Part shown: positions 1 to 64,000 of the stretch, in pieces
How positions within the stretch are numbered: the stretch's first letter is position 1
Layout of the letters: each line of letters starts with the position of its first letter
DNA from: Schmidtea polychroa
Lineage: Eukaryota
Length of the DNA stretch: 64,000 bases
NCBI GenBank assembly: GCA_044892525.1
Contig: CM097885.1
Span: 62,001-126,000 of the forward strand
Direction: 5' to 3'
Notes under the pieces: model-generated
The model's database searches: none
Told to the model about the DNA's origin: nothing
What the model saw: the letters and a program-made list of their open reading frames with translations, nothing else
Made by a program: the position numbers and the translations under genes

Positions 1-1
1 A

Positions 2-253
2 ACTTTCAATTCTTGTTGTTGTTAAATCAGTATATTTTTTAAAACCATCTACATATTTCTTATTAACTGCATCAGCTTCATCAGTTGGAAAAGATAATTC
101 TTTTATCTTGTGTCCATTTAAAATTAAATCACCCTTCATTGAATCACCTCTTTCATTAATATATTTATTTTCTGTTAAAGTTAATATTTCTTCTGTATTA
201 AACCCTGTTTTTATTGTTCCACCACCTCTATTACATGGAATATAAGAACTCAT
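2..253 (-). CDS. Putative fibre/spike-like protein, runs off the window
   Basis: Manual translation from ATG at 253: MSSYIPCNRGGG...GDSMKGDLILNGHKIKELSFPTDEADAVNKKYVD, a motif type seen in trimeric fibres/adhesin necks. Lies directly after the penton. Confidence 0.55.
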   Translation of the reverse strand, partial: MSSYIPCNRGGGTIKTGFNTEEILTLTENKYINERGDSMKGDLILNGHKIKELSFPTDEADAVNKKYVDGFKKYTDLTTTRIES

Positions 254-277
254 TTATTAATAATTTAAAATGAATCT

Positions 278-1042
278 TCAAACCTGTTTCAAATGTAAAT
301 ACATTGAAATCTCTTCTCCATTAAAATCAATCAATTCTCCTTCTTGATTAAGAATTTTAAAATTAATATCCATTATATATTTTCTACATAAAGGTAAATA
401 ATTTGGAGGATTCATTCTTTCAACTATTTTATATCCCATAGGAACTGTGTTTGAGGGAAAGGAATATAAAACATTTGTTTGTTTACCATTATTATAAGAA
501 CCTGTTATACAATCGCAATGAATATTTATTGTATTTGTATTTATTATTTTTATAATATGTTCTGATGTTATTATTTTATCTTCTTTTATTGTTATATCCA
601 TAGGTTTAAATCCTAAAACTGTGTGAAAGAAACAATTATCTAAAAAACTAATTTTTATACTCTTCAAAGTCATTACACATTTTGAAGTTGGTATATCCAT
701 TTTAATTTTAATACCTTCATTTGTTTTTTTAGAAAGTATATCATTTAAATCTTTTATCTCATATGCCCCAGGTTCTATTGTTATAATTTCTGGTTTATGC
801 CCATCACGAGTTTGAATAGTAAATTTATTATTATCTTTAGTTATATTAAAAATAGTATTATAATCATAAAACCATAATAGTCCCAATTCATAATTTAAAT
901 TTTGATCTAATTTAATTGAATCTTGAAAGTTTATAGTAAACTCTGATTCTTTTGAATTTATAGATAAAGTTCTTGAATATTTATCTGACATTATGTTTAC
1001 CATTTTTTTTAAATTATCTTCCGGAGGGTTGTGAAGCTCCAT
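278..1042 (-). CDS. Polinton minor capsid protein (penton)
   Basis: IEPGAYEI and IHCDCITGSYNNGKQTNVLYSF...GYKIVE...NQEGELIDFNGE motifs typical of Polinton pentons; gene context. Confidence 0.85.
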   Translation of the reverse strand: MELHNPPEDNLKKMVNIMSDKYSRTLSINSKESEFTINFQDSIKLDQNLNYELGLLWFYDYNTIFNITKDNNKFTIQTRDGHKPEIITIEPGAYEIKDLNDILSKKTNEGIKIKMDIPTSKCVMTLKSIKISFLDNCFFHTVLGFKPMDITIKEDKIITSEHIIKIINTNTINIHCDCITGSYNNGKQTNVLYSFPSNTVPMGYKIVERMNPPNYLPLCRKYIMDINFKILNQEGELIDFNGEEISMYLHLKQV

Positions 1043-1090
1043 TTCTTTAGTAGTAAATTCATATAGTAAAAATCCTTATAGTAAAAATCC

Positions 1091-1555
1091 TTATAGTAGA
1101 GATTCTAGATCATTATAAATTTCTTGAATTATAGATTCAAAATCCTGCGTATGCCCCTTTCCCTCTCCCTTATTCAATCTATACAAAACATATAAACTTA
1201 AAATACCACATATTTTAGTATTCAAAGGTTGAACTTGTAAAGAGTTAAAAGTATAACCATTTGGGGAATCAATCGGAGAACCCCTCAAGAGATAATCTTC
1301 AACTTCTTTAGTAGGTTTAATCCCAAAAGAATCAAAGTAGATAGATTTCTTATATATACAAACCCAATGAGATCCTTTTTCATTTGAATTTTGATAATTG
1401 ATTATTATATTCAGGGGACTCTCCAGACTTGATAATTCATCATTCATTAATATTTTAATTTTTAAATTTAAATAATTTGCATAATCTTTTAAATCAAAAT
1501 TTGTTTTTGCATTTATTCCAAATGTTTTTAAAAAATCTAATATTGAAGGAGTCAT
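1091..1555 (-). CDS. Adenain-like cysteine (maturation) protease
   Basis: GSHWV (His), YFDSFG (Asp), Q-x6-CG (Gln, Cys) in the adenain order. Confidence 0.9.
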   Translation of the reverse strand: MTPSILDFLKTFGINAKTNFDLKDYANYLNLKIKILMNDELSSLESPLNIIINYQNSNEKGSHWVCIYKKSIYFDSFGIKPTKEVEDYLLRGSPIDSPNGYTFNSLQVQPLNTKICGILSLYVLYRLNKGEGKGHTQDFESIIQEIYNDLESLL

Positions 1556-1577
1556 TTTGTATTTTAAAACTTCGTAT

Positions 1578-2450
1578 TTATAACTTCGTATACTTATTAA
1601 ATTTATCTTTTGAAATTATTCCTTGTTTTAACAAATCTTTAGAAATCTTTAAAATATCAGAATCTAAATTATTATGTCCTGCTTTCCTTGCAGCTAATAG
1701 TTTTCTTAATTCAATAAAAAGATTGATGGGATTTCCTTCACTAATTATTCCCTCTCCCTCTGTAACAACATAACCCTTTTCATTTTTATTTAAATAATTC
1801 TTTAAATCTTGAATATATTTTGCTTTAGAACTAGCTCTTATTAATTTTATTAAATTTAAATATTTTTTAATTTCTTCAACATCATCTGAAAAATATCCAC
1901 AAAGTAATCTATAAAAATCATCTGTAAATTCAAAGTCTAAATATTCATTATTATAAACATTTTGTGAATGAATACGTGATTTATTTTCTGAATTTGAATA
2001 TAAAGTAAAGTTTTGTTTATTAATTGTTATTATTTGATATCCTTCAGTATTAGTATTAAATGTGGGTCTAATTGAAGGAGGTAAATCATCTCTAATTTTA
2101 GGATCAACTTTAAGAGCTTTTGTTTTTAAAAACATTTCTTCTTCTTCCACATTAGAAATTCTTCTGCGTTTTCTTTGATTTCTTTCAGGATGGTTTTCAC
2201 TGGATTCTTTTTCTTTATCCTGCCACTCTAGTTCTTTTATTTTTTGTTTTTTATCTTCTAACTCTTTAAATTTTGCTTGCTCATTGAAATCTTCCAACTC
2301 TTTTATAGCTTTAATTGTTGGCCCCTGTTGTTGTGTTATTACCTCATTTAATATTATAGATTCAGCATGTTGAGTTGTATCTTTTTTATTATATTTATCT
2401 TGTTATGATTGTATTTTTTTTAAAAGTGCTAATCTTTCTTCATATACCAT
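1578..2450 (-). pseudogene. Polinton hypothetical protein with a premature stop
   Basis: ATG at 2450 is in frame with the 239-aa ORF but has TAA at 2405-2403 (MVYEERLALLKKIQS*QDKY). C-terminal LLAARKAGHNN...LLKQGII resembles a motif common in Polinton ORFs. Confidence 0.65.
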
Positions 2451-2472
2451 TTTAATGGTATCAAAAATGGTA

Positions 2473-3048
2473 TCATAGTTCGAAGGGCTTCAAGTATAAT
2501 CCTTTACCATTTTTAGTTTTACAAAGGCATCCATTCTTTAAAGATTTACATATTTTTTTTAAACCTTCTTTATCTTTTGAAGATAAAGATTCAGATGTAG
2601 AAATTTGATTTTTTAAAAAATCATTTAAACCTCTACCTTTATAAGGATCAAGATAGAGACCTTTGCCCTGAGACTTTTGCCGACTCCCCTCATATGGATT
2701 AAGATAGAGACCCTTTCCAACGGACACTCCCCCTTTAGCTTGCCCTACCTTCTTCATTGAATCGATTTCAGTTTGTAGTTTTTCTTTTTCTAGGTCTGTC
2801 TTTTGAGATTCTTTAGCTTTTTGAACTGTAGTTGCAATTCCTCCAGCTATTCCAGCAGCACCTGATAAACCAGCAATGATTGCAGGTATTAAAGCAGCTA
2901 ATGGAAGAATGCCACCTTTAGCTTCGTGGAGCTTCGCTCTAACTTGTTCTTTTACATGTTTTCCAATAAAATATTTTTTACCATCAATTACTACTGATTT
3001 ATTTTTATTTGAATTTATTAATTCTTGCAAAGATTCTTCAGTTGTCAT
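2473..3048 (-). CDS. Putative virion core/membrane-active protein, adenovirus pX-like
   Basis: KGGILPLAALIPAIIAGLSGAAGIAGG hydrophobic segment after a GG site, plus three GKGLYL repeats. Confidence 0.7.
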   Translation of the reverse strand: MTTEESLQELINSNKNKSVVIDGKKYFIGKHVKEQVRAKLHEAKGGILPLAALIPAIIAGLSGAAGIAGGIATTVQKAKESQKTDLEKEKLQTEIDSMKKVGQAKGGVSVGKGLYLNPYEGSRQKSQGKGLYLDPYKGRGLNDFLKNQISTSESLSSKDKEGLKKICKSLKNGCLCKTKNGKGLYLKPFEL

Positions 3049-3063
3049 TTTATAATAAACAAA

Positions 3064-3855
3064 ATGGATATTTGGAAACCAATTTTAAATAGACATAAGA
3101 GTAAATTTAATAATAAAGTATTTCCTGATAATTTTAGATTATTAATTGTTGGTTCTTCTGGATGTGGAAAGAATGTACTTGTTTTGAGAATGTTACTTGA
3201 AGATGATTTTTTAGATTATAATAATTTTATCTTTTATTCTACAACCATAAATCAACCAGAATTACAACTTTTGAAATGTGGATTTGAAAATAAATTAACT
3301 AAAAAAGCAATAATTGATATTTTTAAAAATCAACATAGGTGTCCTGAAGAAGTTTTTCAACCTTGTGATATGGTTGATTGGTATAAGGAAAAGATTTTAG
3401 AATCAGATATTAGTAATAAAAATGATTATATTTGTGAAGAAGGGCAGGAGGCAATTCAAGTTTTATTCTCTAATAAACCTGAAGATGTTTTACATTGTGA
3501 TTTACTTCCTAAAGATAAAAAGAATCTAGTTATATTTGATGATGTTGTTAATATGAAAAATCAAGAGATTCAAAAGAGTTACTTTACACGAGGTCGACAT
3601 AATAATTGTAATGTTATTTATATATCTCAAACATATTATGCTTTAGATAAAAATTCAATAAGAAATAATTCCAATTGTTTTATATTTTTTAAATTAGATC
3701 GCCGTGATAAGAATATGATTTATAATGATTTATTTTCAAATGTTGAACCTGATAAGAATATGTTTGATATGTTTGTTGATAATCATTGGAAAGAAAAATA
3801 TAATTATATTTATTTGGATAGAGAAGAAGCTGAAATATGGAAAAGTTTGTTTTAG
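3064..3855 (+). CDS. A32/FtsK-like DNA packaging ATPase
   Basis: Walker A GSSGCGKN, Walker B LVIFDD, TRGRH and ISQ motifs. Likely start is the ATG at 3064 (MDIWKP). Confidence 0.92.
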   Translation: MDIWKPILNRHKSKFNNKVFPDNFRLLIVGSSGCGKNVLVLRMLLEDDFLDYNNFIFYSTTINQPELQLLKCGFENKLTKKAIIDIFKNQHRCPEEVFQPCDMVDWYKEKILESDISNKNDYICEEGQEAIQVLFSNKPEDVLHCDLLPKDKKNLVIFDDVVNMKNQEIQKSYFTRGRHNNCNVIYISQTYYALDKNSIRNNSNCFIFFKLDRRDKNMIYNDLFSNVEPDKNMFDMFVDNHWKEKYNYIYLDREEAEIWKSLF

Positions 3856-3866
3856 GGCTTGTCGAC

Positions 3867-5280
3867 TTAAAAATCTGTTTTCTGTAGTTCATTATTATAA
3901 AATCTACCTAATATTTTTTCATTATTTAAATCAAAGATGGTATATGTTATTGGAGTTGTATAATGTATTTTATTTATAATAAAAATTTCATTTGTCCATT
4001 TTGCTGTGAATCCTTTTTCAAATTTATTTTTATATTTAAATATTCTTACTCGGTCACCAATTTTAAACTTTGGTTTTTCAATAACATCATTTTCAATATT
4101 TACCACTTTAATGGTTTCAGGCTTCATGGAAGCATTTAAAGGTGTTAATTTTATAGAACTATGTACATCATTATTATATTCATTTACAATCTTTTGTAAC
4201 AATTCATTGTTCCATTTTTGTTTTCCAATAGCAGTAAAATATTTCCACATTTTATTTTTTAATGTTCTATTTAATCTTTCAACTACGACTGCTTTTCCTT
4301 CGTTTTCTGTTGAATATAATTTAATATCATTTTCATTTAAAAACTTTGTAAAAACTTTGTTATAAAATTCTGTTCCTTTATCACACCATAAATATTTTGG
4401 GATTCTTTGATTTTCTTCAAATATATTTTCAAATGCTTCTGTAATAGAATATCCTGTTTTATTTTCTAAACATCTTGCAAAAGCAAATCTTGTATATAAA
4501 TCTATTACAGTTAAAATTATTTTATATTTTTCAGGGTCTGATGATTTGGGCATAAAGACTAAATCTGCAGACCATGTTTGATCTTTTTCATGTACTTGAA
4601 CTTTTAAATATTTTTTATTTTTTCTAAATTCATGGTGTAATTCCTTTGCATATTTTATTTCTGATTCTGTTGGGGTTTGTAAACTAGTCTTGGCTGTACT
4701 CTCGAGGGATCTTTCAATCTCTGCTTGTTCGATAATCTTTTTATAAGCAACATCTTTTGCTTTCCTAGGAAGTCTTGCACCCATGGTGATCGGACTGTGT
4801 CCTAAGCCTATGAAAATCTTACCTTTCATTGCTAATTTAACTAGAGCTCTTTGAATCTTTTCTTGGGTTGATGGATTTTGGATACTATTTAAATCATGTA
4901 TTAAATTCACATCTGCAACATGTCTATCTCTAAGATTTGTTGAATTGTATGCAATGTCATGTTTTAAAGCTGCTTGATCAATTCTATTTATTGGTTCTTC
5001 TCCTTGTTTGGGATTATTATTTTCATCTAATCTAATATCTAGACGTGTTCCTGGTCCAGTATAGTTGTGTTTAAATTACTATATGTCTTTCACCTGGATA
5101 TTTTTCTGTAGTAAAAGGTTTTAATATTGAAGATGTTGTTTTTGAAGATTGCAAATCGCCTCCAGCTCGTGGAATTAGATCACCTCCTGTATGTTTTTTA
5201 GTTTTTAAATGACTTGCTTTATGAAGTCTTGTAACTTGACAATTACAACTTTCACATCTCCAATATTTATTTAGAGACAT
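3867..5280 (-). pseudogene. Retroviral-type (RVE) integrase with N-terminal C2H2 finger and parvovirus-like PLA2 domain; frameshift near 5075
   Basis: DDE motifs WSADL, CDKGTEF, VVERLNRTLK. The frame stays open upstream of 4910 through HNYTGPGT...DQAALKHDIAY. The CxxC..H..H ORF at 5071-5280 is in a different frame. Confidence 0.85.
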
Positions 5281-5309
5281 TTTAAAATGTTAAAATATCA
5301 GGGATTATA

Positions 5310-6596
5310 TCAAGAATCTCCCCTAACATTTTCGATTATTGAAATCTTTCCACCATATAATTTCATTTCTATTTTCTTTTCTTCTAATATTAATGTATAT
5401 ACTTTAGCTTTAAAATTAGAATCCTTTGTTACATGAAGTGTAACATCAACATTATTTATGGCTAGGCGATCATCTTGGTCTGAAACATTTATACAAAATA
5501 TAGAATATAAATTTTTGAAATCTTCTAAACTTAGTTGCGGTTCAACTTTGAAATCATAACATGTTTCAATATAATTTAGATATGGGAATATGTTTTCATT
5601 ATTTTCAATATTAAATTCCATTCTATTTATTGGATAATAAGAACTATTTAATTGAATTTGGATTGTTTTTAAATTATCAACTCCAATCTTTTGAATAAAC
5701 AAGTTGTTATTTTTTTGGAAAGATGAATCTACTTCTTTGAATCCAATCAAGATATATCTTGGTCAGTATGCTAAATTTGCTACCTTTATAGAATATGTTG
5801 AACCCTCTGTCATACTAAATTCACTACAGATTCTATTTAAATAATTTACATTTATAGACTTGTTGGAATTTAATCTTTCAAGGAGTTTAATCTCAGAATG
5901 TGGGTTTAATGTCCATTCAGGTATATGTAATTCAAGTGTTGATAATTTTAATTTAGCTTTTGTATCTACAGCTCCATAGAACAATCTTTTATCACCTTCT
6001 ACTCTATTACAAACTAATTCTATAAAAACATTATGAAGTATACGATTATAGTTTTGAAGGAATCCAAACAAGTGTTTTAATTCAAAATAACCTTCAAATT
6101 TTTTAGATTTATAAAGTTCAGCTCTTTTATGGTAACCATGGTTTACATCTAAACCATCTTTATCTAAATCCCCTTTATTAACATCAGGAATCCAACTTGT
6201 TAATTCACCATATTCGTTTTTATAATCACAACCAGTCAAAATAAAATTTAACATTGTAGAATATACTCCCGGATGCAAAACAGTTTCAATTTCTGATGAT
6301 CCTAGTTTTAATCTCATGTTGGAGAATAAATTTGGAAAGAAATTATTTTCTAGGGTTATATCTTTGTTTGCTTCAATTTCTAATTCGATTTTATAATATA
6401 ATTTGGCATTACAAATATCTATAGGGTTTGATGTTTGAAGAGATTGAAAAACTATATCACCCCTACGATTTAAGTTTGCAATAGATCCTGAAGTTGGGGA
6501 GATTTTAAGTACATCGTTTTTCTTGATTTCATGAGTAAATTCTTTATTATAATAAAGATTTAATTTATTTTTTTCTTGAATTTTTATATTATTCAT
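5310..6596 (-). pseudogene. Major capsid protein (double jelly-roll, hexon-like) with one in-frame stop
   Basis: The two track ORFs are one frame (429 codons) split by TGA at 5765-5763 (NLAY*PRYILIGF). NNFFPNLFS, PLxxLFGF-like LKHLFGF and QLNSSYYP motifs. Confidence 0.85.
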
Positions 6597-6652
6597 TTTT
6601 ATATATTAAAATTTACACACACAAAATAGGATTAATTAAATATATTATGTAA

Positions 6653-6725
6653 GCCATTATAGCGGAGTGGGAATAGGCTTCAATTTTATCACCGGGAGTA
6701 CCGGGTTCAATTTTCGATTTTGGTC
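6653..6725 (+). ncRNA. tRNA-like Pol III unit 1
   Basis: A box TAGCGGAGTGG at tRNA position 8, B-box-like GGGTTCAATT, 73 nt, followed by a T run. No convincing anticodon arm. Confidence 0.45.
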
Positions 6726-6924
6726 AATTTTTTTCGATATTTTTTTTTCAAAGGAATCTGATTCAGCGTACTGACTTTAGTATATATTTAAATTTTCAGA
6801 TGGATCTGAGTGGTAGTTGTCGAGAAAATGAATAATTAATTATTAATAGTAGGTAGATAGTAGCCTACGGGTTCCCAACTCATTTTTTTGCTTTCAGGGA
6901 TTTTGTTCCAAATTTTTTTTTTAT

Positions 6925-7470
6925 CACACTATAGTGAGGGGGTCTCGATGGTCCTGGGATTTTCAATACAAAAAATTTTTTTCAATACAAAAATCCGACT
7001 ATCAATAAAAAAGCATAGAATTTTCAGACTATAGTGAGGGGGTCTCGATGGTCCTGGGATTTTCAATACAAAAAATTTTTTTCAATACAAAAATCCGACT
7101 ATCAATAAAAAAGGATAGAATTTTCAGACTATAGTGAGGGGGTCTCGATGGTCCTGGGATTTTCAATACAAAAATCCGACTACCACTAAAAAAGCATGGA
7201 ATTTTTCACACTATAGTGAGGTGAGTCTCCTTGGTCCTGAGAAATAGGTGGTCTACACTAAAAAAGCATGGTAATTTAAGGTCTCAGGATATTTTCAATA
7301 CAAAAAGCTGGTCTACACTAAAAAAGCATGGTAATTTAAGGTCTCAGGATATTTTCAATACAAAAATCCGACTATCACTAAAAAAGCATGGATTTTTCTA
7401 GGTCAATTAAGGTGGGTCTCCTTGGTCCTGAGAATTTCAATAGACAAAGGTGGTCTACACTAAAAAACGC
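6925..7470. repeat. Subterminal tandem repeats of B (ACTATAGTGAGGGGGTCTCGATGGTCCTGGGATTTTCAATAC-type units)
   Basis: Several variable-length units; recur in every B arm. Confidence 0.85.
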
Positions 7471-7479
7471 GGTAAATTT

Positions 7480-8390
7480 TTTAAAATTACAGTAAATTAT
7501 GGGTCTAAAAATTGAATTACAGTAAATTATGGACTAAGATTTTTAAATTACAGTAAATTATGGTCCAAATTTTTCAATTAAAGTAAATTATGGTTCAAAT
7601 TTTTCAAATAAGGTAATTATGGTCCTAAAAAATTAAATAACAGTAAATTATGGCTCAAATTTTTAAATTAAATTAAATAATGGTTCTAAAAAATTAAATT
7701 AAAGTAAATTATGGCTCAAATTTTCAAATAAGGTAATAATGGTCCTAAAAAATTAAATTACAGTAAATAATGGTTCTAAAAATTAAATTAAAGTAAATTA
7801 TGGTTCTAAAATATTAAATTACAGTAAATTATGGTCCAGATTTTTCAATTAAAGTAAATAATGGTCCAAATTTTTGAATTAAAGTAAATTTAAGTTCTTA
7901 AAAATTAAATTACAGTAAATAATGGTCCAAATTTTTAAATTAAGTAATCAATGGTAAAAAATTTTAAATAAGTAAATTAAAGTAATAATTTTTAAATAAG
8001 TAAATTAAAGTAATGTAATAAGTAAATTAAAGTAAGATTTTAAAATTTATTAACAAAAAGTTGAAGGTGTTTGAGAATTGAAATTTTTTAATGGAAATTT
8101 TTATGAAATATTTTTTTAAGTAATTTTTAATGGAAATTTTTATGAAATATTTTTTTAGGTAATTTTTAATGGAAATTTTTATGAAATATTTTTTTAGGTA
8201 ATTTTTAATGGAAATTTTTATGAAATAATTTTTTAAGTAATTTTTAATGGAAATTTTTATGAAATATTTTTCAATGATAATTTTAGATGGAAATTTTTAT
8301 GAAATATTTTTCAATGATAATTTTAGATGGAAATTTTTAAGATAATTTTTAATGAAAATTTTTATGAAATATTTTTCAAAGACAAATTTT
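7480..8390. repeat. B internal minisatellites: ~30-bp AAATTACAGTAAATTATGG units, then ~39-bp GGAAATTTTTATGAAATATT units
   Basis: Direct reading of the periodic units. Confidence 0.85.
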
Positions 8391-8399
8391 AATAATAAT

Positions 8400-9450
8400 T
8401 CAACAACAAACCAACAACTTAGTACCAACAACCAGTAACTTATGAACATGTATTAACAACCAGATACCTACAACTAGTTACTAACAACCAGTTACCTGAT
8501 ACCAGATACCTACAACTAGATACCTACAACTAGTTACCTGATACCAACTACTAACAACCACCTACCCATTAACTAGCTACAACCAGCTAACAACTAGACA
8601 CCACGTACAAAATAACTCTCAAACAACCAAGTACTTACAACTAATTACCAGATACCAAGTACTATCAACCAGCTTACAACCTGATACCAACAACTAACAA
8701 CCAACTACCAAGTACTTACAACTAGATACTAACAACCAGTTACCTGATACCAAGTACCTACAATTAGATACCACGTACTAAAAAACTCTCAAACAACCAA
8801 GTACCTACAACTAATTACCAGATACCAAGTACTATCAACCAGCTAACAACCTGATACCAACTACTCACAACCAGATAACAACTAACAACCAGATACCAAG
8901 TACTTACAACTAGTTACTAACAACTAGCTACCAACTACTAAGTACTAACAACCAACATCAACTAGGTACTAAGCATTATCAACCAAGTACTAACAACTAG
9001 ATACCTAGTTACTAACAACCCGCTAACAACTAACAACTAGATACCAAGTACCAGTAAATTACGAACATGTATTAACAACCAGATACCTACAACTAGTTAC
9101 CTGATAGCAACCAACTAGCTACCAACTACTAAGTACCTACAACCAACATCAACCAGGTACTAAGCATTAATTACCAACTACTAAGTACCTACAACCAACT
9201 AACAACCACCTACCAAGTACTAAGCATTATCAACCAACTACTAAGTACCTACAACCAACTAGCTACCACCTACAACTAGATACTAACAACCAGTTACCAA
9301 CTACTAAGCATTAATTACCTACAACTAGTTACTAACAACTAGATACCAAGTACATACAACCAGACACTAAGCATTATCAACCAAGTACTAACAACCAAGT
9401 ACAAGATACCTAGTACTGTCAACTAGATACCAAACACTTACAACCAGATG
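8400..9450. repeat. Strand-biased A/C-rich cryptic repeat block of B
   Basis: Shuffled short words (CAACTAG, ATACC, AAGTACT, AACAACC). Mirror copies near 30525-31975 and 47580-48670; direct copy near 36620-37670. Confidence 0.85.
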
Positions 9451-9817
9451 ACCACATGAAATTATTGGTTAAATATGAAAATAAGGGTTATAATTAGTTG
9501 TTTAGTAAATTATGGTGTAAAATTAAGTAATAAAGCATAAATAGGTAAATTAAGGATAAGTAAATTAAAGTTAAAAAATTAAATTAAAGTTAATTAAGGT
9601 CCAAATTTTAAAAATAAGTAATCAATGTTCTAAAAAATTAAATTAAAGTTAAATAAGTAAATTAAAGTAATAATTTTTAAAGAATTTAATTAAAGTAATA
9701 ATTTTTAAATAAGTAATGTAATAAGTAAATTAAAGTAAGATTTTTAATTTTATTATCAAAAGATTGAATAACCACCAACTTTTTTGAGAAATGTAATTTA
9801 TAATGAAAATTTAAATG

Positions 9818-9868
<51 letters not shown>

Positions 9869-11291
9869 TAATAATAATTCAACAGTTACCAACAATCGGT
9901 TACTGATTATTTTTTAACTAGGTGCTAACAAATACTTACAACTAGATACCACGTACTAACTAACTCTCAAACAACCAGATACTTACAACTAACTACTAAA
10001 TATTCTTCACTGTATTTTATGAAATGCTTTTTAAATTAATATTTTTTATACAGCTTCTATAATAATTTTAATTACAATCAGTAGAAAAACCTTTTCAAAA
10101 TGTCTAAATTTAACAAAAATGTTGATTTTCATCAAAAAACCACAACTCAACCACTTTAAAACACCACGTGGAATTCAAAATAATTACAATGAAAGACTAA
10201 TGAATTCTAATTTACAAAACATTCTTCTTTTAAATGATAACTACTGACTTATTATTGCAAAGTAAAAATCACATTCAATAAATACTTATTATTGATCAGT
10301 TTTATTATATATACTCTGAGTTTATCCGACAGGATGTTTTGACCCCCTAAGGGTACAGGTCGTAAGGGTATTAGTCGTAAGGGTACTGGTCGTAAAGGTA
10401 CTAGTCGTAGGGGTATTGGTAACACTTAACCACAACCTACCCATTAACTAGCTACTAAGTACTAACCACTAGATTTCAAACAACAACTACTAACAACCAC
10501 CATCAAAACCCATCGAGAAATTAACAAATATCAACCTACAACTATATAACAATCAGTAAACAACACTGTACCAACTACCAAATACAAGAAACCAACAACT
10601 TAGTACCAACAATCAACTAACAACACATAAAAATAATAGCAATTAAATACAAAATATTCTTCATCGCATACACTATTTTCTTATCAAAATCTAAAAAGTC
10701 AATCAGATACCAACTACCAAGTACCAAGTACTAACAACCAACTACCTAGAACCAACAACTATGTACTAACAAATTGATCTTTAAAAGCAAATACTCTTCA
10801 CTTGAAAAATTGGATGAAAAATTATTTGAACTCAAGGCATCAATAACTTGGTAAAAATTGATTAAATAATTGTAAAAATTTAAATTATTCAAAATAAATA
10901 TCATAAAAATTTAATTAATGGACAAGAAAAAATTCTAATCATCCAATAAATAAAAAAAAATGCTGATCATTCAAGTTGAATCAACTAAGATAATAAATTA
11001 ATAAGATAAGATCTAGTAGATAATTGATTAAGATTGAATAAATTAATTTAAATAAAATAAAATTTAATTATTTTTGTAAAAGTAATACATGTACTCAAAT
11101 TGATTGACTGATTTCTCAATATATTCAAAAAAAATCAGTATAAATTCATTACAATTATCAAAGTCAGCAATCTACAATAAAAATAATTATCATAAAATTC
11201 CAAAAGAGACTAGATAACTAATGATAACATCTAATAAACCAGTAAATTTATTTAAATGACAATAATTGGTATATCCTAGTGAATTCTCCAA

Positions 11292-11745
11292 AGTAGTGAA
11301 TAGTAAGGACTCCAGGACACTTTCAAGGTCATCCCAATGTCCAGATCAAATATAGGTCAATCGAATCATTTTTTTTTTAATTAACATTTTATTTAATTAC
11401 TTCTTTTTAATTTTTTTTTTTTTTTTTTTTTTCATTTTAATTTTATTAATTAATTATTTTATTATGTTTTATTTTAATTTATTACATTTAATTAATTTAT
11501 TAGTTTATTAATATTTTATTTTAATTACTTACGCTATTTAATTATTATTATTATTATTATTATTTTTTTTTTTTTTAATTAATTTATTTATTTTTTAATT
11601 TTATTTAATTACTTCTATTTATTTTTTTTTTCTTTTTAATTTTCTTAATTAATTATTTTATTATGCTTTTATTTTAGTATTATTTTATTATTTTATTATT
11701 TTATTTATTATTATTATTTTTTTTTATTTTTTTATTTTTTTTTTA

Positions 11746-11776
<31 letters not shown>

Positions 11777-12289
11777 TTTTTTTTTTTATTTTTTTATTTT
11801 TTTTTAATTTTACATTTACATTATATTCTAACAAGAGGTAAATTATAACGATAATATTTCAATTTGAATAAAATTTTAATTAGTAATTATTCAATTTGAA
11901 TAAATTTTAATTAGAAATTATTTAATTTATTATAAAATAAAACGCTGAGTTAATTTTAGATAAACTGGATATTAATATTTCGGAAAAAATAAATAAATAA
12001 ATAAAATAAACACAAAAATAATATTTCTTACTTGAAACTAATTATCTAAATTAATTGGACAAATGAATAATTAAATGATAAAACACATTTTAATTAACTA
12101 AGTCAAACAATTCACAATATATATTTTATTATTCACATAAATTTAATTGTTAAAGTGCTTGTTTCGATTTGCATTCATTTCTAGACATAGCAGTTGCAAT
12201 ATGCATTTGGCGAATCTTATAGTGACCGTAGGCATAACTTTCATTACAATTGTACCAATACCTTTTATCGTCCAAACATTGGAGAGCTC
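11292..12289. mobile_element. Terminal fragment of element C including the last ~45 codons of polB
   Basis: Begins AGTAGTGAATAGTAAGG; direct copy of ~15641-16596; switches to B sequence at GAGCTC/ACGGC. Confidence 0.85.
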
Positions 12290-15200
12290 ACGGCTTGTTA
12301 TGTAATAAACTAGTTTAAATTACATATCCTCTCCACTTATATTCCTCCAATTCTCTATTTTTCACTAATTAATCACTAATATCCATCGATTTTCCACTAT
12401 TTAATCATTTGTATCCCCTCAATTTTCCATTAATTATTCACTTATGACCCCCCCCCACTCCGGATATTTAATCAATTATATTTCGCCGATTTTGATTAAT
12501 TATTCACTTCCCCACAAATATTTGTTTTAAAAGTTTTTATGAATTTTAAATAAATTCAATTAATATATTTCCATTCTTATCAACTTTCTTCTTATCTATG
12601 CCCATTCAATGATCCATTAATGAATTATTCTACCAATTATTTTCACCCATTTGAATTTATCATCGAGTAATTTCCTCACTTTAATGAAGATTCTTACCAC
12701 CTTCATTGTTAATTTTATCAAAGTTTAAAGAATATTTCTCTTTACATTGCTTACCACTTTAGAATTTTTATCGAAATTTATGATAATTTTACTGATTCAA
12801 TGAAGAATGAGTTAATTAATATATACTCTGAGTTTATCCGACAAAATATTCTGTCCCCCTATGGGTATTGCTCACAAGGGTACTACTCACATTCAACATG
12901 TCGCAAGGGTACTGATCATTTAATGCTTTTATTTGAATGATTATTTAGGCAAATTTGATGTTTAAGGCATTCATTGATAATTTTTAGAGTTGATGGTTTT
13001 AGTAAATATTCAAGTAAATTTCTATAATTTTTGTGAATTTTTATGAATTTTTTGTGGATTTTTATCATTCTTGTGAATTTCTATCATTTTTGTGAATTTT
13101 TATGAATTTTGTGAATTTCCATTATTTTCATGAATTTCCGTAATTTTTTGTGAATATGCGTAATTTTTGTAGATATCTATCATTTTCATGGATTTCTAAC
13201 ATTTTTGCAAATTTCATGTTTATTGAATGAATATTTAATAATTTAAAGTTAGTTCTAAGATAAATTTAATTAATTTCTTGATAATTGGATGTATTTTTAA
13301 TTTTAAATAAAAATTTATTTTAATGAGGTTAATAATTAAAGTTTGTACAATAATCAAGTGATAGGATAAATTTTTATGAGGATATTGAATAATTTTCTAA
13401 GAATTTCATGTTGACTGATTAAAAGTTTTAATGGTGATAAATTTAATTGATAAATTTAGTTAATTTCTTGATAATTAGTGGTATTTTATTGAATAGTTTT
13501 TAAATAAAAATTAATTTCATTGACAATTAGGTTAATAATTAAGTGATAGAATAAATTTTTGATGATAACTTTGTAATATATTTGACTAGATAATTTTTTT
13601 CAATAATTTTCTAAGAATATTTATCAATGACTTTAAATTTACTTGATAATTATTGTAGGATATACAGAAATTTAGTTTGCTGTTATTGCTTGAAAATGAT
13701 TGGTTGAATCGATGAAGAATTATGATCAATCAATATATATCATCTCCAGTATTTGATGGTAAATATTTGTAGAAAATTTTAGTAAATTTTGATCTTTTAG
13801 TGGGCTCTTATTATTTAGCTTCTAAATTATTTCAATGGAAGAATGCCTGGTGTCTTTAACAATTTATGAAAATTCATACTTTTTGAAGTTCTCTAAGGAT
13901 ATTAAGAGGATTGATATATATTAAAGGGTTCAAGTGGGTGGAATCTTTAGGGAAATTAAGGGATATAATCGGATAGATGTTTAAAAGGGTAGAAATATTT
14001 GCTGAGAGATCGGATAAGATGGGATATTATCGATTAGATTTAATGAGAGATGGGAATATATGATTTTTAAAGGGATATAGTCGGTTAGATTTAATGAGAG
14101 ATCGGTTAAGATGGGATATTGTTGGTTAGATTTAATGAGAGATCGGTTAAGATGGGGAAAATATGATCTTTTAAGGGGATATAGTCGGTTAGATTTAATG
14201 TGAGATGGGTTAAGATGGGAATATATTATTGTAAGGGAGATATAGTCGGTTGCTTTTAATGAGGGAAGGGTTTCGATGGGAATATATGATTTTTTAAGGG
14301 TGATGTTGGTAAAATATCAATGTTTTTTAAGGAAATTGCAATACATTAGTCAGTTATGAATCAATAATAATTATATCGTTTTATTAGGTTGTGATTAATG
14401 CACAGTAAATTAATTTAGAACAATGTTTTATTAAGTAGGGATAATGATCGATTTACTTGGTTTTGACAATGAAATCTTTACAGATAATTGGGATTGATAT
14501 CAACTTTAATTTATTTTTATCTTTATTTAGGCGGAGAATGACAAAAGTTTAGAAATATGGACTTAAAACATCGACTTAATAAAATTGATCTTTATTGGAA
14601 GAAATCTTGATTTTAATTAGTAATTAAATCGGTTGAATATTGGTAAAAATGATCATTTGAAGAAATATATTTTATTGAATGGATAAATTTAATCTTTTAA
14701 TGGGACCTAGTCAGTTATATTTATTTTAAATTTCGAGTACAGTGATTAACAAAAAGTTAATTATAACCAGTTTTATCAATAGTGAAACATGTATGATAAT
14801 AGGAATTAAAGTTAGAATTATAGTCATTTAAAGGGGAGTTTAAGCAATCTTATTAGTCTGAGGGGAATATATGATCTTTAACAAGTACTTATCATTAAAA
14901 TATCAATCTTAAAAGATAGAGTTATTTCAGGGAAATTTGATGCTTTTTAGATGATTTTAGTGAAATATTTGTAATAATATGAATTAAGGGTAGAAATATA
15001 GTCATTTAAGGGATTTTAAGGAATCTTGTTAGTTTGAGGTAAATATATGATCTTTAACAAGTATTTATCATTACAATACTAATCTTTACATATTGATATA
15101 TTTGGGAGGAAATGAGAAATTGGAGAATTCACTAGGATATACCAATTATTGTCATTTAAATAAATTTACTGGTTTATTAGATGTTATCATTAGTTATCTA

Positions 15201-15640
15201 GTCTCTTTTGGAATTTTATGATAATTATTTTTATTGTAGATTGCTGACTTTGATAATTGTAATGAATTTATACTGATTTTTTTTGAATATATTGAGAAAT
15301 CAGTCAATCAATTTGAGTACATGTATTACTTTTACAAAAATAATTAAATTTAATTTTATTTAAATTAATTTATTCAATCTTAATCAATTATCTACTAGAT
15401 CTTATCTTATTAATTTATTATCTTAGTTGATTCAACTTGAATGATCAGCATTTTTTTTTATTTATTGGATGATTAGAATTTTTTCTTGTCCATTAATTAA
15501 ATTTTTATGATATTTATTTTGAATAATTTAAATTTTTACAATTATTTAATCAATTTTTACCAAGTTATTGATGCCTTGAGTTCAAATAATTTTTCATCCA
15601 ATTTTTCAAGTGAAGAGTATTTGCTTTTAAAGATCAATTT
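12288..15640. repeat. Inner right-arm segment of B
   Basis: Same sequence and orientation as ~43282-46637; contains GATGGG/TCGGTTAGATTTAATGAG repeats near 13990-14300. Confidence 0.85.
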
Positions 15641-16455
15641 GTAGTGAATAGTAAGGACTCCAGGACACTTTCAAGGTCATCCCAATGTCCAGATCAAATA
15701 TAGGTCAATCGAATCATTTTTTTTTTTTTTAATTAACATTTTATTTAATTACTTCTTTTTAATTTTTTTTTTTTTTTTTTTTCATTTTAATTTTATTAAT
15801 TAATTATTTTATTATGTTTTATTTTAATTTATTACATTTAATTAATTTATTAGTTTATTAATATTTTATTTTAATTACTTACGCTATTTAATTATTATTA
15901 TTATTATTATTATTTTTTTTTTTTAATTAATTTATTTATTTTTTAATTTTATTTAATTACTTCTATTTATTTTTTTTTTCTTTTTAATTTTCTTAATTAA
16001 TTATTTTATTATGCTTTTATTTTAGTATTATTTTATTATTTTATTATTTTATTTATTATTATTATTTTTTTTTTATTTTTTATTTTTTTTTTTATTATTT
16101 TTTTTTTTTTTAATTTTACATTTACATTATATTCTAACAAGAGGTAAATTATAACGATAATATTTCAATTTGAATAAAATTTTAATTAGTAATTATTCAA
16201 TTTGAATAAATTTTAATTAGAAATTATTTAATTTATTATAAAATAAAACGCTGAGTTAATTTTAGATAAACTGGATATTAATATTTCGGAAAAAATAAAT
16301 AAATAAATAAAATAAACACAAAAATAATATTTCTTACTTGAAACTAATTATCTAAATTAATTGGACAAATGAATAATTAAATGATAAAACACATTTTAAT
16401 TAACTAAGTCAAACAATTCACAATATATATTTTATTATTCACATAAATTTAATTG

Positions 16456-19400
16456 TTAAAGTGCTTGTTTCGATTTGCATTCATTTCTAGACATAGCAGT
16501 TGCAATATGCATTTGGCGAATCTTATAGTGACCGTAGGCATAACTTTCATTACAATTGTACCAATACCTTTTATCGTCCAAACATTGGAGAGCTCGTTTT
16601 TCTGTCATGAAAGTATACAACTGATGATTGACACTTCCTATTCTTTTTTGTGGGATGCTCACTGTTCCACCATCAGTATACACTTTTTTATAGGCTTCAT
16701 GTGTAAGATTAGAGTTTGTAAGTCTTATTCCTTTGGCTTTTAGAGTGTTTTTATCGACTTGGAGTGAGTAGCACTTGGGTCGAAGAAACACCCATTCTTT
16801 ATATTGATTTCCTTTATTCTCATCCTTGAATTTCCTGATTACCGAACAAATTTTATCTGAGAACAATGGATCAGTCACTGGATAATTTGAAGTATCTAGG
16901 AGCCCATCGGCAATCATTTTTGGATATAGTTGTAAGCGTAAATCTACATTTTTACACTCTAAAAAGAAGGAATCTGTGTCACCGGCTACGATATTAATTT
17001 GACAATTGAATTCTTCTCTATAACTCTGTAGTTCTTTATATTGAAACTGGTACATGCGAAGTTTGGATAAATCAAGTACGGTTTGTCCAATATACATTGG
17101 TCTATCTAAACACACAATTTCCTTATTGAGTATAACAGCAATGAGATCATCCGCAATCTTGATGCTACGACGAAACATAGGATTACTACAATAAGTTATC
17201 AATCTTTTGCTTTTGCTGCATAATCTCAAATTTATACGTTTCTTCAAGTTTTCCACAGTTTTACCGTATAAACTGTTGTTCTTTAACTTATAATAATCTC
17301 GCTGAAACGAATCTGTACTAGCTGCTCTCATTTTGGTATTGTAATCAATATAGCCTTTGAAAATAGCCACTTGCTTGAATTCTACAGCACGATTAACTTT
17401 TGTGACTTTTGCGCCGTAACTCAACCACTCTGTCAAAACTCTACCATTAACTACATAGTTTTTCTTAGGCTCATGAGTTAACAACAGCTTTTCAACTTTA
17501 CTACCAGGTGGATAACAAAGCTCAGGAGCTATAGGTAAATCATCTAGTTTATCTTGTATACTATCAGGAATGACGATGTCAACCTCTAGAACATATCCAA
17601 GATCTCCATCAAACTTATCCCCATTTGCACATCTTTCAACAATACCATTCATTTCAGTCTGATCATTTATCCATCTAAATTCACCAACAGGAAGTTTTTG
17701 CGACAGCGCCCATCCATATAAATTATTAACATCTAGGTATGACATTTGTGTTGATTCATCAGCTTCAACATGATGTTTGTTGATAAATGTCATTCCACCA
17801 CGAATACCAGCTTCAAATAAACGGTAAAGCTCTGGATCTTGAATAAGTTCTACTGGTTCAGGTAACTGTTTAATAGCTGATGCCCAACTTAATCCGGGTA
17901 TGGAAACAAACGATAGAGCCTCAAGTCCATCTTCGTCAAATGTTTTTTCTCTGAAAGCTTCAAAAACATCGGCCAACAGAAAAACATCCAACTTGAGATA
18001 TACTAGCATGTAATCTAGCAGTGTCTCACAGTTGTATTGTCGCCAGATTCGATTTGCATGTATATAATCTTCTTGACTAACTCCCTCCCAAATCGGTGGT
18101 AATTCTGTTATTGACTGTAAAACATCCATTGATGTAGCCATATCATAAGGAAATATGCCTTTACCAGTTATTATATGCGAATTGAAAATCTTTGAAGTAA
18201 GTGGAAGACGTGGCAAGTTTTTTGATAAATTTGCCAAGCTGCTATTTAAAAATTGTAAAGAATCAATGAATCTAATTCTTCTGCCTTTCGATGTCGCTGT
18301 AAGTGTGAGAAACTTTTCTGTTGATTGAGGAATAACAATTAAATTCCAATCGGGGAATTTTCCAATTGCATATTTTAATATATGATGAATGTCATATCCA
18401 CGAAGATTATGAAATACAACAGGTAAAGACGGATTGATTCTTCTAGCCAAATTACAATCTTGACACGCTGCTCCGAGATATTGACCGGTAAAATGATCAT
18501 GATCCCGAACAGGTATATTGATAATCTTTTTACAAAGGTAGCAATGAGTTTGATTCGTAAATTCTTCCTGCTGTTCCCAAGTGAGTTCCATCATTTCCTT
18601 CGATCCATTAATTTTATACCACGGATAAACTATGTCTGTAGCTATATCATCCAATGCTTGTATAAACTGAATGATACAGTTTTTCCCAACAAATGTTTCA
18701 TTTCGAATCGGACAACCTTGATGAAGAAGCACAAATTCAGATGCAATCGGCTCATGTTTTTGGAAGTGCTTGTCATCTAGAGGTAATATTGATTCAAAGT
18801 CCGCGTAGACAACAAACTGCTGTTTTATAGTTTTACTCCAGTCTTTAAATTCGATATATTTATTCTCTGGCATTGAGTATAGAGTCGTCCGCTCCACATT
18901 CTTCCTACAAAGACCTATATGTCTTTCAAAAGCAGGACGTTTTTGAAACCCATGAAGACACGTATGACACCAATGTGATTGGATTCTGACTCCTTCTACT
19001 CTATCTCTGTAATTGAGCAGTCGATCGAGATTAGTTACAGCCAAAAAATGATAATTTAATTCTAAAATTTAGTTAATATTTTTAATGATTAAAAGAAATA
19101 TTACCTTCTTCAATCAATAAGAGATATAATTGACATCCCGTCGAAGTACTTCTATATACCAAGTCAACGAACGGATTCTTGAAAATATCATTAGTTTTTT
19201 GTTTAATTGGATCTTTATTATATTTGAGAACATTGATCGCTAGATTAGGATTCATTGCCTCAAATTGGCAAATGTTAACCAACTTCATTGGAAACCAATC
19301 TGATTTCCATTTTAACTCTAAATATATATATTTTTAGAATGATATAAATATATATTACCACTTAAATTATATTTCATTACTCTTTCTCTGTGGTGTTTTA

Positions 19401-20431
19401 TGTCATCATAATGTAATACGGCCAGTATGCTATATAAAAAGCAGAATTGATCATTATTTTGAACATTAACTAAAGCCTGGCAGTTTTTCAGGTAATTTGG
19501 CGTTTTAATGTAACTTGAACCTAAGTAAATATCTTGATTTATATATATAATAATGTAAATAAACTTACCAGATACATGTATTATGTCTGATAATTTAGTT
19601 AAAATCATAGTAACTTCTAATATTTTATGAATTCTCCACCCACTACTTTGTTGAGTGTATTTCTCCAACTTTTCTTTTAATTTTTCAATTCCATCATTAA
19701 TAAATGAAGATGACATTGTAATTGCTTTATTCGACAAACACCATTTTTTAATTTCACCATCCTCTTTGATAAACTCTGCACAAAGTCCAAATTGGATTTT
19801 TACTGTACCCATTCGTTGAATATGATCTTCTATTTCTCTGATGAGACAATCTGGAACAACAATGTCAGGAGAATTAATTGCAGATACATCGCTTGTCAAT
19901 TCAACACGAGAACCATTTAAGTCAGACTCCCGACGTGGACACAATTGTATGTTAGAGTCTCCATTTCCGTAAAATATTGACTTTCGTTTTGTGGTGCCAG
20001 AGTTTTGTCTAACTATATTTATAATTAATATTAAACAACTTAAATAACATAACTTGTAACATATTCTTTAATCTGCTTAGGATCGTATGATGTATTCATT
20101 TTCGGTTGTACTATAAAAAATTAATAATTGTTAATAGTAGAAAGAGTATTACTTTTAGTGATCATCCTGCTCTTCGTTTCTTCGAATCTTCTAAGATGGT
20201 GTCCGTGTTGTCGTACAAACATTAACCACCTACCTGGTGATATAATGAGACATTCCGGACATATGTAACCCGATAAGGTAGAGTCATTTATCTTGAAATA
20301 TGATGATGTAACTGATTTACAGTTCTCCACATCTTCATGACTTTCGGCAATACAAAATTTATATAAACTGCATCCGTTCACTAAAAGAAAATAATCATTA
20401 ATATTAGATAGAGAATAAAAAATTATTCACT
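16456..20431 (-). CDS. polB: Protein-primed family B DNA polymerase, spliced, mirror copy
   Basis: Coordinates sum to 44285 with the + copy. Same predicted exon structure; five amino-acid differences between the ORF-track translations. Confidence 0.88.
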
Positions 20432-20454
20432 TATATAAGTTAAATTAAAAGTTT

Positions 20455-20595
20455 AAATGACAAACATTTGAAAAGTTACTGCTTATATATTACACATGAT
20501 TAAATTCTGACCAATCAAAATCAAGGAAGGGGTAGGAAAAATAAATATATTCTGACCAATCAAAATCAAGGAAGGGGTAGGAAAAATAAATGTGT
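20455..20595 (-). promoter_or_regulatory. Predicted Pol II promoter of C polB (mirror copy)
   Basis: Two CCAAT boxes in a 45-bp duplication, TATA box, initiator-like TCATT. Confidence 0.55.
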
Positions 20596-21164
20596 TACAG
20601 TATTTTAAAAGTTCAATATATTTTAAAACACATTTTGATGCTAAAGTTGACTTATTTAACATTTTCATAATAATTTAATAAAAATAATGTGATGAACCCA
20701 CAAAGTAATATCATTTTTCATCAAATTGCAAAACAGTAATAACGTTTTCATAAAATTGTAACAAAATAATAACATATTTCAGATAAATTTTCAACAGTTG
20801 TAAAATATTTAAACAAATTGTAACAAGATTAGAAAATATTACAACAAAGTAGTAACATATTTCAGAAAATTTCAACAAAGTTGTAAAATATTTATCAAAT
20901 TGTAACTAAAATAATAAAAATATTGCAACAAAGTAATAAAATAATGATGTTAATTGGGACAAATCAATACATTATTTCGAAGACGGACAACAAATTAAAA
21001 AGAATATTGTAATAAATTGTGAAGTCTTTCAGTAAATTACAACAAAGTAATAACATATTTCGGAAATATTTCACCAGATGTAAAATATTTAAGCAAAATG
21101 TTATAAGATTATAAAAATATTGCAACAAAGTAATAAAATAATACAACATTTTAAACTCTAGATC

Positions 21165-21910
21165 AATCCATTTTATAGAAAATTAAATTTTATCTCTATA
21201 ATATATGAATAAATATACAAGGAAATTACGTTAACTGTATGAAAAATACAAATTTATCGTAAAAAACATGTGTGTATTACACACAACATACAAGACATAA
21301 TTTTTAATCAAGCTATTTTATAGAAAATTAAATTTTATCTATATAATATATGAATAAATATTCAAGGAAATTACGTTAACGTATAATAAATACAAATTTA
21401 TCATAAAAACATGTGTGTATTACACAAAAAAACAAGATACATAATTTCTAATCAATCCATTTTATAGAAAATTAAATTTTATCTATATTATATGAATAAA
21501 ATCCTAAGAAAATTACGTTAACTATATGAAAAATACAAATTTATCTTAAAAACATGTGTGTATTACACACAGAACAAGATACATAATTTCTAATCAATCC
21601 ATTTTATAGAAAATTAAATTTTATCTATATATTATATGAATAAAATCCTAAGAAAATTACGTTAACTGTATGAAAAATACAAATTTATCGTAAAAACATG
21701 TGTGTATTACACACAAAGCGACAAACTAAAATTGTAATTGAGCCATTTTATAGAAAATTAAATTTTATCTATATAATATATGAATAAAAATCCAAGAAAA
21801 TTACGTTAACCGCGCGAAAAATACAAATTTATCGTAAAAACATGTGTGTATTACACACAAAGCGACAATCTAAAATTGTAATTGAGCCATTTTGTAGAGA
21901 ATTAAATTCT
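21165..21910. repeat. ~144-bp tandem repeat, five units plus a partial
   Basis: Unit starts at about 21168, 21313, 21457, 21599, 21743, 21887; contains TGTGTGTATTACACACA and ACGTTAAC. Confidence 0.9.
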
Positions 21911-21979
21911 GCCTATACATGGTTACACTTAAATCCCAATCGAACAAAGAGAAAAGAGAGAAAAAGAGAGAGAAAAAAC

Positions 21980-22305
21980 AGTAGAGTAGGGTATTGTGTG
22001 GACCCGGGAACAAAGACATATGACGTCATACCCCCCCCACCCCCCCGGGGGGAGGGGGGGGTTTTAAATATTTTTTTAAATTTTTTTTTAAAATTTTTTT
22101 TTTAAAAATTTATATTACGTTGCGGTATTTTAAAATTTATATTACGTTGCGGTATTTTAAAATTTATATTACGTTGCGGTATTTTAAAAATATATTACGT
22201 TGCGGTATTTTAAAATTTAATTATATTTTATTCACATCATTCGTAAGGTCTTGAAGAGATCTATGCAAAGGTTTCACCCGGGTCCACACAATACCCTACT
22301 CTACT
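21980..22305. mobile_element. 326-bp mini-element of family D at the palindrome centre
   Basis: 29-bp TIR AGTAGAGTAGGGTATTGTGTGGACCCGGG. Left end matches the D end at 59470. Internal TGACGTCA, C-run/G-run and four TATATTACGTTGCGGTATTTTAAAA repeats. Confidence 0.85.
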
Positions 22306-22374
22306 GTTTTTTCTCTCTCTTTTTCTCTCTTTTCTCTTTGTTCGATTGGGATTTAAGTGTAACCATGTATAGGC

Positions 22375-23120
22375 AGAATTTAATTCTCTACAAAATGGCT
22401 CAATTACAATTTTAGTTTGTCGCTTTGTGTGTAATACACACATGTTTTTACGATAAATTTGTATTTTTCGCGCGGTTAACGTAATTTTCTTGGATTTTTA
22501 TTCATATATTATATAGATAAAATTTAATTTTCTATAAAATGGCTCAATTACAATTTTAGTTTGTCGCTTTGTGTGTAATACACACATGTTTTTACGATAA
22601 ATTTGTATTTTTCATACAGTTAACGTAATTTTCTTAGGATTTTATTCATATAATATATAGATAAAATTTAATTTTCTATAAAATGGATTGATTAGAAATT
22701 ATGTATCTTGTTCTGTGTGTAATACACACATGTTTTTAAGATAAATTTGTATTTTTCATATAGTTAACGTAATTTTCTTAGGATTTTATTCATATAATAT
22801 AGATAAAATTTAATTTTCTATAAAATGGATTGATTAGAAATTATGTATCTTGTTTTTTTGTGTAATACACACATGTTTTTATGATAAATTTGTATTTATT
22901 ATACGTTAACGTAATTTCCTTGAATATTTATTCATATATTATATAGATAAAATTTAATTTTCTATAAAATAGCTTGATTAAAAATTATGTCTTGTATGTT
23001 GTGTGTAATACACACATGTTTTTTACGATAAATTTGTATTTTTCATACAGTTAACGTAATTTCCTTGTATATTTATTCATATATTATAGAGATAAAATTT
23101 AATTTTCTATAAAATGGATT
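22375..23120. repeat. ~144-bp tandem repeat, mirror copy
   Basis: Reverse complement of 21165-21910. Confidence 0.9.
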
Positions 23121-23689
23121 GATCTAGAGTTTAAAATGTTGTATTATTTTATTACTTTGTTGCAATATTTTTATAATCTTATAACATTTTGCTTAAATAT
23201 TTTACATCTGGTGAAATATTTCCGAAATATGTTATTACTTTGTTGTAATTTACTGAAAGACTTCACAATTTATTACAATATTCTTTTTAATTTGTTGTCC
23301 GTCTTCGAAATAATGTATTGATTTGTCCCAATTAACATCATTATTTTATTACTTTGTTGCAATATTTTTATTATTTTAGTTACAATTTGATAAATATTTT
23401 ACAACTTTGTTGAAATTTTCTGAAATATGTTACTACTTTGTTGTAATATTTTCTAATCTTGTTACAATTTGTTTAAATATTTTACAACTGTTGAAAATTT
23501 ATCTGAAATATGTTATTATTTTGTTACAATTTTATGAAAACGTTATTACTGTTTTGCAATTTGATGAAAAATGATATTACTTTGTGGGTTCATCACATTA
23601 TTTTTATTAAATTATTATGAAAATGTTAAATAAGTCAACTTTAGCATCAAAATGTGTTTTAAAATATATTGAACTTTTAAAATACTGTA

Positions 23690-23830
23690 ACACATTTATT
23701 TTTCCTACCCCTTCCTTGATTTTGATTGGTCAGAATATATTTATTTTTCCTACCCCTTCCTTGATTTTGATTGGTCAGAATTTAATCATGTGTAATATAT
23801 AAGCAGTAACTTTTCAAATGTTTGTCATTT
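23690..23830 (+). promoter_or_regulatory. Predicted Pol II promoter of C polB
   Basis: ATTGG at 23725 and 23770, TATATAAG at 23796, TCATT with its A at 23827 (31 nt from the TATA start). Confidence 0.6.
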
Positions 23831-23853
23831 AAACTTTTAATTTAACTTATATA

Positions 23854-26800
23854 AGTGAATAATTTTTTATTCTCTATCTAATATTAATGATTATTTTCTT
23901 TTAGTGAACGGATGCAGTTTATATAAATTTTGTATTGCCGAAAGTCATGAAGATGTGGAGAACTGTAAATCAGTTACATCATCATATTTCAAGATAAATG
24001 ACTCTACCTTATCGGGTTACATATGTCCGGAATGTCTCATTATATCACCAGGTAGGTGGTTAATGTTTGTACGACAACACGGACACCATCTTAGAAGATT
24101 CGAAGAAACGAAGAGCAGGATGATCACTAAAAGTAATACTCTTTCTACTATTAACAATTATTAATTTTTTATAGTACAACCGAAAATGAATACATCATAC
24201 GATCCTAAGCAGATTAAAGAATATGTTACAAGTTATGTTATTTAAGTTGTTTAATATTAATTATAAATATAGTTAGACAAAACTCTGGCACCACAAAACG
24301 AAAGTCAATATTTTACGGAAATGGAGACTCTAACATACAATTGTGTCCACGTCGGGAGTCTGACTTAAATGGTTCTCGTGTTGAATTGACAAGCGATGTA
24401 TCTGCAATTAATTCTCCTGACATTGTTGTTTCAGATTGTCTCATCAGAGAAATAGAAGATCATATTCAACGAATGGGGACAGTAAAAATCCAATTTGGAC
24501 TTTGTGCAGAGTTTATCAAAGAGGATGGTGAAATTAAAAAACGGTGTTTGTCGAATAAAGCAATTACAATGTCATCTTCATTTATTAATGATGGAATTGA
24601 AAAATTAAAAGAAAAGTTGGAGAAATACACTCAACAAAGTAGTGGGTGGAGAATTCATAAAATATTAGAAGTTACTATGATTTTAACTAAATTATCAGAC
24701 ATAATACATGTATCTGGTAAGTTTATTTACATTATTATATATATAAATCAAGATATTTACTTAGGTTCAAGTTACATTAAAACGCCAAATTACCTGAAAA
24801 ACTGCCAGGCTTTAGTTAATGTTCAAAATAATGATCAATTCTGCTTTTTATATAGCATACTGGCCGTATTACATTATGATGACATAAAACACCACAGAGA
24901 AAGAGTAATGAAATATAATTTAAGTGGTAATATATATTTATATCATTCTAAAAATATATATATTTAGAGTTAAAATGGAAATCAGATTGGTTTCCAATGA
25001 AGTTGGTTAACATTTGCCAATTTGAGGCAATGAATCCTAATCTAGCGATCAATGTTCTCAAATATAATAAAGATCCAATTAAACAAAAAACTAATGATAT
25101 TTTCAAGAATCCGTTCGTTGACTTGGTATATAGAAGTACTTCGACGGGATGTCAATTATATCTCTTATTGATTGAAGAAGGTAATATTTCTTTTAATCAT
25201 TAAAAATATTAACTAAATTTTAGAATTAAATTATCATTTTTTGGCTGTAACTAATCTCGATCGACTGCTCAATTACAGAGATAGAGTAGAAGGAGTCAGA
25301 ATCCAATCACATTGGTGTCATACGTGTCTTCATGGGTTTCAAAAACGTCCTGCTTTTGAAAGACATATAGGTCTTTGTAGGAAGAATGTGGAGCGGACGA
25401 CTCTATACTCAATGCCAGAGAATAAATATATCGAATTTAAAGACTGGAGTAAAACTATAAAACAGCAGTTTGTTGTCTACGCGGACTTTGAATCAATATT
25501 ACCTCTAGATGACAAGCACTTCCAAAAACATGAGCCGATTGCATCTGAATTTGTGCTTCTTCATCAAGGTTGTCCGATTCGAAATGAAACATTTGTTGGG
25601 AAAAACTGTATCATTCAGTTTATACAAGCATTGGATGATATAGCTACAGACATAGTTTATCCGTGGTATAAAATTAATGGATCGAAGGAAATGATGGAAC
25701 TCACTTGGGAACAGCAGGAAGAATTTACGAATCAAACTCATTGCTACCTTTGTAAAAAGATTATCAATATACCTGTTCGGGATCATGATCATTTTACCGG
25801 TCAATATCTCGGAGCAGCGTGTCAAGATTGTAATTTGGCTAGAAGAATCAATCCGTCTTTACCTGTTGTATTTCATAATCTTCGTGGATATGACATTCAT
25901 CATATATTAAAATATGCAATTGGAAAATTCCCCGATTGGAATTTAATTGTTATTCCTCAATCAACAGAAAAGTTTCTCACACTTACAGTGACATCGAAAG
26001 GCAGAAGAATTAGATTCATTGATTCTTTACAATTTTTAAATAGCAGCTTGGCAAATTTATCAAAAAACTTGCCACGTCTTCCACTTACTTCAAAGATTTT
26101 CAATTCGCATATAATAACTGGTAAAGGCATATTTCCTTATGATATGGCTACATCAATGGATGTTTTACAGTCAATAACAGAATTACCACCGATTTGGGAG
26201 GGAGTTAGTCAAGAAGATTATATACATGCAAATCGAATCTGGCGACAATACAACTGTGAGACACTGCTAGATTACATGCTAGTATATCTCAAGTTGGATG
26301 TTTTTCTGTTGGCCGATGTTTTTGAAGCTTTCAGAGAAAAAACATTTGACGAAGATGGACTTGAGGCTCTATCGTTTGTTTCCATACCCGGATTAAGTTG
26401 GGCATCAGCTATTAAACAGTTACCTGAACCAGTAGAACTTATTCAAGATCCAGAGCTTTACCGTTTATTTGAAGCTGGTATTCGTGGTGGAATGACATTT
26501 ATCAACAAACATCATGTTGAAGCTGATGAATCAACACAAATGTCATACCTAGATGTTAATAATTTATATGGATGGGCGCTGTCGCAAAAACTTCCTGTTG
26601 GTGAATTTAGATGGATAAATGATCAGACTGAAATGAATGGTATTGTTGAAAGATGTGCAAATGGGGATAAGTTTGATGGAGATCTTGGATATGTTCTAGA
26701 GGTTGACATCGTCATTCCTGATAGTATACAAGATAAACTAGATGATTTACCTATAGCTCCTGAGCTTTGTTATCCACCTGGTAGTAAAGTTGAAAAGCTG

Positions 26801-27829
26801 TTGTTAACTCATGAGCCTAAGAAAAACTATGTAGTTAATGGTAGAGTTTTGACAGAGTGGTTGAGTTACGGCGCAAAAGTCACAAAAGTTAATCGTGCTG
26901 TAGAATTCAAGCAAGTGGCTATTTTCAAAGGCTATATTGATTACAATACCAAAATGAGAGCAGCTAGTACAGATTCGTTTCAGCGAGATTATTATAAGTT
27001 AAAGAACAACAGTTTATACGGTAAAACTGTGGAAAACTTGAAGAAACGTATAAATTTGAGATTATGCAGCAAAAGCAAAAGATTGATAACTTATTGTAGT
27101 AATCCTATGTTTCGTCGTAGCATCAAGATTGCGGATGATCTCATTGCTGTTATACTCAATAAGGAAATTGTGTGTTTAGATAGACCAATGTATATTGGAC
27201 AAACCGTACTTGATTTATCCAAACTTCGCATGTACCAGTTTCAATATAAAGAACTACAGAGTTATAGAGAAGAATTCAATTGTCAAATTAATATCGTAGC
27301 CGGTGACACAGATTCCTTCTTTTTAGAGTGTAAAAATGTAGATTTACGCTTACAACTATATCCAAAAATGATTGCCGATGGGCTCCTAGATACTTCAAAT
27401 TATCCAGTGACTGATCCATTGTTCTCAGATAAAATTTGTTCGGTAATCGGGAAATTCAAGGATGAGAATAAAGGAAATCAATATAAAGAATGGGTGTTTC
27501 TTCGACCCAAGTGCTACTCACTCCAAGGCGATAAAAACACTCTAAAAGCCAAAGGAATAAGACTTACAAACTCTAATCTTACACATGAAGCCTATAAAAA
27601 AGTGTATACTGATGGTGGAACAGTGAGCATCCCACAAAAAAGAATAGGAAGTGTCAATCATCAGTTGTATACTTTCATGACAGAAAAACGAGCTCTCCAA
27701 TGTTTGGACGATAAAAGGTATTGGTACAATTGTAATGAAAGTTATGCCTACGGTCACTATAAGATTCGCCAAATGCATATTGCAACTGCTATGTCTAGAA
27801 ATGAATGCAAATCGAAACAAGCACTTTAA
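23854..27829 (+). CDS. polB: Protein-primed family B DNA polymerase with endonuclease VII-like insertion; predicted 7 coding exons, 1236 aa
   Basis: Motifs YADFE, FHNLRGYD, YLKLDV, YLDVNNLYG, KLKNNSLYGK, AGDTDS, and RDHDHFTG..AACQDCN. Predicted GT-AG introns 23855-23904, 24133-24174, 24232-24272, 24717-24764, 24927-24967, 25181-25223 give one open frame. Joins 4-6 align with the intronless D PolB. Confidence 0.9.
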
Positions 27830-30108
27830 CAATTAAATTTATGTGAATAATAAAATATATATTGTGAATTGTTTGACTTAGTTAATTAAAATGTGTTTTA
27901 TCATTTAATTATTCATTTGTCCAATTAATTTAGATAATTAGTTTCAAGTAAGAAATATTATTTTTGTGTTTATTTTATTTATTTATTTATTTTTTCCGAA
28001 ATATTAATATCCAGTTTATCTAAAATTAACTCAGCGTTTTATTTTATAATAAATTAAATAATTTCTAATTAAAATTTATTCAAATTGAATAATTACTAAT
28101 TAAAATTTTATTCAAATTGAAATATTATCGTTATAATTTACCTCTTGTTAGAATATAATGTAAATGTAAAATTAAAAAAAAATAAAAAAATAAAAAAAAA
28201 AAAAATAAAATAAAAAAAAAAAAAATAAAAAATAAAAAAAAAATAAAAAAATAAAAAAAAATAATAATAATAAATAAAATAATAAAATAATAAAATAATA
28301 CTAAAATAAAAGCATAATAAAATAATTAATTAAGAAAATTAAAAAGAAAAAAAAAATAAATAGAAGTAATTAAATAAAATTAAAAAATAAATAAATTAAT
28401 TAAAAAAAAAAAAAATAATAATAATAATAATAATAATTAAATAGCGTAAGTAATTAAAATAAAATATTAATAAACTAATAAATTAATTAAATGTAATAAA
28501 TTAAAATAAAACATAATAAAATAATTAATTAATAAAATTAAAATGAAAAAAAAAAAAAAAAAAAAATTAAAAAGAAGTAATTAAATAAAATGTTAATTAA
28601 AAAAAAAATGATTCGATTGACCTATATTTGATCTGGACATTGGGATGACCTTGAAAGTGTCCTGGAGTCCTTACTATTCACTACTTTGGAGAATTCACTA
28701 GGATATACCAATTATTGTCATTTAAATAAATTTACTGGTTTATTAGATGTTATCATTAGTTATCTAGTCTCTTTTGGAATTTTATGATAATTATTTTTAT
28801 TGTAGATTGCTGACTTTGATAATTGTAATGAATTTATACTGATTTTTTTTGAATATATTGAGAAATCAGTCAATCAATTTGAGTACATGTATTACTTTTA
28901 CAAAAATAATTAAATTTAATTTTATTTAAATTAATTTATTCAATCTTAATCAATTATCTACTAGATCTTATCTTATTAATTTATTATCTTAGTTGATTCA
29001 ACTTGAATGATCAGCATTTTTTTTTATTTATTGGATGATTAGAATTTTTTCTTGTCCATTAATTAAATTTTTATGATATTTATTTTGAATAATTTAAATT
29101 TTTACAATTATTTAATCAATTTTTACCAAGTTATTGATGCCTTGAGTTCAAATAATTTTTCATCCAATTTTTCAAGTGAAGAGTATTTGCTTTTAAAGAT
29201 CAATTTGTTAGTACATAGTTGTTGGTTCTAGGTAGTTGGTTGTTAGTACTTGGTACTTGGTAGTTGGTATCTGATTGACTTTTTAGATTTTGATAAGAAA
29301 ATAGTGTATGCGATGAAGAATATTTTGTATTTAATTGCTATTATTTTTATGTGTTGTTAGTTGATTGTTGGTACTAAGTTGTTGGTTTCTTGTATTTGGT
29401 AGTTGGTACAGTGTTGTTTACTGATTGTTATATAGTTGTAGGTTGATATTTGTTAATTTCTCGATGGGTTTTGATGGTGGTTGTTAGTAGTTGTTGTTTG
29501 AAACCTAGTGGTTAGTACTTAGTAGCTAGTTAATGGGTAGGTTGTGGTTAAGTGTTACCAATACCCCTACGACTAGTACCTTTACGACCAGTACCCTTAC
29601 GACTAATACCCTTACGACCTGTACCCTTAGGGGGTCAAAACATCCTGTCGGATAAACTCAGAGTATATATAATAAAACTGATCAATAATAAGTATCTATT
29701 GAATGTGATTTTTACTTTGCAATAATAAGTCAGTAGTTATCATTTAAAAGAAGAATGTTTTGTAAATTAGAATTCATTAGTCTTTCATTGTAATTATTTT
29801 GAATTCCACGTGGTGTTTTAAAGTGGTTGAGTTGTGGTTTTTTGATGAAAATCAACATTTTTGTTAAATTTAGACATTTTGAAAAGGTTTTTCTACTGAT
29901 TGTAATTAAAATTATTATAGAAGCTGTATAAAAAATATTAATTTAAAAAGCATTTCATAAAATACAGTGAAGAATATTTAGTAGTTAGTTGTAAGTATCT
30001 GGTTGTTTGAGAGTTAGTTAGTACGTGGTATCTAGTTGTAAGTATTTGTTAGCACCTAGTTAAAAAATAATCAGTAACCGATTGTTGGTAACTGTTGAAT
30101 TATTATTA

Positions 30109-30156
<48 letters not shown>

Positions 30157-33100
30157 CATTTAAATTTTCATTATAAATTACATTTCTCAAAAAAGTTGGT
30201 GGTTATTCAATCTTTTGATAATAAAATTAAAAATCTTACTTTAATTTACTTATTACATTACTTATTTAAAAATTATTACTTTAATTAAATTCTTTAAAAA
30301 TTATTACTTTAATTTACTTATTTAACTTTAATTTAATTTTTTAGAACATTGATTACTTATTTTTAAAATTTGGACCTTAATTAACTTTAATTTAATTTTT
30401 TAACTTTAATTTACTTATCCTTAATTTACCTATTTATGCTTTATTACTTAATTTTACACCATAATTTACTAAACAACTAATTATAACCCTTATTTTCATA
30501 TTTAACCAATAATTTCATGTGGTCATCTGGTTGTAAGTGTTTGGTATCTAGTTGACAGTACTAGGTATCTTGTACTTGGTTGTTAGTACTTGGTTGATAA
30601 TGCTTAGTGTCTGGTTGTATGTACTTGGTATCTAGTTGTTAGTAACTAGTTGTAGGTAATTAATGCTTAGTAGTTGGTAACTGGTTGTTAGTATCTAGTT
30701 GTAGGTGGTAGCTAGTTGGTTGTAGGTACTTAGTAGTTGGTTGATAATGCTTAGTACTTGGTAGGTGGTTGTTAGTTGGTTGTAGGTACTTAGTAGTTGG
30801 TAATTAATGCTTAGTACCTGGTTGATGTTGGTTGTAGGTACTTAGTAGTTGGTAGCTAGTTGGTTGCTATCAGGTAACTAGTTGTTAGTAACTAGTTGTA
30901 GGTATCTGGTTGTTAATACATGTTCGTAATTTACTGGTACTTGGTATCTAGTTGTTAGTTGTTAGCGGGTTGTTAGTAACTAGGTATCTAGTTGTTAGTA
31001 CTTGGTTGATAATGCTTAGTACCTGGTTGATGTTGGTTGTTAGTACTTAGTAGTTGGTAGCTAGTTGTTAGTAACTAGTTGTAAGTACTTGGTATCTGGT
31101 TGTTAGTTGTTATCTGGTTGTGAGTAGTTGGTATCGGGTTGTTAGCTGGTTGATAGTACTTGGTATCTGGTATTTAGTTGTAGGTACTTGGTTGTTTGAG
31201 AGTTTTTTAGTACGTGGTATCTAGTTGTAGGTACTTGGTATCAGGTAACTGGTTGTTAGTATCTAGTTGTAAGTACTTGGTAGTTGGTTGTTAGTTGTTG
31301 GTATCAGGTTGTAAGCTGGTTGATAGTACTTGGTATCTGGTTGTTAGTTGTTAGCGGGTTGTTAGTAACTAGGTATCTAGTTGTTAGTACTTGGTTGATA
31401 ATGCTTAGTACCTGGTTGATGTTGGTAGTTAGTACTTAGTAGTTGGTAGCTAGTTGTTAGTAACTAGTTGTAAGTACTTGGTATCTGGTTGTTAGTTGTT
31501 ATCTGGTTGTGAGTAGTTGGTATCAGGTTGTTAGCTGGTTGATAGTACTTGGTATCTGGTAATTAGTTGTAGGTACTTGGTTGTTTGAGAGTTATTTAGT
31601 ACGTGGTATCTAGTTGTAGGTACTTAGTATCAGGTAACTGGTTGTTAGTATCTAGTTGTAAGTACTTGGTAGTTGGTTGTTAGTTGTTGGTATCAGGTTG
31701 TAAGCTGGTTGATAGTACTTGGTATCTGGTAATTAGTTGTAAGTACTTGGTTGTTTGAGAGTTATTTAGTACGTGTTATCTAGTTGTTAGCTGGTTGTAG
31801 CTAGTTAATGGGTAGGTGGTTGTTAGTAGTTGGTATCAGGTAACTAGTTGTAGGTATCTAGTTGTAGGTATCTGGTATCAGGTAACTGGTTGTTAGTAAC
31901 TAGTTGTAGGTATCTGGTTGTTAATACATGTTCATAAGTTACTGGTTGTTGGTACTAAGTTGTTGGTTTGTTGTTGAATTATTATTAAAATTTGTCTTTG
32001 AAAAATATTTCATAAAAATTTTCATTAAAAATTATCTTAAAAATTTCCATCTAAAATTATCATTGAAAAATATTTCATAAAAATTTCCATCTAAAATTAT
32101 CATTGAAAAATATTTCATAAAAATTTCCATTAAAAATTACTTAAAAAATTATTTCATAAAAATTTCCATTAAAAATTACCTAAAAAAATATTTCATAAAA
32201 ATTTCCATTAAAAATTACCTAAAAAAATATTTCATAAAAATTTCCATTAAAAATTACTTAAAAAAAATATTTCATAAAAATTTCCATTAAAAAATTTCAA
32301 TTCTCAAACACCTTCAACTTTTTGTTAATAAATTTTAAAATCTTACTTTAATTTACTTATTACATTACTTTAATTTACTTATTTAAAAATTATTACTTTA
32401 ATTTACTTATTTAAAATTTTTTACCATTGATTACTTAATTTAAAAATTTGGACCATTATTTACTGTAATTTAATTTTTAAGAACTTAAATTTACTTTAAT
32501 TCAAAAATTTGGACCATTATTTACTTTAATTGAAAAATCTGGACCATAATTTACTGTAATTTAATATTTTAGAACCATAATTTACTTTAATTTAATTTTT
32601 AGAACCATTATTTACTGTAATTTAATTTTTTAGGACCATTATTACCTTATTTGAAAATTTGAGCCATAATTTACTTTAATTTAATTTTTTAGAACCATTA
32701 TTTACTTTAATTTAAAAATTTGAGCCATAATTTACTGTAATTTAATTTTTTAGGACCATAATTACCTTATTTGAAAAATTTGAACCATAATTTACTTTAA
32801 TTGAAAAATTTGGACCATAATTTACTGTAATTTAAAAATCTTAGTCCATAATTTACTGTAATTCAATTTTTAGACCCATAATTTACTGTAATTTTAAAAA
32901 ATTTACCACGTTTTTTAGTGTAGACCACCTTTGTCTATTGAAATTCTCAGGACCAAGGAGACCCACCTTAATTGACCTAGAAAAATCCATGCTTTTTTAG
33001 TGATAGTCGGATTTTTGTATTGAAAATATCCTGAGACCTTAAATTACCATGCTTTTTTAGTGTAGACCAGCTTTTTGTATTGAAAATATCCTGAGACCTT

Positions 33101-33700
33101 AAATTACCATGCTTTTTTAGTGTAGACCACCTATTTCTCAGGACCAAGGAGACTCACCTCACTATAGTGTGAAAAATTCCATGCTTTTTAGTGATAGTCG
33201 GATTTTTGTATTGAAAATCCCAGGACCATCGAGACCCCCTCACTATAGTGTGAAAAATTCCATGCTTTTTTAGTGGTAGTCGGATTTTTGTATTGAAAAT
33301 CCCAGGACCATCGAGACCCCCTCACTATAGTCTGAAAATTCTATGCTTTTTTATTGATAGTTATTGATAATTTTTTGTATTGAAAATCCCAGGACCATCG
33401 AGACCCCCTCACTATAGTCTGAAAATTCTATGCTTTTTTATTGATAGTCGGATTTTTGTATTGAAAAAAATTTTTTGTATTGAAAATCCCAGGACCATCG
33501 AGACCCCCTCACTATAGTGTGATAAAAAAAAAATTTGGACCAAAAATCCCTGAAAGCAAAAAAATGAGTTGGGAACAATTGCGTAATAAAAATTTGGGAA
33601 CAAACCCCCCCCCCCGGGGGGGGTAATTGTTCCCGTAGGCTACTATCTACCTACTATTAATTTCATCAATAAATAGTCACACATTAACAACTTATTTTAT

Positions 33701-33774
33701 ATTGAGTATAGCTTAGTGGTAATAGCACTCGACTGCATTGCCAATACCAATGGGTTCAAATCTCATTTCGGTCA
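33701..33774 (+). ncRNA. tRNA-like Pol III unit 2 (second copy 50117-50190)
   Basis: A box TAGCTTAGTGG, T arm ATGGG-TTCAAAT-CTCAT, ends can pair with G-U wobbles, followed by a T8 run. Confidence 0.55.
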
Positions 33775-33944
33775 TTTTTTTTCAAATTTTTTTTTAACGA
33801 AATATTGATCAGCATACTCGATTTAGTACTTGTACAAATTTTTAAGGAGATTGGTCAACGGCAACTCTTGGAAATTTAAGATCAAAAACGTTTTAACTTA
33901 AGCTACCAAAAATTAATATATCCAATAAAAAAATATTTATAAAA

Positions 33945-34214
33945 ATGGATGAGTTAAAAGAAAGAATGAGAAATGAATTGAATGAAGTTAAACATAAGAG
34001 AATGAAAAGAAGAGAAGAAGAACCATTAGAATACATCTAAGAGTTGATGGTAGATAATGAAAAGTATCGACATTTTTATATGAAGGCTGTAGATGTTGCT
34101 GATATAAGATTGAAGAAAATGAAACAATTACAGGAAAGAGTTAAAGAACTTGAATCGATTATTTATAGTCTAAAAAATAACAAAAATCCAATCCTAGATA
34201 GCGCAGTGGGCTAG
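33945..34214 (+). pseudogene. Small charged coiled-coil-like ORF with an internal stop (second copy from 50361)
   Basis: MDELKERMRNELNEVKHKRMKRREEEPLEYI*ELMVDNEKYRHFYMKAVDVADIRLKKMKQLQERVKELESII; TAA at 34038-34040. Confidence 0.45.
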
Positions 34215-34263
34215 ACCGGCACCGTGGTTCAAATGGATAGCGGTTCAAATCCTAACTGTGGTT
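34191..34263 (+). ncRNA. tRNA-like Pol III unit 3 (second copy 50607-50679)
   Basis: A box TAGCGCAGTGG at 34199, B box GGTTCAAATCC at 34242, T-rich tail. Confidence 0.55.
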
Positions 34264-34430
34264 AGTTTATTTTTCAACATAAAATAATATTAAAAATTTG
34301 AAAATAATAGTGTGGGTATCTTAGATTTATATTTTATTTTATTTATTTTTATTTTATTTTATTTTATTTTATTTATTTTATTTATTATTTTATTTTTTAA
34401 ACATAAATATGAAAAAATAAATATTGAAAC

Positions 34431-34504
34431 GGGTGATGGTGGCGAACCGGTAATTATCGCCACCTGTCTTTCGAACACCCCCGGATCGATCCCGGTAATG
34501 TGCA
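34431..34504 (+). ncRNA. tRNA-like Pol III unit 4 (second copy 50847-50920)
   Basis: A-box-like TGGCGAACCGG within a GGTGGCGA/TCGCCACC stem; T arm CCGG-ATCGATC-CCGG; weak terminator. Confidence 0.45.
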
Positions 34505-34925
34505 CATTTATTTCTCAGTTGTTTTCGGACCTCTTTCGGATTCGCTTTCGAATTCATTTGTACTTTCGAGCAGCACGCTTAAAACGCCGTTGAAATCGAC
34601 TTCGTGAGCGAGAAGCGAATAATAAGGTGTGCTGCTATTATCGGATTGATTCTGATGTATGAGTCTGGCCAGCTTGTATATTGGAAGAGATTCGATAAAC
34701 GAAAGAGGTTGATAAATAAAAAAAATGATCCGGATCAAAAAAAACTGTTCAGAAGACAGTGAAAAAAAAAAAATACCACTGTCCCCACAGAGCAGTTTTA
34801 CTATTTTTCATTTATTTTTTAATTTATATAATTTAAAATCAATAATCTGATAAAGATCAAATAGCCCTCTACCTTTTTCATAATGCCATTTTCTTTTCTA
34901 TTCTCTTTTTAGTTTGAAGCTTTTG

Positions 34926-37900
34926 AGTAGATAGTAGATAGTAGCCTACGGGAACAATTACCCCCCCCCGGGGGGGGGAGGGTTTGTTCCCAAATTTTTA
35001 TTACGCAATTGTTCCCAACTCATTTTTTTGCTTTCAGGGATTTTGGTCCAAATTTTTTTTTTATCACACTATAGTGAAGGGGTCTCGATGGTCCTGGGAT
35101 TTTCAATACAAAAAATTTTTTTCAATACAAAAATCCGACTATCAATAAAAAAGCATAGAATTTTCAGACTATAGTGAGGGGGTCTCGATGGTCCTGGGAT
35201 TTTCAATACAAAAAATTTTTTTCAATACAAAAATCCGACTATCAATAAAAAAGCATAGAATTTTCAGACTATAGTGAGGGGGTCTCGATGGTCCTGGGAT
35301 TTTCAATACAAAAATCCGACTACCACTAAAAAAGCATGGAATTTTTCACACTATAGTGAGGGGGTCTCGATGGTCCTGGGATTTTCAATACAAAAATCCG
35401 ACTATCACTAAAAAAGCATGGAATTTTTCACACTATAGTGAGGTGAGTCTCCTTGGTCCTGAGAAATAGGTGGTCTACACTAAAAAAGCATGGTAATTTA
35501 AGGTCTCAGGATATTTTCAATACAAAAAGCTGGTCTACACTAAAAAAGCATGGTAATTTAAGGTCTCAGGATATTTTCAATACAAAAATCCGACTATCAC
35601 TAAAAAAGCATGGATTTTTCTAGGTCAATTAAGGTGGGTCTCCTTGGTCCTGAGAATTTCAATAGACAAAGGTGGTCTACACTAAAAAACGTGGTAAATT
35701 TTTTAAAATTACAGTAAATTATGGGTCTAAAAATTGAATTACAGTAAATTATGGACTAAGATTTTTAAATTACAGTAAATTATGGTCCAAATTTTTCAAT
35801 TAAAGTAAATTATGGTTCAAATTTTTCAAATAAGGTAATTATGGTCCTAAAAAATTAAATAACAGTAAATTATGGCTCAAATTTTTAAATTAAATTAAAT
35901 AATGGTTCTAAAAAATTAAATTAAAGTAAATTATGGCTCAAATTTTCAAATAAGGTAATAATGGTCCTAAAAAATTAAATTACAGTAAATAATGGTTCTA
36001 AAAATTAAATTAAAGTAAATTATGGTTCTAAAATATTAAATTACAGTAAATTATGGTCCAGATTTTTCAATTAAAGTAAATAATGGTCCAAATTTTTGAA
36101 TTAAAGTAAATTTAAGTTCTTAAAAATTAAATTACAGTAAATAATGGTCCAAATTTTTAAATTAAGTAATCAATGGTAAAAAATTTTAAATAAGTAAATT
36201 AAAGTAATAATTTTTAAATAAGTAAATTAAAGTAATGTAATAAGTAAATTAAAGTAAGATTTTAAAATTTATTAACAAAAAGTTGAAGGTGTTTGAGAAT
36301 TGAAATTTTTTAATGGAAATTTTTATGAAATATTTTTTTAAGTAATTTTTAATGGAAATTTTTATGAAATATTTTTTTAGGTAATTTTTAATGGAAATTT
36401 TTATGAAATATTTTTTTAGGTAATTTTTAATGGAAATTTTTATGAAATAATTTTTTAAGTAATTTTTAATGGAAATTTTTATGAAATATTTTTCAATGAT
36501 AATTTTAGATGGAAACTTTTATGAAATATTTTTCAATGATAATTTTAGATGGAAATTTTTAAGATAATTTTTAATGAAAATTTTTATGAAATATTTTTCA
36601 AAGACAAATTTTAATAATAATTCAACAACAAACCAACAACTTAGTACCAACAACCAGTAACTTATGAACATGTATTAACAACCAGATACCTACAACTAGT
36701 TACTAACAACCAGTTACCTGATACCAGATACCTACAACTAGATACCTACAACTAGTTACCTGATACCAACTACTAACAACCACCTACCCATTAACTAGCT
36801 ACAACCAGCTAACAACTAGACACCACGTACTAAATAACTCTCAAACAACCAAGTACTTACAACTAATTACCAGATACCAAGTACTATCAACCAGCTTACA
36901 ACCTGATACCAACAACTAACAACCAACTACCAAGTACTTACAACTAGATACTAACAACCAGTTACCTGATACCAAGTACCTACAATTAGATACCACGTAC
37001 TAAAAAACTCTCATATAACCAAGTACCTACAACTAATTACCAGATACCAAGTACTATCTACCAGCTAACAACCTGATACCAACTACTCACAACCAGATAA
37101 CAACTAACAACCAGATACCAAGTACTTACAACTAGTTACTAACAACTAGCTACCAACTACTAAGTACTAACAACCAACATAAACCAGGTACTAAGCATTA
37201 TCAACCAAGTACTAACAACTAGATACCTAGTTACTAACAACCCGCTAACAACTAACAACTAGATACCAAGTACCAGTAAATTACGAACATGTATTAACAA
37301 CCAGATACCTACAACTAGTTACCTGATAGCAACCAACTAGCTTCCAACTACTAAGTACCTACAACCAACATCAACCAGGTACTAAGCATTAATTACCAAC
37401 TACTAAGTACCTACAACCAACTAACAACCACCTACCAAGTACTAAGCATTATCAACCAACTACTAAGTACCTACAACCAACTAGCTACCACCTACAACTA
37501 GATACTAACAACCAGTTACCAACTACTAAGCATTAATTACCTACAACTAGTTACTAACAACTAGATACCAAGTACATACAACCAGACACTAAGCATTATC
37601 AACCAAGTACTAACAACCAAGTACAAGATACCTAGTACTGTCAACTAGATACCAAACACTTACAACCAGATGACCACATGAAATTATTGGTTAAATATGA
37701 AAATAAGGGTTATAATTAGTTGTTTAGTAAATTATGGTGTAAAATTAAGTAATAAAGCATAAATAGGTAAATTAAGGATAAGTAAATTAAAGTTAAAAAA
37801 TTAAATTAAAGTTAATTAAGGTCCAAATTTTAAAAATAAGTAATCAATATTCTAAAAAATTAAATTAAAGTTAAATAAGTAAATTAAAGTAATAATTTTT

Positions 37901-38011
37901 AAATAAGTAATGTAATAAGTAAATTAAAGTAAGATTTTTAATTTTATTATCAAAAGATTGAATAACCACCAACTTTTTTGAGAAATGTAATTTATAATGA
38001 AAATTTAAATG

Positions 38012-38065
<54 letters not shown>

Positions 38066-41000
38066 TAATAATAATTCAACAGTTACCAACAATCGGTTAC
38101 TGATTATTTTTTAACTAGGTGCTAACAAATACTTACAACTAGATACCACGTACTAACTAACTCTCAAACAACCAGATACTTACAACTAACTACTAAATAT
38201 TCTTCACTGTATTTTATGAAATGCTTTTTAAATTAATATTTTTTATACAGCTTCTATAATAATTTTAATTACAATCAGTAGAAAAACCTTTTCAAAATGT
38301 CTAAATTTAACAAAAATGTTGATTTTCATCAAAAAACCACAACTCAACCACTTTAAAACACCACGTGGAATTCAAAATAATTACAATGAAAGACTAATGA
38401 ATTCTAATTTACAAAACATTCTTCTTTTAAATGATAACTACTGACTTATTATTGCAAAGTAAAAATCACATTCAATAAATACTTATTATTGATCAGTTTT
38501 ATTATATATACTCTGAGTTTATCCGACAGGATGTTTTGACCCCCTAAGGGTACAGGTCGTAAGGGTATTAGTCGTAAGGGTACTGGTCGTAAAGGTACTA
38601 GTTGTAGGGGTATTGGTAACACTTAACCACAACCTACCCATTAACTAGCTACTAAGTACTAACCACTAGGTTTCAAACAACAACTACTAACAACCACCAT
38701 CAAAACCCATCGAGAAATTAACAAATATCAACCTACAACTATATAACAATCAGTAAACAACACTGTACCAACTACCAAATACAAGAAACCAACAACTTAG
38801 TACCAACAATCAACTAACAACACATAAAAATAATAGCAATTAAATACAAAATATTCTTCATCGCATACACTATTTTCTTATCAAAATCTAAAAAGTCAAT
38901 CAGATACCAACTACCAAGTACCAAGTACTAACAACCAACTACCTAGAACCAACAACTATGTACTAACAAATTGATCTTTAAAAGCAAATACTCTTCACTT
39001 GAAAAATTGGATGAAAAATTATTTGAACTCAAGGCATCAATAACTTGGTAAAAATTGATTAAATAATTGTAAAAATTTAAATTATTCAAAATAAATATCA
39101 TAAAAATTTAATTAATGGACAAGAAAAAATTCTAATCATCCAATAAATAAAAAAAAATGCTGATCATTCAAGTTGAATCAACTAAGATAATAAATTAATA
39201 AGATAAGATCTAGTAGATAATTGATTAAGATTGAATAAATTAATTTAAATAAAATTAAATTTAATTATTTTTGTAAAAGTAATACATGTACTCAAATTGA
39301 TTGACTGATTTCTCAATATATTCAAAAAAAATCAGTATAAATTCATTACAATTATCAAAGTCAGCAATCTACAATAAAAATAATTATCATAAAATTCCAA
39401 AAGAGACTAGATAACTAATGATAACATCTAATAAACCAGTAAATTTATTTAAATGACAATAATTGGTATATCCTAGTGAATTCTCCAATTTCTCATTTCC
39501 TCCCAAATATATCAATATGTAAAGATTAGTATTGTAATGATAAATACTTGTTAAAGATCATATATTTACCTCAAACTAACAAGATTCCTTAAAATCCCTT
39601 AAATGACTATATTTCTACCCTTAATTCATATTATTACAAATATTTCACTAAAATCATCTAAAAAGCATCAAATTTCCCTGAAATAACTCTATCTTTTAAG
39701 ATTGATATTTTAATGATAAGTACTTGTTAAAGATCATATATTCCCCTCAGACTAATAAGATTGCTTAAACTCCCCTTTAAATGACTATAATTCTAACTTT
39801 AATTCCTATTATCATACATGTTTCACTATTGATAAAACCGGTTATAATTAACTTTTTGTTAATCACTGTACTCGAAATTTAAAATAAATATAACTGACTA
39901 GGTCCCATTAAAAGATTAAATTTATCCATTCAATAAAATATATTTCTTCAAATGATCATTTTTACCAATATTCAACCGATTTAATTACTAATTAAAATCA
40001 AGATTTCTTCCAATAAAGATCAATTTTATTTAGTCGATGTTTTAAGTCCATATTTCTAAACTTTTGTCATTCTCCGCCTAAATAAAGATAAAAATAAATT
40101 AAAGTTGATATCAATCCCAATTATCTGTAAAGATTTCATTGTCAAAACCAAGTAAATCGATCATTATCCCTACTTAATAAAACATTGTTCTAAATTAATT
40201 TACTGTGCATTAATCACAACCTAATAAAACGATATAATTATTATTGATTCATAACTGACTAATGTATTGCAATTTCCTTAAAAAACATTGATATTTTACC
40301 AACATCACCCTTAAAAAATCATATATTCCCATCGAAACCCTTCCCTCATTAAAAGCAACCGACTATATCTCCCTTACAATAATATATTCCCATCTTAACC
40401 CATCTCACATTAAATCTAACCGACTATATCCCCTTAAAAGATCATATTTTCCCCATCTTAACCGATCTCTCATTAAATCTAACCAACAATATCCCATCTT
40501 AACCGATCTCTCATTAAATCTAACCGACTATATCCCTTTAAAAATCATATATTCCCATCTCTCATTAAATCTAATCGATAATATCCCATCTTATCCGATC
40601 TCTCAGCAAATATTTCTACCCTTTTAAACATCTATCCGATTATATCCCTTAATTTCCCTAAAGATTCCACCCACTTGAACCCTTTAATATATATCAATAC
40701 TCTTAATATCCTTAGAGAACTTCAAAAAGTATGAATTTTCATAAATTGTTAAAGACACCAGGCATTCTTCCATTGAAATAATTTAGAAGCTAAATAATAA
40801 GAGCCCACTAAAAGATCAAAATTTACTAAAATTTTCTACAAATATTTACCATCAAATACTGGAGATGATATATATTGATTGATCATAATTCTTCATCGAT
40901 TCAACCAATCATTTTCAAGCAATAACAGCAAACTAAATTTCTGTATATCCTACAATAATTATCAAGTAAATTTAAAGTCATTGATAAATATTCTTAGAAA

Positions 41001-44000
41001 ATTATTGAAAAAAATTATCTAGTCAAATATATTACAAAGTTATCATCAAAAATTTATTCTATCACTTAATTATTAACCTAATTGTCAATGAAATTAATTT
41101 TTATTTAAAAACTATTCAATAAAATACCACTAATTATCAAGAAATTAACTAAATTTATCAATTAAATTTATCACCATTAAAACTTTTAATCAGTCAACAT
41201 GAAATTCTTAGAAAATTATTCAATATCCTCATAAAAATTTATCCTATCACTTGATTATTGTACAAACTTTAATTATTAACCTCATTAAAATAAATTTTTA
41301 TTTAAAATTAAAAATACATCCAATTATCAAGAAATTAATTAAATTTATCTTAGAACTAACTTTAAATTATTAAATATTCATTCAATAAACATGAAATTTG
41401 CAAAAATGTTAGAAATCCATGAAAATGATAGATATCTACAAAAATTACGCATATTCACAAAAAATTACGGAAATTCATGAAAATAATGGAAATTCACAAA
41501 ATTCATAAAAATTCACAAAAATGATAGAAATTCACAAGAATGATAAAAATCCACAAAAAATTCATAAAAATTCACAAAAATTATAGAAATTTACTTGAAT
41601 ATTTACTAAAACCATCAACTCTAAAAATTATCAATGAATGCCTTAAACATCAAATTTGCCTAAATAATCATTCAAATAAAAGCATTAAATGATCAGTACC
41701 CTTGCGACATGTTGAATGTGAGTAGTACCCTTGTGAGCAATACCCATAGGGGGACAGAATATTTTGTCGGATAAACTCAGAGTATATATTAATTAACTCA
41801 TTCTTCATTGAATCAGTAAAATTATCATAAATTTCGATAAAAATTCTAAAGTGGTAAGCAATGTAAAGAGAAATATTCTTTAAACTTTGATAAAATTAAC
41901 AATGAAGGTGGTAAGAATCTTCATTAAAGTGAGGAAATTACTCGATGATAAATTCAAATGGGTGAAAATAATTGGTAGAATAATTCATTAATGGATCATT
42001 GAATGGGCATAGATAAGAAGAAAGTTGATAAGAATGGAAATATATTAATTGAATTTATTTAAAATTCATAAAAACTTTTAAAACAAATATTTGTGGGGAA
42101 GTGAATAATTAATCAAAATCGGCGAAATATAATTGATTAAATATCCGGAGTGGGGGGGGGGTCATAAGTGAATAATTAATGGAAAATTGAGGGGATACAA
42201 ATGATTAAAAAGTGGAAAATCGATGGATATTAGTGATTAATTAGTGAAAAATAGAGAATTGGTGGAATATAAGTGGAGAGGATATGTAATTTAAACTAGT
42301 TTATTACATAACAAGCCGTGACTATTTTATTACATAACAAGCTGTGAATGATATTTTATTGAGAATTATTGATTAGGTTTTTTTTTTTTAATGTTTGAAT
42401 AAGTACTTTAATACCTTAATAATTTAAATGTTTTGATTTACACTAAATAATTTCTAAATCAATTACCCTTTTCAATCAAAATAGGTTAATATTCAAATAT
42501 AAGTCTTCGAAAATATAAATTTTATAAGTAAAGCTTTTTAAATAAATTTAAATAACAAATTAATCTATTACCAGTTACATAATTTTAAACTTTTTTATGG
42601 AATAAGACAAAAATTTTGTTGTATAAGTCCTTTAATATTGTAATAATTATTTATTAATAAATTTATTATTTTACGTTAAATATTTCAAAAACAATTATCA
42701 TATTATTAATTATATTACCCTTTTTAATCAAAATAAGATAAATATTCAAATAGATGACTTTTATAAAATACAATTAAAATTAAATACTTTACACTAAATT
42801 TAAAAATATAAATTTTATAAGTAAATGTAAATAAGAAATTAGTGTATTAGCTGTTATAGACTTTTTAAACTTATTGATTAGGCAGTAGAAAGTTACTTTT
42901 TTTTTTCAAAAAGTCCTTTAATATTGTATTCTATTTATTATTAAATTTACTATTTTACACTAAAAAATTTCAATTTAGAAAACAAACATCATAATATGAA
43001 ACTTCAATCAAAATAAGCTAATACTCAAATATATGTCTTATAAAATACAATCAAAATTAAATACTTCACAAAATTAAAGTAAAGTTTTTTTAATTCTCAG
43101 ATAAATGTTAACAAGATATTAATTTATTTTTCATTATAGACTTTTTATACTTATTATTGGTATTAAACAATAGAATGATATTGAAAATATATACAATTTA
43201 AAAATACAATTAAAATTAAAATTATATACTAGGTAAAATGTTGGTAAAATATCATTCACAGCTTGTTATGTAATAAAATAGTCACGGCTTGTTATGTAAT
43301 AAACTAGTTTAAATTACATATCCTCTCCACTTATATTCCACCAATTCTCTATTTTTCACTAATTAATCACTAATATCCATCGATTTTCCACTATTTAATC
43401 ATTTGTATCCCCTCAATTTTCCATTAATTATTCACTTATGACCCCCCCCCCCACTCCGGATATTTAATCAATTATATTTCGCCGATTTTGATTAATTATT
43501 CACTTCCCCACAAATATTTGTTTTAAAAGTTTTTATGAATTTTAAATAAATTCAATTAATATATTTCCATTCTTATCAACTTTCTTCTTATCTATGCCCA
43601 TTCAATGATCCATTAATGAATTATTCTACCAATTATTTTCACCCATTTGAATTTATCATCGAGTAATTTCCTCACTTTAATGAAGATTCTTACCACCTTC
43701 ATTGTTAATTTTATCAAAGTTTAAAGAATATTTCTCTTTACATTGCTTACCACTTTAGAATTTTTATCGAAATTTATGATAATTTTACTGATTCAATGAA
43801 GAATGAGTTAATTAATATATACTCTGAGTTTATCCGACAAAATATTCTGTCCCCCTATGGGTATTGCTCACAAGGGTACTACTCACATTCAACATGTCGC
43901 AAGGGTACTGATCATTTAATGCTTTTATTTGAATGATTATTTAGGCAAATTTGATGTTTAAGGCATTCATTGATAATTTTTAGAGTTGATGGTTTTAGTA

Positions 44001-47000
44001 AATATTCAAGTAAATTTCTATAATTTTTGTGAATTTTTATGAATTTTTTGTGGATTTTTATCATTCTTGTGAATTTCTATCATTTTTGTGAATTTTTATG
44101 AATTTTGTGAATTTCCATTATTTTCATGAATTTCCGTAATTTTTTGTGAATATGCGTAATTTTTGTAGATATCTATCATTTTCATGGATTTCTAACATTT
44201 TTGCAAATTTCATGTTTATTGAATGAATATTTAATAATTTAAAGTTAGTTCTAAGATAAATTTAATTAATTTCTTGATAATTGGATGTATTTTTAATTTT
44301 AAATAAAAATTTATTTTAATGAGGTTAATAATTAAAGTTTGTACAATAATCAAGTGATAGGATAAATTTTTATGAGGATATTGAATAATTTTCTAAGAAT
44401 TTCATGTTGACTGATTAAAAGTTTTAATGGTGATAAATTTAATTGATAAATTTAGTTAATTTCTTGATAATTAGTGGTATTTTATTGAATAGTTTTTAAA
44501 TAAAAATTAATTTCATTGACAATTAGGTTAATAATTAAGTGATAGAATAAATTTTTGATGATAACTTTGTAATATATTTGACTAGATAATTTTTTTCAAT
44601 AATTTTCTAAGAATATTTATCAATGACTTTAAATTTACTTGATAATTATTGTAGGATATACAGAAATTTAGTTTGCTGTTATTGCTTGAAAATGATTGGT
44701 TGAATCGATGAAGAATTATGATCAATCAATATATATCATCTCCAGTATTTGATGGTAAATATTTGTAGAAAATTTTAGTAAATTTTGATCTTTTAGTGGG
44801 CTCTTATTATTTAGCTTCTAAATTATTTCAATGGAAGAATGCCTGGTGTCTTTAACAATTTATGAAAATTCATACTTTTTGAAGTTCTCTAAGGATATTA
44901 AGAATATTGATATATATTAAAGGGTTCAAGTGGGTGGAATCTTTAGGGAAATTAAGGGATATAATCGGATAGATGTTTAAAAGGGTAGAAATATTTGCTG
45001 AGAGATCGGATAAGATGGGATATTATCGATTAGATTTAATGAGAGATGGGAATATATGATTTTTAAAGGGATATAGTCGGTTAGATTTAATGAGAGATCG
45101 GTTAAGATGGGATATTGTTGGTTAGATTTAATGAGAGATCGGTTAAGATGGGGAAAATATGATCTTTTAAGGGGATATAGTCGGTTAGATTTAATGTGAG
45201 ATGGGTTAAGATGGGAATATATTATTGTAAGGGAGATATAGTCGGTTGCTTTTAATGAGGGAAGGGTTTCGATGGGAATATATGATTTTTTAAGGGTGAT
45301 GTTGGTAAAATATCAATGTTTTTTAAGGAAATTGCAATACATTAGTCAGTTATGAATCAATAATAATTATATCGTTTTATTAGGTTGTGATTAATGCACA
45401 GTAAATTAATTTAGAACAATGTTTTATTAAGTAGGGATAATGATCGATTTACTTGGTTTTGACAATGAAATTTTTACAGATAATTGGGATTGATATCAAC
45501 CTTAATTTATTTTTATCTTTATTTAGGCGGAGAATGACAAAAGTTTAGAAATATGGACTTAAAACATCGACTAAATAAAATTGATCTTTATTGGAAGAAA
45601 TCTTGATTTTAATTAGTAATTAAATCGGTTGAATATTGGTAAAAATGATCATTTGAAGAAATATATTTTATTGAATGGATAAATTTAATCTTTTAATGGG
45701 ACCTAGTCAGTTATATTTATTTTAAATTTCGAGTACAGTGATTAACAAAAAGTTAATTATAACCGGTTTTATCAATAGTGAAACATGTATGATAATAGGA
45801 ATTAAAGTTAGAATTATAGTCATTTAAAGGGGAGTTTAAGCAATCTTATTAGTCTGAGGGGAATATATGATCTTTAACAAGTACTTATCATTAAAATATC
45901 AATCTTAAAAGATAGAGTTATTTCAGGGAAATTTGATGCTTTTTAGATGATTTTAGTGAAATATTTGTAATAATATGAATTAAGGGTAGAAATATAGTCA
46001 TTTAAGGGATTTTAAGGAATCTTGTTAGTTTGAGGTAAATATATGATCTTTAACAAGTATTTATCATTACAATACTAATCTTTACATATTGATATATTTG
46101 GGAGGAAATGAGAAATTGGAGAATTCACTAGGATATACCAATTATTGTCATTTAAATAAATTTACTGGTTTATTAGATGTTATCATTAGTTATCTAGTCT
46201 CTTTTGGAATTTTATGATAATTATTTTTATTGTAGATTGCTGACTTTGATAATTGTAATGAATTTATACTGATTTTTTTTGAATATATTGAGAAATCAGT
46301 CAATCAATTTGAGTACATGTATTACTTTTACAAAAATAATTAAATTTAATTTTATTTAAATTAATTTATTCAATCTTAATCAATTATCTACTAGATCTTA
46401 TCTTATTAATTTATTATCTTAGTTGATTCAACTTGAATGATCAGCATTTTTTTTTATTTATTGGATGATTAGAATTTTTTCTTGTCCATTAATTAAATTT
46501 TTATGATATTTATTTTGAATAATTTAAATTTTTACAATTATTTAATCAATTTTTACCAAGTTATTGATGCCTTGAGTTCAAATAATTTTTCATCCAATTT
46601 TTCAAGTGAAGAGTATTTGCTTTTAAAGATCAATTTGTTAGTACATAGTTGTTGGTTCTAGGTAGTTGGTTGTTAGTACTTGGTACTTGGTAGTTGGTAT
46701 CTGATTGACTTTTTAGATTTTGATAAGAAAATAGTGTATGCGATGAAGAATATTTTGTATTTAATTGCTATTATTTTTATGTGTTGTTAGTTGATTGTTG
46801 GTACTAAGTTGTTGGTTTCTTGTATTTGGTAGTTGGTACAGTGTTGTTTACTGATTGTTATATAGTTGTAGGTTGATATTTGTTAATTTCTCGATGGGTT
46901 TTGATGGTGGTTGTTAGTAGTTGTTGTTTGAAATCTAGTGGTTAGTACTTAGTAGCTAGTTAATGGGTAGGTTGTGGTTAAGTGTTACCAATACCCCTAC

Positions 47001-47538
47001 GACTAGTACCTTTACGACCAGTACCCTTACGACTAATACCCTTACGACCTGTACCCTTAGGGGGTCAAAACATCCTGTCGGATAAACTCAGAGTATATAT
47101 AATAAAACTGATCAATAATAAGTATTTATTGAATGTGATTTTTACTTTGCAATAATAAGTCAGTAGTTATCATTTAAAAGAAGAATGTTTTGTAAATTAG
47201 AATTCATTAGTCTTTCATTGTAATTATTTTGAATTCCACGTGGTGTTTTAAAGTGGTTGAGTTGTGGTTTTTTGATGAAAATCAACATTTTTGTTAAATT
47301 TAGACATTTTGAAAAGGTTTTTCTACTGATTGTAATTAAAATTATTATAGAAGCTGTATAAAAAATATTAATTTAAAAAGCATTTCATAAAATACAGTGA
47401 AGAATATTTAGTAGTTAGTTGTAAGTATCTGGTTGTTTGAGAGTTAGTTAGTACGTGGTATCTAGTTGTAAGTATTTGTTAGCACCTAGTTAAAAAATAA
47501 TCAGTAACCGATTGTTGGTAACTGTTGAATTATTATTA

Positions 47539-47574
<36 letters not shown>

Positions 47575-50071
47575 CATTTGTTAGTAACTAGTTGTAGGTA
47601 TCTGGTTGTTAATACATGTTCGTAATTTACTGGTACTTGGTATCTAGTTGTTAGTTGTTAGCGGGTTGTTAGTAACTAGGTATCTAGTTGTTAGTACTTG
47701 GTTGATAATGCTTAGTACCTGGTTGATGTTGGTTGTTAGTACTTAGTAGTTGGTAGCTAGTTGTTAGTAACTAGTTGTAAGTACTTGGTATCTGGTTGTT
47801 AGTTGTTATCTGGTTGTGAGTAGTTGGTATCAGGTTGTTAGCTGGTTGATAGTACTTGGTATCTGGTAATTAGTTGTAGGTACTTGGTTGTTTGAGAGTT
47901 TTTTAGTACGTGGTATCTAGTTGTAGGTACTTGGTATCAGGTAACTGGTTGTTAGTATCTAGTTGTAAGTACTTGGTAGTTGGTTGTTAGTTGTTGGTAT
48001 CAGGTTGTAAGCTGGTTGATAGTACTTGGTATCTGGTTGTTAGTTGTTAGCGGGTTGTTAGTAACTAGGTATCTAGTTGTTAGTACTTGGTTGATAATGC
48101 TTAGTACCTGGTTGATGTTGGTTGTTAGTACATAGTAGTTGGTAGCTAGTTGTTAGTAACTAGTTGTAAGTACTTGGTATCTGGTTGTTAGTTGTTATCT
48201 GGTTGTGAGTAGTTGGTATCAGGTTGTTAGCTGGTTGATAGTACTTGGTATCTGGTAATTAGTTGTAGGTACTTGGTTGTTTGAGAGTTATTTAGTACGT
48301 GGTATCTAGTTGTAGGTACTTGGTATCAGGTAACTGGTTGTTAGTATCTAGTTGTAAGTACTTGGTAGTTTGTTGTTAGTTGTTGGTATCAGGTTGTAAG
48401 CTGGTTGATAGTACTTGGTATCTGGTAATTAGTTGTAAGTACTTGGTTGTTTGAGAGTTATTTAGTACGTGTTATCTAGTTGTTAGCTGGTTGTAGCTAG
48501 TTAATGGGTAGGTGGTTGTTAGTAGTTGGTATCAGGTAACTAGTTGTAGGTATCTAGTTGTAGGTATCTGGTATCAGGTAACTGGTTGTTAGTAACTAGT
48601 TATAGGTATCTGGTTGTTAATACATGTTCATAAGTTACTGGTTGTTGGTACTAAGTTGTTGGTTTGTTGTTGAATTATTATTAAAATTTGTCTTTGAAAA
48701 ATATTTCATAAAAATTTTCATTAAAAATTATCTTAAAAATTTCCATCTAAAATTATCATTGAAAAATATTTCATAAAAATTTCCATCTAAAATTATCATT
48801 GAAAAATATTTCATAAAAATTTCCATTAAAAATTACTTAAAAAATTATTTCATAAAAATTTCCATTAAAAATTACCTAAAAAAATATTTCATAAAAATTT
48901 CCATTAAAAATTACCTAAAAAAATATTTCATAAAAATTTCCATTAAAAATTACTTAAAAAAATATTTCATAAAAATTTCCATTAAAAAATTTCAATTCTC
49001 AAACACCTTCAACTTTTTGTTAATAAATTTTAAAATCTTACTTTAATTTACTTATTACATTACTTTAATTTACTTATTTAAAAATTATTACTTTAATTTA
49101 CTTATTTAAAATTTTTTACCATTGATTACTTAATTTAAAAATTTGGACCATTATTTACTGTAATTTAATTTTTAAGAACTTAAATTTACTTTAATTCAAA
49201 AATTTGGACCATTATTTACTTTAATTGAAAAATCTGGACCATAATTTACTGTAATTTAATATTTTAGAACCATAATTTACTTTAATTTAATTTTTAGAAC
49301 CATTATTTACTGTAATTTAATTTTTTAGGACCATTATTACCTTATTTGAAAATTTGAGCCATAATTTACTTTAATTTAATTTTTTAGAACCATTATTTAC
49401 TTTAATTTAAAAATTTGAGCCATAATTTACTGTAATTTAATTTTTTAGGACCATAATTACCTTATTTGAAAAATTTGAACCATAATTTACTTTAATTGAA
49501 AAATTTGGACCATAATTTACTGTAATTTAAAAATCTTAGTCCATAATTTACTGTAATTCAATTTTTAGACCCATAATTTACTGTAATTTTAAAAAATTTA
49601 CCACGTTTTTTAGTGTAGACCACCTTTTTCTATTGAAATTCTCAGGACCAAGGAGACCCACCTTAATTGACCTAGAAAAATCCATGCTTTTTTAGTGATA
49701 GTCGGATTTTTGTATTGAAAATCCCAGGACCATCGAGACCCCCTCACTATAGTGTGAAAAATTCCATGCTTTTTTAGTGGTAGTCGGATTTTTGTATTGA
49801 AAATCCCAGGACCATCGAGACCCCCTCACTATAGTCTGAAAATTCTATGCTTTTTTATTGATAGTCGGATTTTTGTATTGAAAAAAATTTTTTGTATTGA
49901 AAATCCCAGGACCATCGAGACCCCCTCACTATAGTGTGATAAAAAAAAAATTTGGACCAAAAATCCCTGAAAGCAAAAAAATGAGTTGGGAACAATTGCG
50001 TAATAAAAATTTGGGAACAAACCCCCCCCCGGGGGGGGGTAATTGTTCCCGTAGGCTACTATCTACCTACT
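34926..50071. mobile_element. Foldback element B, copy 2: non-coding, arms 34926-42358 and 43245-50071, 886-bp AT-rich spacer
   Basis: AGTAG.../...CTACT ends. The arms are reverse complements, with deletions in the right arm near 47578 and 49722. No credible ORF. Confidence 0.9.
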
Positions 50072-51179
50072 ATTAATTTCATCAATAAATAGTCACACAT
50101 TAACAACTTATTTTATATTGAGTATAGCTTAGTGGTAATAGCACTCGACTGCATTGCCAATACCAATGGGTTCAAATCTCATTTCGGTTATTTTTTTTCA
50201 AATTTTTTTTTAACGAAATATTGAACAGCATACTCGATTTAGTACTTGTACAAATTTTTAAGGAGATTGGTCAACGGCAACTCTTGGAAATTTAAGATCA
50301 AAAACGTTTTAACTTAAGCTACCAAAAATTAATATATCCAATAAAAAAATATTTATAAAAATGGATGAGTTAAAAGAAAGAATGAGAAATGAATTGAATG
50401 AAGTTAAACATAAGAGAATGAAAAGAAGAGAAGAAGAACCATTAGAATACATCTAAGAGTTGATGGTAGATAATGAAAAGTATCGACATTTTTATATGAA
50501 GGCTGTAGATGTTGCTGATATAAGATTGAAGAAAATGAAACAATTACAGGAAAGAGTTAAAGAACTTGAATCGATTATTTATAGTCTAAAAAATAACAAA
50601 AATCCAATCCTAGATAGCGCAGTGGGCTAGACCGGCACAGTGGTTCAAATGGATAGCGGTTCAAATCCTAACTGTGGTTAGTTTATTTTTCAACATAAAA
50701 TAATATTAAAAATTTGAAAATAATAGTGTGGGTATCTTAGATTTATATTTTATTTTATTTATTTTTATTTTATTTTATTTTATTTTATTTATTTTATTTA
50801 TTATTTTATTTTTTAAACATAAATATGAAAAAATAAATATTGAAACGGGTGATGGTGGCGAACCGGTAATTATCGCCACCTGTCTTTCGAACACCCCCGG
50901 ATCGATCCCGGTAATGTGCACATTTATTTCTCAGTTGTTTTCGGACCTCTTTCGGATTCGCTTTCGAATTCATTTGTACTTTCGAGCAGCACGCTTAAAA
51001 CGCCGTTGAAATCGACTTCGTGAGCGAGAAGCGAATAATAAGGTGTGCTGCTATTATCGGATTGATTCTGATGTATGAGTCTGGCCAGCTTGTATATTGG
51101 AAGAGATTCGATAAACGAAAGAGGTTGATAAATAAAAAAAATGATCCGGATCAAAAAAAACTGTTCAGAAGACAGTGAA

Positions 51180-51517
51180 AAAAAAAAAATACCACTGTCC
51201 CCACAGAGCAGTTTTACTATTTTTCATTTATTTTTTAATTTATATAATTTAAAATCAATAATCTGATAAAGATCAAATAGCCCTCTACCTTTTTCATAAT
51301 GCCATTTTCTTTTCTATTCTCTTTTTAGTTTGAAGCTTTTGAGTTTGAGGCTTTAAAGATTAAAACAGTTAGAGTCATTAAGGGTGGTTGTTTTCAAAAT
51401 ATAGGGTTAAAATACTATAAAAGTATAAGTTTTAGGTTATTTTTCTAATAGCTTAAGTGATTTGAAGGCATGTTTTTGTTGGGGGGCTGTTTTGGTTGGG
51501 TATATAACCACACTACT
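51180..51517. repeat. Right terminal inverted repeat of Polinton A (at least ~340 bp)
   Basis: Slightly diverged counterpart at 58475-58810; both end in CCACACTACT. Confidence 0.8.
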
Positions 51518-52197
51518 CATTATATAAGGTTTATATTTTCAAATTATGTAAATAAAAGTGTATTTTTATCAAAAAGGTAAGTTAAAGCTTATAATTTTAA
51601 ATAAAGTAAATTAAAGAATATGTTTGGTAAACAATGGCTATATTTTAAAATTAAGTAAATTAAGGGATAAATCTATAAATTAAGTATATAACTGGCTATA
51701 TTTTAAAATAAAGTAAACAAGGGTTACTTTTTCAAAATTAAGGGATAAATTTACTAATATGGTAAATTAAAGGCTAAATATTTGAATTAAGTAAGGTAAG
51801 GGTTATATTTTAAAATTAAGAAACGTTTAGGCTGTATTTTAAACCGGAGGTTCGTGCTCCCGTGGGTCACTGACTACGTACTCTGTAATTTCCAAATTTT
51901 ACATTTTGAATTTCTAATGAGTTTTTAGTTTGATTTTAGTTGAACTTCATTTGATCTTAGACCATTTATTGTTAGAAGAACCCTCAATGTTCATAAAAAT
52001 AATTAGGTTTCGGGACTTTCATTATCGTAAAACATAGTTGTTCGTAAATATTTAGTCATTTGTGGAAGTAAAATAAATTTAAAGTAAAATTTAAAAAATG
52101 ACTAAAATAACCAATAAAATCATTGTTAAATATAATTAATTACATATTTATTACTATTTATACTATATAAAATCAAATTCTTAACCAAACGATAACA

Positions 52198-52776
52198 ATG
52201 ACAACCAGAAAACCTTCAGGATCAAAATCTGCATATATTTGCTTTATGCAGTCATTCAGAGAAAAATATAAAATCAAATACCCAAATATCAAACCAAATT
52301 TTGTTGAAATTTCGAAGCTCGCTGCAGAAAAGTGGAAGAAAAAACCAGAAATTAAAAAGGCGAAGTTCCGTGAGTTGGCAGTAATTGACAAGAAACGTCA
52401 CGATGACGAAATGGTTAATTACAAACCGAGTGAAGCAGACATTAAAAAGAAGGAAGAGAAGAAAAAAGCAAAACGAGCAGCAAAAGATCCAAGAAAACCA
52501 AAACAGCCAGTGAGCGCTTTTCTGTTTTTCTGTGCTAAATTTAGAACTTCCGTTAAAAAGTCAAAACCAAATTTTAAAATTGTTGATGTTTCCAGAGAAC
52601 TGGGTAAAATGTGGAAAGAATGCAAGGAAAGAGATGAATATGAAAATATGGCTAAAATAGCAAAGGCAGAATATGAAAAAGAAATGAAAATATATAATGA
52701 CATTATAAAAAGAGATTTAATTAAAATTGAAGATTGTGTAAAAAAGGAATTTGTAGAGAATACAATTTCTGATTGA
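52198..52776 (+). CDS. HMGB-like protein, two HMG boxes, no acidic tail, intronless
   Basis: KPSGSKSAYICF...EISKLAAEKWK and KDPRKPKQPVSAFLFF...VSRELGKMWK. Confidence 0.92.
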   Translation: MTTRKPSGSKSAYICFMQSFREKYKIKYPNIKPNFVEISKLAAEKWKKKPEIKKAKFRELAVIDKKRHDDEMVNYKPSEADIKKKEEKKKAKRAAKDPRKPKQPVSAFLFFCAKFRTSVKKSKPNFKIVDVSRELGKMWKECKERDEYENMAKIAKAEYEKEMKIYNDIIKRDLIKIEDCVKKEFVENTISD

Positions 52777-54338
52777 AAGTTTAATTAATTTATTTGTATT
52801 TATATGTTATTATATTTATAATAATAGTATAAAACTAAATATGATAAAATTATGTAATGTACTATGTATTGTTAAAACCATTTTAATGTTTTTATGTAAT
52901 GCGTAATTTTGTTTTCTTGTATATTTAAATTATTGTATTTTTATCAAATATAATAAAAAATAACAAATAAATCACTTTCTAATTTTAGACGTTATGTAAT
53001 TTGTTTACAGTATGATAGTATTATGATTTGTTTTCCGTGTTAGGCAAATTAATTAATTATAAATGAATTTTCAAAATTACTCAAAATTGCAAACATTATT
53101 TCAAAAGAAAAATGTTAGTTTCAATGTTATAATTATTAATATTTTCTCTCATTAATAAAAATAATAAAATTATTTTGAAAACAATTGCTATTTTCATTTA
53201 TATAAAACAGTAATTTTTTTAGTGTTTCACTTCAATATCAACTTTTCTTTCTTTATTGGATTTTGCTTGTTTTATTTTAAATTTATCTAAACTCTATTAC
53301 ATTGAATTTGTCTTGTCTTTTTTAACAATCAAAACAATGTTTTATTGTTGCTTAATTTGAGTTACTCAACTTTTTATGTATTCTTTCTGGCATATATATT
53401 TGTTAAGGAATAGGAATTTCGGTGAATATATAGAAGTTTTTGAAATTCACAAATTTTCGGAACTGCCTTTTTCAATGAATTTGAAATTCAGATACACCCC
53501 TATCAAGTGCTCCAGAAGCGTAATTGCTGTGCAATGAAAGATAAGAATGCTCAAGTGGGCCTAATGGTTTTTTTCTGACTATACTGAGGCGATCTCCTTG
53601 ATCTAAGGATTTTTTTCAAATTAAAATCCAATTATCTCTATCGTAGACTCAATTTAGTCATTATATAAGGTTTATATTTTCAAATTATGTAAATAAAAGT
53701 GTATTTTTATCAAAAAGGTAAGTTAAAGCTTATAATTTTAAATAAAGTAAATTAAAGAATATGTTTGGTAAACAATGGCTATATTTTAAAATTAAGTAAA
53801 TTAAGAGATAAATCTATAAATTAAGTATATAACTGGCTATATTTTAAAATAAAGTAAACAAGGGTTACTTTTTCAAAATTAAGGGATAAATTTACTAATA
53901 TGGTAAATTAAAGGCTAAATATTTGAATTAAGTAAGGTAAGGGTTATATTTTAAAATTAAGAAACGTTTAGGCTGTATTTTAAACCGGAGGTTCGTGCTC
54001 CCGTGGGTCACTGACTACGTACTCTGTAATTTCCAAATTTTACATTTTGAATTTCTAATGAGTTTTTAGTTTGATTTTAGTTGAACTTCATTTGATCTTA
54101 GACCATTTATTGTTAGAAGAACCCTCAATGTTCATAAAAATAATTAGGTTTCGGGACTTTCATTATCGTAAAACATAGTTGTTCGTAAATATTTAGTCAT
54201 TTGTGGAAGTAAAATAAATTTAAAGTAAAATTTAAAAAATGACTAAAATAACCAATAAAATCATTGTTAAATATAATTAATTACATATTTATTACTATTT
54301 ATACTATATAAAATCAAATTCTTAACCAAACGATAACA

Positions 54339-54917
54339 ATGACAACCAGAAAACCTTCAGGATCAAAATCTGCATATATTTGCTTTATGCAGTCATTCAG
54401 AGAAAAATATAAAATCAAATACCCAAATATCAAACCAAATTTTGTTGAAATTTCGAAGCTCGCTGCAGAAAAGTGGAAGAAAAAACCAGAAATTAAAAAG
54501 GCGAAGTTCCGTGAGTTGGCAGTAATTGACAAGAAACGTCACGATGACGAAATGGTTAATTACAAACCGAGTGAAGCAGACATTAAAAAGAAGGAAGAGA
54601 AGAAAAAAGCAAAACGAGCAGCAAAAGATCCAAGAAAACCAAAACAGCCAGTGAGCGCTTTTCTGTTTTTCTGTGCTAAATTTAGAACTTCCGTTAAAAA
54701 GTCAAAACCAAATTTTAAAATTGTTGATGTTTCCAGAGAACTGGGTAAAATGTGGAAAGAATGCAAGGAAAGAGATGAATATGAAAATATGGCTAAAATA
54801 GCAAAGGCAGAATATGAAAAAGAAATGAAAATATATAATGACATTATAAAAAGAGATTTAATTAAAATTGAAGATTGTGTAAAAAAGGAATTTGTAGAGA
54901 ATACAATTTCTGATTGA
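54339..54917 (+). CDS. HMGB-like protein, copy 2
   Basis: Translation identical to copy 1. Confidence 0.92.
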   Translation: MTTRKPSGSKSAYICFMQSFREKYKIKYPNIKPNFVEISKLAAEKWKKKPEIKKAKFRELAVIDKKRHDDEMVNYKPSEADIKKKEEKKKAKRAAKDPRKPKQPVSAFLFFCAKFRTSVKKSKPNFKIVDVSRELGKMWKECKERDEYENMAKIAKAEYEKEMKIYNDIIKRDLIKIEDCVKKEFVENTISD

Positions 54918-56479
54918 AAGTTTAATTAATTTATTTGTATATATATGTTATTATATTTATAATAATAGTATAAAACTAAATATGATAAAATAATGTAATG
55001 TACTATGTATTGTTAAAACCATTTTAATGTTTTTATGTAATGCGTAATTTTGTTTTCTTGTATATTTAAATTATTGTATTTTTATCAAATATAATAAAAA
55101 ATAACAAATAAATCACTTTCTAATTTTAGACGTTATGTAATTTGTTTACAGTATGATAGTATTATGATTTGTTTTCCGTGTTAGGCAAATTAATTAATTA
55201 TAAATGAATTTTCAAAATTACTCAAAATTGCAAACATTATTTCAAAAGAAAAATGTTAGTTTCAATGTTATAATTATTAATATTTTCTCTCATTAATAAA
55301 AATAATAAAATTATTTTGAAAACAATTGCTATTTTCTTTTATATAAAACAGTAATTTTTTTAGTGTTTCACTTCAATATCAACTTTTCTTTCTTTATTGG
55401 ATTTTGCTTGTTTTATTTTAAATTTATCTAAACTCTATTACATTGAATTTGTCTTGTCTTTTTTAACAATCAAAACAATGTTTTATTGTTGCTTAATTTG
55501 AGTTACTCAACTTTTTATGTATTCTTTCTGGCATATATATTTGTTAAGGAATAGGAATTTCGGTGAATATATAGAAGTTTTTGAAATTCACAAATTTTCG
55601 GAACTGCCTTTTTCAATGAATTTGAAATTCAGATACACCCCTATCAAGTGCTCCAGAAGCGTAATTGCTGTGCAATGAAAGATAAGAATGCTCAAGTAGG
55701 CCTAATGGTTTTTTTCTGACTATACTGAGGCGATCTCCTTGATCTAAGGATTTTTTTCAAATTAAAATCCAATTATCTCTATCGTAGACTCAATTTAGTC
55801 ATTATATAAGGTTTATATTTTCAAATTATGTAAATAAAAGTGTATTTTTATCAAAAAGGTAAGTTAAAGCTTATAATTTTAAATAAAGTAAATTAAAGAA
55901 TATGTTTGGTAAACAATGGCTATATTTTAAAATTAAGTAAATTAAGGGATAAATCTATAAATTAAGTATATAACTGGCTATATTTTAAAATTAAGTAAAC
56001 AAGGGTTACTTTTTCAAAATTAAGGGATAAATTTACTAATATGGTAAATTAAAGGCTAAATATTTGAATTAAGTAAGGTAAGGGTTATATTTTAAAATTA
56101 AGAAACGTTTAGGCTGTATTTTAAACCGGAGGTTCGTGCTCCCGTGGGTCACTGACTACGTACTCTGTAATTTCCAAATTTTACATTTTGAATTTCTAAT
56201 GAGTTTTTAGTTTGATTTTAGTTGAACTTCATTTGATCTTAGACCATTTATTGTTAGAAGAACCCTCAATGTTCATAAAAATAATTAGGTTTCGGGACTT
56301 TCATTATCGTAAAACATAGTTGTTCGTAAATATTTAGTCATTTGTGGAAGTAAAATAAATTTAAAGTAAAATTTAAAAAATGACTAAAATAACCAATAAA
56401 ATCATTGTTAAATATAATTAATTACATATTTATTACTATTTATACTATATAAAATCAAATTCTTAACCAAACGATAACA

Positions 56480-57058
56480 ATGACAACCAGAAAACCTTCA
56501 GGATCAAAATCTGCATATATTTGCTTTATGCAGTCATTCAGAGAAAAATATAAAATCAAATACCCAAATATCAAACCAAATTTTGTTGAAATTTCGAAGC
56601 TCGCTGCAGAAAAGTGGAAGAAAAAACCAGAAATTAAAAAGGCGAAGTTCCGTGAGTTGGCAGTAATTGACAAGAAACGTCACGATGACGAAATGGTTAA
56701 TTACAAACCGAGTGAAGCAGACATTAAAAAGAAGGAAGAGAAGAAAAAAGCAAAACGAGCAGCAAAAGATCCAAGAAAACCAAAACAGCCAGTGAGCGCT
56801 TTTCTGTTTTTCTGTGCTAAATTTAGAACTTCCGTTAAAAAGTCAAAACCAAATTTTAAAATTGTTGATGTTTCCAGAGAACTGGGTAAAATGTGGAAAG
56901 AATGCAAGGAAAGAGATGAATATGAAAATATGGCTAAATTGGCAAAGGCAGAATATGAAAAAGAAATGAAAATATATAATGACATTATAAAAAGAGATTT
57001 AATTAAAATTGAAGATTGTGTAAAAAAGGAATTTGTAGAGAATACAATTTCTGATTGA
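56480..57058 (+). CDS. HMGB-like protein, copy 3
   Basis: One Ile-to-Leu change (MAKLAK). Confidence 0.92.
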   Translation: MTTRKPSGSKSAYICFMQSFREKYKIKYPNIKPNFVEISKLAAEKWKKKPEIKKAKFRELAVIDKKRHDDEMVNYKPSEADIKKKEEKKKAKRAAKDPRKPKQPVSAFLFFCAKFRTSVKKSKPNFKIVDVSRELGKMWKECKERDEYENMAKLAKAEYEKEMKIYNDIIKRDLIKIEDCVKKEFVENTISD

Positions 57059-58474
57059 AAGTTTAATTAATTTATTTGTATTTATATGTTATTATATTTA
57101 TAATAATAGTATAAAACTAAATATGATAAAATAATGTAATGTACTATGTATTGTTAAAACCATTTTAATGTTTTTATGTAATGCGTAATTTTGTTTTCTT
57201 GTATATTTAAATTATTGTATTTTTATCAAATATAATAAAAAATAACAAATAAATCACTTTCTAATTTTAGACGTTATGTAATTTGTTTACAGTATGATAG
57301 TATTATGATTTGTTTTCCGTGTTAGGCAAATTAATTAATTATAAATGAATTTTCAAAATTACTCAAAATTGCAAACATTATTTCAAAAGAAAAATGTTAG
57401 TTTCAATGTTATAATTATTAATATTTTCTCTCATTAATAAAAATAATAAAATTATTTTGAAAACAATTGCTATTTTCTTTTATATAAAACAGTAATTTTT
57501 TTAGTGTTTCACTTCAATATCAACTTTTCTTTCTTTATTGGATTTTGCTTGTTTTATTTTAAATTTATCTAAACTCTATTACATTGAATTTGTCTTGTCT
57601 TTTTTAACAATCAAAACAATGTTTTATTGTTGCTTAATTTGAGTTACTCAACTTTTTATGTATTCTTTCTGGCATATATATTTGTTAAGGAATAGGAATT
57701 TCGGTGAATATATAGAAGTTTTTGAAATTCACAAATTTTCGGAACTGCCTTTTTCAATGAATTTGAAATTCAGATACACCCCTATCAAGTGCTCCAGAAG
57801 CGTAATTGCTGTGCAATGAAAGATAAGAATGCTCAAGTAGGCCTAATGGTTTTTTTCTGACTATAATGAGGCGATCTCCTTGATCTAAGGATTTTTTTCA
57901 AATTAAAATCCAATTATCTCTATCGTAGACTCAATTTAGTCATTATATAAGGTTTATATTTTCAAATTATGTAAATAAAAGTGTATTTTTATCAAAAAGG
58001 TAAGTTAAAGCTTATAATTTTAAATAAAGTAAATTAAAGAATATGTTTGGTAAACAATGGCTATATTTTAAAATTAAGTAAATTAAGGGATAAATCTATA
58101 AATTAAGTATATAACTGGCTATATTTTAAAATTAAGTAAACAAGGGTTACTTTTTCAAAATTAAGGGATAAATTTACTAATATGGTAAATTAAAGGCTAA
58201 ATATTTGAATTAAGTAAGGTAAGGGTTATATTTTAAAATTAAGAAACGTTTAGGCTGTATTTTAAACCGGAGGTTCGTGCTCCCGTGGGTCACTGACTAC
58301 GTACTCTGTAATTTCCAAATTTTACATTTTGAATTTCTAATGAGTTTTTAGTTTGATTTTAGTTGAACTTCATTTGATCTTAGACCATTTATTGTTAGAA
58401 GAACCCTCAATGTTCATAAAAATAATTAGGTTTCGGGACTTTCATTATCGTTAAACATAGTTGTTCGTAAATAT

Positions 58475-58810
58475 AAAAAAAATACCACTGTCCCCTCAGA
58501 GCAGTTTTACTATTTTTCATTTATTTTTTAATTTATATAATTTAAAATCAATAATCTGATAAAGATCAAATAGCCCTCTAACTTTTTCATAATGCCATTT
58601 TCTTTTCTATTCTCTTTTTAGTTTGAAGCTTTTGAGTTTGAGGCTTTAAAGATTAAAACAGTTAGAGTCATTAAGGGTGGTTGTTTTCAAAATATAGGGT
58701 TGAAATACTATAAAAGTATAAGTTTTAGGTTGTTTTTCTAATAGCTTAGGTTATTTGGAGGCATGTTTTTGTTGGGGGGCTGTTTTGGTTGGGTATATAA
58801 CCACACTACT
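58475..58810. mobile_element. Second terminus of Polinton A (inverted left-junction fragment)
   Basis: TIR copy ending CTACT, followed by ATAATG (reverse complement of CATTAT). Confidence 0.8.
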
Positions 58811-59469
58811 ATAATGACTAAATTGAGTCTACGATAGAGATAATTGGATTTTAATTTGAAAAAAATCCTTAGATCAAGGAGATCGCCTCAGTATAGTCAG
58901 AAAAAAACCATTAGGCCCACTTGAGCATTCTTATCTTTCATTGCACAGCAATTACGCTTCTGGAGCACTTGATAGGGGTGTATCTGAATTTCAAATTCAT
59001 TGAAAAAGGCAGTTCCGAAAATTTGTGAATTTCAAAAACTTCTATATATTCACCGAAATTCCTATTCCTTAACAAATATATATGCCAGAAAGAATACATA
59101 AAAAGTTGAGTAACTCAAATTAAGCAACAATAAAACATTGTTTTGATTGTTAAAAAAGACAAGACAAATTCAATGTAATAGAGTTTAGATAAATTTAAAA
59201 TAAAACAAGCAAAATCCAATAAAGAAAGAAAAGTTGATATTGAAGTGAAACACTAAAAAAATTACTGTTTTATATAAAAGAAAATAGCAATTGTTTTCAA
59301 AATAATTTTATTATTTTTATTAATGAGAGAAAATATTAATAATTATAACATTGAAACTAACATTTTTCTTTTGAAATAATGTTTGCAATTTTGAGTAATT
59401 TTGAAAATTCATTTATAATTAATTAATTTGCCTAACACGGAAAACAAATCATAATACTATCATACTGTA
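58811..59469 (-). repeat. Inverted part of the HMG-array spacer
   Basis: Reverse complement of ~53006-53664. Confidence 0.88.
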
Positions 59470-59875
59470 AGTAGGGTATTGTGTCGAGCTGGGAACAAAG
59501 ACATATGACGTCATCGATGACGCCACAAAGACATATGACGTCATACCCCCTACCCCCGGGGGAGGGTTTTTTTTTTAATTTTTTAAAATTTTTTTTAATA
59601 TATTACGTTGCGGTATTTTAATATAATACGTTGCGGTATTTTAAAATTTATTATATTTTAATTTATAAATATATTACGTTGAGGTATTTTAAAATTTTAA
59701 AACTTATTTTGACGGTTAAGTTGACAAAATAAAATTATTATTACACACAATGTATATATAGTCTATCAGACAAGATATTCTGTCCCCCTATGGTCACACA
59801 CACACACAATGTATAAAAATATTATTAGTGTCCACACACGCAACAAGTTAGTGTTCTCATCGATAGCTATTGATA

Positions 59876-60254
<379 letters not shown>

Positions 60255-60535
60255 GTATTAATCTATATACTCCGAGTCTATCCGACAAAATATTCTGTCC
60301 CCCTATGGGTACTGCTCACAAGGTAAAGGTCACAAAGGTAAAGGTCACAAATGTACTGCTAAAAATATTCAAGACAAAACTTTAAGAAATTATACTTTAA
60401 ATATACACTAAAATTTATTAACACACTGGGTAAAGGTCATAAAGGTACTTAATGTACTGTTAAAACTATTCAAAACAAAACTTTAACATATTATTATTAC
60501 ACACAATGTATAAAAAATTGTTCACAAAGTTAGTG

Positions 60536-63500
60536 TTAAAAAATATTCAAGACAATAAGATCAATACATTTATTAAATAATTTAACCACATCATCGAAAA
60601 TAATCATGTCCAAATAATTATCATCTGCTGGATCAAGGAAATCATCTGTATCATCTGCTGTGATAGCTTCCGTTGAATCTATAAATATATCGGTGTCACC
60701 GCCCCTATAATGTACATTTTTATCCACCCAATTTCGCTTATCATCTCTACACGTCAATGCTCTTTTATTATTTTTAATACTAAAAAGTTGGTGATTTTTT
60801 GACGTTATTCTAAACTGAGGGACTGTGTATATTTTATCATTTAAATAACAATCTAGATACGACTGATGTGTTAGTCCAGTATCTTTCATACTTATCCCCT
60901 TAGCCTTCATACTTTCCTCATCACCCATCAAACTGTAACATTTAGGTCTCAAGAACACCCAATCTTTATATATTAACCCTTTATTCTCGTCTTTGAATTT
61001 ACCAATAACAGAATCAAGGTTCCTACTATATAAAGGATGATTTGGGTCATAATTCGAAGTATCTAATAATTGATCTCTAATCATCCCAGGTAAAAGAATG
61101 TCAAGACTACAATGTTTAATTTCCAAGAAGAAGGAATCTGTGTCCCCAGCAACGATATTAATTTCGCAGTTGAATTCGTCGCGATATTTTTGCAACTCTT
61201 CATACTGCAGCTGGTACATCCTGAGTTTGGATAATCTAGTACAGTTTGACCAATGTAACTAGGTCTATTCAAACACACTATGTGCTACCTCAATAGAACC
61301 GAAATCAAGTCATCATCGATTTTCGTGGATTTACGAAAAGTCGGTTTCGAACAGAATGTTAATAATCTCTGTGAAGAATTACACAGACGTAAATTAATAC
61401 GTTTTTTAAGATTTTCAACAGTCTTGCCGTAAAGACTGTTGTTTAATAATTTATAAAAAATTTTATCGAGTTTATTTGTCGACGCTGCTCGTAACGCCGT
61501 ATTTGTGTTAATATAATTTTTGAAAATTTTATCTTGTTTAAATTTAATTGCTCTATGTGTTTTTGATATTTTAACACCTAATTTAATAAATATTTGTAGA
61601 AGCCTCCAATGAAGAACGTAGTTCCTCTTGGGGCTGTGTGTAAGCAACAGCTTCTCTATTTTCGAACCCGGTACACACATCTTTTCAGCGGCAACGGGAA
61701 GATCGTCCAGTTTGTTGTGAATTGACGTCGGTATTTCTAAATCCACTTCTATGGTATAACCATAATCAAGCAGATCTAAATCTACCGTTGTGCATTCAAC
61801 AATTATATTATTTAATAAATTATTATCAGTAACCCATTCAAAGTCACTGCACGGTAATGGTTGACTTAAAGATCAACCGTATAAATTATTTATATCTATG
61901 TAAAGCAAAGCGGTATCCGGGTCTGTTTTTACATAATGTTTATTTACAAAAGTTAGTCCGCCACGGATACCGCCCTCGAAAAAGTTATACATCTCCATAT
62001 CGGTGAGGAGCTCAATTGGAGAGTTTAAAGTTAATAAGGCTGAATTCCAAGACATAACTGGAATCCCTAAGAAATTTAGTGGCTCTAGTCGGTTATGAGC
62101 AATGGACTTAGCTCTAAATTGCTGGAAAAAATCGGCTAAAAAGAAAACATCAAGTTTTAAATAAACCATCATGTAATCGAAAAGTGATGTACATGAAGTT
62201 TCAACCCAAATTTGCTGAGCTGTCTCATATTCAGCGGGAGTCACATCTTTCCAAATAGGAGGTAACTGACGAGTGTTATGTAAAACCTCTAATGAAGTTG
62301 CGGCATCATAAAGAAAAATTCCCTTTGCAGTTATTATTGTACCCTGAAATTCTGATTCGGTCAAGGGTAAAGATGATAAAGTTTTGACAGCATTGTTTAA
62401 AGACTCGCTGACAAATTGATAAGAGTCTATAAATTTAACAGTTAATGAGTCAATCCTAGCAAAAAGACTAAGGAATTTCTCGCTGGTTAAAGGAATACAA
62501 CTAATATTCCATGAATGATATTTTGAAAGGCCAAATTTCAAGATATGATGCAGATCATAACCCTTTAAATTATGAAATACTACATGAAGGGTATATCTAA
62601 TTTGCCTCGACAGATTACAAGTTGTACAAGCGGCACCAAGATATAGACCGATAAAATGATCATGGGCCCTAACTGGACTAACTAAAGGCTTATTGCACAA
62701 ATAACATGATGTGCTGTTTTCAAACATTAATTGTTGCTCATCTGTAATTATCATTTTCTTTTGATAATTTTTATAATAATAAAGAGTTACAATATATTTC
62801 CCTATCATTTCAATTTCAGTAAGAAATTGATCGACACAATCTAAACCGGTGAACGACTTATAAATTTTTACGCCCGTGAAATTATTAATAAAAAGCATAC
62901 CGGCAGAAATAGGCAGATGACGTTGAAAGTAGCGAGTGTCTTTAGGTAAGATAGTCTCAAAGTCAGCGTAAATAACAAAGGGAGGAGTGACTGTTTTACT
63001 CCAATCAGTAAATTCTAAATATTTATTTTTAGGCAATGTGTACAAGGTAGTACCAAGCTGATTTTTATCACAAAGACCCTTATGTCTATTAAAAGCGTCA
63101 TCATACCTAAAACCGTTTAAACATCTAGGGCACCACTGACTACAAATCCTAACAGGAGTGATTGAACTATTCCTACAATTAAGGAATCTATTTAGGTCTG
63201 TGATTCCAAGATAATGATAATTATCATTCTTTTCGATTAATAATAAATTGATAGGTATGGCTCCTACTATCTTACTCCTGTATATTATATCAATAAAGGG
63301 ATGTTTCATAACTGCATCTTCATCGGAAATGTCAATCAAAGCCTTTTCGTTATAAGTAAGAACAATAATACTATAACCCGGATTTTGTTGTTCAAATTTA
63401 CTTATATTTGATAGTTTCATCGGCATATCATTAGGATCAAATTTAATTTCAGAAAGATTGTATGAATTAGGGCGATTTCTATCTTGCCTATTTATACTAT

Positions 63501-63936
63501 CATATTTAATAATTGACAAGAAACTATACAAAAGGCAGAAGTGGTCATTAATAACTACATTAACGAGACAGCTTAAGTTTCTTAAAGATTTTGGGGTTTC
63601 AATAAAACTTCTACCACTTAACCGACTTATTTCAGCAAATTTAGTCAGAACAAAGCTTATGTATTCTATTTTATTGATAGTCCAATTACTACCTTTCTCA
63701 TTAATTTTAATTATTTTTTCATTTAAACGAGCAATACCTTCGTCAATGAATGTATCGCTCCAAACTCGGGTGGAATTCGAGATTACAAAAGATTGTAACT
63801 CATCATCTTTTATAAATTCCACCTTTAGACAAAATTGAATTTTACATGATTTTAATTTATTTACATATAAATTTAATTTATTTATTAAAATGTCTGGTAC
63901 AGAGACCGTTTTTAAATCTAAAGACGAAACGTCCAT
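60536..63936 (-). pseudogene. polB: Protein-primed PolB of element D, intronless, inactivated
   Basis: Homologous to C PolB throughout. TGA at 61875-61873 (NLYG*SLSQ), TAG at 61287-61285, 1-nt deletion near 61235; the C-terminal AYGHY motif appears partly deleted. Confidence 0.92.
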
Positions 63937-64000
63937 TTTTAATATAATATGATTATTATTTAAATCACTGGTGACATCTACGATACCATAACCTACTTGA

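Follow-up and report, generated by a model that had tools for sequence, protein, structure and literature searches.

The window, the whole 64,000-nt stretch of DNA analysed here, contains the right arm of an element that we designate Polinton A (Table 1). Polintons, or Mavericks, are usually regarded as protein-coding virus-like transposons. Polinton A is ∼15 kb long, has well over a thousand copies in an AT-rich animal genome and carries Pfam domains of a double jelly-roll capsid (PF21738), a packaging ATPase (PF04665) and a retroviral-type integrase (PF00665); in the window, the two pieces of the capsid gene match PF21738 with E values of 1.5e-13 and 0.0028. At the right end, 10 of 12 copies stop at the same base and have unrelated flanks. 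The terminal 24-mer occurs in the genome 753 times in forward and 767 times in reverse orientation, and its facing pairs, 14.6-15.4 kb apart, fit inverted ends of Polinton A, the left part of which lies outside the window.

A second element, Polinton B, with a protein-primed polymerase B gene, terminal inverted repeats and a 6-bp target duplication, is nested within A. It is flanked on both sides by the duplication ATTAAT and stands outside the unit cluster proper. At all eight other loci compared, the sequence to the left of position 6848 continues directly into that at 33661, which gives the B-free junction. The stretch 33172-34928 recurs at 49592-51344 with 97.5% identity, and the last three of the four tRNA-like units reported in a preliminary description of this DNA do indeed reappear there, with A-box matches at 50125, 50615 and 50856.

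Table 1. Features of the Polinton A right arm in the window
Feature	Position	Strand	Remarks
Major capsid protein gene of Polinton A	5310..6596	-	two ORF pieces, 5763-6596 and 5310-5621
Unit 1	6653..6726	+	A box TAGCGGAGTGG at 6660; B box GGTTCAATTTT at 6704; end GGTCA
Terminator-like T7 and T9 runs	6728..6748	+	directly 3' of unit 1
Tail motif of unit 1	6763..6782	+	TCAGCGTACTGACTTTAGTA; common to the unit 2 tail
Nested Polinton B	6849..33660	.	rearranged, with a pair of inverted polymerase B genes; insertion site between units 1 and 2
Unit 2	33701..33774	+	A box TAGCTTAGTGG at 33709; B box GGTTCAAATCT at 33753; tRNA-derived
Tail motif of unit 2	33809..33828	+	TCAGCATACTCGATTTAGTA; downstream of unit 2
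ORF89	33945..34214	+	lysine/glutamate-rich; last codons and stop inside unit 3
Unit 3	34191..34265	+	A box TAGCGCAGTGG at 34199; B-box-like GGTTCAAATGG and perfect GGTTCAAATCC at 34242
Unit 4	34431..34506	+	8-bp hairpin GGTGGCGA/TCGCCACC; A-box-like TGGCGAACCGG (34440) within the hairpin
Structured stretch	34507..34735	+	predicted multi-branch fold; directly after unit 4
Terminal hairpin	34755..34805	+	A-rich loop, then TTTT; partial decay in window copy
Second copy of units 2, 3 and 4	50117..50922	+	offset +16416; local duplication including the same B/A junction
Last 173 nt of Polinton A	51345..51517	+	terminates in ...CCACACTACT

Reading of the sequence confirmed all four units at the places first given for them. 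The claim that they form a cluster of ∼1 kb on one strand once B is excised at ATTAAT is borne out by the intact reference copy L003, where all four are read from the + strand and span positions 1307-2345 (1039 nt, or 1.04 kb), in the interval that separates the capsid gene from the right end of A. The same uninterrupted layout was found in all 36 of the other Polinton A copies examined.

We searched for box pairs under a strict definition, which requires an A box matching TRGCNNAGTGG without mismatch and, 32-33 nt further on, a B box that departs from its consensus at no more than two positions. Five pairs were found in the 64-kb window, all of them in units 1-3 and the duplicate, whereas 100 block shuffles averaged 0.18 and never exceeded 2. 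Unit 4 falls into a weaker class (two mismatches in the A box, one in the B box), which was seen six times compared with 0.05 in 40 shuffles; its B-box-like motif is GGATCGATCCC at 34483. The A and B boxes previously noted at tRNA spacing are therefore present in all four units, with a perfect A box in units 1-3 and weaker boxes in unit 4. The T-rich tails ascribed to all units hold for units 1-3, which are followed by runs of T5-T9: unit 2 by T8 and T9 at 33775-33795, and unit 3, which ends in TTTATTTTT, by T5 in the window copy and T9 in L003. Unit 4 has only TTTATTT on its 3' side and a TTTT later. The layout is that of a type-2 Pol III gene (A and B boxes ∼30-60 nt apart on one strand, with oligo-T downstream), and unit 4 conforms to it only with 2+1 mismatches and with its TTTT 17 nt downstream. 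Across copies, the boxes and a run of at least four T are retained in 32/35 (unit 1), 36/36 (unit 2), 28/36 (unit 3) and 24/29 (unit 4). The B box of unit 2 reads TCC in most other copies, and that of unit 3 has one mismatch in one subfamily.

None of the four units is a clean decoding tRNA. At default thresholds, ARAGORN reports no tRNA in the window, L003 or L061, and Rfam gives no match at gathering score in the window, in agreement with the earlier observation that no unit has a clean anticodon arm; when the ARAGORN thresholds are relaxed, unit 2 appears at 90% and unit 1 only at 80%. Against the Rfam tRNA model (RF00005, gathering cut-off 29 bits), the window copy of unit 2 reaches 21.9 bits and the L003 copy 26.7; with 32.4 bits, the L061 and L067 copies, which belong to a subfamily with a 9-bp insertion, are the only ones of these to exceed the cut-off. 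The model finds no match at E<=10 to unit 1 (111 nt searched) or to units 3 and 4 (searches of up to 341 nt), and apart from the tRNA match of unit 2 no Rfam family was matched, including the VA RNA family RF00102 at E<=10. On these scores, unit 2 alone is recognisably a tRNA, and its tRNA ancestry is established. It may resemble tRNA-Cys(GCA). As host tRNAs for comparison with the units, the genome search yielded only tandem arrays of tRNA-Lys(TTT) and tRNA-Arg(TCG). That the units are working tRNAs with which the element supports its own protein synthesis, a role proposed for the tRNAs of phages and polinton-like viruses, is scarcely credible. The passing score of unit 2 in one subfamily would fit such a role, but host tRNAs score 62-74 bits, ARAGORN at default finds no tRNA, unit 2 has non-standard pairs at three of five positions of the anticodon stem and at two to three in the acceptor stem, and a cloverleaf is absent from units 1, 3 and 4.

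Units 1 and 2 are related to one another. Aligned together with their tails, they give a local score of 45, as against 11.1 +/- 1.6 (maximum 21) in 300 shuffles. The tails are identical at 34/55 positions and share the downstream motif pointed out in the preliminary description, which has three matches, only behind units 1 and 2, versus 0.03 expected. Judged from this alignment, the two units are diverged tandem duplicates (paralogues). All nine specified A-box positions and the first seven B-box positions are identical between them, and the sole two A-box differences sit on the two free positions; elsewhere, identity is 16/33 between the boxes and 12/34 in the 5' flank. Because all 16 specified box positions have been kept while the flanks have diverged, the comparison suggests that the promoter has been under constraint ever since the two copies arose.

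This pattern bears on the idea that the units are inert passengers, that is, host tRNA genes or pseudogenes which the element captured, which then decayed and which spread with the expansion of a young family, their boxes persisting by chance or through earlier selection in the host. Polinton A is, by sequence identity, a young family: its copies are 94-99.5% identical to one another, so their sameness tells little about selection, and the nucleotide diversity of 0.004-0.05 over 36 copies, low throughout, is biased by the choice of copies and is not evidence of selection. Some copies (L067, L062 and L064) have lost unit 1 or ORF89, and partial relatives carry no units. These relatives are four partial loci among metagenome contigs with 46-51% capsid identity, in none of which the units were found, only one extending beyond 1 kb on the side in question; no capsid relatives were found among viral contigs. 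tRNA genes are, moreover, known passengers of polinton-like viruses and virophages (PMC12220804). We nevertheless regard a passenger origin without function as unlikely. With an inter-box identity of ∼48%, uniform divergence predicts ∼0.48^16 for the 16/16 box positions that were kept together with the terminator, all four units lie in the same orientation within 1 kb, and compensatory changes occur in the stretch that follows unit 4, as described below.

A different origin, in which the units go back to a dispersed tRNA-derived SINE whose heads inserted into a single ancestral Polinton A, is very improbable. It could account for the abundance of the unit 2 core (3251 in the genome, versus 2121 for unit 1, 1629 for the capsid and 1425 for ORF89) and for the 112431 first-look tRNA candidates in the genome. 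The units were found in Polinton A context at 8/8 loci, at 28/28 loci and at 8/8 further unit-2 sites, however, and the 36/36 sampled copies agree with the expectation that the units are confined to Polinton A and are not free SINE heads; the sample consists of perfect-match sites. The excess of unit 2 is compatible with derivatives that have internal deletions, such as L062 and L064. Furthermore, T7-T9 terminators directly follow the heads, whereas a SINE requires read-through into its body, and units 1 and 2 have non-tRNA tails in common, as expected of local duplicates. The units resemble tRNA-derived SINE heads in their tRNA origin, decayed stems and retained A and B boxes, and differ from them in having immediate terminators and no SINE body or tail.

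Downstream of unit 4 lies a structured stretch that goes beyond the preliminary description. In the window copy, the multi-branch part has a predicted folding energy of -75.7 kcal/mol (z -4.9), and the corresponding stretch of L003 gives z -5.9 on the + strand and -1.8 on the - strand. The terminal hairpin of L003 folds with -35.1 kcal/mol (z -5.7). The whole 356-nt stretch, at the head of which unit 4 stands (L003 2271-2626), reaches -133.7 kcal/mol, compared with -89.2 +/- 5.1 for shuffles (z -8.8), and the fold is better on the + than on the - strand in 4/4 copies; a control stretch of the right arm gives z -0.4. The predicted RNAs of unit 1 (z 0.36) and unit 3 (z -0.07) are not more stable than shuffles, and unit 4 alone gives z -0.93. 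A compensatory G-C to A-T change is found at the pair L003 2416/2467 in the multi-branch stretch, a G-C to A-T double change in the terminal hairpin is carried by 6/34 copies, and both of these shared double changes show G-T intermediates among the copies. Shared variants keep predicted pairing more often than they break it (7 to 3), as against 12 to 31 for rare variants (Fisher p 0.025), a comparison of small numbers in which the structure was predicted from one of the sequences tested; three shared variants do break predicted pairs of the unit 4 stretch. A TTTT at L003 2361-2364 sits inside the 356-nt candidate and could end Pol III transcription after ∼90 nt. An open reading frame on the - strand over unit 4 (ORF65) was rejected as coding, since copies carry 1-nt and 17-nt indels in it.

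Taken as a whole, the right arm of Polinton A may well be a block of Pol III-type non-coding RNA genes, a reading to which we give about an even chance (roughly 0.5). Units 1-3 would be remnants of tRNA genes that have lost the cloverleaf and retained the internal promoter and the oligo-T terminator. They would recruit host TFIIIC, TFIIIB and Pol III and yield non-decoding tRNA-like RNAs of ∼75-90 nt. Unit 4, with its weaker boxes, opens the 356-nt stretch, which has the predicted fold of a structured RNA and closes in a hairpin and a U run. We infer both that Pol III transcribes the units and that the element benefits from their RNAs or from the complexes bound to them, perhaps by modulating RNA-based responses of the host, by analogy with TMER and VA RNAs, or alternatively by keeping the capsid/ORF89 region accessible. 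The fuller proposal, that Polinton A encodes three short tRNA-like RNAs and a VA/EBER-like RNA of ∼350 nt from the unit 4 boxes, which together aid its persistence and multiplication in the germ line, for example by blunting RNA-based defence or silencing, is speculative and, in our view, unlikely.

tDNA and B-box clusters act as barriers in yeasts and mammals, and the box pairs could have a role at the DNA level only, as sites for TFIIIC or Pol III complexes that form a chromatin boundary or keep a patch open for the capsid and ORF89 promoters close to the end of the element, any RNA being a by-product. The capsid gene points away from unit 1, which precedes the divergent capsid ATG by 57 nt; unit 2 lies ∼170 nt upstream of ORF89, and unit 3 overlaps the ORF89 stop. 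ORF89 is open (89 or 98 aa) in 30/36 copies, with a premature TAA at 34038 in the window copy, and has no Pfam match and no homologue in our searches. This arrangement, together with units 1 and 3 retaining boxes and a T run with no stable RNA fold, speaks for a purely DNA-level role. Such a role is nonetheless quite improbable in our estimation, because it leaves unexplained both the terminators kept directly after the units and the strand-specific fold with compensatory changes after unit 4.

Under the reading as a block of RNA genes, the closest parallel would be the tRNA-like TMER cluster of murine gammaherpesvirus 68. As described in PMC4337559, one end of the genome of this virus carries a cluster of eight Pol III genes for tRNA-like RNAs that are not aminoacylated. 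The likeness lies in the grouping of multiple tRNA-like units of differing sequence, with internal A and B boxes and unusable as tRNAs, close to an end of linear dsDNA (PMC4337559). In the TMERs, pre-miRNA hairpins follow the tRNA-like part and precede the terminator, whereas Polinton units 1-3 meet their T runs at once and only unit 4 precedes structured sequence, its hairpins lying beyond a TTTT. The two clusters have no sequence relation, and the Polinton carrier is integrated and has an invertebrate-like host.

Adenoviruses belong to the same wide lineage as Polintons, with a double jelly-roll capsid and a protein-primed polymerase B, and adenoviruses and gammaherpesviruses are classic examples of viruses that use Pol III RNAs to manipulate the host. 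VA RNAs I and II (RF00102) are likewise made from virus-borne Pol III genes with internal A and B boxes, and the 356-nt stretch of unit 4 resembles them in being highly structured. They differ in that RF00102 finds no counterpart here, units 1-3 are ∼75 nt and tRNA-derived, and the structured candidate is about twice the length of a VA RNA and has an internal TTTT. The suggestion that the units are VA-RNA analogues is upheld in part, in that they are built into A and have a type-2 Pol III layout; as first worded it lacks support, the VA family being unmatched and units 1 and 3 folding like shuffles. A VA-like role is conceivable, on the predicted fold, for unit 4, which leads into the structured stretch. 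If the fuller proposal is correct, the Pol III RNA strategy of adenoviruses and gammaherpesviruses would extend to Polintons, and a cluster built into an element with thousands of copies would provide a testable link between Polintons and host Pol III, RNA sensing or chromatin control. Such units are unusual for a Polinton: a literature search for genes of the Pol III type in animal Polintons, whether for tRNA-like or for structured RNAs, found no report. Ordinary tRNA genes are reported in polinton-like viruses of protists. According to PMC12220804, a set of polinton-like virus and virophage genomes contains 558 predicted tRNAs, and tRNA flags appear in Figure 6 of PMC8502044, a further case among virophages and other mid-size dsDNA viruses. 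Those tRNAs are called as ordinary by ARAGORN or Rfam and are discussed as codon helpers; in contrast, 0/4 Polinton A units pass ARAGORN, and unit 2 alone passes Rfam, in one subfamily.

Targeting of Pol III genes by Polinton B, which would hint that unit 2 is occupied in vivo, was considered and rejected. No A box, B box or tRNA was found in 20 flanks of 200 nt around B copies, and none of these flanks lies in the unit cluster of A. Perfect 6-bp duplications flank 8 of 10 full-length copies of B.

Polinton A, the host element of the four tRNA-like units, runs uninterrupted in other loci across the site where Polinton B lies nested in the window. The sequence to the left of position 6848 joins 33661 directly in 8/8 other genomic loci, and both sides are present in all 28 of the loci L003–L030. 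In an intact A copy (locus L003), the four units therefore form a single cluster between the divergent capsid gene and the terminus of the element. The capsid ATG lies 57 nt from unit 1, which is on its upstream side, and unit 2 lies ∼170 nt upstream of ORF89, a small ORF between units 2 and 3. ORF89, for which neither a Pfam match nor a homologue was found, is open in 30 of 36 copies (89 or 98 aa, the longer version belonging to one subfamily and arising by read-on via a 1-nt insertion), and its final codons and stop are contained in the A-box region of unit 3. Beyond 34927, A extends 173 nt more to a common end in 8/8 other loci; this terminus, ...CCACACTACT, has the same end base and unrelated flanks in 10 of 12 anchor-located copies. 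The capsid protein of A is split over two ORF pieces, both of which match PF21738.

Features of the window (forward-strand coordinates) and of the intact Polinton A copy L003
Feature	Window	L003	Remarks
A genes	left 6.8 kb		packaging ATPase PF04665, rve integrase PF00665, double jelly-roll capsid PF21738
Capsid ATG		1242 (-)
Units 1–4		1307–2345
Unit 1	6653–6726 (+)
Polinton B	6849–33660		ATTAAT on either side
B polymerase B gene, first copy	16456–18873 (-)
G/C-rich centre of B inversion	near 22030–22060
B polymerase B gene, second copy	25412–27829 (+)
A sequence 3' of B	33661–34927		1267 nt
Unit 2	33701–33774 (+)
ORF89	33945–34214	1785–2054	lysine/glutamate-rich small ORF
Unit 3	34191–34265 (+)
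Microsatellite between units 3 and 4	34280–34400	2167–2268	AT-rich (TTTTA/TTTAT)n
Unit 4	34431–34506 (+)
Unit 4 + structured domain + hairpin		2271–2626
A terminus		2928
Second B-type copy	34928–50066		abuts A arm at 34928
Duplicate of A sequence 3' of B	50081–51344		identical B junction; part of local duplication
HMG-box genes (PF00505)	52198–57058		three tandem copies just past A's end
Duplicated pieces of A's terminal region	58475–58810		flank HMG-box gene copies
Third Polinton-type element	60536–63999 (-)		fragmented polymerase B gene

The genome was counted with 34-mer or 24-mer probes. At ≤3 mismatches the unit 2 core gave 3251 matches, the unit 1 core 2121, the capsid coding sequence 1629 and ORF89 1425, and the A terminal 24-mer gave 1520 at ≤2 mismatches. 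The terminal 24-mers form facing pairs 14.6–15.4 kb apart; A is therefore ∼15 kb in length and extremely abundant, which is extraordinary for an animal Polinton. As the surplus of unit 2 matches might conceal copies in different contexts, we examined eight unit-2 sites that have no perfect unit 1 nearby. All eight, which were sampled from perfect matches only and so leave a small gap among mismatched sites, are A copies of a 94–95% subfamily or internal-deletion derivatives, one without unit 1 (L067) and two without ORF89 (L062 and L064). In L062 the right arm, the end segment of A that carries the units, is joined to a distant inner part of the element. The surplus of unit 2 over the other A markers may be due to such internal-deletion derivatives.

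We searched for a perfect A box (TRGCNNAGTGG) followed 32–33 nt on by a B box (GGTTCRANNCC) with ≤2 mismatches. The window contains five such pairs, both strands counted, all at units 1–3 and their duplicate, compared with a mean of 0.18 expected from 100 composition-preserving shuffles; the weaker pair of unit 4 belongs to a class observed six times and expected 0.05 times. No comparable pair is present in B, in the left 6.6 kb of A or in the third Polinton fragment at the right end, from which A/B-box units are likewise absent. In L003, units 1–3 are followed directly by runs of T7–T9, and unit 4 by TTTATTT and then by TTTT 17 nt further. The tail motif that the preliminary description reported as shared holds up, with three matches compared with 0.03 expected. 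Copies with both boxes and the T run intact number 32 of 35 for unit 1, 36 of 36 for unit 2, 28 of 36 for unit 3 and 24 of 29 for unit 4. That the units are dispersed SINE heads, an alternative named in the preliminary description, is very improbable, because terminators sit directly behind the heads and the unit-2 sites examined all lie in an A or A-derivative context.

Within the window, ARAGORN finds no tRNA and Rfam nothing at gathering score. Unit 2 aligns end-to-end with the tRNA model, scoring 21.9 bits for the copy in the window, whose B box is mutated, and 26.7 bits in L003. In L061 and L067, which belong to a subfamily with nine extra bases before the A box, it exceeds the cut-off of 29 with 32.4 bits. 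This best-scoring subfamily has three non-standard pairs in the anticodon stem and two in the acceptor stem and is called by ARAGORN only at 90% thresholds; host tRNAs from the same genome score 62–74 bits. For units 1, 3 and 4, searches covering 111–341 nt produced no tRNA hit at E ≤ 10. On these scores and stem defects, unit 2 is tRNA-derived, and units 1, 3 and 4 have promoter geometry alone in common with tRNAs. None of the four looks able to decode, and the idea that they are working tRNAs, to which the above-threshold score of unit 2 might lend itself, is scarcely credible.

The copies of A are 94–99.5% alike, so sameness among them is uninformative, and the comparison of units 1 and 2 within the element is more telling. 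With their tails, these two units align with a local score of 45, compared with 11.1 ± 1.6 for 300 shuffles, and on this alignment they are diverged tandem duplicates. Identity is 12/34 in the 5' flank, 9/11 in the A box (both differences at the two free positions), 16/33 between the boxes, 8/11 in the B box (the first seven identical), 10/12 from the B box to the end and 18/25 in the T-run region. To judge by this pattern, promoter and terminator have been kept since the duplication and the former stems have drifted. The units might instead be inert passengers of a young expansion, a doubtful but possible reading that fits their absence from four partial relatives with 46–51% capsid identity, only one of which includes >1 kb on the relevant side. 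Capsid relatives nearer to A also exist, at 71–95% identity.

The 215 nt 3' of unit 4 have a predicted folding energy of −75.5 kcal/mol on the + strand, compared with −52.5 ± 3.9 kcal/mol for shuffles (z −5.9), but reach only z −1.8 on the − strand; the fold is better on the + strand in 4/4 copies. The window's own copy of the stretch has an identical fold (z −4.9); for a control segment from elsewhere in the arm, z is −0.4. The stretch is succeeded by a hairpin of 21 bp with an A-rich loop (z −5.7) and then by TTTT. Folded together with unit 4 and the hairpin, 356 nt in all, the domain reaches −133.7 kcal/mol (z −8.8). The structured stretch has no Rfam family match. In a covariation set of 34 copies, including six of an older subfamily added for the purpose, shared G–C to A–T double changes occur at two predicted pairs (L003 coordinates): at 2416/2467 in four copies, with G–T in six others, and at 2580/2612 in six copies, with non-pairing A–C in two others. 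Pairing is kept versus broken by 7 to 3 among shared variants and by 12 to 31 among rare ones (Fisher p 0.025), in a test with small numbers and a structure predicted from one of the tested sequences; three shared variants disrupt predicted pairs. Pol III transcription from unit 4 could stop after ∼90 nt at the TTTT at L003 2361–2364, which lies inside the 356-nt candidate.

We consider it most likely, with a probability of roughly 0.5, that the right arm of A would be a set of non-coding RNA genes of the Pol III type. A purely DNA-level role, in TFIIIC binding or as a boundary, would fit units 1 and 3, for which the predicted RNAs are no more stably folded than shuffled sequence, but is unlikely given its misfit with the terminators and the structured stretch. 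The preliminary description had proposed VA-RNA analogues or chromatin barriers: its units are confirmed and its interpretation is supported in part, but it had missed the structured stretch after unit 4.

Murine gammaherpesvirus 68 has eight non-aminoacylated tRNA-like Pol III genes clustered at the left end (PMC4337559). As described there, this cluster is the closest functional parallel to the units of A, which differ in that in the viral units pre-miRNA hairpins precede the terminator. The parallel with adenovirus VA RNA is looser, and the units do not qualify as VA RNAs. Polinton-like viruses and virophages are known to carry ordinary tRNA genes (PMC12220804; PMC8502044). Judged from search results, the literature on Polintons/Mavericks holds no report of animal Polintons with such units. 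By its sequence, the arm would be a variant of the virus-carried Pol III tRNA-like or structured RNA genes, here in an animal Polinton.

Within the arm, similarity to the metagenome relatives is confined to the microsatellite between units 3 and 4, where it is weak and of low complexity. A metagenome contig (L091) with a capsid relative (49% identity) contains, at 5436–5515 (-), a hairpin that matches Rfam mir-754 at E 2e-07. Its score of 48.6 bits falls short of the cut-off of 84; it might represent a small-RNA hairpin of a related element.

The 781-Mb assembly includes four very large contigs, and G+C of the window is ∼25%. A first-look search of the host genome returned 112431 tRNA-like candidates; in long tandem arrays (C4:76.658–76.669 Mb; C140, C333, C474), identical genes for tRNA-Lys(TTT) recur at a spacing of mostly 424 nt and those for tRNA-Arg(TCG) at one of 278 nt. 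There are roughly a thousand copies of A or more, and the 24-mer from the end of B has 1422 occurrences. The B copy in the window is a head-to-head rearranged form of 26.8 kb with two inverted copies of its protein-primed polymerase B gene; ordinary B copies have ends 11–28 kb apart, mostly 14–18 kb. B is inserted 40 nt 5' of unit 2; the idea that this reflects targeting of Pol III genes was tested and rejected. The HMG-box genes, each for a 192-aa protein with two HMG boxes, repeat with a period of 2141 nt and are 99.6–99.7% alike. The polymerase of the third, different Polinton-type element shares, by eye, about half its residues with that of B.

Follow-up and report, generated by a model that had tools for sequence, protein, structure and literature searches.

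A 13-kb palindrome with twin polymerase genes in Schmidtea polychroa, probably one of a mobile family of Maverick derivatives

The palindrome and its two polymerase genes

A long palindrome with one DNA polymerase gene in each arm occupies positions 15640-28685 of the window, the whole 64,000-nucleotide stretch of contig CM097885.1 that was analysed. The features of this unit and of its flanks are, in order of position:

11292..12289 (+): solo copy of the arm's outer 997 bp, with an exact terminus
15120..15639 (+): left copy of flanking repeat T, which recurs in direct orientation at 28686-29219
15640..22008 (-): left arm of the palindrome, with an imprecise outer end
16456..20013 (-): pPolB gene of the left arm, mirror image of the right copy, from which it differs at five amino acids
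21980..22305 (.): "mini-D", with D-type Maverick termini AGTAGGGTATTG... at 21985 (+) and 22300 (-), each after AGTAG
22009..22276 (+): unpaired centre, 268 nt
22277..28685 (+): right arm of the palindrome, with an exact outer terminus
22277..23667 (+): inner-arm module, mirrored at 20618-22008
22377..23123 (+): 144-bp tandem repeats, 5.2 copies, adjoining the centre and mirrored at about 21162-21908
23149-23585: further short repeat arrays in the right arm
24272..27829 (+): pPolB gene of the right arm, open reading frame pieces 24341-24967 and 25241-27829 forming one gene; 5' end provisional
28167..28590 (+): A-rich subterminal array within the arm's outer 1 kb, with its mirror copy at about 15730-16100

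The arms pair without gaps over 5981 nt (16028-22008 against 22277-28257, self-comparison), and a gapped pairing of 22277-28684 with 22008-15641 gave 99.14% identity over 6412 columns. The original prediction had proposed that paired coordinates sum to 44285, which holds for the open reading frames at 16456-19044 and 25241-27829, for those at 19318-19944 and 24341-24967, and for the arm ends at 22008 and 22277. Arm pairing also confirmed 22009-22276 as the only unpaired stretch. Sixteen events separate the left and right arms of the window copy. These are seven substitutions in complex sequence, four substitutions and four length changes in the A-rich subterminal array (28183-28598), where most arm-to-arm length differences are found, and the outermost base, position 15640 being T where the family has A. 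The five amino acid differences originally noted between the polymerase copies (IRKF/IGKF, LQVD/LQGD, KKWC/KKRC, PD/SD, and TAT/TVT) are all present.

Each polymerase gene is split into pieces, and in the right-arm copy we recognized three short GT-AG introns by eye (about 24717-24764, 24927-24967, and 25181-25223). Because these introns explain the split pieces, no variant code was assumed for the element. Reading TGA as W (table 4) joins some split open reading frames elsewhere in the window, and this was not assumed for the polB of the element. The product belongs to family PF03175 (E = 3e-31), as Maverick/Polinton polymerases do, with visible SLYG and DTDS motifs. Homologues at E <= 1e-10 numbered 2926; the 53 top matches were all full length, stop-free, and at least 99% identical, and 40 of them formed 20 divergent pairs. 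A landmark at the 5' end of polB was found at 576 genomic positions, predominantly in (-,+) pairs with a spacing of about 6.2 kb.

The closest outside relative of the polymerase, 57% identical, comes from a metagenome contig on which an rve integrase and an A32-type ATPase are also found. Of 19 metagenome loci of at least 6 kb with a related polB, none had long inverted repeats or a second polB, although short-read assemblies would collapse palindromes. Besides the polB pieces, 15640-28685 contains no open reading frame of 120 aa or more, and the element has no integrase and no capsid, protease, or packaging ATPase gene. No RNA genes were found in the window by ARAGORN or Rfam. Parts of 21800-28700 were present in 20 sequencing runs from eight studies, all as contigs, and at least half of the sampled words of this region occurred in 11 of the 20 runs; there was no RNA data set among them.

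Copies elsewhere in the genome and their insertion

The centre together with both arm ends recurs at a minimum of 30 places in the genome. All nine other loci that we examined (20 kb each) are long palindromes, with arms of 3.5-6.5 kb and a within-copy arm identity of 98.8-99.9%. The boundary between arm and centre lies at the equivalent of 22277 in eight of these loci and at 22282 in one. Both arms extend to the equivalent of 28685 in seven, and the remaining two have one arm truncated. Perfect 6-bp direct repeats, as expected of target site duplications (TSDs), stand beside AGTAGTGAATAG.../...CTATTCACTACT in all seven copies that have both ends. The terminus AGTAGTGAATAG..., with the AG/(AGT)n end motif, stands at both ends in the nine other copies. 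In the seven complete copies, homology ends exactly at the element termini and the flanks are unrelated.

Genome-wide counts agree with a dispersed unit. A 29-mer from the terminus occurred 168 times (84 forward and 84 reverse; control 0), and the first 100 matches listed included 42 (+,-) pairs, 32 of which are 12-14.9 kb long. A 32-mer spanning centre and arm occurred 179 times. We note that the copy counts and the family structure come from one assembly. Exact termini (168) are far fewer than polB landmarks (576) and inner-arm landmarks (1084), and many relatives therefore lack canonical ends or have other ends. One terminus pair, 23.8 kb apart, encloses an integrase match.

Shared termini, 6-bp TSDs around the 13-kb unit, and differing flanks show that the inserting unit is the whole palindrome, which agrees with the predicted separate new unit that has the same outer end on both sides and carries two polymerase genes. 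The near-constant boundary between arm and centre points to one origin followed by spread. Since the end motif is in excess over expectation and the same build recurs across the genome, the architecture is not a chance arrangement. We regard 15640-28685 as probably a member of a young family of non-autonomous Maverick/Polinton derivatives that has many copies and is palindromic as a unit.

Palindromes are a known class of artefact, and a fold-back during library preparation or assembly would mean that only one arm is real. We judge this very unlikely, hardly to be entertained. The centre contains 268 bp of asymmetric sequence, and the arms differ at seven non-homopolymer sites, including the five amino acid changes. 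Other copies lie inside chromosome-size contigs, with unique flanks that differ on the two sides and between chromosomes; different unique flanks with matching 6-bp duplications are something that a fold-back chimera cannot yield, and the 20 divergent pairs among the 53 top polB matches also speak against it.

The window copy itself has altered ends. Its left outer end is imprecise (TGTAGTG compared with AGTAGTG... in the family, with 1-3 terminal bases missing) and joins repeat T through 2-3 nt of microhomology, and its right outer end (...CACTACT) matches the family terminus exactly and directly abuts the first base of repeat T. The copy thus lies between direct repeats of about 520-534 bp and has no 6-bp TSD. 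The solo arm end at 11292-12289 falls within a 3.66-kb inverted duplicate of the right junction (8637-12289 against 27690-31351). The window copy is rearranged, during or after insertion, and with no TSD, an imprecise left end, and repeat flanks, insertion of this copy by an integrase is putative.

Pairing of 8637-12289 with 27690-31351 means that the palindrome in the window extends into the flanks, as might be expected if a chromosomal palindrome had formed from a double-strand break beside a short inverted repeat and had spread by segmental duplication rather than transposition. The centre also has the signature of such a pathway, a short inverted repeat around a non-palindromic spacer. However, a fold-back in the chromosome would duplicate the flank too, and the seven other complete copies all stop at their termini with 6-bp TSDs and unrelated flanks, which indicates transposition. 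We give this explanation a small probability.

Sequence is transferred between the arms of the same copy, as shown by symmetric indels and by variants common to both arms. An identical 1029-bp deletion is present in each arm of one copy, as is an identical duplication of about 43 bp in each arm of another. Over 2.6 kb, the median number of arm differences was 3 within copies versus 12 between copies. Counted as copy-by-site cells with one outlier copy left out, minor variants were shared by both arms in 65 cells and confined to a single arm in 69. Five of the seven substitutions between the window arms are private to one arm. The similarity of the arms fits plain gene conversion as well as hairpin replication.

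The centre and the fold-back core

The unpaired centre contains the palindrome ATGACGTCAT, a G/C-rich hairpin, and 4.6 copies of a 27-bp repeat, and it is homologous to the subterminal region of a D-type Maverick at 59494-59700. The 29-nt ends of mini-D enclose it, one at 21980-22008 and the other, its complement, at 22277-22305; a related end was located at 59470. The 23-nt end motif had three matches compared with none expected. As single-stranded DNA, 21970-22315 is predicted to fold with its ends paired (z = -12.4). The prediction that the centre carries genuine ends of another element family was borne out, as a 32-mer that runs from the left arm end into the centre has 638 genomic occurrences, most of them in (+,-) pairs with a spacing of about 15.5 kb. 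The units between these D-type termini hold a single D-type polB and are ordinary Mavericks. Only 24-29 nt of the D-type right end are kept in the centre. The centre is a 316-326-bp miniature of this second, abundant, ordinary Maverick family, and with both termini of the parent family on a short element it resembles a MITE.

Both ends of mini-D abut the same arm position in opposite orientation, as had been noticed originally. A search for a TSD of mini-D found none, its flanks CAGTAG and CTACTG being inverted rather than direct repeats, and two candidate solo mini-D sites, L037 and L038, both lie in the same arm context. Because these flanking hexamers are not identical, insertion of the mini-element with a TSD into the exact centre of an older perfect palindrome was rejected. 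The suggestion that giant foldback elements such as element B arise in the same way gained no support, with no match to the end motif at the centre of B and no link of B to the palindrome found.

The original prediction had explained the locus by a local event, in which the 326-bp mini-element joined two pre-existing single-arm copies of the element ("C") head-to-head at this position. Inverse joining of both mini-element ends to the same arm position without a TSD is in keeping with such a fusion, as is the identity of those ends with real termini of an abundant family. Against it, the same junctions are dispersed, with 179 occurrences of the centre-to-arm 32-mer and a boundary common to eight of nine copies; all nine other loci are palindromic; and 6-bp TSDs surround the whole palindrome in all seven complete copies. 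The preponderance of window arm substitutions private to one arm is also what post-insertion divergence would produce. A non-exhaustive search found no single-arm C suitable as a fusion parent. As an event at this locus, the fusion is thus highly improbable, and what stands of the proposal is the distinct unit and the genuine ends in its centre. Head-to-head fusion is possible as an ancestral, one-time event, and the mini-element is a plausible, putative trigger of the ancestral inverted duplication.

The inner 1.39 kb of each arm and the centre together make up a fold-back core of about 3 kb that is 98.9% shared with a different polB lineage. At one locus (L039), homology extends as far as the equivalent of 23667, beyond which lies a different polB. 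Among the 40 top matches of this second lineage, 34 form 17 divergent pairs. Since the inner arms and the centre are common to the second lineage, the fold-back core is larger than the 326-bp mini-element.

These observations also suit a core that is itself a mobile foldback element and was inserted upstream of polB in several Maverick lineages, each then making its own palindrome. Inner-arm landmarks far exceed those of polB and the termini (1084 compared with 576 and 168), the change of polB at L039 coincides with the core boundary, and the second lineage likewise occurs as divergent pairs. However, no solo core with its own TSD was seen among the loci examined, the core boundary has no recognizable terminus motif, and recombination between lineages accounts for the sharing equally well. 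We consider a mobile core possible but rather doubtful.

Proposed origin and relation to known elements

A single origin followed by transposition can be outlined as follows. Each 6.4-kb arm is probably the polymerase end of a Maverick. It starts with an AGTAGT-type terminus, followed by about 0.8 kb of A-rich subterminal repeats, an outward-read, intron-bearing pPolB, and about 2 kb of repeat-rich upstream DNA, and the miniature of the second Maverick family joins the two arms head-to-head. Snap-back (copy-back) synthesis or fold-back repair at the inverted-repeat core may have produced the palindrome. Since each arm ends precisely at the element terminus, a linear extrachromosomal intermediate of replication would be the simplest setting. 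Integration could be carried out by an rve integrase supplied in trans from autonomous Mavericks, which abound in this genome. The integrase of the Maverick at 3867-4910 of the window is represented by no fewer than 117 copies of 99-100% identity, all but one of which (116) are stop-free; genes for capsid, protease, and packaging ATPase are found in a separate Maverick at 278-6596 of the window; and 12 of the first 17 bases of the family termini agree with those of D-type elements. The arms may be kept alike by hairpin or panhandle pairing in protein-primed replication, or by gene conversion.

More specifically, and as a tentative proposal, twin-polymerase palindromes may be copy-back defective Maverick genomes that turned into a self-propagating parasitic lineage. 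Protein-primed strand-displacement replication would have turned back at the fold-back core, leaving the polymerase end duplicated as an inverted dimer of near unit length, with a pair of identical origins and integrase sites. This form would then have multiplied to hundreds of copies, in two or more polB lineages with one core, its arms being re-homogenised through the hairpin in each cycle.

The element resembles Mavericks/Polintons in its PF03175 pPolB, its terminal inverted repeats, and the company of an rve integrase and an A32-type ATPase beside the closest outside polB. It differs from them in having no integrase, capsid, protease, or ATPase gene, in having two polB genes rather than one, and in the spliceosomal introns of these genes. 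Its 6.4-kb terminal inverted repeats are nearly the whole element and far exceed the lengths given for Mavericks/Polintons in two published sources, 46-1447 bp (PMC8097293) and 100-1500 bp (10.1101/2023.08.22.554363). We found no description of palindromic or twin-polB Mavericks in the literature.

Very long inverted arms, internal tandem repeats, and a short central loop are shared with foldback elements such as Drosophila FB and Galileo. Families of the FB type have this arm and loop architecture together with their own transposase and their own TSD length. In contrast, each arm described here contains a polymerase gene, and the element has Maverick-like termini and 6-bp duplications but no P-like or FB-type transposase.

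Copy-back genomes offer another comparison. Daniell reportedly described snap-back defective genomes in adenovirus incomplete-particle DNA in 1976, and Kikuchi et al. are said to have found hairpin or inverted-dimer derivatives of the yeast killer plasmid pGKL1 in 1985. As in those forms, one genome end is inversely duplicated, giving an inverted dimer with two identical origins, and half a genome is brought back towards unit length (13 kb here compared with about 15.5 kb for D-type Mavericks). The adenovirus and pGKL1 forms are extrachromosomal by-products of culture, whereas the palindromes described here are integrated, heritable, and present in scores to hundreds of copies, and for these we infer formation during replication. 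In Tetrahymena rDNA and in a yeast model, palindromes form at short inverted repeats. The present palindrome similarly has a short inverted repeat flanking a non-palindromic spacer exactly at its centre, but it is bounded by transposon termini and is mobile.

To our knowledge, Maverick replication has never been observed, and the model of a protein-primed linear intermediate is drawn from gene content alone. A young family with the architecture of a classic replication by-product provides a concrete test case for this model, its testable features being the inverted duplication of one end, the maintained identity of the arms, and the Maverick-type TSD on insertion. If the copy-back proposal is true, the family would represent a new class of non-autonomous element and would be the first genomic trace of linear, protein-primed genome replication in Mavericks. 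Independent of this, the family shows that a derivative encoding nothing but polymerase, with about 6.4 kb of terminal inverted repeat at each end, can be very successful, and annotation pipelines that expect repeats shorter than 1.5 kb and a nearby integrase would miss or split such a family. Scores to hundreds of near-perfect 13-kb palindromes are also potential sites of hairpins or cruciforms, double-stranded RNA, and rearrangement, and the rearranged window copy may exemplify palindrome-linked rearrangement.

A polymerase gene in each arm of the palindrome

The window (G000:C1:62001-126000) belongs to a eukaryotic assembly of 781 Mb with four chromosome-sized contigs (272, 190, 145, and 93 Mb); it has a G+C content of about 25% and consists of nested repeats, with no tRNA genes or Rfam families found in it. 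We confirmed the palindrome at the position given in the original prediction. Its arms pair without gaps over 5981 nt (16028-22008 with 22277-28257) and, when gaps are allowed (15641-22008 versus 22277-28684), are 99.14% identical over 6412 columns, with an unpaired centre at 22009-22276. All mirrored features have coordinates summing to 44285, and the five amino acid differences between arms quoted in that prediction are all present. The arms differ by 16 events in total: seven substitutions in complex sequence, four substitutions and four length changes in the A-rich array at 28183-28598, and the outermost base.

Features of the window (pPolB, protein-primed polymerase B)
278-6596: A32-type ATPase, rve integrase, and double-jelly-roll capsid genes (Pfam), part of a conventional Maverick
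15640-22008, minus: left arm of the palindromic element
22277-28685, plus: right arm
Within the arm, adjoining the centre: 144-bp repeats, 5.2 copies
Within the arm, near its outer end: A-rich array
16456-19044, 25241-27829, and 61285-63936: pPolB genes (Pfam)
38031-42358 versus 43245-47573: second large foldback (B), arms 99.84% alike, AT-rich centre of ~886 bp
59470-64000, running off the window: left end of a Maverick of a second family (D-type), terminus AGTAGGGTATTG
60536-61219, 61285-61746, and 61873-63936, minus: D-type polB, three ORF pieces, the last two separated by a single in-frame TGA

Two ORFs of 208 and 862 aa align with the polB of the element at 60-64 kb, the former with its N-terminus (38% identity, E = 2e-34) and the latter from residue 243 onward (50% identity). 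Full-length homologues (1158-1242 aa) are colinear over three frame pieces, and the gaps between ORF pieces, read by eye, have GT...AG borders and span 41-48 nt. Together, these alignments and borders show that the two ORFs form a single intron-bearing pPolB gene per arm. The gene has recognisable SLYG and DTDS polymerase motifs, reads from the centre outward, and ends ~0.8 kb short of the outer end. The rest of the arm is non-coding and repeat-rich, and an ORF and Pfam search of the window found no integrase or capsid gene within the palindromic element.

Insertion of the whole palindrome as a unit

A fusion of two element copies at this locus, as originally proposed, was not borne out. Full-length matches to the 501 bp around the centre occur in at least 30 other places, and we compared 20 kb around nine of these. 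Each of the nine loci contains a long palindrome whose two arms, 3.5-6.5 kb in length, match each other at 98.8-99.9% and whose outer ends read AGTAGTGAATAGTAAGG.... The inner arm end is the equivalent of 22277 in eight loci and of 22282 in one; seven loci have both arms extending to the equivalent of 28685, and two have one truncated arm. Perfect 6-bp direct repeats, differing in sequence, flank every copy having both ends (seven out of seven), and the flanks are unrelated. These comparisons show that insertion involves the palindrome as a whole, with ends and target-site duplications of Maverick type. The window palindrome is best read as a mobile palindromic Maverick derivative rather than a local fusion; judged from these sequences, an assembly artefact is a very unlikely source.

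Whole-genome exact-word counts (one mismatch allowed; reversed-pattern controls, 0)
Outer terminus word: 168 (84 + 84); among 100 listed matches, 42 (+,-) pairs, 32 of 12-14.9 kb, 8 shorter, and 2 longer
Centre-to-right-arm junction word: 179
polB 5' landmark: 576, mainly (-,+) pairs ~6.2 kb apart
Landmark at 24280: 669, mainly (-,+) pairs
Landmark at 23572: 1084, mainly (-,+) pairs ~2.9 kb apart

In a polB protein search, all 53 scored matches were full length, stop-free, and at least 99% identical. Forty of them form 20 divergent pairs, and at least four of the 13 unpaired matches do have a partner, seen in the compared loci or the window. Integrase may be provided in trans, and at least 117 genome copies (99%-100% identical) exist of the integrase at window 3867-4910. 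At G000:C2:131647627-131671399, family termini 23.8 kb apart enclose an integrase match (C2:131653943-131654983), which marks either one Maverick nested within another or a candidate for an autonomous relative.

Two published accounts describe Mavericks as having a single polB, an integrase, AG or (AGT)2 ends, and target-site duplications of 6 bp (5-8 bp) (PMC8097293, 10.1101/2023.08.22.554363); their terminal inverted repeats measure 46-1447 bp (PMC8097293) or 100-1500 bp (10.1101/2023.08.22.554363). No description of palindromic or twin-polB Mavericks was found in the literature searched. The closest outside polB (57% identity) lies within a conventional unit of Maverick type. Analogues among other systems include adenovirus incomplete-particle DNA, pGKL1 hairpin plasmids, and palindrome formation at short inverted repeats.

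The centre, the shared core, and exchange between arms

The ends of the 326-bp mini-element at the centre (21980-22305) are genuine element termini. Homology in most of ~40 other copies starts at the related end at 59470, and an exact 32-mer across the left arm end and centre occurs 638 times in the genome, mainly as (+,-) pairs ~15.5 kb apart. The seven such pairs that could be matched each contain exactly one D-type polB match, near one end. The D type is therefore an ordinary Maverick family with one polB, of which the centre is a miniature retaining only 24-29 nt of the second end. Termini of the palindromic and D-type families match at 12 of the first 17 bases. The original prediction asked whether the flanks of the mini-element are target-site duplications or inverted; at the window copy there is no target-site duplication, and the flanks (CAGTAG / CTACTG) are inverted. 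Centres differ among copies, some having duplicated or inverted centre units and one having ~1.6 kb of D-like DNA. Three divergent pairs occur among 65 D-type polB matches.

At a further locus (L039, G000:C1:2671800-2673300), arm homology ends at the equivalent of 23667 and is followed by a different polB N-terminus. Of the best 40 matches to the stretch specific to this lineage, 34 form 17 divergent pairs, 3.1-3.7 kb apart. From this homology stop and pairing, the centre and the adjoining 1.39 kb of either arm form a fold-back core common to at least two polB lineages, both twin-arranged. The second lineage has an apparently continuous ORF and 1450 candidates at first look.

Some indels and variants are shared between the arms of a copy. 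In one copy (G000:C3:113588576-113608575, covering loci L025 and L026), which retains an intact 6-bp target-site duplication, the two arms share a 1029-bp deletion within polB; another has a ~43-bp duplication identical in both arms, and a third has a 595-bp deletion confined to one arm. Across a 2.6-kb block, the median was three events between arms within a copy versus 12 between copies, and the partner arm was among the nearest in 16 of 26 cases. Minor variants (copy-by-site cells) were found in both arms in 80 cases versus one arm in 122, or 65 versus 69 without one copy having a strongly divergent arm. Among the seven window-arm substitutions, five are private to one arm (three left, two right) and two are rare in the family. 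The symmetric indels, likeness of arms within copies, and two-arm variants therefore require either gene conversion or renewed copying of one arm from its partner, and both fit.

Snap-back synthesis or fold-back repair, acting at the inverted-repeat core, could have given rise to the palindrome itself. Since the arms end precisely at the element terminus, the simplest setting would be a linear extrachromosomal intermediate. A 13-kb dimer, close in size to the ordinary family (15.5 kb), would meet constraints on packaging or integration.

The window copy and its neighbours

The window copy is atypical. Its right end is exact, with the first base of a 534-bp repeat (T) directly adjoining it, and its left end lacks 1-3 terminal bases and joins the last base of another direct T copy with 2-3 nt of microhomology; the 6-bp duplication is absent. 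The palindrome also reaches beyond the element: the right junction recurs as an inverted duplicate of 3.66 kb (8637-12289 versus 27690-31351, 99.2%), which comprises the arm's outermost 997 bp and flanking repeats and is interrupted by 12289-15640. Repeat T and its neighbours are parts of foldback B, whose arm segments also flank the twin-polB element. Foldback B itself contains no ORF of at least 120 aa, and its centre lacks the D-type end motif.

Several minor observations concern the surrounding repeats. The capsid gene of the Maverick at 278-6596 is split into ORFs of 146 and 277 aa, which are joined under TGA read-through. A tandem array at 51514-58474 (with 58475-58810 and 58810-59470) contains ~3.25 copies of a 2141-bp unit, 99.6%-99.7% alike, each with a 192-aa ORF having two HMG-box matches (PF00505, E = 5e-28); after the array comes a partial unit of 661 bp in inverted orientation, adjoining the D-type terminus at 59470. 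Two copies of a long non-coding repeat (X; 30991-33656 versus 37617-34928, 94.7%) meet back to back at 34928-34934, forming another palindromic junction.

Follow-up and report, generated by a model that had tools for sequence, protein, structure and literature searches.

A virus-type pPolB gene of Schmidtea polychroa that appears to be interrupted by six tiny introns raises two questions: whether these interruptions are genuine spliceosomal introns of a functional gene, and how they came to be there. The window analysed in this work is a stretch of 64,000 nt (C1:62001-126000; coordinates below are counted from its first letter), and the genome searched comprises 781 Mb in four chromosome-size contigs. 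The gene model occupies positions 23854-27829 on the + strand, and its joined exons give 3711 nt, or 1236 codons with 0 internal stops. All six GT-AG introns of the original prediction (50, 42, 41, 48, 41 and 43 nt, each in phase 1) were found at their expected places, the internal exons have the predicted sizes (228, 57, 444, 162 and 213 nt), and the last, catalytic exon of 2606 nt is unbroken. The introns are all located in the first third of the gene, and the probability that six of six fall into one named phase is ~1/729, assuming equal phases. The features of the gene are listed below, where every intron is GT-AG and phase 1, a slash marks a splice site, and L029 is a copy elsewhere in the genome with 96% nucleotide identity to this gene.

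23700-23803, + strand: candidate promoter, a 37-nt direct repeat in two copies (23700-23736 and 23745-23781), each with GATTGG, followed by TATATAAG at 23796-23803
23854, + strand: last base of the 5' exon, non-intronic, the A of the split start codon A/TG
23855-23904, + strand: intron 1, 50 nt, splits the start codon; 3-nt deletion inside it in L029
23905-24132, + strand: exon 2, 228 nt, residues 1-76, C2H2-like zinc domain (CPEC...HGHH at 24024-24089)
24133-24174, + strand: intron 2, 42 nt; stop after 86 aa if retained
24175-24231, + strand: exon 3, 57 nt, residues 77-95, within a disordered linker; weak alignment support
24232-24272, + strand: intron 3, 41 nt; stop after 99 aa if retained; identical in L029
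24273-24716, + strand: exon 4, 444 nt, remaining linker and terminal-protein-like D1 (about 24344-24694)
24717-24764, + strand: intron 4, 48 nt, at the D1/vOTU boundary; stop-free and in frame here, 47 nt in L029
24765-24926, + strand: exon 5, 162 nt, N-terminal portion of the vOTU domain, including the putative catalytic Cys at 24842-24844
24927-24967, + strand: intron 5, 41 nt; 29-nt insertion in L029; gapless junction
24968-25180, + strand: exon 6, 213 nt, central portion of the vOTU domain
25181-25223, + strand: intron 6, 43 nt; 1-nt deletion in L029; gapless junction
25224-27829, + strand: exon 7, 2606 nt, PF03175 match, stop at 27827-29
25235-37, + strand: His of the vOTU domain, in exon 7
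25313-25378, + strand: C2HC finger, in exon 7
25742-25834, + strand: His-Me/EndoVII-like insert in the exonuclease (PF02945, E 2.3e-4, 21.4 bits, below the 23.6-bit cut-off)

The A+T content is 83-90% in the introns and 63-70% in the exons. AT-rich GT-AG introns, 50-55 nt in length, are also found in a host myosin gene, and thus the introns of the polymerase gene are host-style. Each of the six interruptions has GT...AG ends, and its removal restores a frame that is colinear with uninterrupted homologues, the flanks of intron 3 being unalignable. The introns had been described as stop-containing, which holds for introns 2, 3, 5 and 6, where retention gives stops after 86, 99, 310 and 375 aa, respectively; intron 4, in this copy, is open in frame and would add 16 aa. 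As intron 4 is 48 nt long and stop-free here and 47 nt long in L029, it cannot be coding in the latter.

Comparison with L029 revealed 0 indels in the 3710 nt of exons 2-7, and all four indels in the transcribed part are intronic (3, 1, 29 and 1 nt in introns 1, 4, 5 and 6). When spliced at the same sites, L029 also has a fully open frame. The dN/dS ratio between the two copies is 0.23 (0.32 for exons 1-6 and 0.18 for exon 7), and the spliced frame is under purifying selection.

The start codon is formed from the A at 23854 and the TG at 23905-06, which are joined by removal of intron 1. From the stop at 23830-32 up to position 23854, the frame contains no ATG. It is rather unlikely that intron 1 is mis-modelled and the start codon unsplit, with a trans-spliced leader at the 23904/23905 acceptor or a start elsewhere: the first in-frame ATG of exon 2 does not occur before residue 54, despite the conserved zinc domain upstream of it, and the intronless homologues P0002 and P0010 have a Met-Asn start exactly at the reconstructed codon (P0003 also begins with MN), while the donor, the acceptor and the A are all kept in L029. 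On the side of such an error are the only moderate donor of intron 1 (AA/GTGAAT) and the paralogs of the same genome, in which the A/TG arrangement was not found and an acceptor-like site is located two codons away. A trans-spliced leader supplying the AUG was considered as well; if it ended in G, it would be expected to produce GTG rather than ATG in this frame. The segment at 23700-23803 may act as the promoter.

Encoded protein and uninterrupted homologues

The assignment to virus-type pPolB was confirmed by a PF03175 match (E 1.8e-31, 110 bits against a cut-off of 25.8 bits) at residues 217-610 of the exon-7 frame. The motifs YADFES, FHNLRGYD, DVNNLYG, KLKNNSLYGK, GDTDS and RPKCY are present and unbroken in frame; we take them to be ExoI (25478-95), ExoII (25871-94), Pol A, B and C (26552-72, 26996-27025 and 27302-16) and KxY (27503-17).

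For the N-terminal region, Pfam gave nothing useful, even at E 10. Structure prediction for the equivalent uninterrupted region of the paralog L031 (469 aa), made from an alignment of 79 sequences, yielded a model with a mean pLDDT of 82.4, containing a zinc-type domain at residues 1-72 and a disordered linker of low pLDDT at residues 73-126. The best fold matches of D1 in this model are little-finger domains of the Y family, in agreement with a little-finger/PAD-like fold, and D2 matches OTU proteases with the conserved Cys and His kept. Across the 79 sequences Cys292, at a helix start, is nearly invariant and His396, in a strand, is invariant. The finger that follows the vOTU domain in the model is formed by C424, C427, H440 and C444. 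Exon 2 folded alone (pLDDT 77) gives a helix, a beta-hairpin with CPxC and a helix with HxxH, for which no convincing fold match was found; in a Foldseek search against PDB neither the L031 region nor exon 2 had a match at E <= 0.001. Projected on the exons, the zinc domain corresponds to exon 2, the linker to exon 3, the rest of the linker and the terminal protein (TP) to exon 4, and the vOTU domain to exons 5-6 plus the initial codons of exon 7. The predicted content of the intron-bearing third is thus a zinc domain of C2H2-like type, followed by a terminal-protein-like domain and a vOTU protease, the last two in the TP plus vOTU layout published for polinton pPolBs. The suggestion that the N-terminus contains the terminal protein is borne out by the paralog model, which shows a terminal-protein-like domain as in the pPolBs treated in the available text of PMC11161782.

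A total of 8819 pPolB candidates were obtained from the genome, 91 of which were scored, and many of them have uninterrupted frames of 1200-1480 aa. In a comparison of the longest frames of 12 loci with the spliced protein, residues 9-1222 align in a single HSP with 48% identity to the uninterrupted frames of L030 and L031, and seven other paralog frames align with ~51-52% identity from about residue 111-121 on (the start for L032 is also residue 121). The paralog alignment is gapless over introns 4, 5 and 6 (VSG/SSYIKTP vs LSGRSFIELP, NLSE/LKW vs NLSELIY, and LLLIEE/ELNYHF vs LLLLNKGNNFHY). Among 7999 scored public candidates, at least 5632 are homologues at E <= 0.001, mostly single frames of ~1150-1300 aa on metagenome contigs, the best having 61-63% identity. 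In the alignment with seven metagenomic single-frame homologues, junctions 4-6 are again gapless. Overall, the comparisons speak strongly for genuine introns, and the agreement goes beyond chance. Introns 1-3 had been considered to lack homology support; beyond the window, exon 2 and the start codon do have it, and the statement stands for exon 3 and intron 3, which fall in the variable linker. Their placement is a prediction from the requirement that two conserved frames be joined.

The homologue used in the original prediction, D, is also found in the window:

60536-63999, - strand: D, an intronless pPolB with ~50% protein identity, disrupted by a frameshift and an in-frame stop; the 5' end is outside the window

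As had been observed, no interruption occurs in D at the positions of introns 4-6. The further claim that it lacks the ~120 N-terminal residues with CPEC..HGHH proved wrong, since the apparent lack is due to the D frame running off the window edge: in the genome the frame runs to the window-equivalent position 64608 and encodes MERYY...CPKC...HRLH. Nor is the zinc domain an extra N-terminal part of this protein, as it is present in paralogs, in metagenomic homologues and in D.

The palindromic unit and its copies

The gene constitutes part of one arm of a perfect inverted repeat of 5981 nt with 100% identity (16028-22008 and 22277-28257), and two more features need to be distinguished:

16456-20431, - strand: complete second copy of the gene in mirror image (p maps to 44285 - p), in divergent orientation and with mirrored ORFs
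22009-22276, no strand: unique centre of the palindrome, 268 nt, flanked by 144-nt tandem repeats (21191-21939 and 22331-23168)

The centre recurs in both orientations with 83-93% identity at 28 other loci matching the full query. The intron region is ~100% identical in all 40 scored matches of 1307 candidates, which corresponds to at least 40 copies, and 28 of the 40 are arranged head to head, as 14 pairs spaced 4183-5252 nt apart. The gene's 3' region likewise recurs (40 scored of 2253 candidates). An assembly artefact was considered as the source of the palindrome and was ruled out by the 14 head-to-head pairs among the 40 scored matches. One copy in a 10-kb stretch of contig C2 is chimeric, its 5' part of the intron-bearing type being joined within the His-Me motif to D-type sequence.

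Within the arms (about 7189-33189) there is no other frame of at least 150 aa and no capsid, ATPase or integrase gene, and no coding-like frame was found at 6606-16100 among those of at least 70 aa. A decayed Maverick module with capsid, integrase and ATPase is located at 1-6605, where the capsid gene (5310-6605) has an in-frame stop. The complete Maverick/Polinton gene set (DJR capsid, minor capsid, ATPase, protease and integrase) was not found in the unit of pPolB. As the arms are devoid of capsid, ATPase and integrase genes, the membership of the gene in a complete Maverick is at most putative.

Origin of the introns and alternative readings

A tree of the catalytic part (FastTree, LG+gamma, midpoint root) was built from 90 rows and 767 columns; of the 120 listed proteins, 43 shorter than 1000 aa were excluded, as were several redundant paralogs. 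The three intron-bearing rows form one clade with a support of 1.0, which is the sister of the intronless P0001+P0002 (local support 0.999) and is nested among rows that mostly (72 of the 90) span positions 4-6 in one frame; the deeper nodes of the tree are weak (0.415). The introns are thus lineage-specific, as originally proposed. Because their clade is nested among single-frame homologues, gain is more economical than loss, and the comparison of sequences favours intron gain on this branch.

Ancestral introns that were lost in other lineages, e.g. by recombination with cDNA, seem very unlikely to us. The confinement of all introns to the first third speaks for them, as a 5' bias is the classic trace of 3'-primed cDNA-mediated loss, and so does the root of the tree, which is a midpoint only. 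Loss, however, would require many repeated events, each eliminating all five internal introns, while the intron clade is a tip group and the 72 rows uninterrupted at positions 4-6 include its sister P0001+P0002. The introns could instead have been made by an introner, or by the copying of one intron to new sites, which would also explain their shared phase; according to the accessible part of 10.1101/2025.03.18.643946, introners occupy maverick-polinton-like elements of dinoflagellates. The closest similarity is between introns 5 and 6 (z 2.5, p 0.012), but none of the 15 intron pairs passes the multiple-test threshold (best p 0.012), and in introns of 41-50 nt terminal repeats or target duplications are not obvious by eye. 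As the six introns are not significantly alike in this within-gene comparison of 15 pairs, an introner origin is unsupported, and we consider it unlikely.

One more reading is that the gene is dead and that the apparent introns are short AT-rich insertions, with coincidental GT-AG ends, in a copy undergoing decay. Decay does affect the neighbouring Maverick genes of the window, D by its stop and frameshift and the capsid gene by its in-frame stop, and the contigs of four sequencing runs, none of which is on record as RNA and which may be DNA, have no joint at the predicted splice sites. On the other hand, GT-AG ends are present in all six insertions, whose removal restores one frame, the dN/dS ratio on the spliced frame is 0.23 between 96% copies that are both open, indels are confined to the introns, and the size and composition of the introns are host-like, which makes a dead gene extremely improbable.

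The contigs, which were the only data compared from the four runs, cover introns 1, 2 and 3 unspliced in runs X1, X2 and X4 (again, possibly DNA). One contig of X1 has a loose end of 13 letters at 25222; together with the aligned part, these equal exon 6 joined exactly to exon 7. We regard this joint as a hint only; it could come from an intronless DNA copy. A 711-nt contig of X4, a run with another organism label, extends with 5 differences from exon 2 to exon 4 and has introns 2 and 3 present.

We conclude that this is a real polinton-type TP-vOTU-pPolB gene with acquired host-type introns. Most probably, it represents a Maverick/Polinton-type replicative polymerase that was adapted to nuclear life in the host and gained host-type introns in a sublineage. 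The five internal introns would have been gained in this sublineage after its split from the intronless relatives, and would since have been copied as DNA along with the element. This account does not extend to the phase shared by all introns, the splitting of the start codon or the palindromic unit with its high copy number.

Predicted expression and comparison with known elements

Expression of the gene can be tentatively described as follows. Transcription would proceed from the central region of the palindromic unit, and the six host-type introns would be removed by the spliceosome, the first removal creating the start codon A/TG. The predicted product is a 1236-aa polyprotein consisting of i) the C2H2-like zinc domain, the disordered linker, the little-finger/PAD-like TP, the vOTU cysteine protease and the C2HC finger, and ii) a C-terminal part with a 3'-5' exonuclease carrying the His-Me (EndoVII-like) insert, followed by the polymerase. 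Following the model published for polinton pPolB, the TP would prime DNA synthesis and the vOTU would cut it from the polymerase.

The exon/intron arithmetic permits the idea of alternative isoforms raised in the original prediction: all eight exon-skipping combinations tried stay in frame. Given a start that appears only after splicing, skippable exons and introns 2-4 at the borders of the zinc domain, linker, TP and vOTU, the element could exploit the spliceosome. An enzyme devoid of the TP or of the OTU domain would then be formed by exon skipping, and TP-only products of 310 or 375 aa by retention of intron 5 or 6. We find it improbable, though, that the all-phase-1 design is functional, with the host spliceosome serving as an on-switch and a source of polymerase isoforms.

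The domain organisation can be compared with that of polinton pPolBs, for which an N-terminal TP (D1, little-finger/PAD-like) and a vOTU (D2) were described by Krupovic et al. 2024 (PMC11161782, available text). The gene shares with those proteins the PF03175 core, the little-finger matches of D1, the OTU fold of D2 with Cys and His, and the flexible linker. It differs from what that text describes in its six introns, an extra C2H2-like zinc domain before the TP, a C2HC finger after the vOTU and a His-Me/EndoVII-like insert in the exonuclease. Mavericks of vertebrates (PMC8097293) and nematodes (10.1101/2022.07.12.499685) are the same kind of element with a polymerase of the same family; in the accessible portions of these reports their core genes are intronless, in contrast to the six introns found here in a family of at least 40 near-identical copies. 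In dinoflagellates, introners reside in maverick-polinton-like proviruses, so that spliceosomal-type introns are likewise present inside genes of integrated polinton-like elements. According to the same partial text (10.1101/2025.03.18.643946), those introns belong to recognisable repeated introner families, whereas the six tiny introns of this gene are not significantly alike. Our literature search, in which Kapitonov & Jurka 2006 was not covered, returned no description of a pPolB split by spliceosomal introns in an animal Maverick.

The locus thus provides a recently amplified family of at least 40 near-identical copies with host-type introns in a core replication gene, as well as a dated example of the gain of several introns by a single gene relative to its intronless sisters. 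If the introns are spliced as predicted, Maverick lineages can depend on host splicing and yet still spread. Surveys of endogenous polinton-like viruses commonly use prokaryote-style gene finders that presume no introns, and one large survey of endogenous viruses assumes their absence (PMC10120064, as far as its available text goes). Applied to this gene, such a finder would report an 870-aa polymerase and lose the zinc domain, the TP and most of the vOTU.

A nuclease insert in pPolB has a counterpart in the pPolB2 of nematode and oomycete Polintons, which carries an HNH nuclease insert in the available part of 10.1101/2023.08.22.554363. The gene described here resembles it as a pPolB with an inserted HNH/His-Me nuclease, the Pfam match in this case being Endonuclease VII, below the cut-off.

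Palindromes and the head-to-head polymerase pair

The intron-split pPolB gene (23854-27829, plus strand) and its mirror copy (16456-20431, minus strand) make a perfect palindrome at 16028-28257, the arms of which reach ~15 kb through weaker inverted homology (94-100%; 7189-12289 versus 27690-33189). A 3.7-kb insert (12290-16027) is found in the left arm only. Such head-to-head polymerase pairs were found repeatedly across the genome (14 pairs among 40 scored matches). From its sequence features, the following stretch is a candidate promoter, which is mirrored in the opposite palindrome arm:

23700-23803: two direct repeats of 37 nt, each with GATTGG, followed by TATATAAG, with the 5' splice site ~50 nt downstream

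A second perfect palindrome (38018-42161 and 43443-47586) has 4144-nt arms and a 1281-nt centre. The repeat modules of the first palindrome make up this one too, but it has no polymerase gene. The stretch at 12448-15642 is shared with this second palindrome in inverted orientation.

A chimeric copy, and the intron-bearing family under other organism labels

A chimeric polymerase copy was identified in two genome stretches outside the window, L014 (G000:C2:50492535-50497335, on another chromosome-size contig) and L045. Its 5' part is of the intron-bearing type (99.4% to 22101-25834), and it is joined to D-type sequence, 98% identical to 62664-61548 within the intronless homologue D. The two parts overlap by ~50 nt within the His-Me finger motif, part of the EndoVII-like insert in the exonuclease region. 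Between 21 and 76% of the gene's words are present in sequencing runs X4, X8 and X9, which carry other organism codes (B and D; this D does not denote homologue D). One X4 contig has both intron 2 and intron 3 and carries 5 differences over 711 nt, and more than one organism label is therefore represented in the intron-bearing family.

Maverick-like elements at the chromosome end

Three adjoining Maverick-type genes lie at the window start:

3022-3852, plus strand: A32-type ATPase, adjoining the integrase frame
3870-5075, minus strand: integrase frame (rve, E 5e-12) with a phospholipase A2-like domain at its N-terminus (PF08398, E 3.5e-8)
5310-6605, minus strand: double jelly-roll capsid gene, adjoining the integrase frame and broken by an in-frame stop

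Immediately before the window, a 20-kb stretch contains an inverted copy of 1-3519 (99.2%; L035 1-3531) and two more pPolB frames (L034, L035), which are only ~26% identical to the intron-split pPolB. The chromosome end around the window is a nest of Maverick-like elements. Past the window end, frames at L033 5808-7182 adjoin homologue D on the same strand; by eye, their sequences look like a protease of the adenain type and a capsid protein.

At 51514-58236, one unit is repeated four times in tandem, with a period of 2141 nt and 99% identity between the copies. Three of these copies contain a frame of 201 aa that includes two HMG boxes (PF00505, E 6.5e-28).

Follow-up and report, generated by a model that had tools for sequence, protein, structure and literature searches.

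A gene-less foldback element of Schmidtea polychroa that probably depends on resident Polintons

The window analysed here is a stretch of 64,000 nt from Schmidtea polychroa (assembly GCA_044892525.1, contig CM097885.1, positions 62,001-126,000 of the forward strand). It harbors an autonomous Polinton, M2 (15,042 bp after removal of its inserts), into which two related foldback elements, designated A and B, have been inserted (Table 1). A polymerase-only palindrome, P, is in turn nested in A. The sequences F1 and F2, which follow A and B, respectively, are duplicates of each other and belong to the subterminal region of M2.

Table 1. Features of the window (positions are those of the 64,000-nt stretch)
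Feature	Position	Strand	Remarks
M2, right-hand gene block	1-6847	-	autonomous Polinton; A and B inserted into M2
M2 A32-like ATPase	3025-3855	+	in the gene block of M2
M2 rve integrase	3867-4910	-	Pfam rve, 3.9e-12
M2 double-jelly-roll capsid	5763-6596	-	in the gene block of M2
A, sister element of B	6848-33655		B-like foldback, 26,808 bp; target-site duplication (TSD) ATTAAT; P is nested in it, and a P end has been copied to 11292-12289
P, nested in A	15640-28685		13-kb palindrome, two mirrored pPolB genes
P pPolB genes	16456-19044; 25241-27829	-; +	N-terminal exons 19318-19944 and 24341-24967
F1	33656-34925	+	M2 subterminal region between A and B, 1,270 bp
B, gene-less foldback	34926-50071		15,146 bp; inverted-repeat search, ORF, Rfam and tRNA scans
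B left arm	34926-42358	+	7,433 bp; inner 4.3 kb 99.8-100% identical to the right arm, outer part 89-94%
B variant left terminus	34926-34946	+	AGTAGATAGTAGATAGTAGCC; family standard AGTAGGTAGATAGTAGCC
B subterminal tandem repeats	35064-35613	+	100/82/60 bp; mirrored at ~49592-49980
B outer-arm minisatellite modules	35701-37600	+	30/61/120, 39/78 and 60 bp; mirrored in the right arm, lengths differ
B inner-arm modules	40308-41591	+	61 bp (40308-40495), 58 bp (41394-41591)
B spacer	42359-43244		palindrome centre, unique, 886 bp
B right arm	43245-50071	-	6,827 bp; outer part matches the right arm of A at 99.6-99.9%
B terminal 100 nt	49972-50071	-	two local hairpins, nt 2-21 and nt 22-59 (C8/G8 core)
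B standard right terminus	50049-50071	-	exact family 23-mer, AGTAGGTAGATAGTAGCC
F2	50072-51341	+	duplicate of F1 after the right end of B, 3 mismatches in 1,269
M2, last 176 bp and right terminus	51342-51517	-	ends ...CACACTACT

Approximately 94% of the length of B is inverted repeat. According to the inverted-repeat search, the arms are 100% identical next to the spacer (42152-42358/43245-43451, with 886 nt between them) and over 4,144 nt further out (38018-42161/43443-47586), followed by an outer match of 1,701 nt with 99% identity (35573-37273/48022-49722); the outermost parts are 89-94% identical, with indels, and the left arm is 606 bp longer than the right one. The subterminal repeats consist of 100/82-bp units (35064-35461), each 82-100-bp unit containing TAGTGAGG and one unit TAGTGAAG, and of 60-bp units (35464-35613). 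Among the outer-arm modules, the 30/61/120-bp repeats occupy 35701-36194, the 39/78-bp repeats 36266-36572 and the 60-bp repeats 37374-37495; a 14/21-bp array, which was observed in an arm of A, probably lies among them as well.

B has no coding capacity. It contains no ATG-initiated ORF of at least 70 aa (standard code), no Rfam match at gathering score was obtained for 33000-52000, and no tRNA genes were found at B. An ORF scan and a protein-level search revealed no rve integrase in B, and tblastn of the neighbouring Polinton genes (including the local pPolB) against B detected no remnant, the only matches being to a short nucleotide repeat. The possibility that B is itself an autonomous Polinton is ruled out, as it encodes neither pPolB nor rve integrase. 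The original prediction had described arms of about 7.4 and 6.8 kb built from several minisatellite modules (mapped here as repeat units of 30-120 bp), a spacer of 886 bp and the lack of a credible ORF, and the measurements agree with it in all these respects.

The termini of M (AGTAGTGTGG...), P (AGTAGTGAATAGTA...) and B (AGTAGGTAGATAGTA...) start with the same letters, AGTAG, and the elements thus have the form 5'-AGTAG...CTACT-3'. B therefore possesses Polinton-like terminal inverted repeat (TIR) ends (5'-AG...CT-3'), as the co-resident autonomous copies do, and the AGTAG ends that had been predicted for it are indeed there, the right one in standard and the left one in variant form. Past AGTAG, the B end agrees with the M end in 6 nt and with the P end in ~12 of 17 nt. 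No subterminal sequence common to B, M and P was found; what B has in common with them is confined to the first ~6-17 bases. As the arms of B have no relation to the Polinton sequences of this analysis, and as B resembles M and P at the termini only, an origin of B by internal deletion of an autonomous Polinton is ruled out. The terminal 100 nt of B are predicted to fold as DNA with -21.5 kcal/mol (z -4.4). The terminal hairpin is mirrored in the left arm at 34947-35000, and it is deleted from the left end of A.

The 6-bp TSD that had been noted for the sister copy is present, with ATTAAT on both sides of A, and is supported by a different locus (L025/L027 flank), where a copy of the target sequence is uninterrupted. 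The 6-bp TSD is a feature of the B family, but not of the window copy of B, which is flanked by CTTTTG on the left and ATTAAT on the right. This copy has no TSD of its own and a variant left end, and B with 1.27 kb of flank duplicates A with its flank. The copy thus seems to stem from a local duplication involving A rather than from a clean integration. The right arms of A and B are 99.6-99.9% identical and the left arms 98.4%, as compared with ~94% between left and right arms. Furthermore, the left end of B breaks a sequence that is found uninterrupted at 51330-51350, at ~58620-58640 and in another locus (L036). A and B have the 1.27-kb flank behind them in common and probably represent a local duplication within the end of a single M copy; the interior of A would have changed later, by nesting of P and by arm-to-arm copying. 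A 3.65-kb tract crossing the arm/P junction (8637-12289) is the reverse complement of 27690-31351 (99.2% identity), and among 40 scored matches this junction is full-length only at the two mirrored places of the window. The locus of A, B, P and M thus records transfer between arms as well as a duplication with its boundary exactly at an element end.

B is not confined to this locus. The exact terminal 23-mer is present 325 times in the 781-Mb genome (158 forward and 167 reverse), and the reversed-pattern control had no match on either strand genome-wide (end counts of B and M are exact matches). Matches to the spacer that cover 735 or more of the 886 bases were found at 40 genomic places, the window's own included, with 89-100% identity, and all ten sampled copies have inverted B-arm sequence on both sides of it. 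The independent 6-bp TSDs that were to be expected of a mobile element are perfect in 18 of 20 end pairs (3/3, 8/10 and 7/7 in three sets), and the flanking sequences vary from copy to copy; in one of the two remaining pairs, one flank is the reverse complement of the other, and at the locus L047/L048 the palindrome continues into the flanks. Hence, B is a mobile family of about 160 copies inserted at many unrelated sites with 6-bp TSDs, and, in accordance with the original prediction, the copies checked revealed neither a transposase of their own nor TSDs of another length. Spacer and arm sequence also occur in contigs of public runs from six studies, which shows presence only. Within B copies, the two arms are 75-99.9% identical to each other. 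The stretch adjoining the spacer is 99.5-99.9% alike between the arms in 6 of 11 copies, and, as to the type of inner arm, two copies have it on one side of the spacer and two on the other. Together with the 3.65-kb tract in A, these patterns speak for exchange between the arms.

The M family comprises autonomous Polintons of ~15.0 kb with pPolB (at 4264-8529 of L036), rve integrase, A32 ATPase and double-jelly-roll capsid (Pfam DNA_pol_B_2, rve, Pox_A32 and DJR-like_dom). Its inverted repeat is ~1.2 kb long, 8% of the length per end. There are 920 exact M termini (469 + 451), i.e. at least ~460 copies, and 116 of 117 integrase matches at 99-100% identity have no stop, so that the gene is open in at least 116 copies. 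M is a very young, intact autonomous family. The P family is represented by 13.1-kb palindromes with pPolB as the only gene, present twice; all 53 scored pPolB matches are open (99-100% identity). Perfect scores were obtained for 6-bp TSDs in both families (5/5 end pairs of M; 4/4 of P, as 3/3 + 1). B-type elements are found inside P and P inside B-type elements, and insertions into the end region of M occur as well. Candidate Polinton helpers of B are present and intact.

We conclude that B is probably (with a probability of about 0.8) a member of a gene-less, helper-dependent family of the Polinton/Maverick type with about 160 copies, which consists almost entirely of terminal inverted repeat. 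As its ends and 6-bp footprints are those of the resident Polintons, B most likely borrows Polinton enzymes to move. The resident rve integrase would integrate B in trans, and the protein-primed polymerase would copy it in trans, starting on the reiterated terminal motif AGTAG-GTAG-ATAGTAG. We infer this action of M integrase or polymerase on B ends from the shared features of the sequences; the difference between the ends of B and M beyond AGTAG speaks against it. The end pairs considered, all but five long ones of 20-33 kb, revealed no autonomous element ending in the 18-23 nt that are peculiar to B. The palindrome may have originated as an inverted dimer or by copy-back of a half-length replicon, and exchange between the arms may keep it alike. 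No half-length precursor of B and no direct trace of such an origin were found; any copy-back or dimer event would be old, as the arms differ by 3-25% in many copies. Of the proposed non-autonomous snap-back parasite, the foldback structure, the lack of genes and the Polinton-type ends are confirmed, whereas the snap-back mechanism is something that we only infer.

It is improbable that B belongs to another foldback superfamily, like Drosophila FB or Galileo, being mobilized by an unrelated transposase and having AGTAG by coincidence. TSDs are 9 bp in FB and 7 bp in Galileo, and the transposases are of the MULE or P type, whereas B has 6-bp TSDs together with Polinton-type AGTAG ends. Polintons are not alone in having 6-bp TSDs, which are known from a few other superfamilies as well, and B has no sequence in common with M or P past the terminal motif. 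Nevertheless, AGTAG termini and 6-bp TSDs are combined in three families of this one genome, two of them with Polinton genes, and the mutual nesting of B-type elements and P, also in the M end region, connects them further. No other transposase was seen in or beside the B copies sampled, although no dedicated search was made. What B does share with FB and Galileo are their hallmark, long and internally repetitive inverted repeats, many copies without coding sequence, and lengths varying by repeat number (PMC3573991).

It is extremely improbable that the palindrome of this locus is artefactual or stems from a merely local rearrangement of the chromosome without any element biology. Although the window copy has no TSD, has a variant left end and duplicates A along with the 1.27-kb flank, although 4,144 nt of its inner arms match without a difference, as they would in fold-back chimeras, and although the palindrome extends into the flanks at L047/L048, the same architecture was found at 10/10 sampled loci, TSDs flank most end pairs, and spacer and arm sequence recur in the public-run contigs. 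Besides, neither the unequal arm length nor the outer identity of 89-94% is expected of a chimeric read. Very improbable, too, is the maintenance of B as a brake on Polintons, either as a decoy soaking up their polymerase and integrase or as a hairpin transcript feeding small-RNA silencing. B is gene-less, has Polinton-type ends and a high copy number, B-type elements lie inside Polinton ends at two loci, and a 7-kb perfect hairpin would give double-stranded RNA, if transcribed. However, the B arms match no M or P sequence, so that small RNAs from B could not target Polintons, and M and P are abundant and intact, i.e. no effective brake is visible.

The length of B had been suggested to be tuned to the packaging size of a capsid. 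Lengths were tallied from end pairs formed by eye among the first 100 places listed per terminal pattern. Among these matches, the median end-to-end length is 15,809 bp for B (31 pairs; IQR 14.3-17.2 kb), 15,003 bp for M (34 pairs) and 13,104 bp, or 87% of M, for P. The B median is thus near that of M, which is in favour of the suggestion. The narrow distribution that was to be looked for was not observed: among the matches listed, the spread is about twice as wide in B as in M (CV 0.091 vs 0.052), and copies with TSDs can be as short as 8.0 kb or as long as 18.0 kb. A capsid-tuned length of B is therefore weakly supported. One could imagine that B and P are packaged in M virions and have the form of inverted dimers, with minisatellites as stuffer, because only genomes near the helper length are packaged; we regard this as possible but doubtful. 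It would account for the medians of three families of unrelated sequence, for the length of M2 without inserts and for near-complete palindromes in two unrelated families. In structure, B has terminal cis elements only and the form of a palindromic dimer; its median is 15.8 kb against 15.0 kb for M, but its TSD-flanked copies span the wide range given above. Indeed, half-size adenovirus genomes are packaged as inverted dimers near helper length, a 15-kb adenovirus vector as direct and inverted dimers, and helper-dependent vectors below ~75% of the genome length rearrange towards wild-type size (passages in PMC4189039). Apart from the wide spread, this packaging is opposed by perfect TSDs in all seven short B pairs (8.0-13.4 kb), although deletion after insertion would also keep the TSDs, and by TSDs on longer copies as well, the largest of which reach 18.0 kb, or 120% of M. 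A single master copy of ~15 kb explains the length mode without selection, a 274-bp pair of M ends indicates that small elements with such ends occur, and the exact terminal motifs had no matches in the viral_contigs collection, where a blank does not mean absence.

The resemblance of B to Polintons/Mavericks (polintoviruses) comprises the 5'-AG...CT-3' ends, the 6-bp TSD, inverted terminal repeats, a size of ~15 kb and the co-residence with autonomous copies; a lizard Polinton, for comparison, has 17,487 bp, a 584-bp TIR and a 6-bp TSD (passage in PMC3014272). B differs in being gene-less and in the extent of its inverted repeat, ~94% as opposed to ~1.2 kb (8% per end) in M. Like MITEs, B would be moved in trans via common termini and has a body unrelated to that of its autonomous partner, but MITEs are typically <1 kb, whereas B has 8-18 kb, the size of its presumed helper. 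Tlr1 of Tetrahymena is large as well and has long complex inverted ends built of repeats; it contains many genes, B none. Tlr1 elements are sometimes viewed as non-autonomous polintons (passage in PMC5499653). In the parts of the literature searched, non-autonomous Polinton derivatives are almost undescribed, the passage found concerning Tlr1. A further parallel in organization is the 'gutless' adenovirus, with terminal cis elements only and a non-coding stuffer as body, and replication would be the same in kind, i.e. by a protein-primed family-B polymerase on inverted terminal repeats. However, these adenoviruses are laboratory or intracellular products, whereas B is a chromosomally integrated germ-line family, known here from sequence alone.

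Polintons are widely thought to be viruses; to our knowledge, their particles have hardly ever been seen. We consider it rather unlikely, yet worth stating, that S. polychroa harbors a three-tier Polinton community, with M (15.0 kb), P as a polymerase-only inverted dimer (13.1 kb) and B as a gene-less, minisatellite-padded dimer (~15.8 kb), in which the palindromic form and the size of the satellites are due to packaging in the M capsid. If this is true, B and P would be natural counterparts of the 'gutless' helper-dependent adenovirus vectors, and Polinton virions would actually be made in the animal germ line. With B, P and M in one genome, a natural helper-satellite system with three rungs would be at hand. 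As their common part is only the first ~6-17 bases, it may be tested in this system which sequences in cis are enough for Polintons to integrate and replicate, whether a capsid constrains genome length, and how long palindromes arise and stay alike in an animal genome.

Element B, the gene-less foldback of this locus, lies in a stretch with a GC content of 20-34%; the genome comprises 781 Mb, with four chromosome-scale contigs (271.6, 189.7, 144.6 and 93.1 Mb). The original prediction of a foldback with arms of about 7.4 and 6.8 kb, an 886-bp spacer and no credible open reading frame was confirmed, and minisatellite modules were indeed found to make up the arms. The inner arms are 100% complementary across 4,144 nt and across a further 207 nt reaching the spacer, an outer block of 1,701 nt is 99% identical, and the remaining outer 2-3 kb are 89-94% alike, with indels that account for the 606-bp difference in arm length. 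B contains no ATG-initiated ORF of at least 70 amino acids (standard code), no match to an Rfam family and no tRNA; a protein-level search with the neighbouring Polinton genes revealed no trace of decayed coding remnants.

Features of the locus and related sequences (window positions, the window being G000:C1:62001-126000, unless an L or G000 handle is given; L handles designate DNA stretches fetched from elsewhere in the same genome)
Feature	Position	Length	Description
M2 (window copy of the autonomous Polinton M), gene block	1-6847		A32-like ATPase, rve integrase, double-jelly-roll capsid protein (Pfam)
M2 left end	L036:3246		
M2 right end	51517		...CACACTACT
A (sister foldback)	6848-33655	26,808 bp	in M2 right end region, ATTAAT on both sides
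P (polymerase-only element) in A	15640-28685	13 kb	palindrome, two mirrored intact polymerase genes (Pfam DNA_pol_B_2, 3.3e-31)
Direct repeat flanking P in A	15120-15652; 28686-29219	534 bp	arm sequence
Arm-to-arm tract in A	8637-12289; 27690-31351	3.65 kb	99.2% identical
F1 (M2 flank)	33656-34925	1,270 bp	between A and B
B	34926-50071	15,146 bp	left arm 7,433 bp, right arm 6,827 bp
B spacer	42359-43244	886 bp	
F2	50072-51341		second F copy after B, 3 mismatches in 1,269 vs F1
Subterminal repeats with TAGTGAGG	B: 35072-35443, 49742-49931; A arms: 6932-7221, 33157-33514		
Piece of B inner arm	41696-41793; 43811-43908	70-95 bp	three recurrences at 59760-60323
HMG-box tandem array	51518-58474		2,141-bp period
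Solitary M right end	58540-58810	~270 bp	
Third polymerase lineage	60536-63999, minus strand		ORFs of 687, 153 and 227 aa
P without B arms	L032:2654 to L033:5173		ends AGTAGTGAATAGTAAGG..., duplication GTAGGT
Inverted M-type gene block	L035:1-3531		99.2% identity to window 1-3519
Short unit	L036:35-281	247 bp	AGTAGTGAGG ends
Paired exact M ends	G000:C1:9385422-9385695	274 bp	

The right end of B is the standard family terminus AGTAGGTAGATAGTAGCC, and the left end is the variant AGTAGATAGTAGATAGTAGCC, in which one ATAGTAG unit is extra and GTAG is absent. The terminal 100 nt form two local hairpins (DNA fold -21.5 kcal/mol, z -4.4). Furthermore, every subterminal repeat of 82-100 bp carries TAGTGAGG (in one case TAGTGAAG) in constant orientation relative to the element end. 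This motif resembles the termini of other elements (AGTAGTGAGG, AGTAGTGTGG, AGTAGTGAAT; AGTAGTG-type ends) and is a possible reiterated protein-binding site, a candidate to be taken as a lead; the excess of TAGTGRRK in the window (29 vs 13.1 ± 3.3 expected) is due to the tandem repeats. The recurrences of the inner-arm piece near the window's right end (85-93% identity) sit between ATT microsatellites.

B is one member of a multi-copy family, as had been predicted. Its spacer is found at at least 40 places genome-wide, the window's own included (the best 40 of 1,669 first-look candidates scored), with 735 or more of the 886 bases covered and 89-100% identity. When ~9.5 kb were fetched on each side of ten spacer copies, B-arm sequence was inverted on both sides at all ten. 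The exact terminal 23-mer AGTAGGTAGATAGTAGCCYACGG occurs 325 times in the genome (158 forward, 167 reverse; reversed control 0/0). The 6-bp target-site duplications (TSDs) expected at independent copies were perfect in 18 of the 20 end pairs checked, pooled from three sets: 3/3 fetched copies for which the sequence reached both ends (TATGCT, TTCCTT, GTGGTT), 8/10 pairs of 14.3-18.0 kb and 7/7 short pairs of 8.0-13.4 kb. One miss is a 5-of-6 match inside a microsatellite; at the other, the flanks are reverse complementary to each other, showing that the palindrome continues into the flank. This second locus is a 14.3-kb B-type copy (L047/L048; G000:C1:39330587-39344901): reverse-complementing the 20 bases beyond its left end gives the 20 beyond its right end, the palindrome reaches into host DNA, and a third end lies 5.2 kb away. 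The flanks of the B copies are mutually unrelated, except for one recent segmental duplicate pair (L025/L027). Parts of the spacer region are present in 13 sequencing runs from 6 studies, with no RNA run among those listed; the run contigs (4 runs) are short (at most ~220 nt), derive from many copies and attest the presence of spacer sequence only. Scans of viral contigs gave 0 matches for each of the B and M terminal motifs. An assembly artefact was rejected at the family level, given the recurrent architecture, the 325 exact ends and the TSDs.

The sister element A had been credited with a 6-bp TSD. The ATTAAT around it is a true duplication, because this M sequence stands intact, with one ATTAAT, in the flank of L025/L027. 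The left end of B splits GAAGCTTTTG^AGTTTGAGG, which three other places carry unbroken, and its right end is followed by ATTAAT and F2 instead of the rest of the sequence broken at the left. The left arms of A and B are 98.4% alike (20 mismatches in 4,376 columns) and the right arms 99.6-99.9%, whereas comparing left with right arms gives only ~94%. This side-matched similarity, together with F1 and F2, identifies A + F and B + F as the two sister units of a duplication at this locus; one of its boundaries coincides precisely with the terminus of an element. The window copy of B is therefore without a TSD of its own. Such a unit could arise if integrase joined one end of a free copy and the other end were repaired off the resident sister arm, with F copied along.

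Arm-to-arm identity varies from 75% to 99.9% across 11 B copies. In six of them (the window's B, L013/14, L023/24, L025/26, L027/28 and L029/30) the spacer-adjacent stretch is 99.0-99.9% alike, mostly 99.5-99.9%; the 99.0% belongs to L027/28, a segmental duplicate of L025/26. The innermost ~900 bp of the arms are ~93% alike in four other copies. With spacer orientation fixed, a given inner-arm type stands upstream in two copies (L017/18, L011/12) and downstream in two (L015/16, L019/20), the remaining copies in this comparison being homogenised or ambiguous. Taken with the 3.65-kb tract in A, these patterns show that the arms exchange sequence, by conversion and by inversion of the spacer, as other long palindromes do.

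The tract in A spans the arm-P junction and extends 1 kb into P. Of the 40 matches scored, only those at the two mirrored positions in the window hold this junction at full length; lying within the tract, it was thus copied from arm to arm. A P end is also found in the outer right arm of a second B copy (L021/L022). P itself is a near-perfect palindrome of ~13.1 kb that encodes a protein-primed polymerase only, once per arm. Upstream of each polymerase ORF lies a 208-aa ORF, 51% identical to residues 52-220 of a relative of 1,158 aa; it represents the N-terminal part of the polymerase, so P carries one gene, twice. Its own ends are AGTAGTGAATAG, with 6-bp TSDs in 4/4 pairs (the GTAGGT locus and 3/3 further), and its exact terminus occurs 161 times (79 + 82). 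All 53 scored matches to its polymerase are open and 99-100% identical, mostly as minus/plus pairs 8-11 kb apart. P is a polymerase-only, integrase-less Polinton derivative. As it stands alone elsewhere, with its own ends and TSD, and as none of the 40 scored matches outside the window holds the arm-P junction at full length, we rejected A as an autonomous, polymerase-bearing version of B. The copy of P in A, flanked by the 534-bp direct repeat, has a left end without the first A and no 6-bp TSD, and is not a simple integration.

Without its two inserts, the foldbacks A and B in its right end region, M2 measures 15,042 bp, with inverted ends of ~1.2 kb. Its polymerase lies in the upstream DNA (L036) as ORFs of 1,015 and 381 aa, 25-28% identical to that of P. 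The standard code applies: standard ORFs gave clean Pfam matches, and a ciliate code was rejected since the long frames of table 6 are full of reassigned stops. The exact M terminus occurs 920 times (469 + 451; control 0/0), and 116 of 117 integrase matches at 99-100% identity are without a stop. All five M pairs checked have 6-bp TSDs; unlike these, M2 has none (left flank ATTCAA, right flank CATTAT).

Such elements are densely nested at this end of the chromosome. Just outside the right end of M2 stand three and a quarter tandem copies, 99.6-99.7% alike, of a 2,141-bp unit with an intact HMG-box gene (192 aa), and the solitary second M right end follows the array; the gene may come from the host and have been captured, or amplified, between the ends of Polintons. 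The third polymerase lineage, ~26% identical to the polymerase of M2 and visibly closer to that of P, probably belongs to the end of a further Polinton that continues beyond the window. The inverted M-type gene block lies 16.5 kb upstream, and between the two blocks are a second polymerase type (937 aa, N-terminal zinc finger) and a retrotransposon's gag-like ORF (DUF1759). Two very short elements bear ends of the Polinton type, namely the 247-bp unit, which has no TSD, and the exact M ends only 274 bp apart; they may be MITE-like derivatives.

The original prediction also held that the length of B might be tuned to capsid size. For lengths, adjacent forward and reverse ends were paired by eye among the first 100 of 325 B, the first 100 of 920 M and the first 100 of 161 P places, with unpaired ends dropped and the composite P pair in the window, of 17,394 bp, omitted. 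The median is 15,809 bp for B (31 pairs; IQR 14,345-17,160 bp; CV 0.091, 12-19-kb class), 15,003 bp for M (34 pairs, one just 274 bp apart; IQR 14,646-15,438 bp; CV 0.052, same class) and 13,104 bp for P (42 pairs; IQR 12,758-13,443 bp; CV 0.033, same class). It is striking that a gene-less element is as long as its presumed helper M, and PMC4189039 describes comparable behaviour of helper-dependent adenovirus genomes, which rearrange below ~75% of genome length, half-size vectors being packaged as direct and inverted dimers. However, the spread of B is wide (7 of the 31 pairs below 13.5 kb, 19 at 14.3-18.0 kb and 5 above 20 kb), the short copies of 8.0-13.4 kb retain perfect TSDs, and descent from a common ~15-kb master would give the same mode. 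Tuning to a capsid appears unlikely.

The B family inserts with 6-bp duplications at many sites and has AGTAG ends in common with two gene-bearing Polinton-type families, and intact integrase and polymerase genes are present in many copies elsewhere in the genome. Descent of B from a Polinton by deletion was ruled out, as B has neither an M- or P-like interior nor a coding remnant. B looks like the Drosophila FB or Galileo elements, but their TSD lengths differ from its 6 bp. Some non-autonomous Polinton entries exist in Repbase; the literature searched, with few subscription papers and Repbase not among its sources, gave no description of a Polinton derivative that is gene-less or of foldback form. 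Judged by its integration signature, B groups with the Polintons/Mavericks, from which it differs in gene content (none).

We propose that a resident rve integrase would join the ends of B, and that a protein-primed polymerase would copy it, initiating on the reiterated terminal motif. Slide-back or jump-back initiation, as in phi29 and adenovirus, goes with reiterated ends as a rule, and the variant left end of B is the kind of change expected from such slipping. The palindrome probably goes back to an inverted dimer or a copy-back product; a half-length precursor was not found. Subterminal signals common to B, M and P amounted to no more than low-complexity matches. The B terminus agrees with that of P at about 12 of 17 nt and with that of M at 6 nt, and, being nearer to P, it invites the speculation that B may depend on a P-type polymerase together with an M-type integrase.
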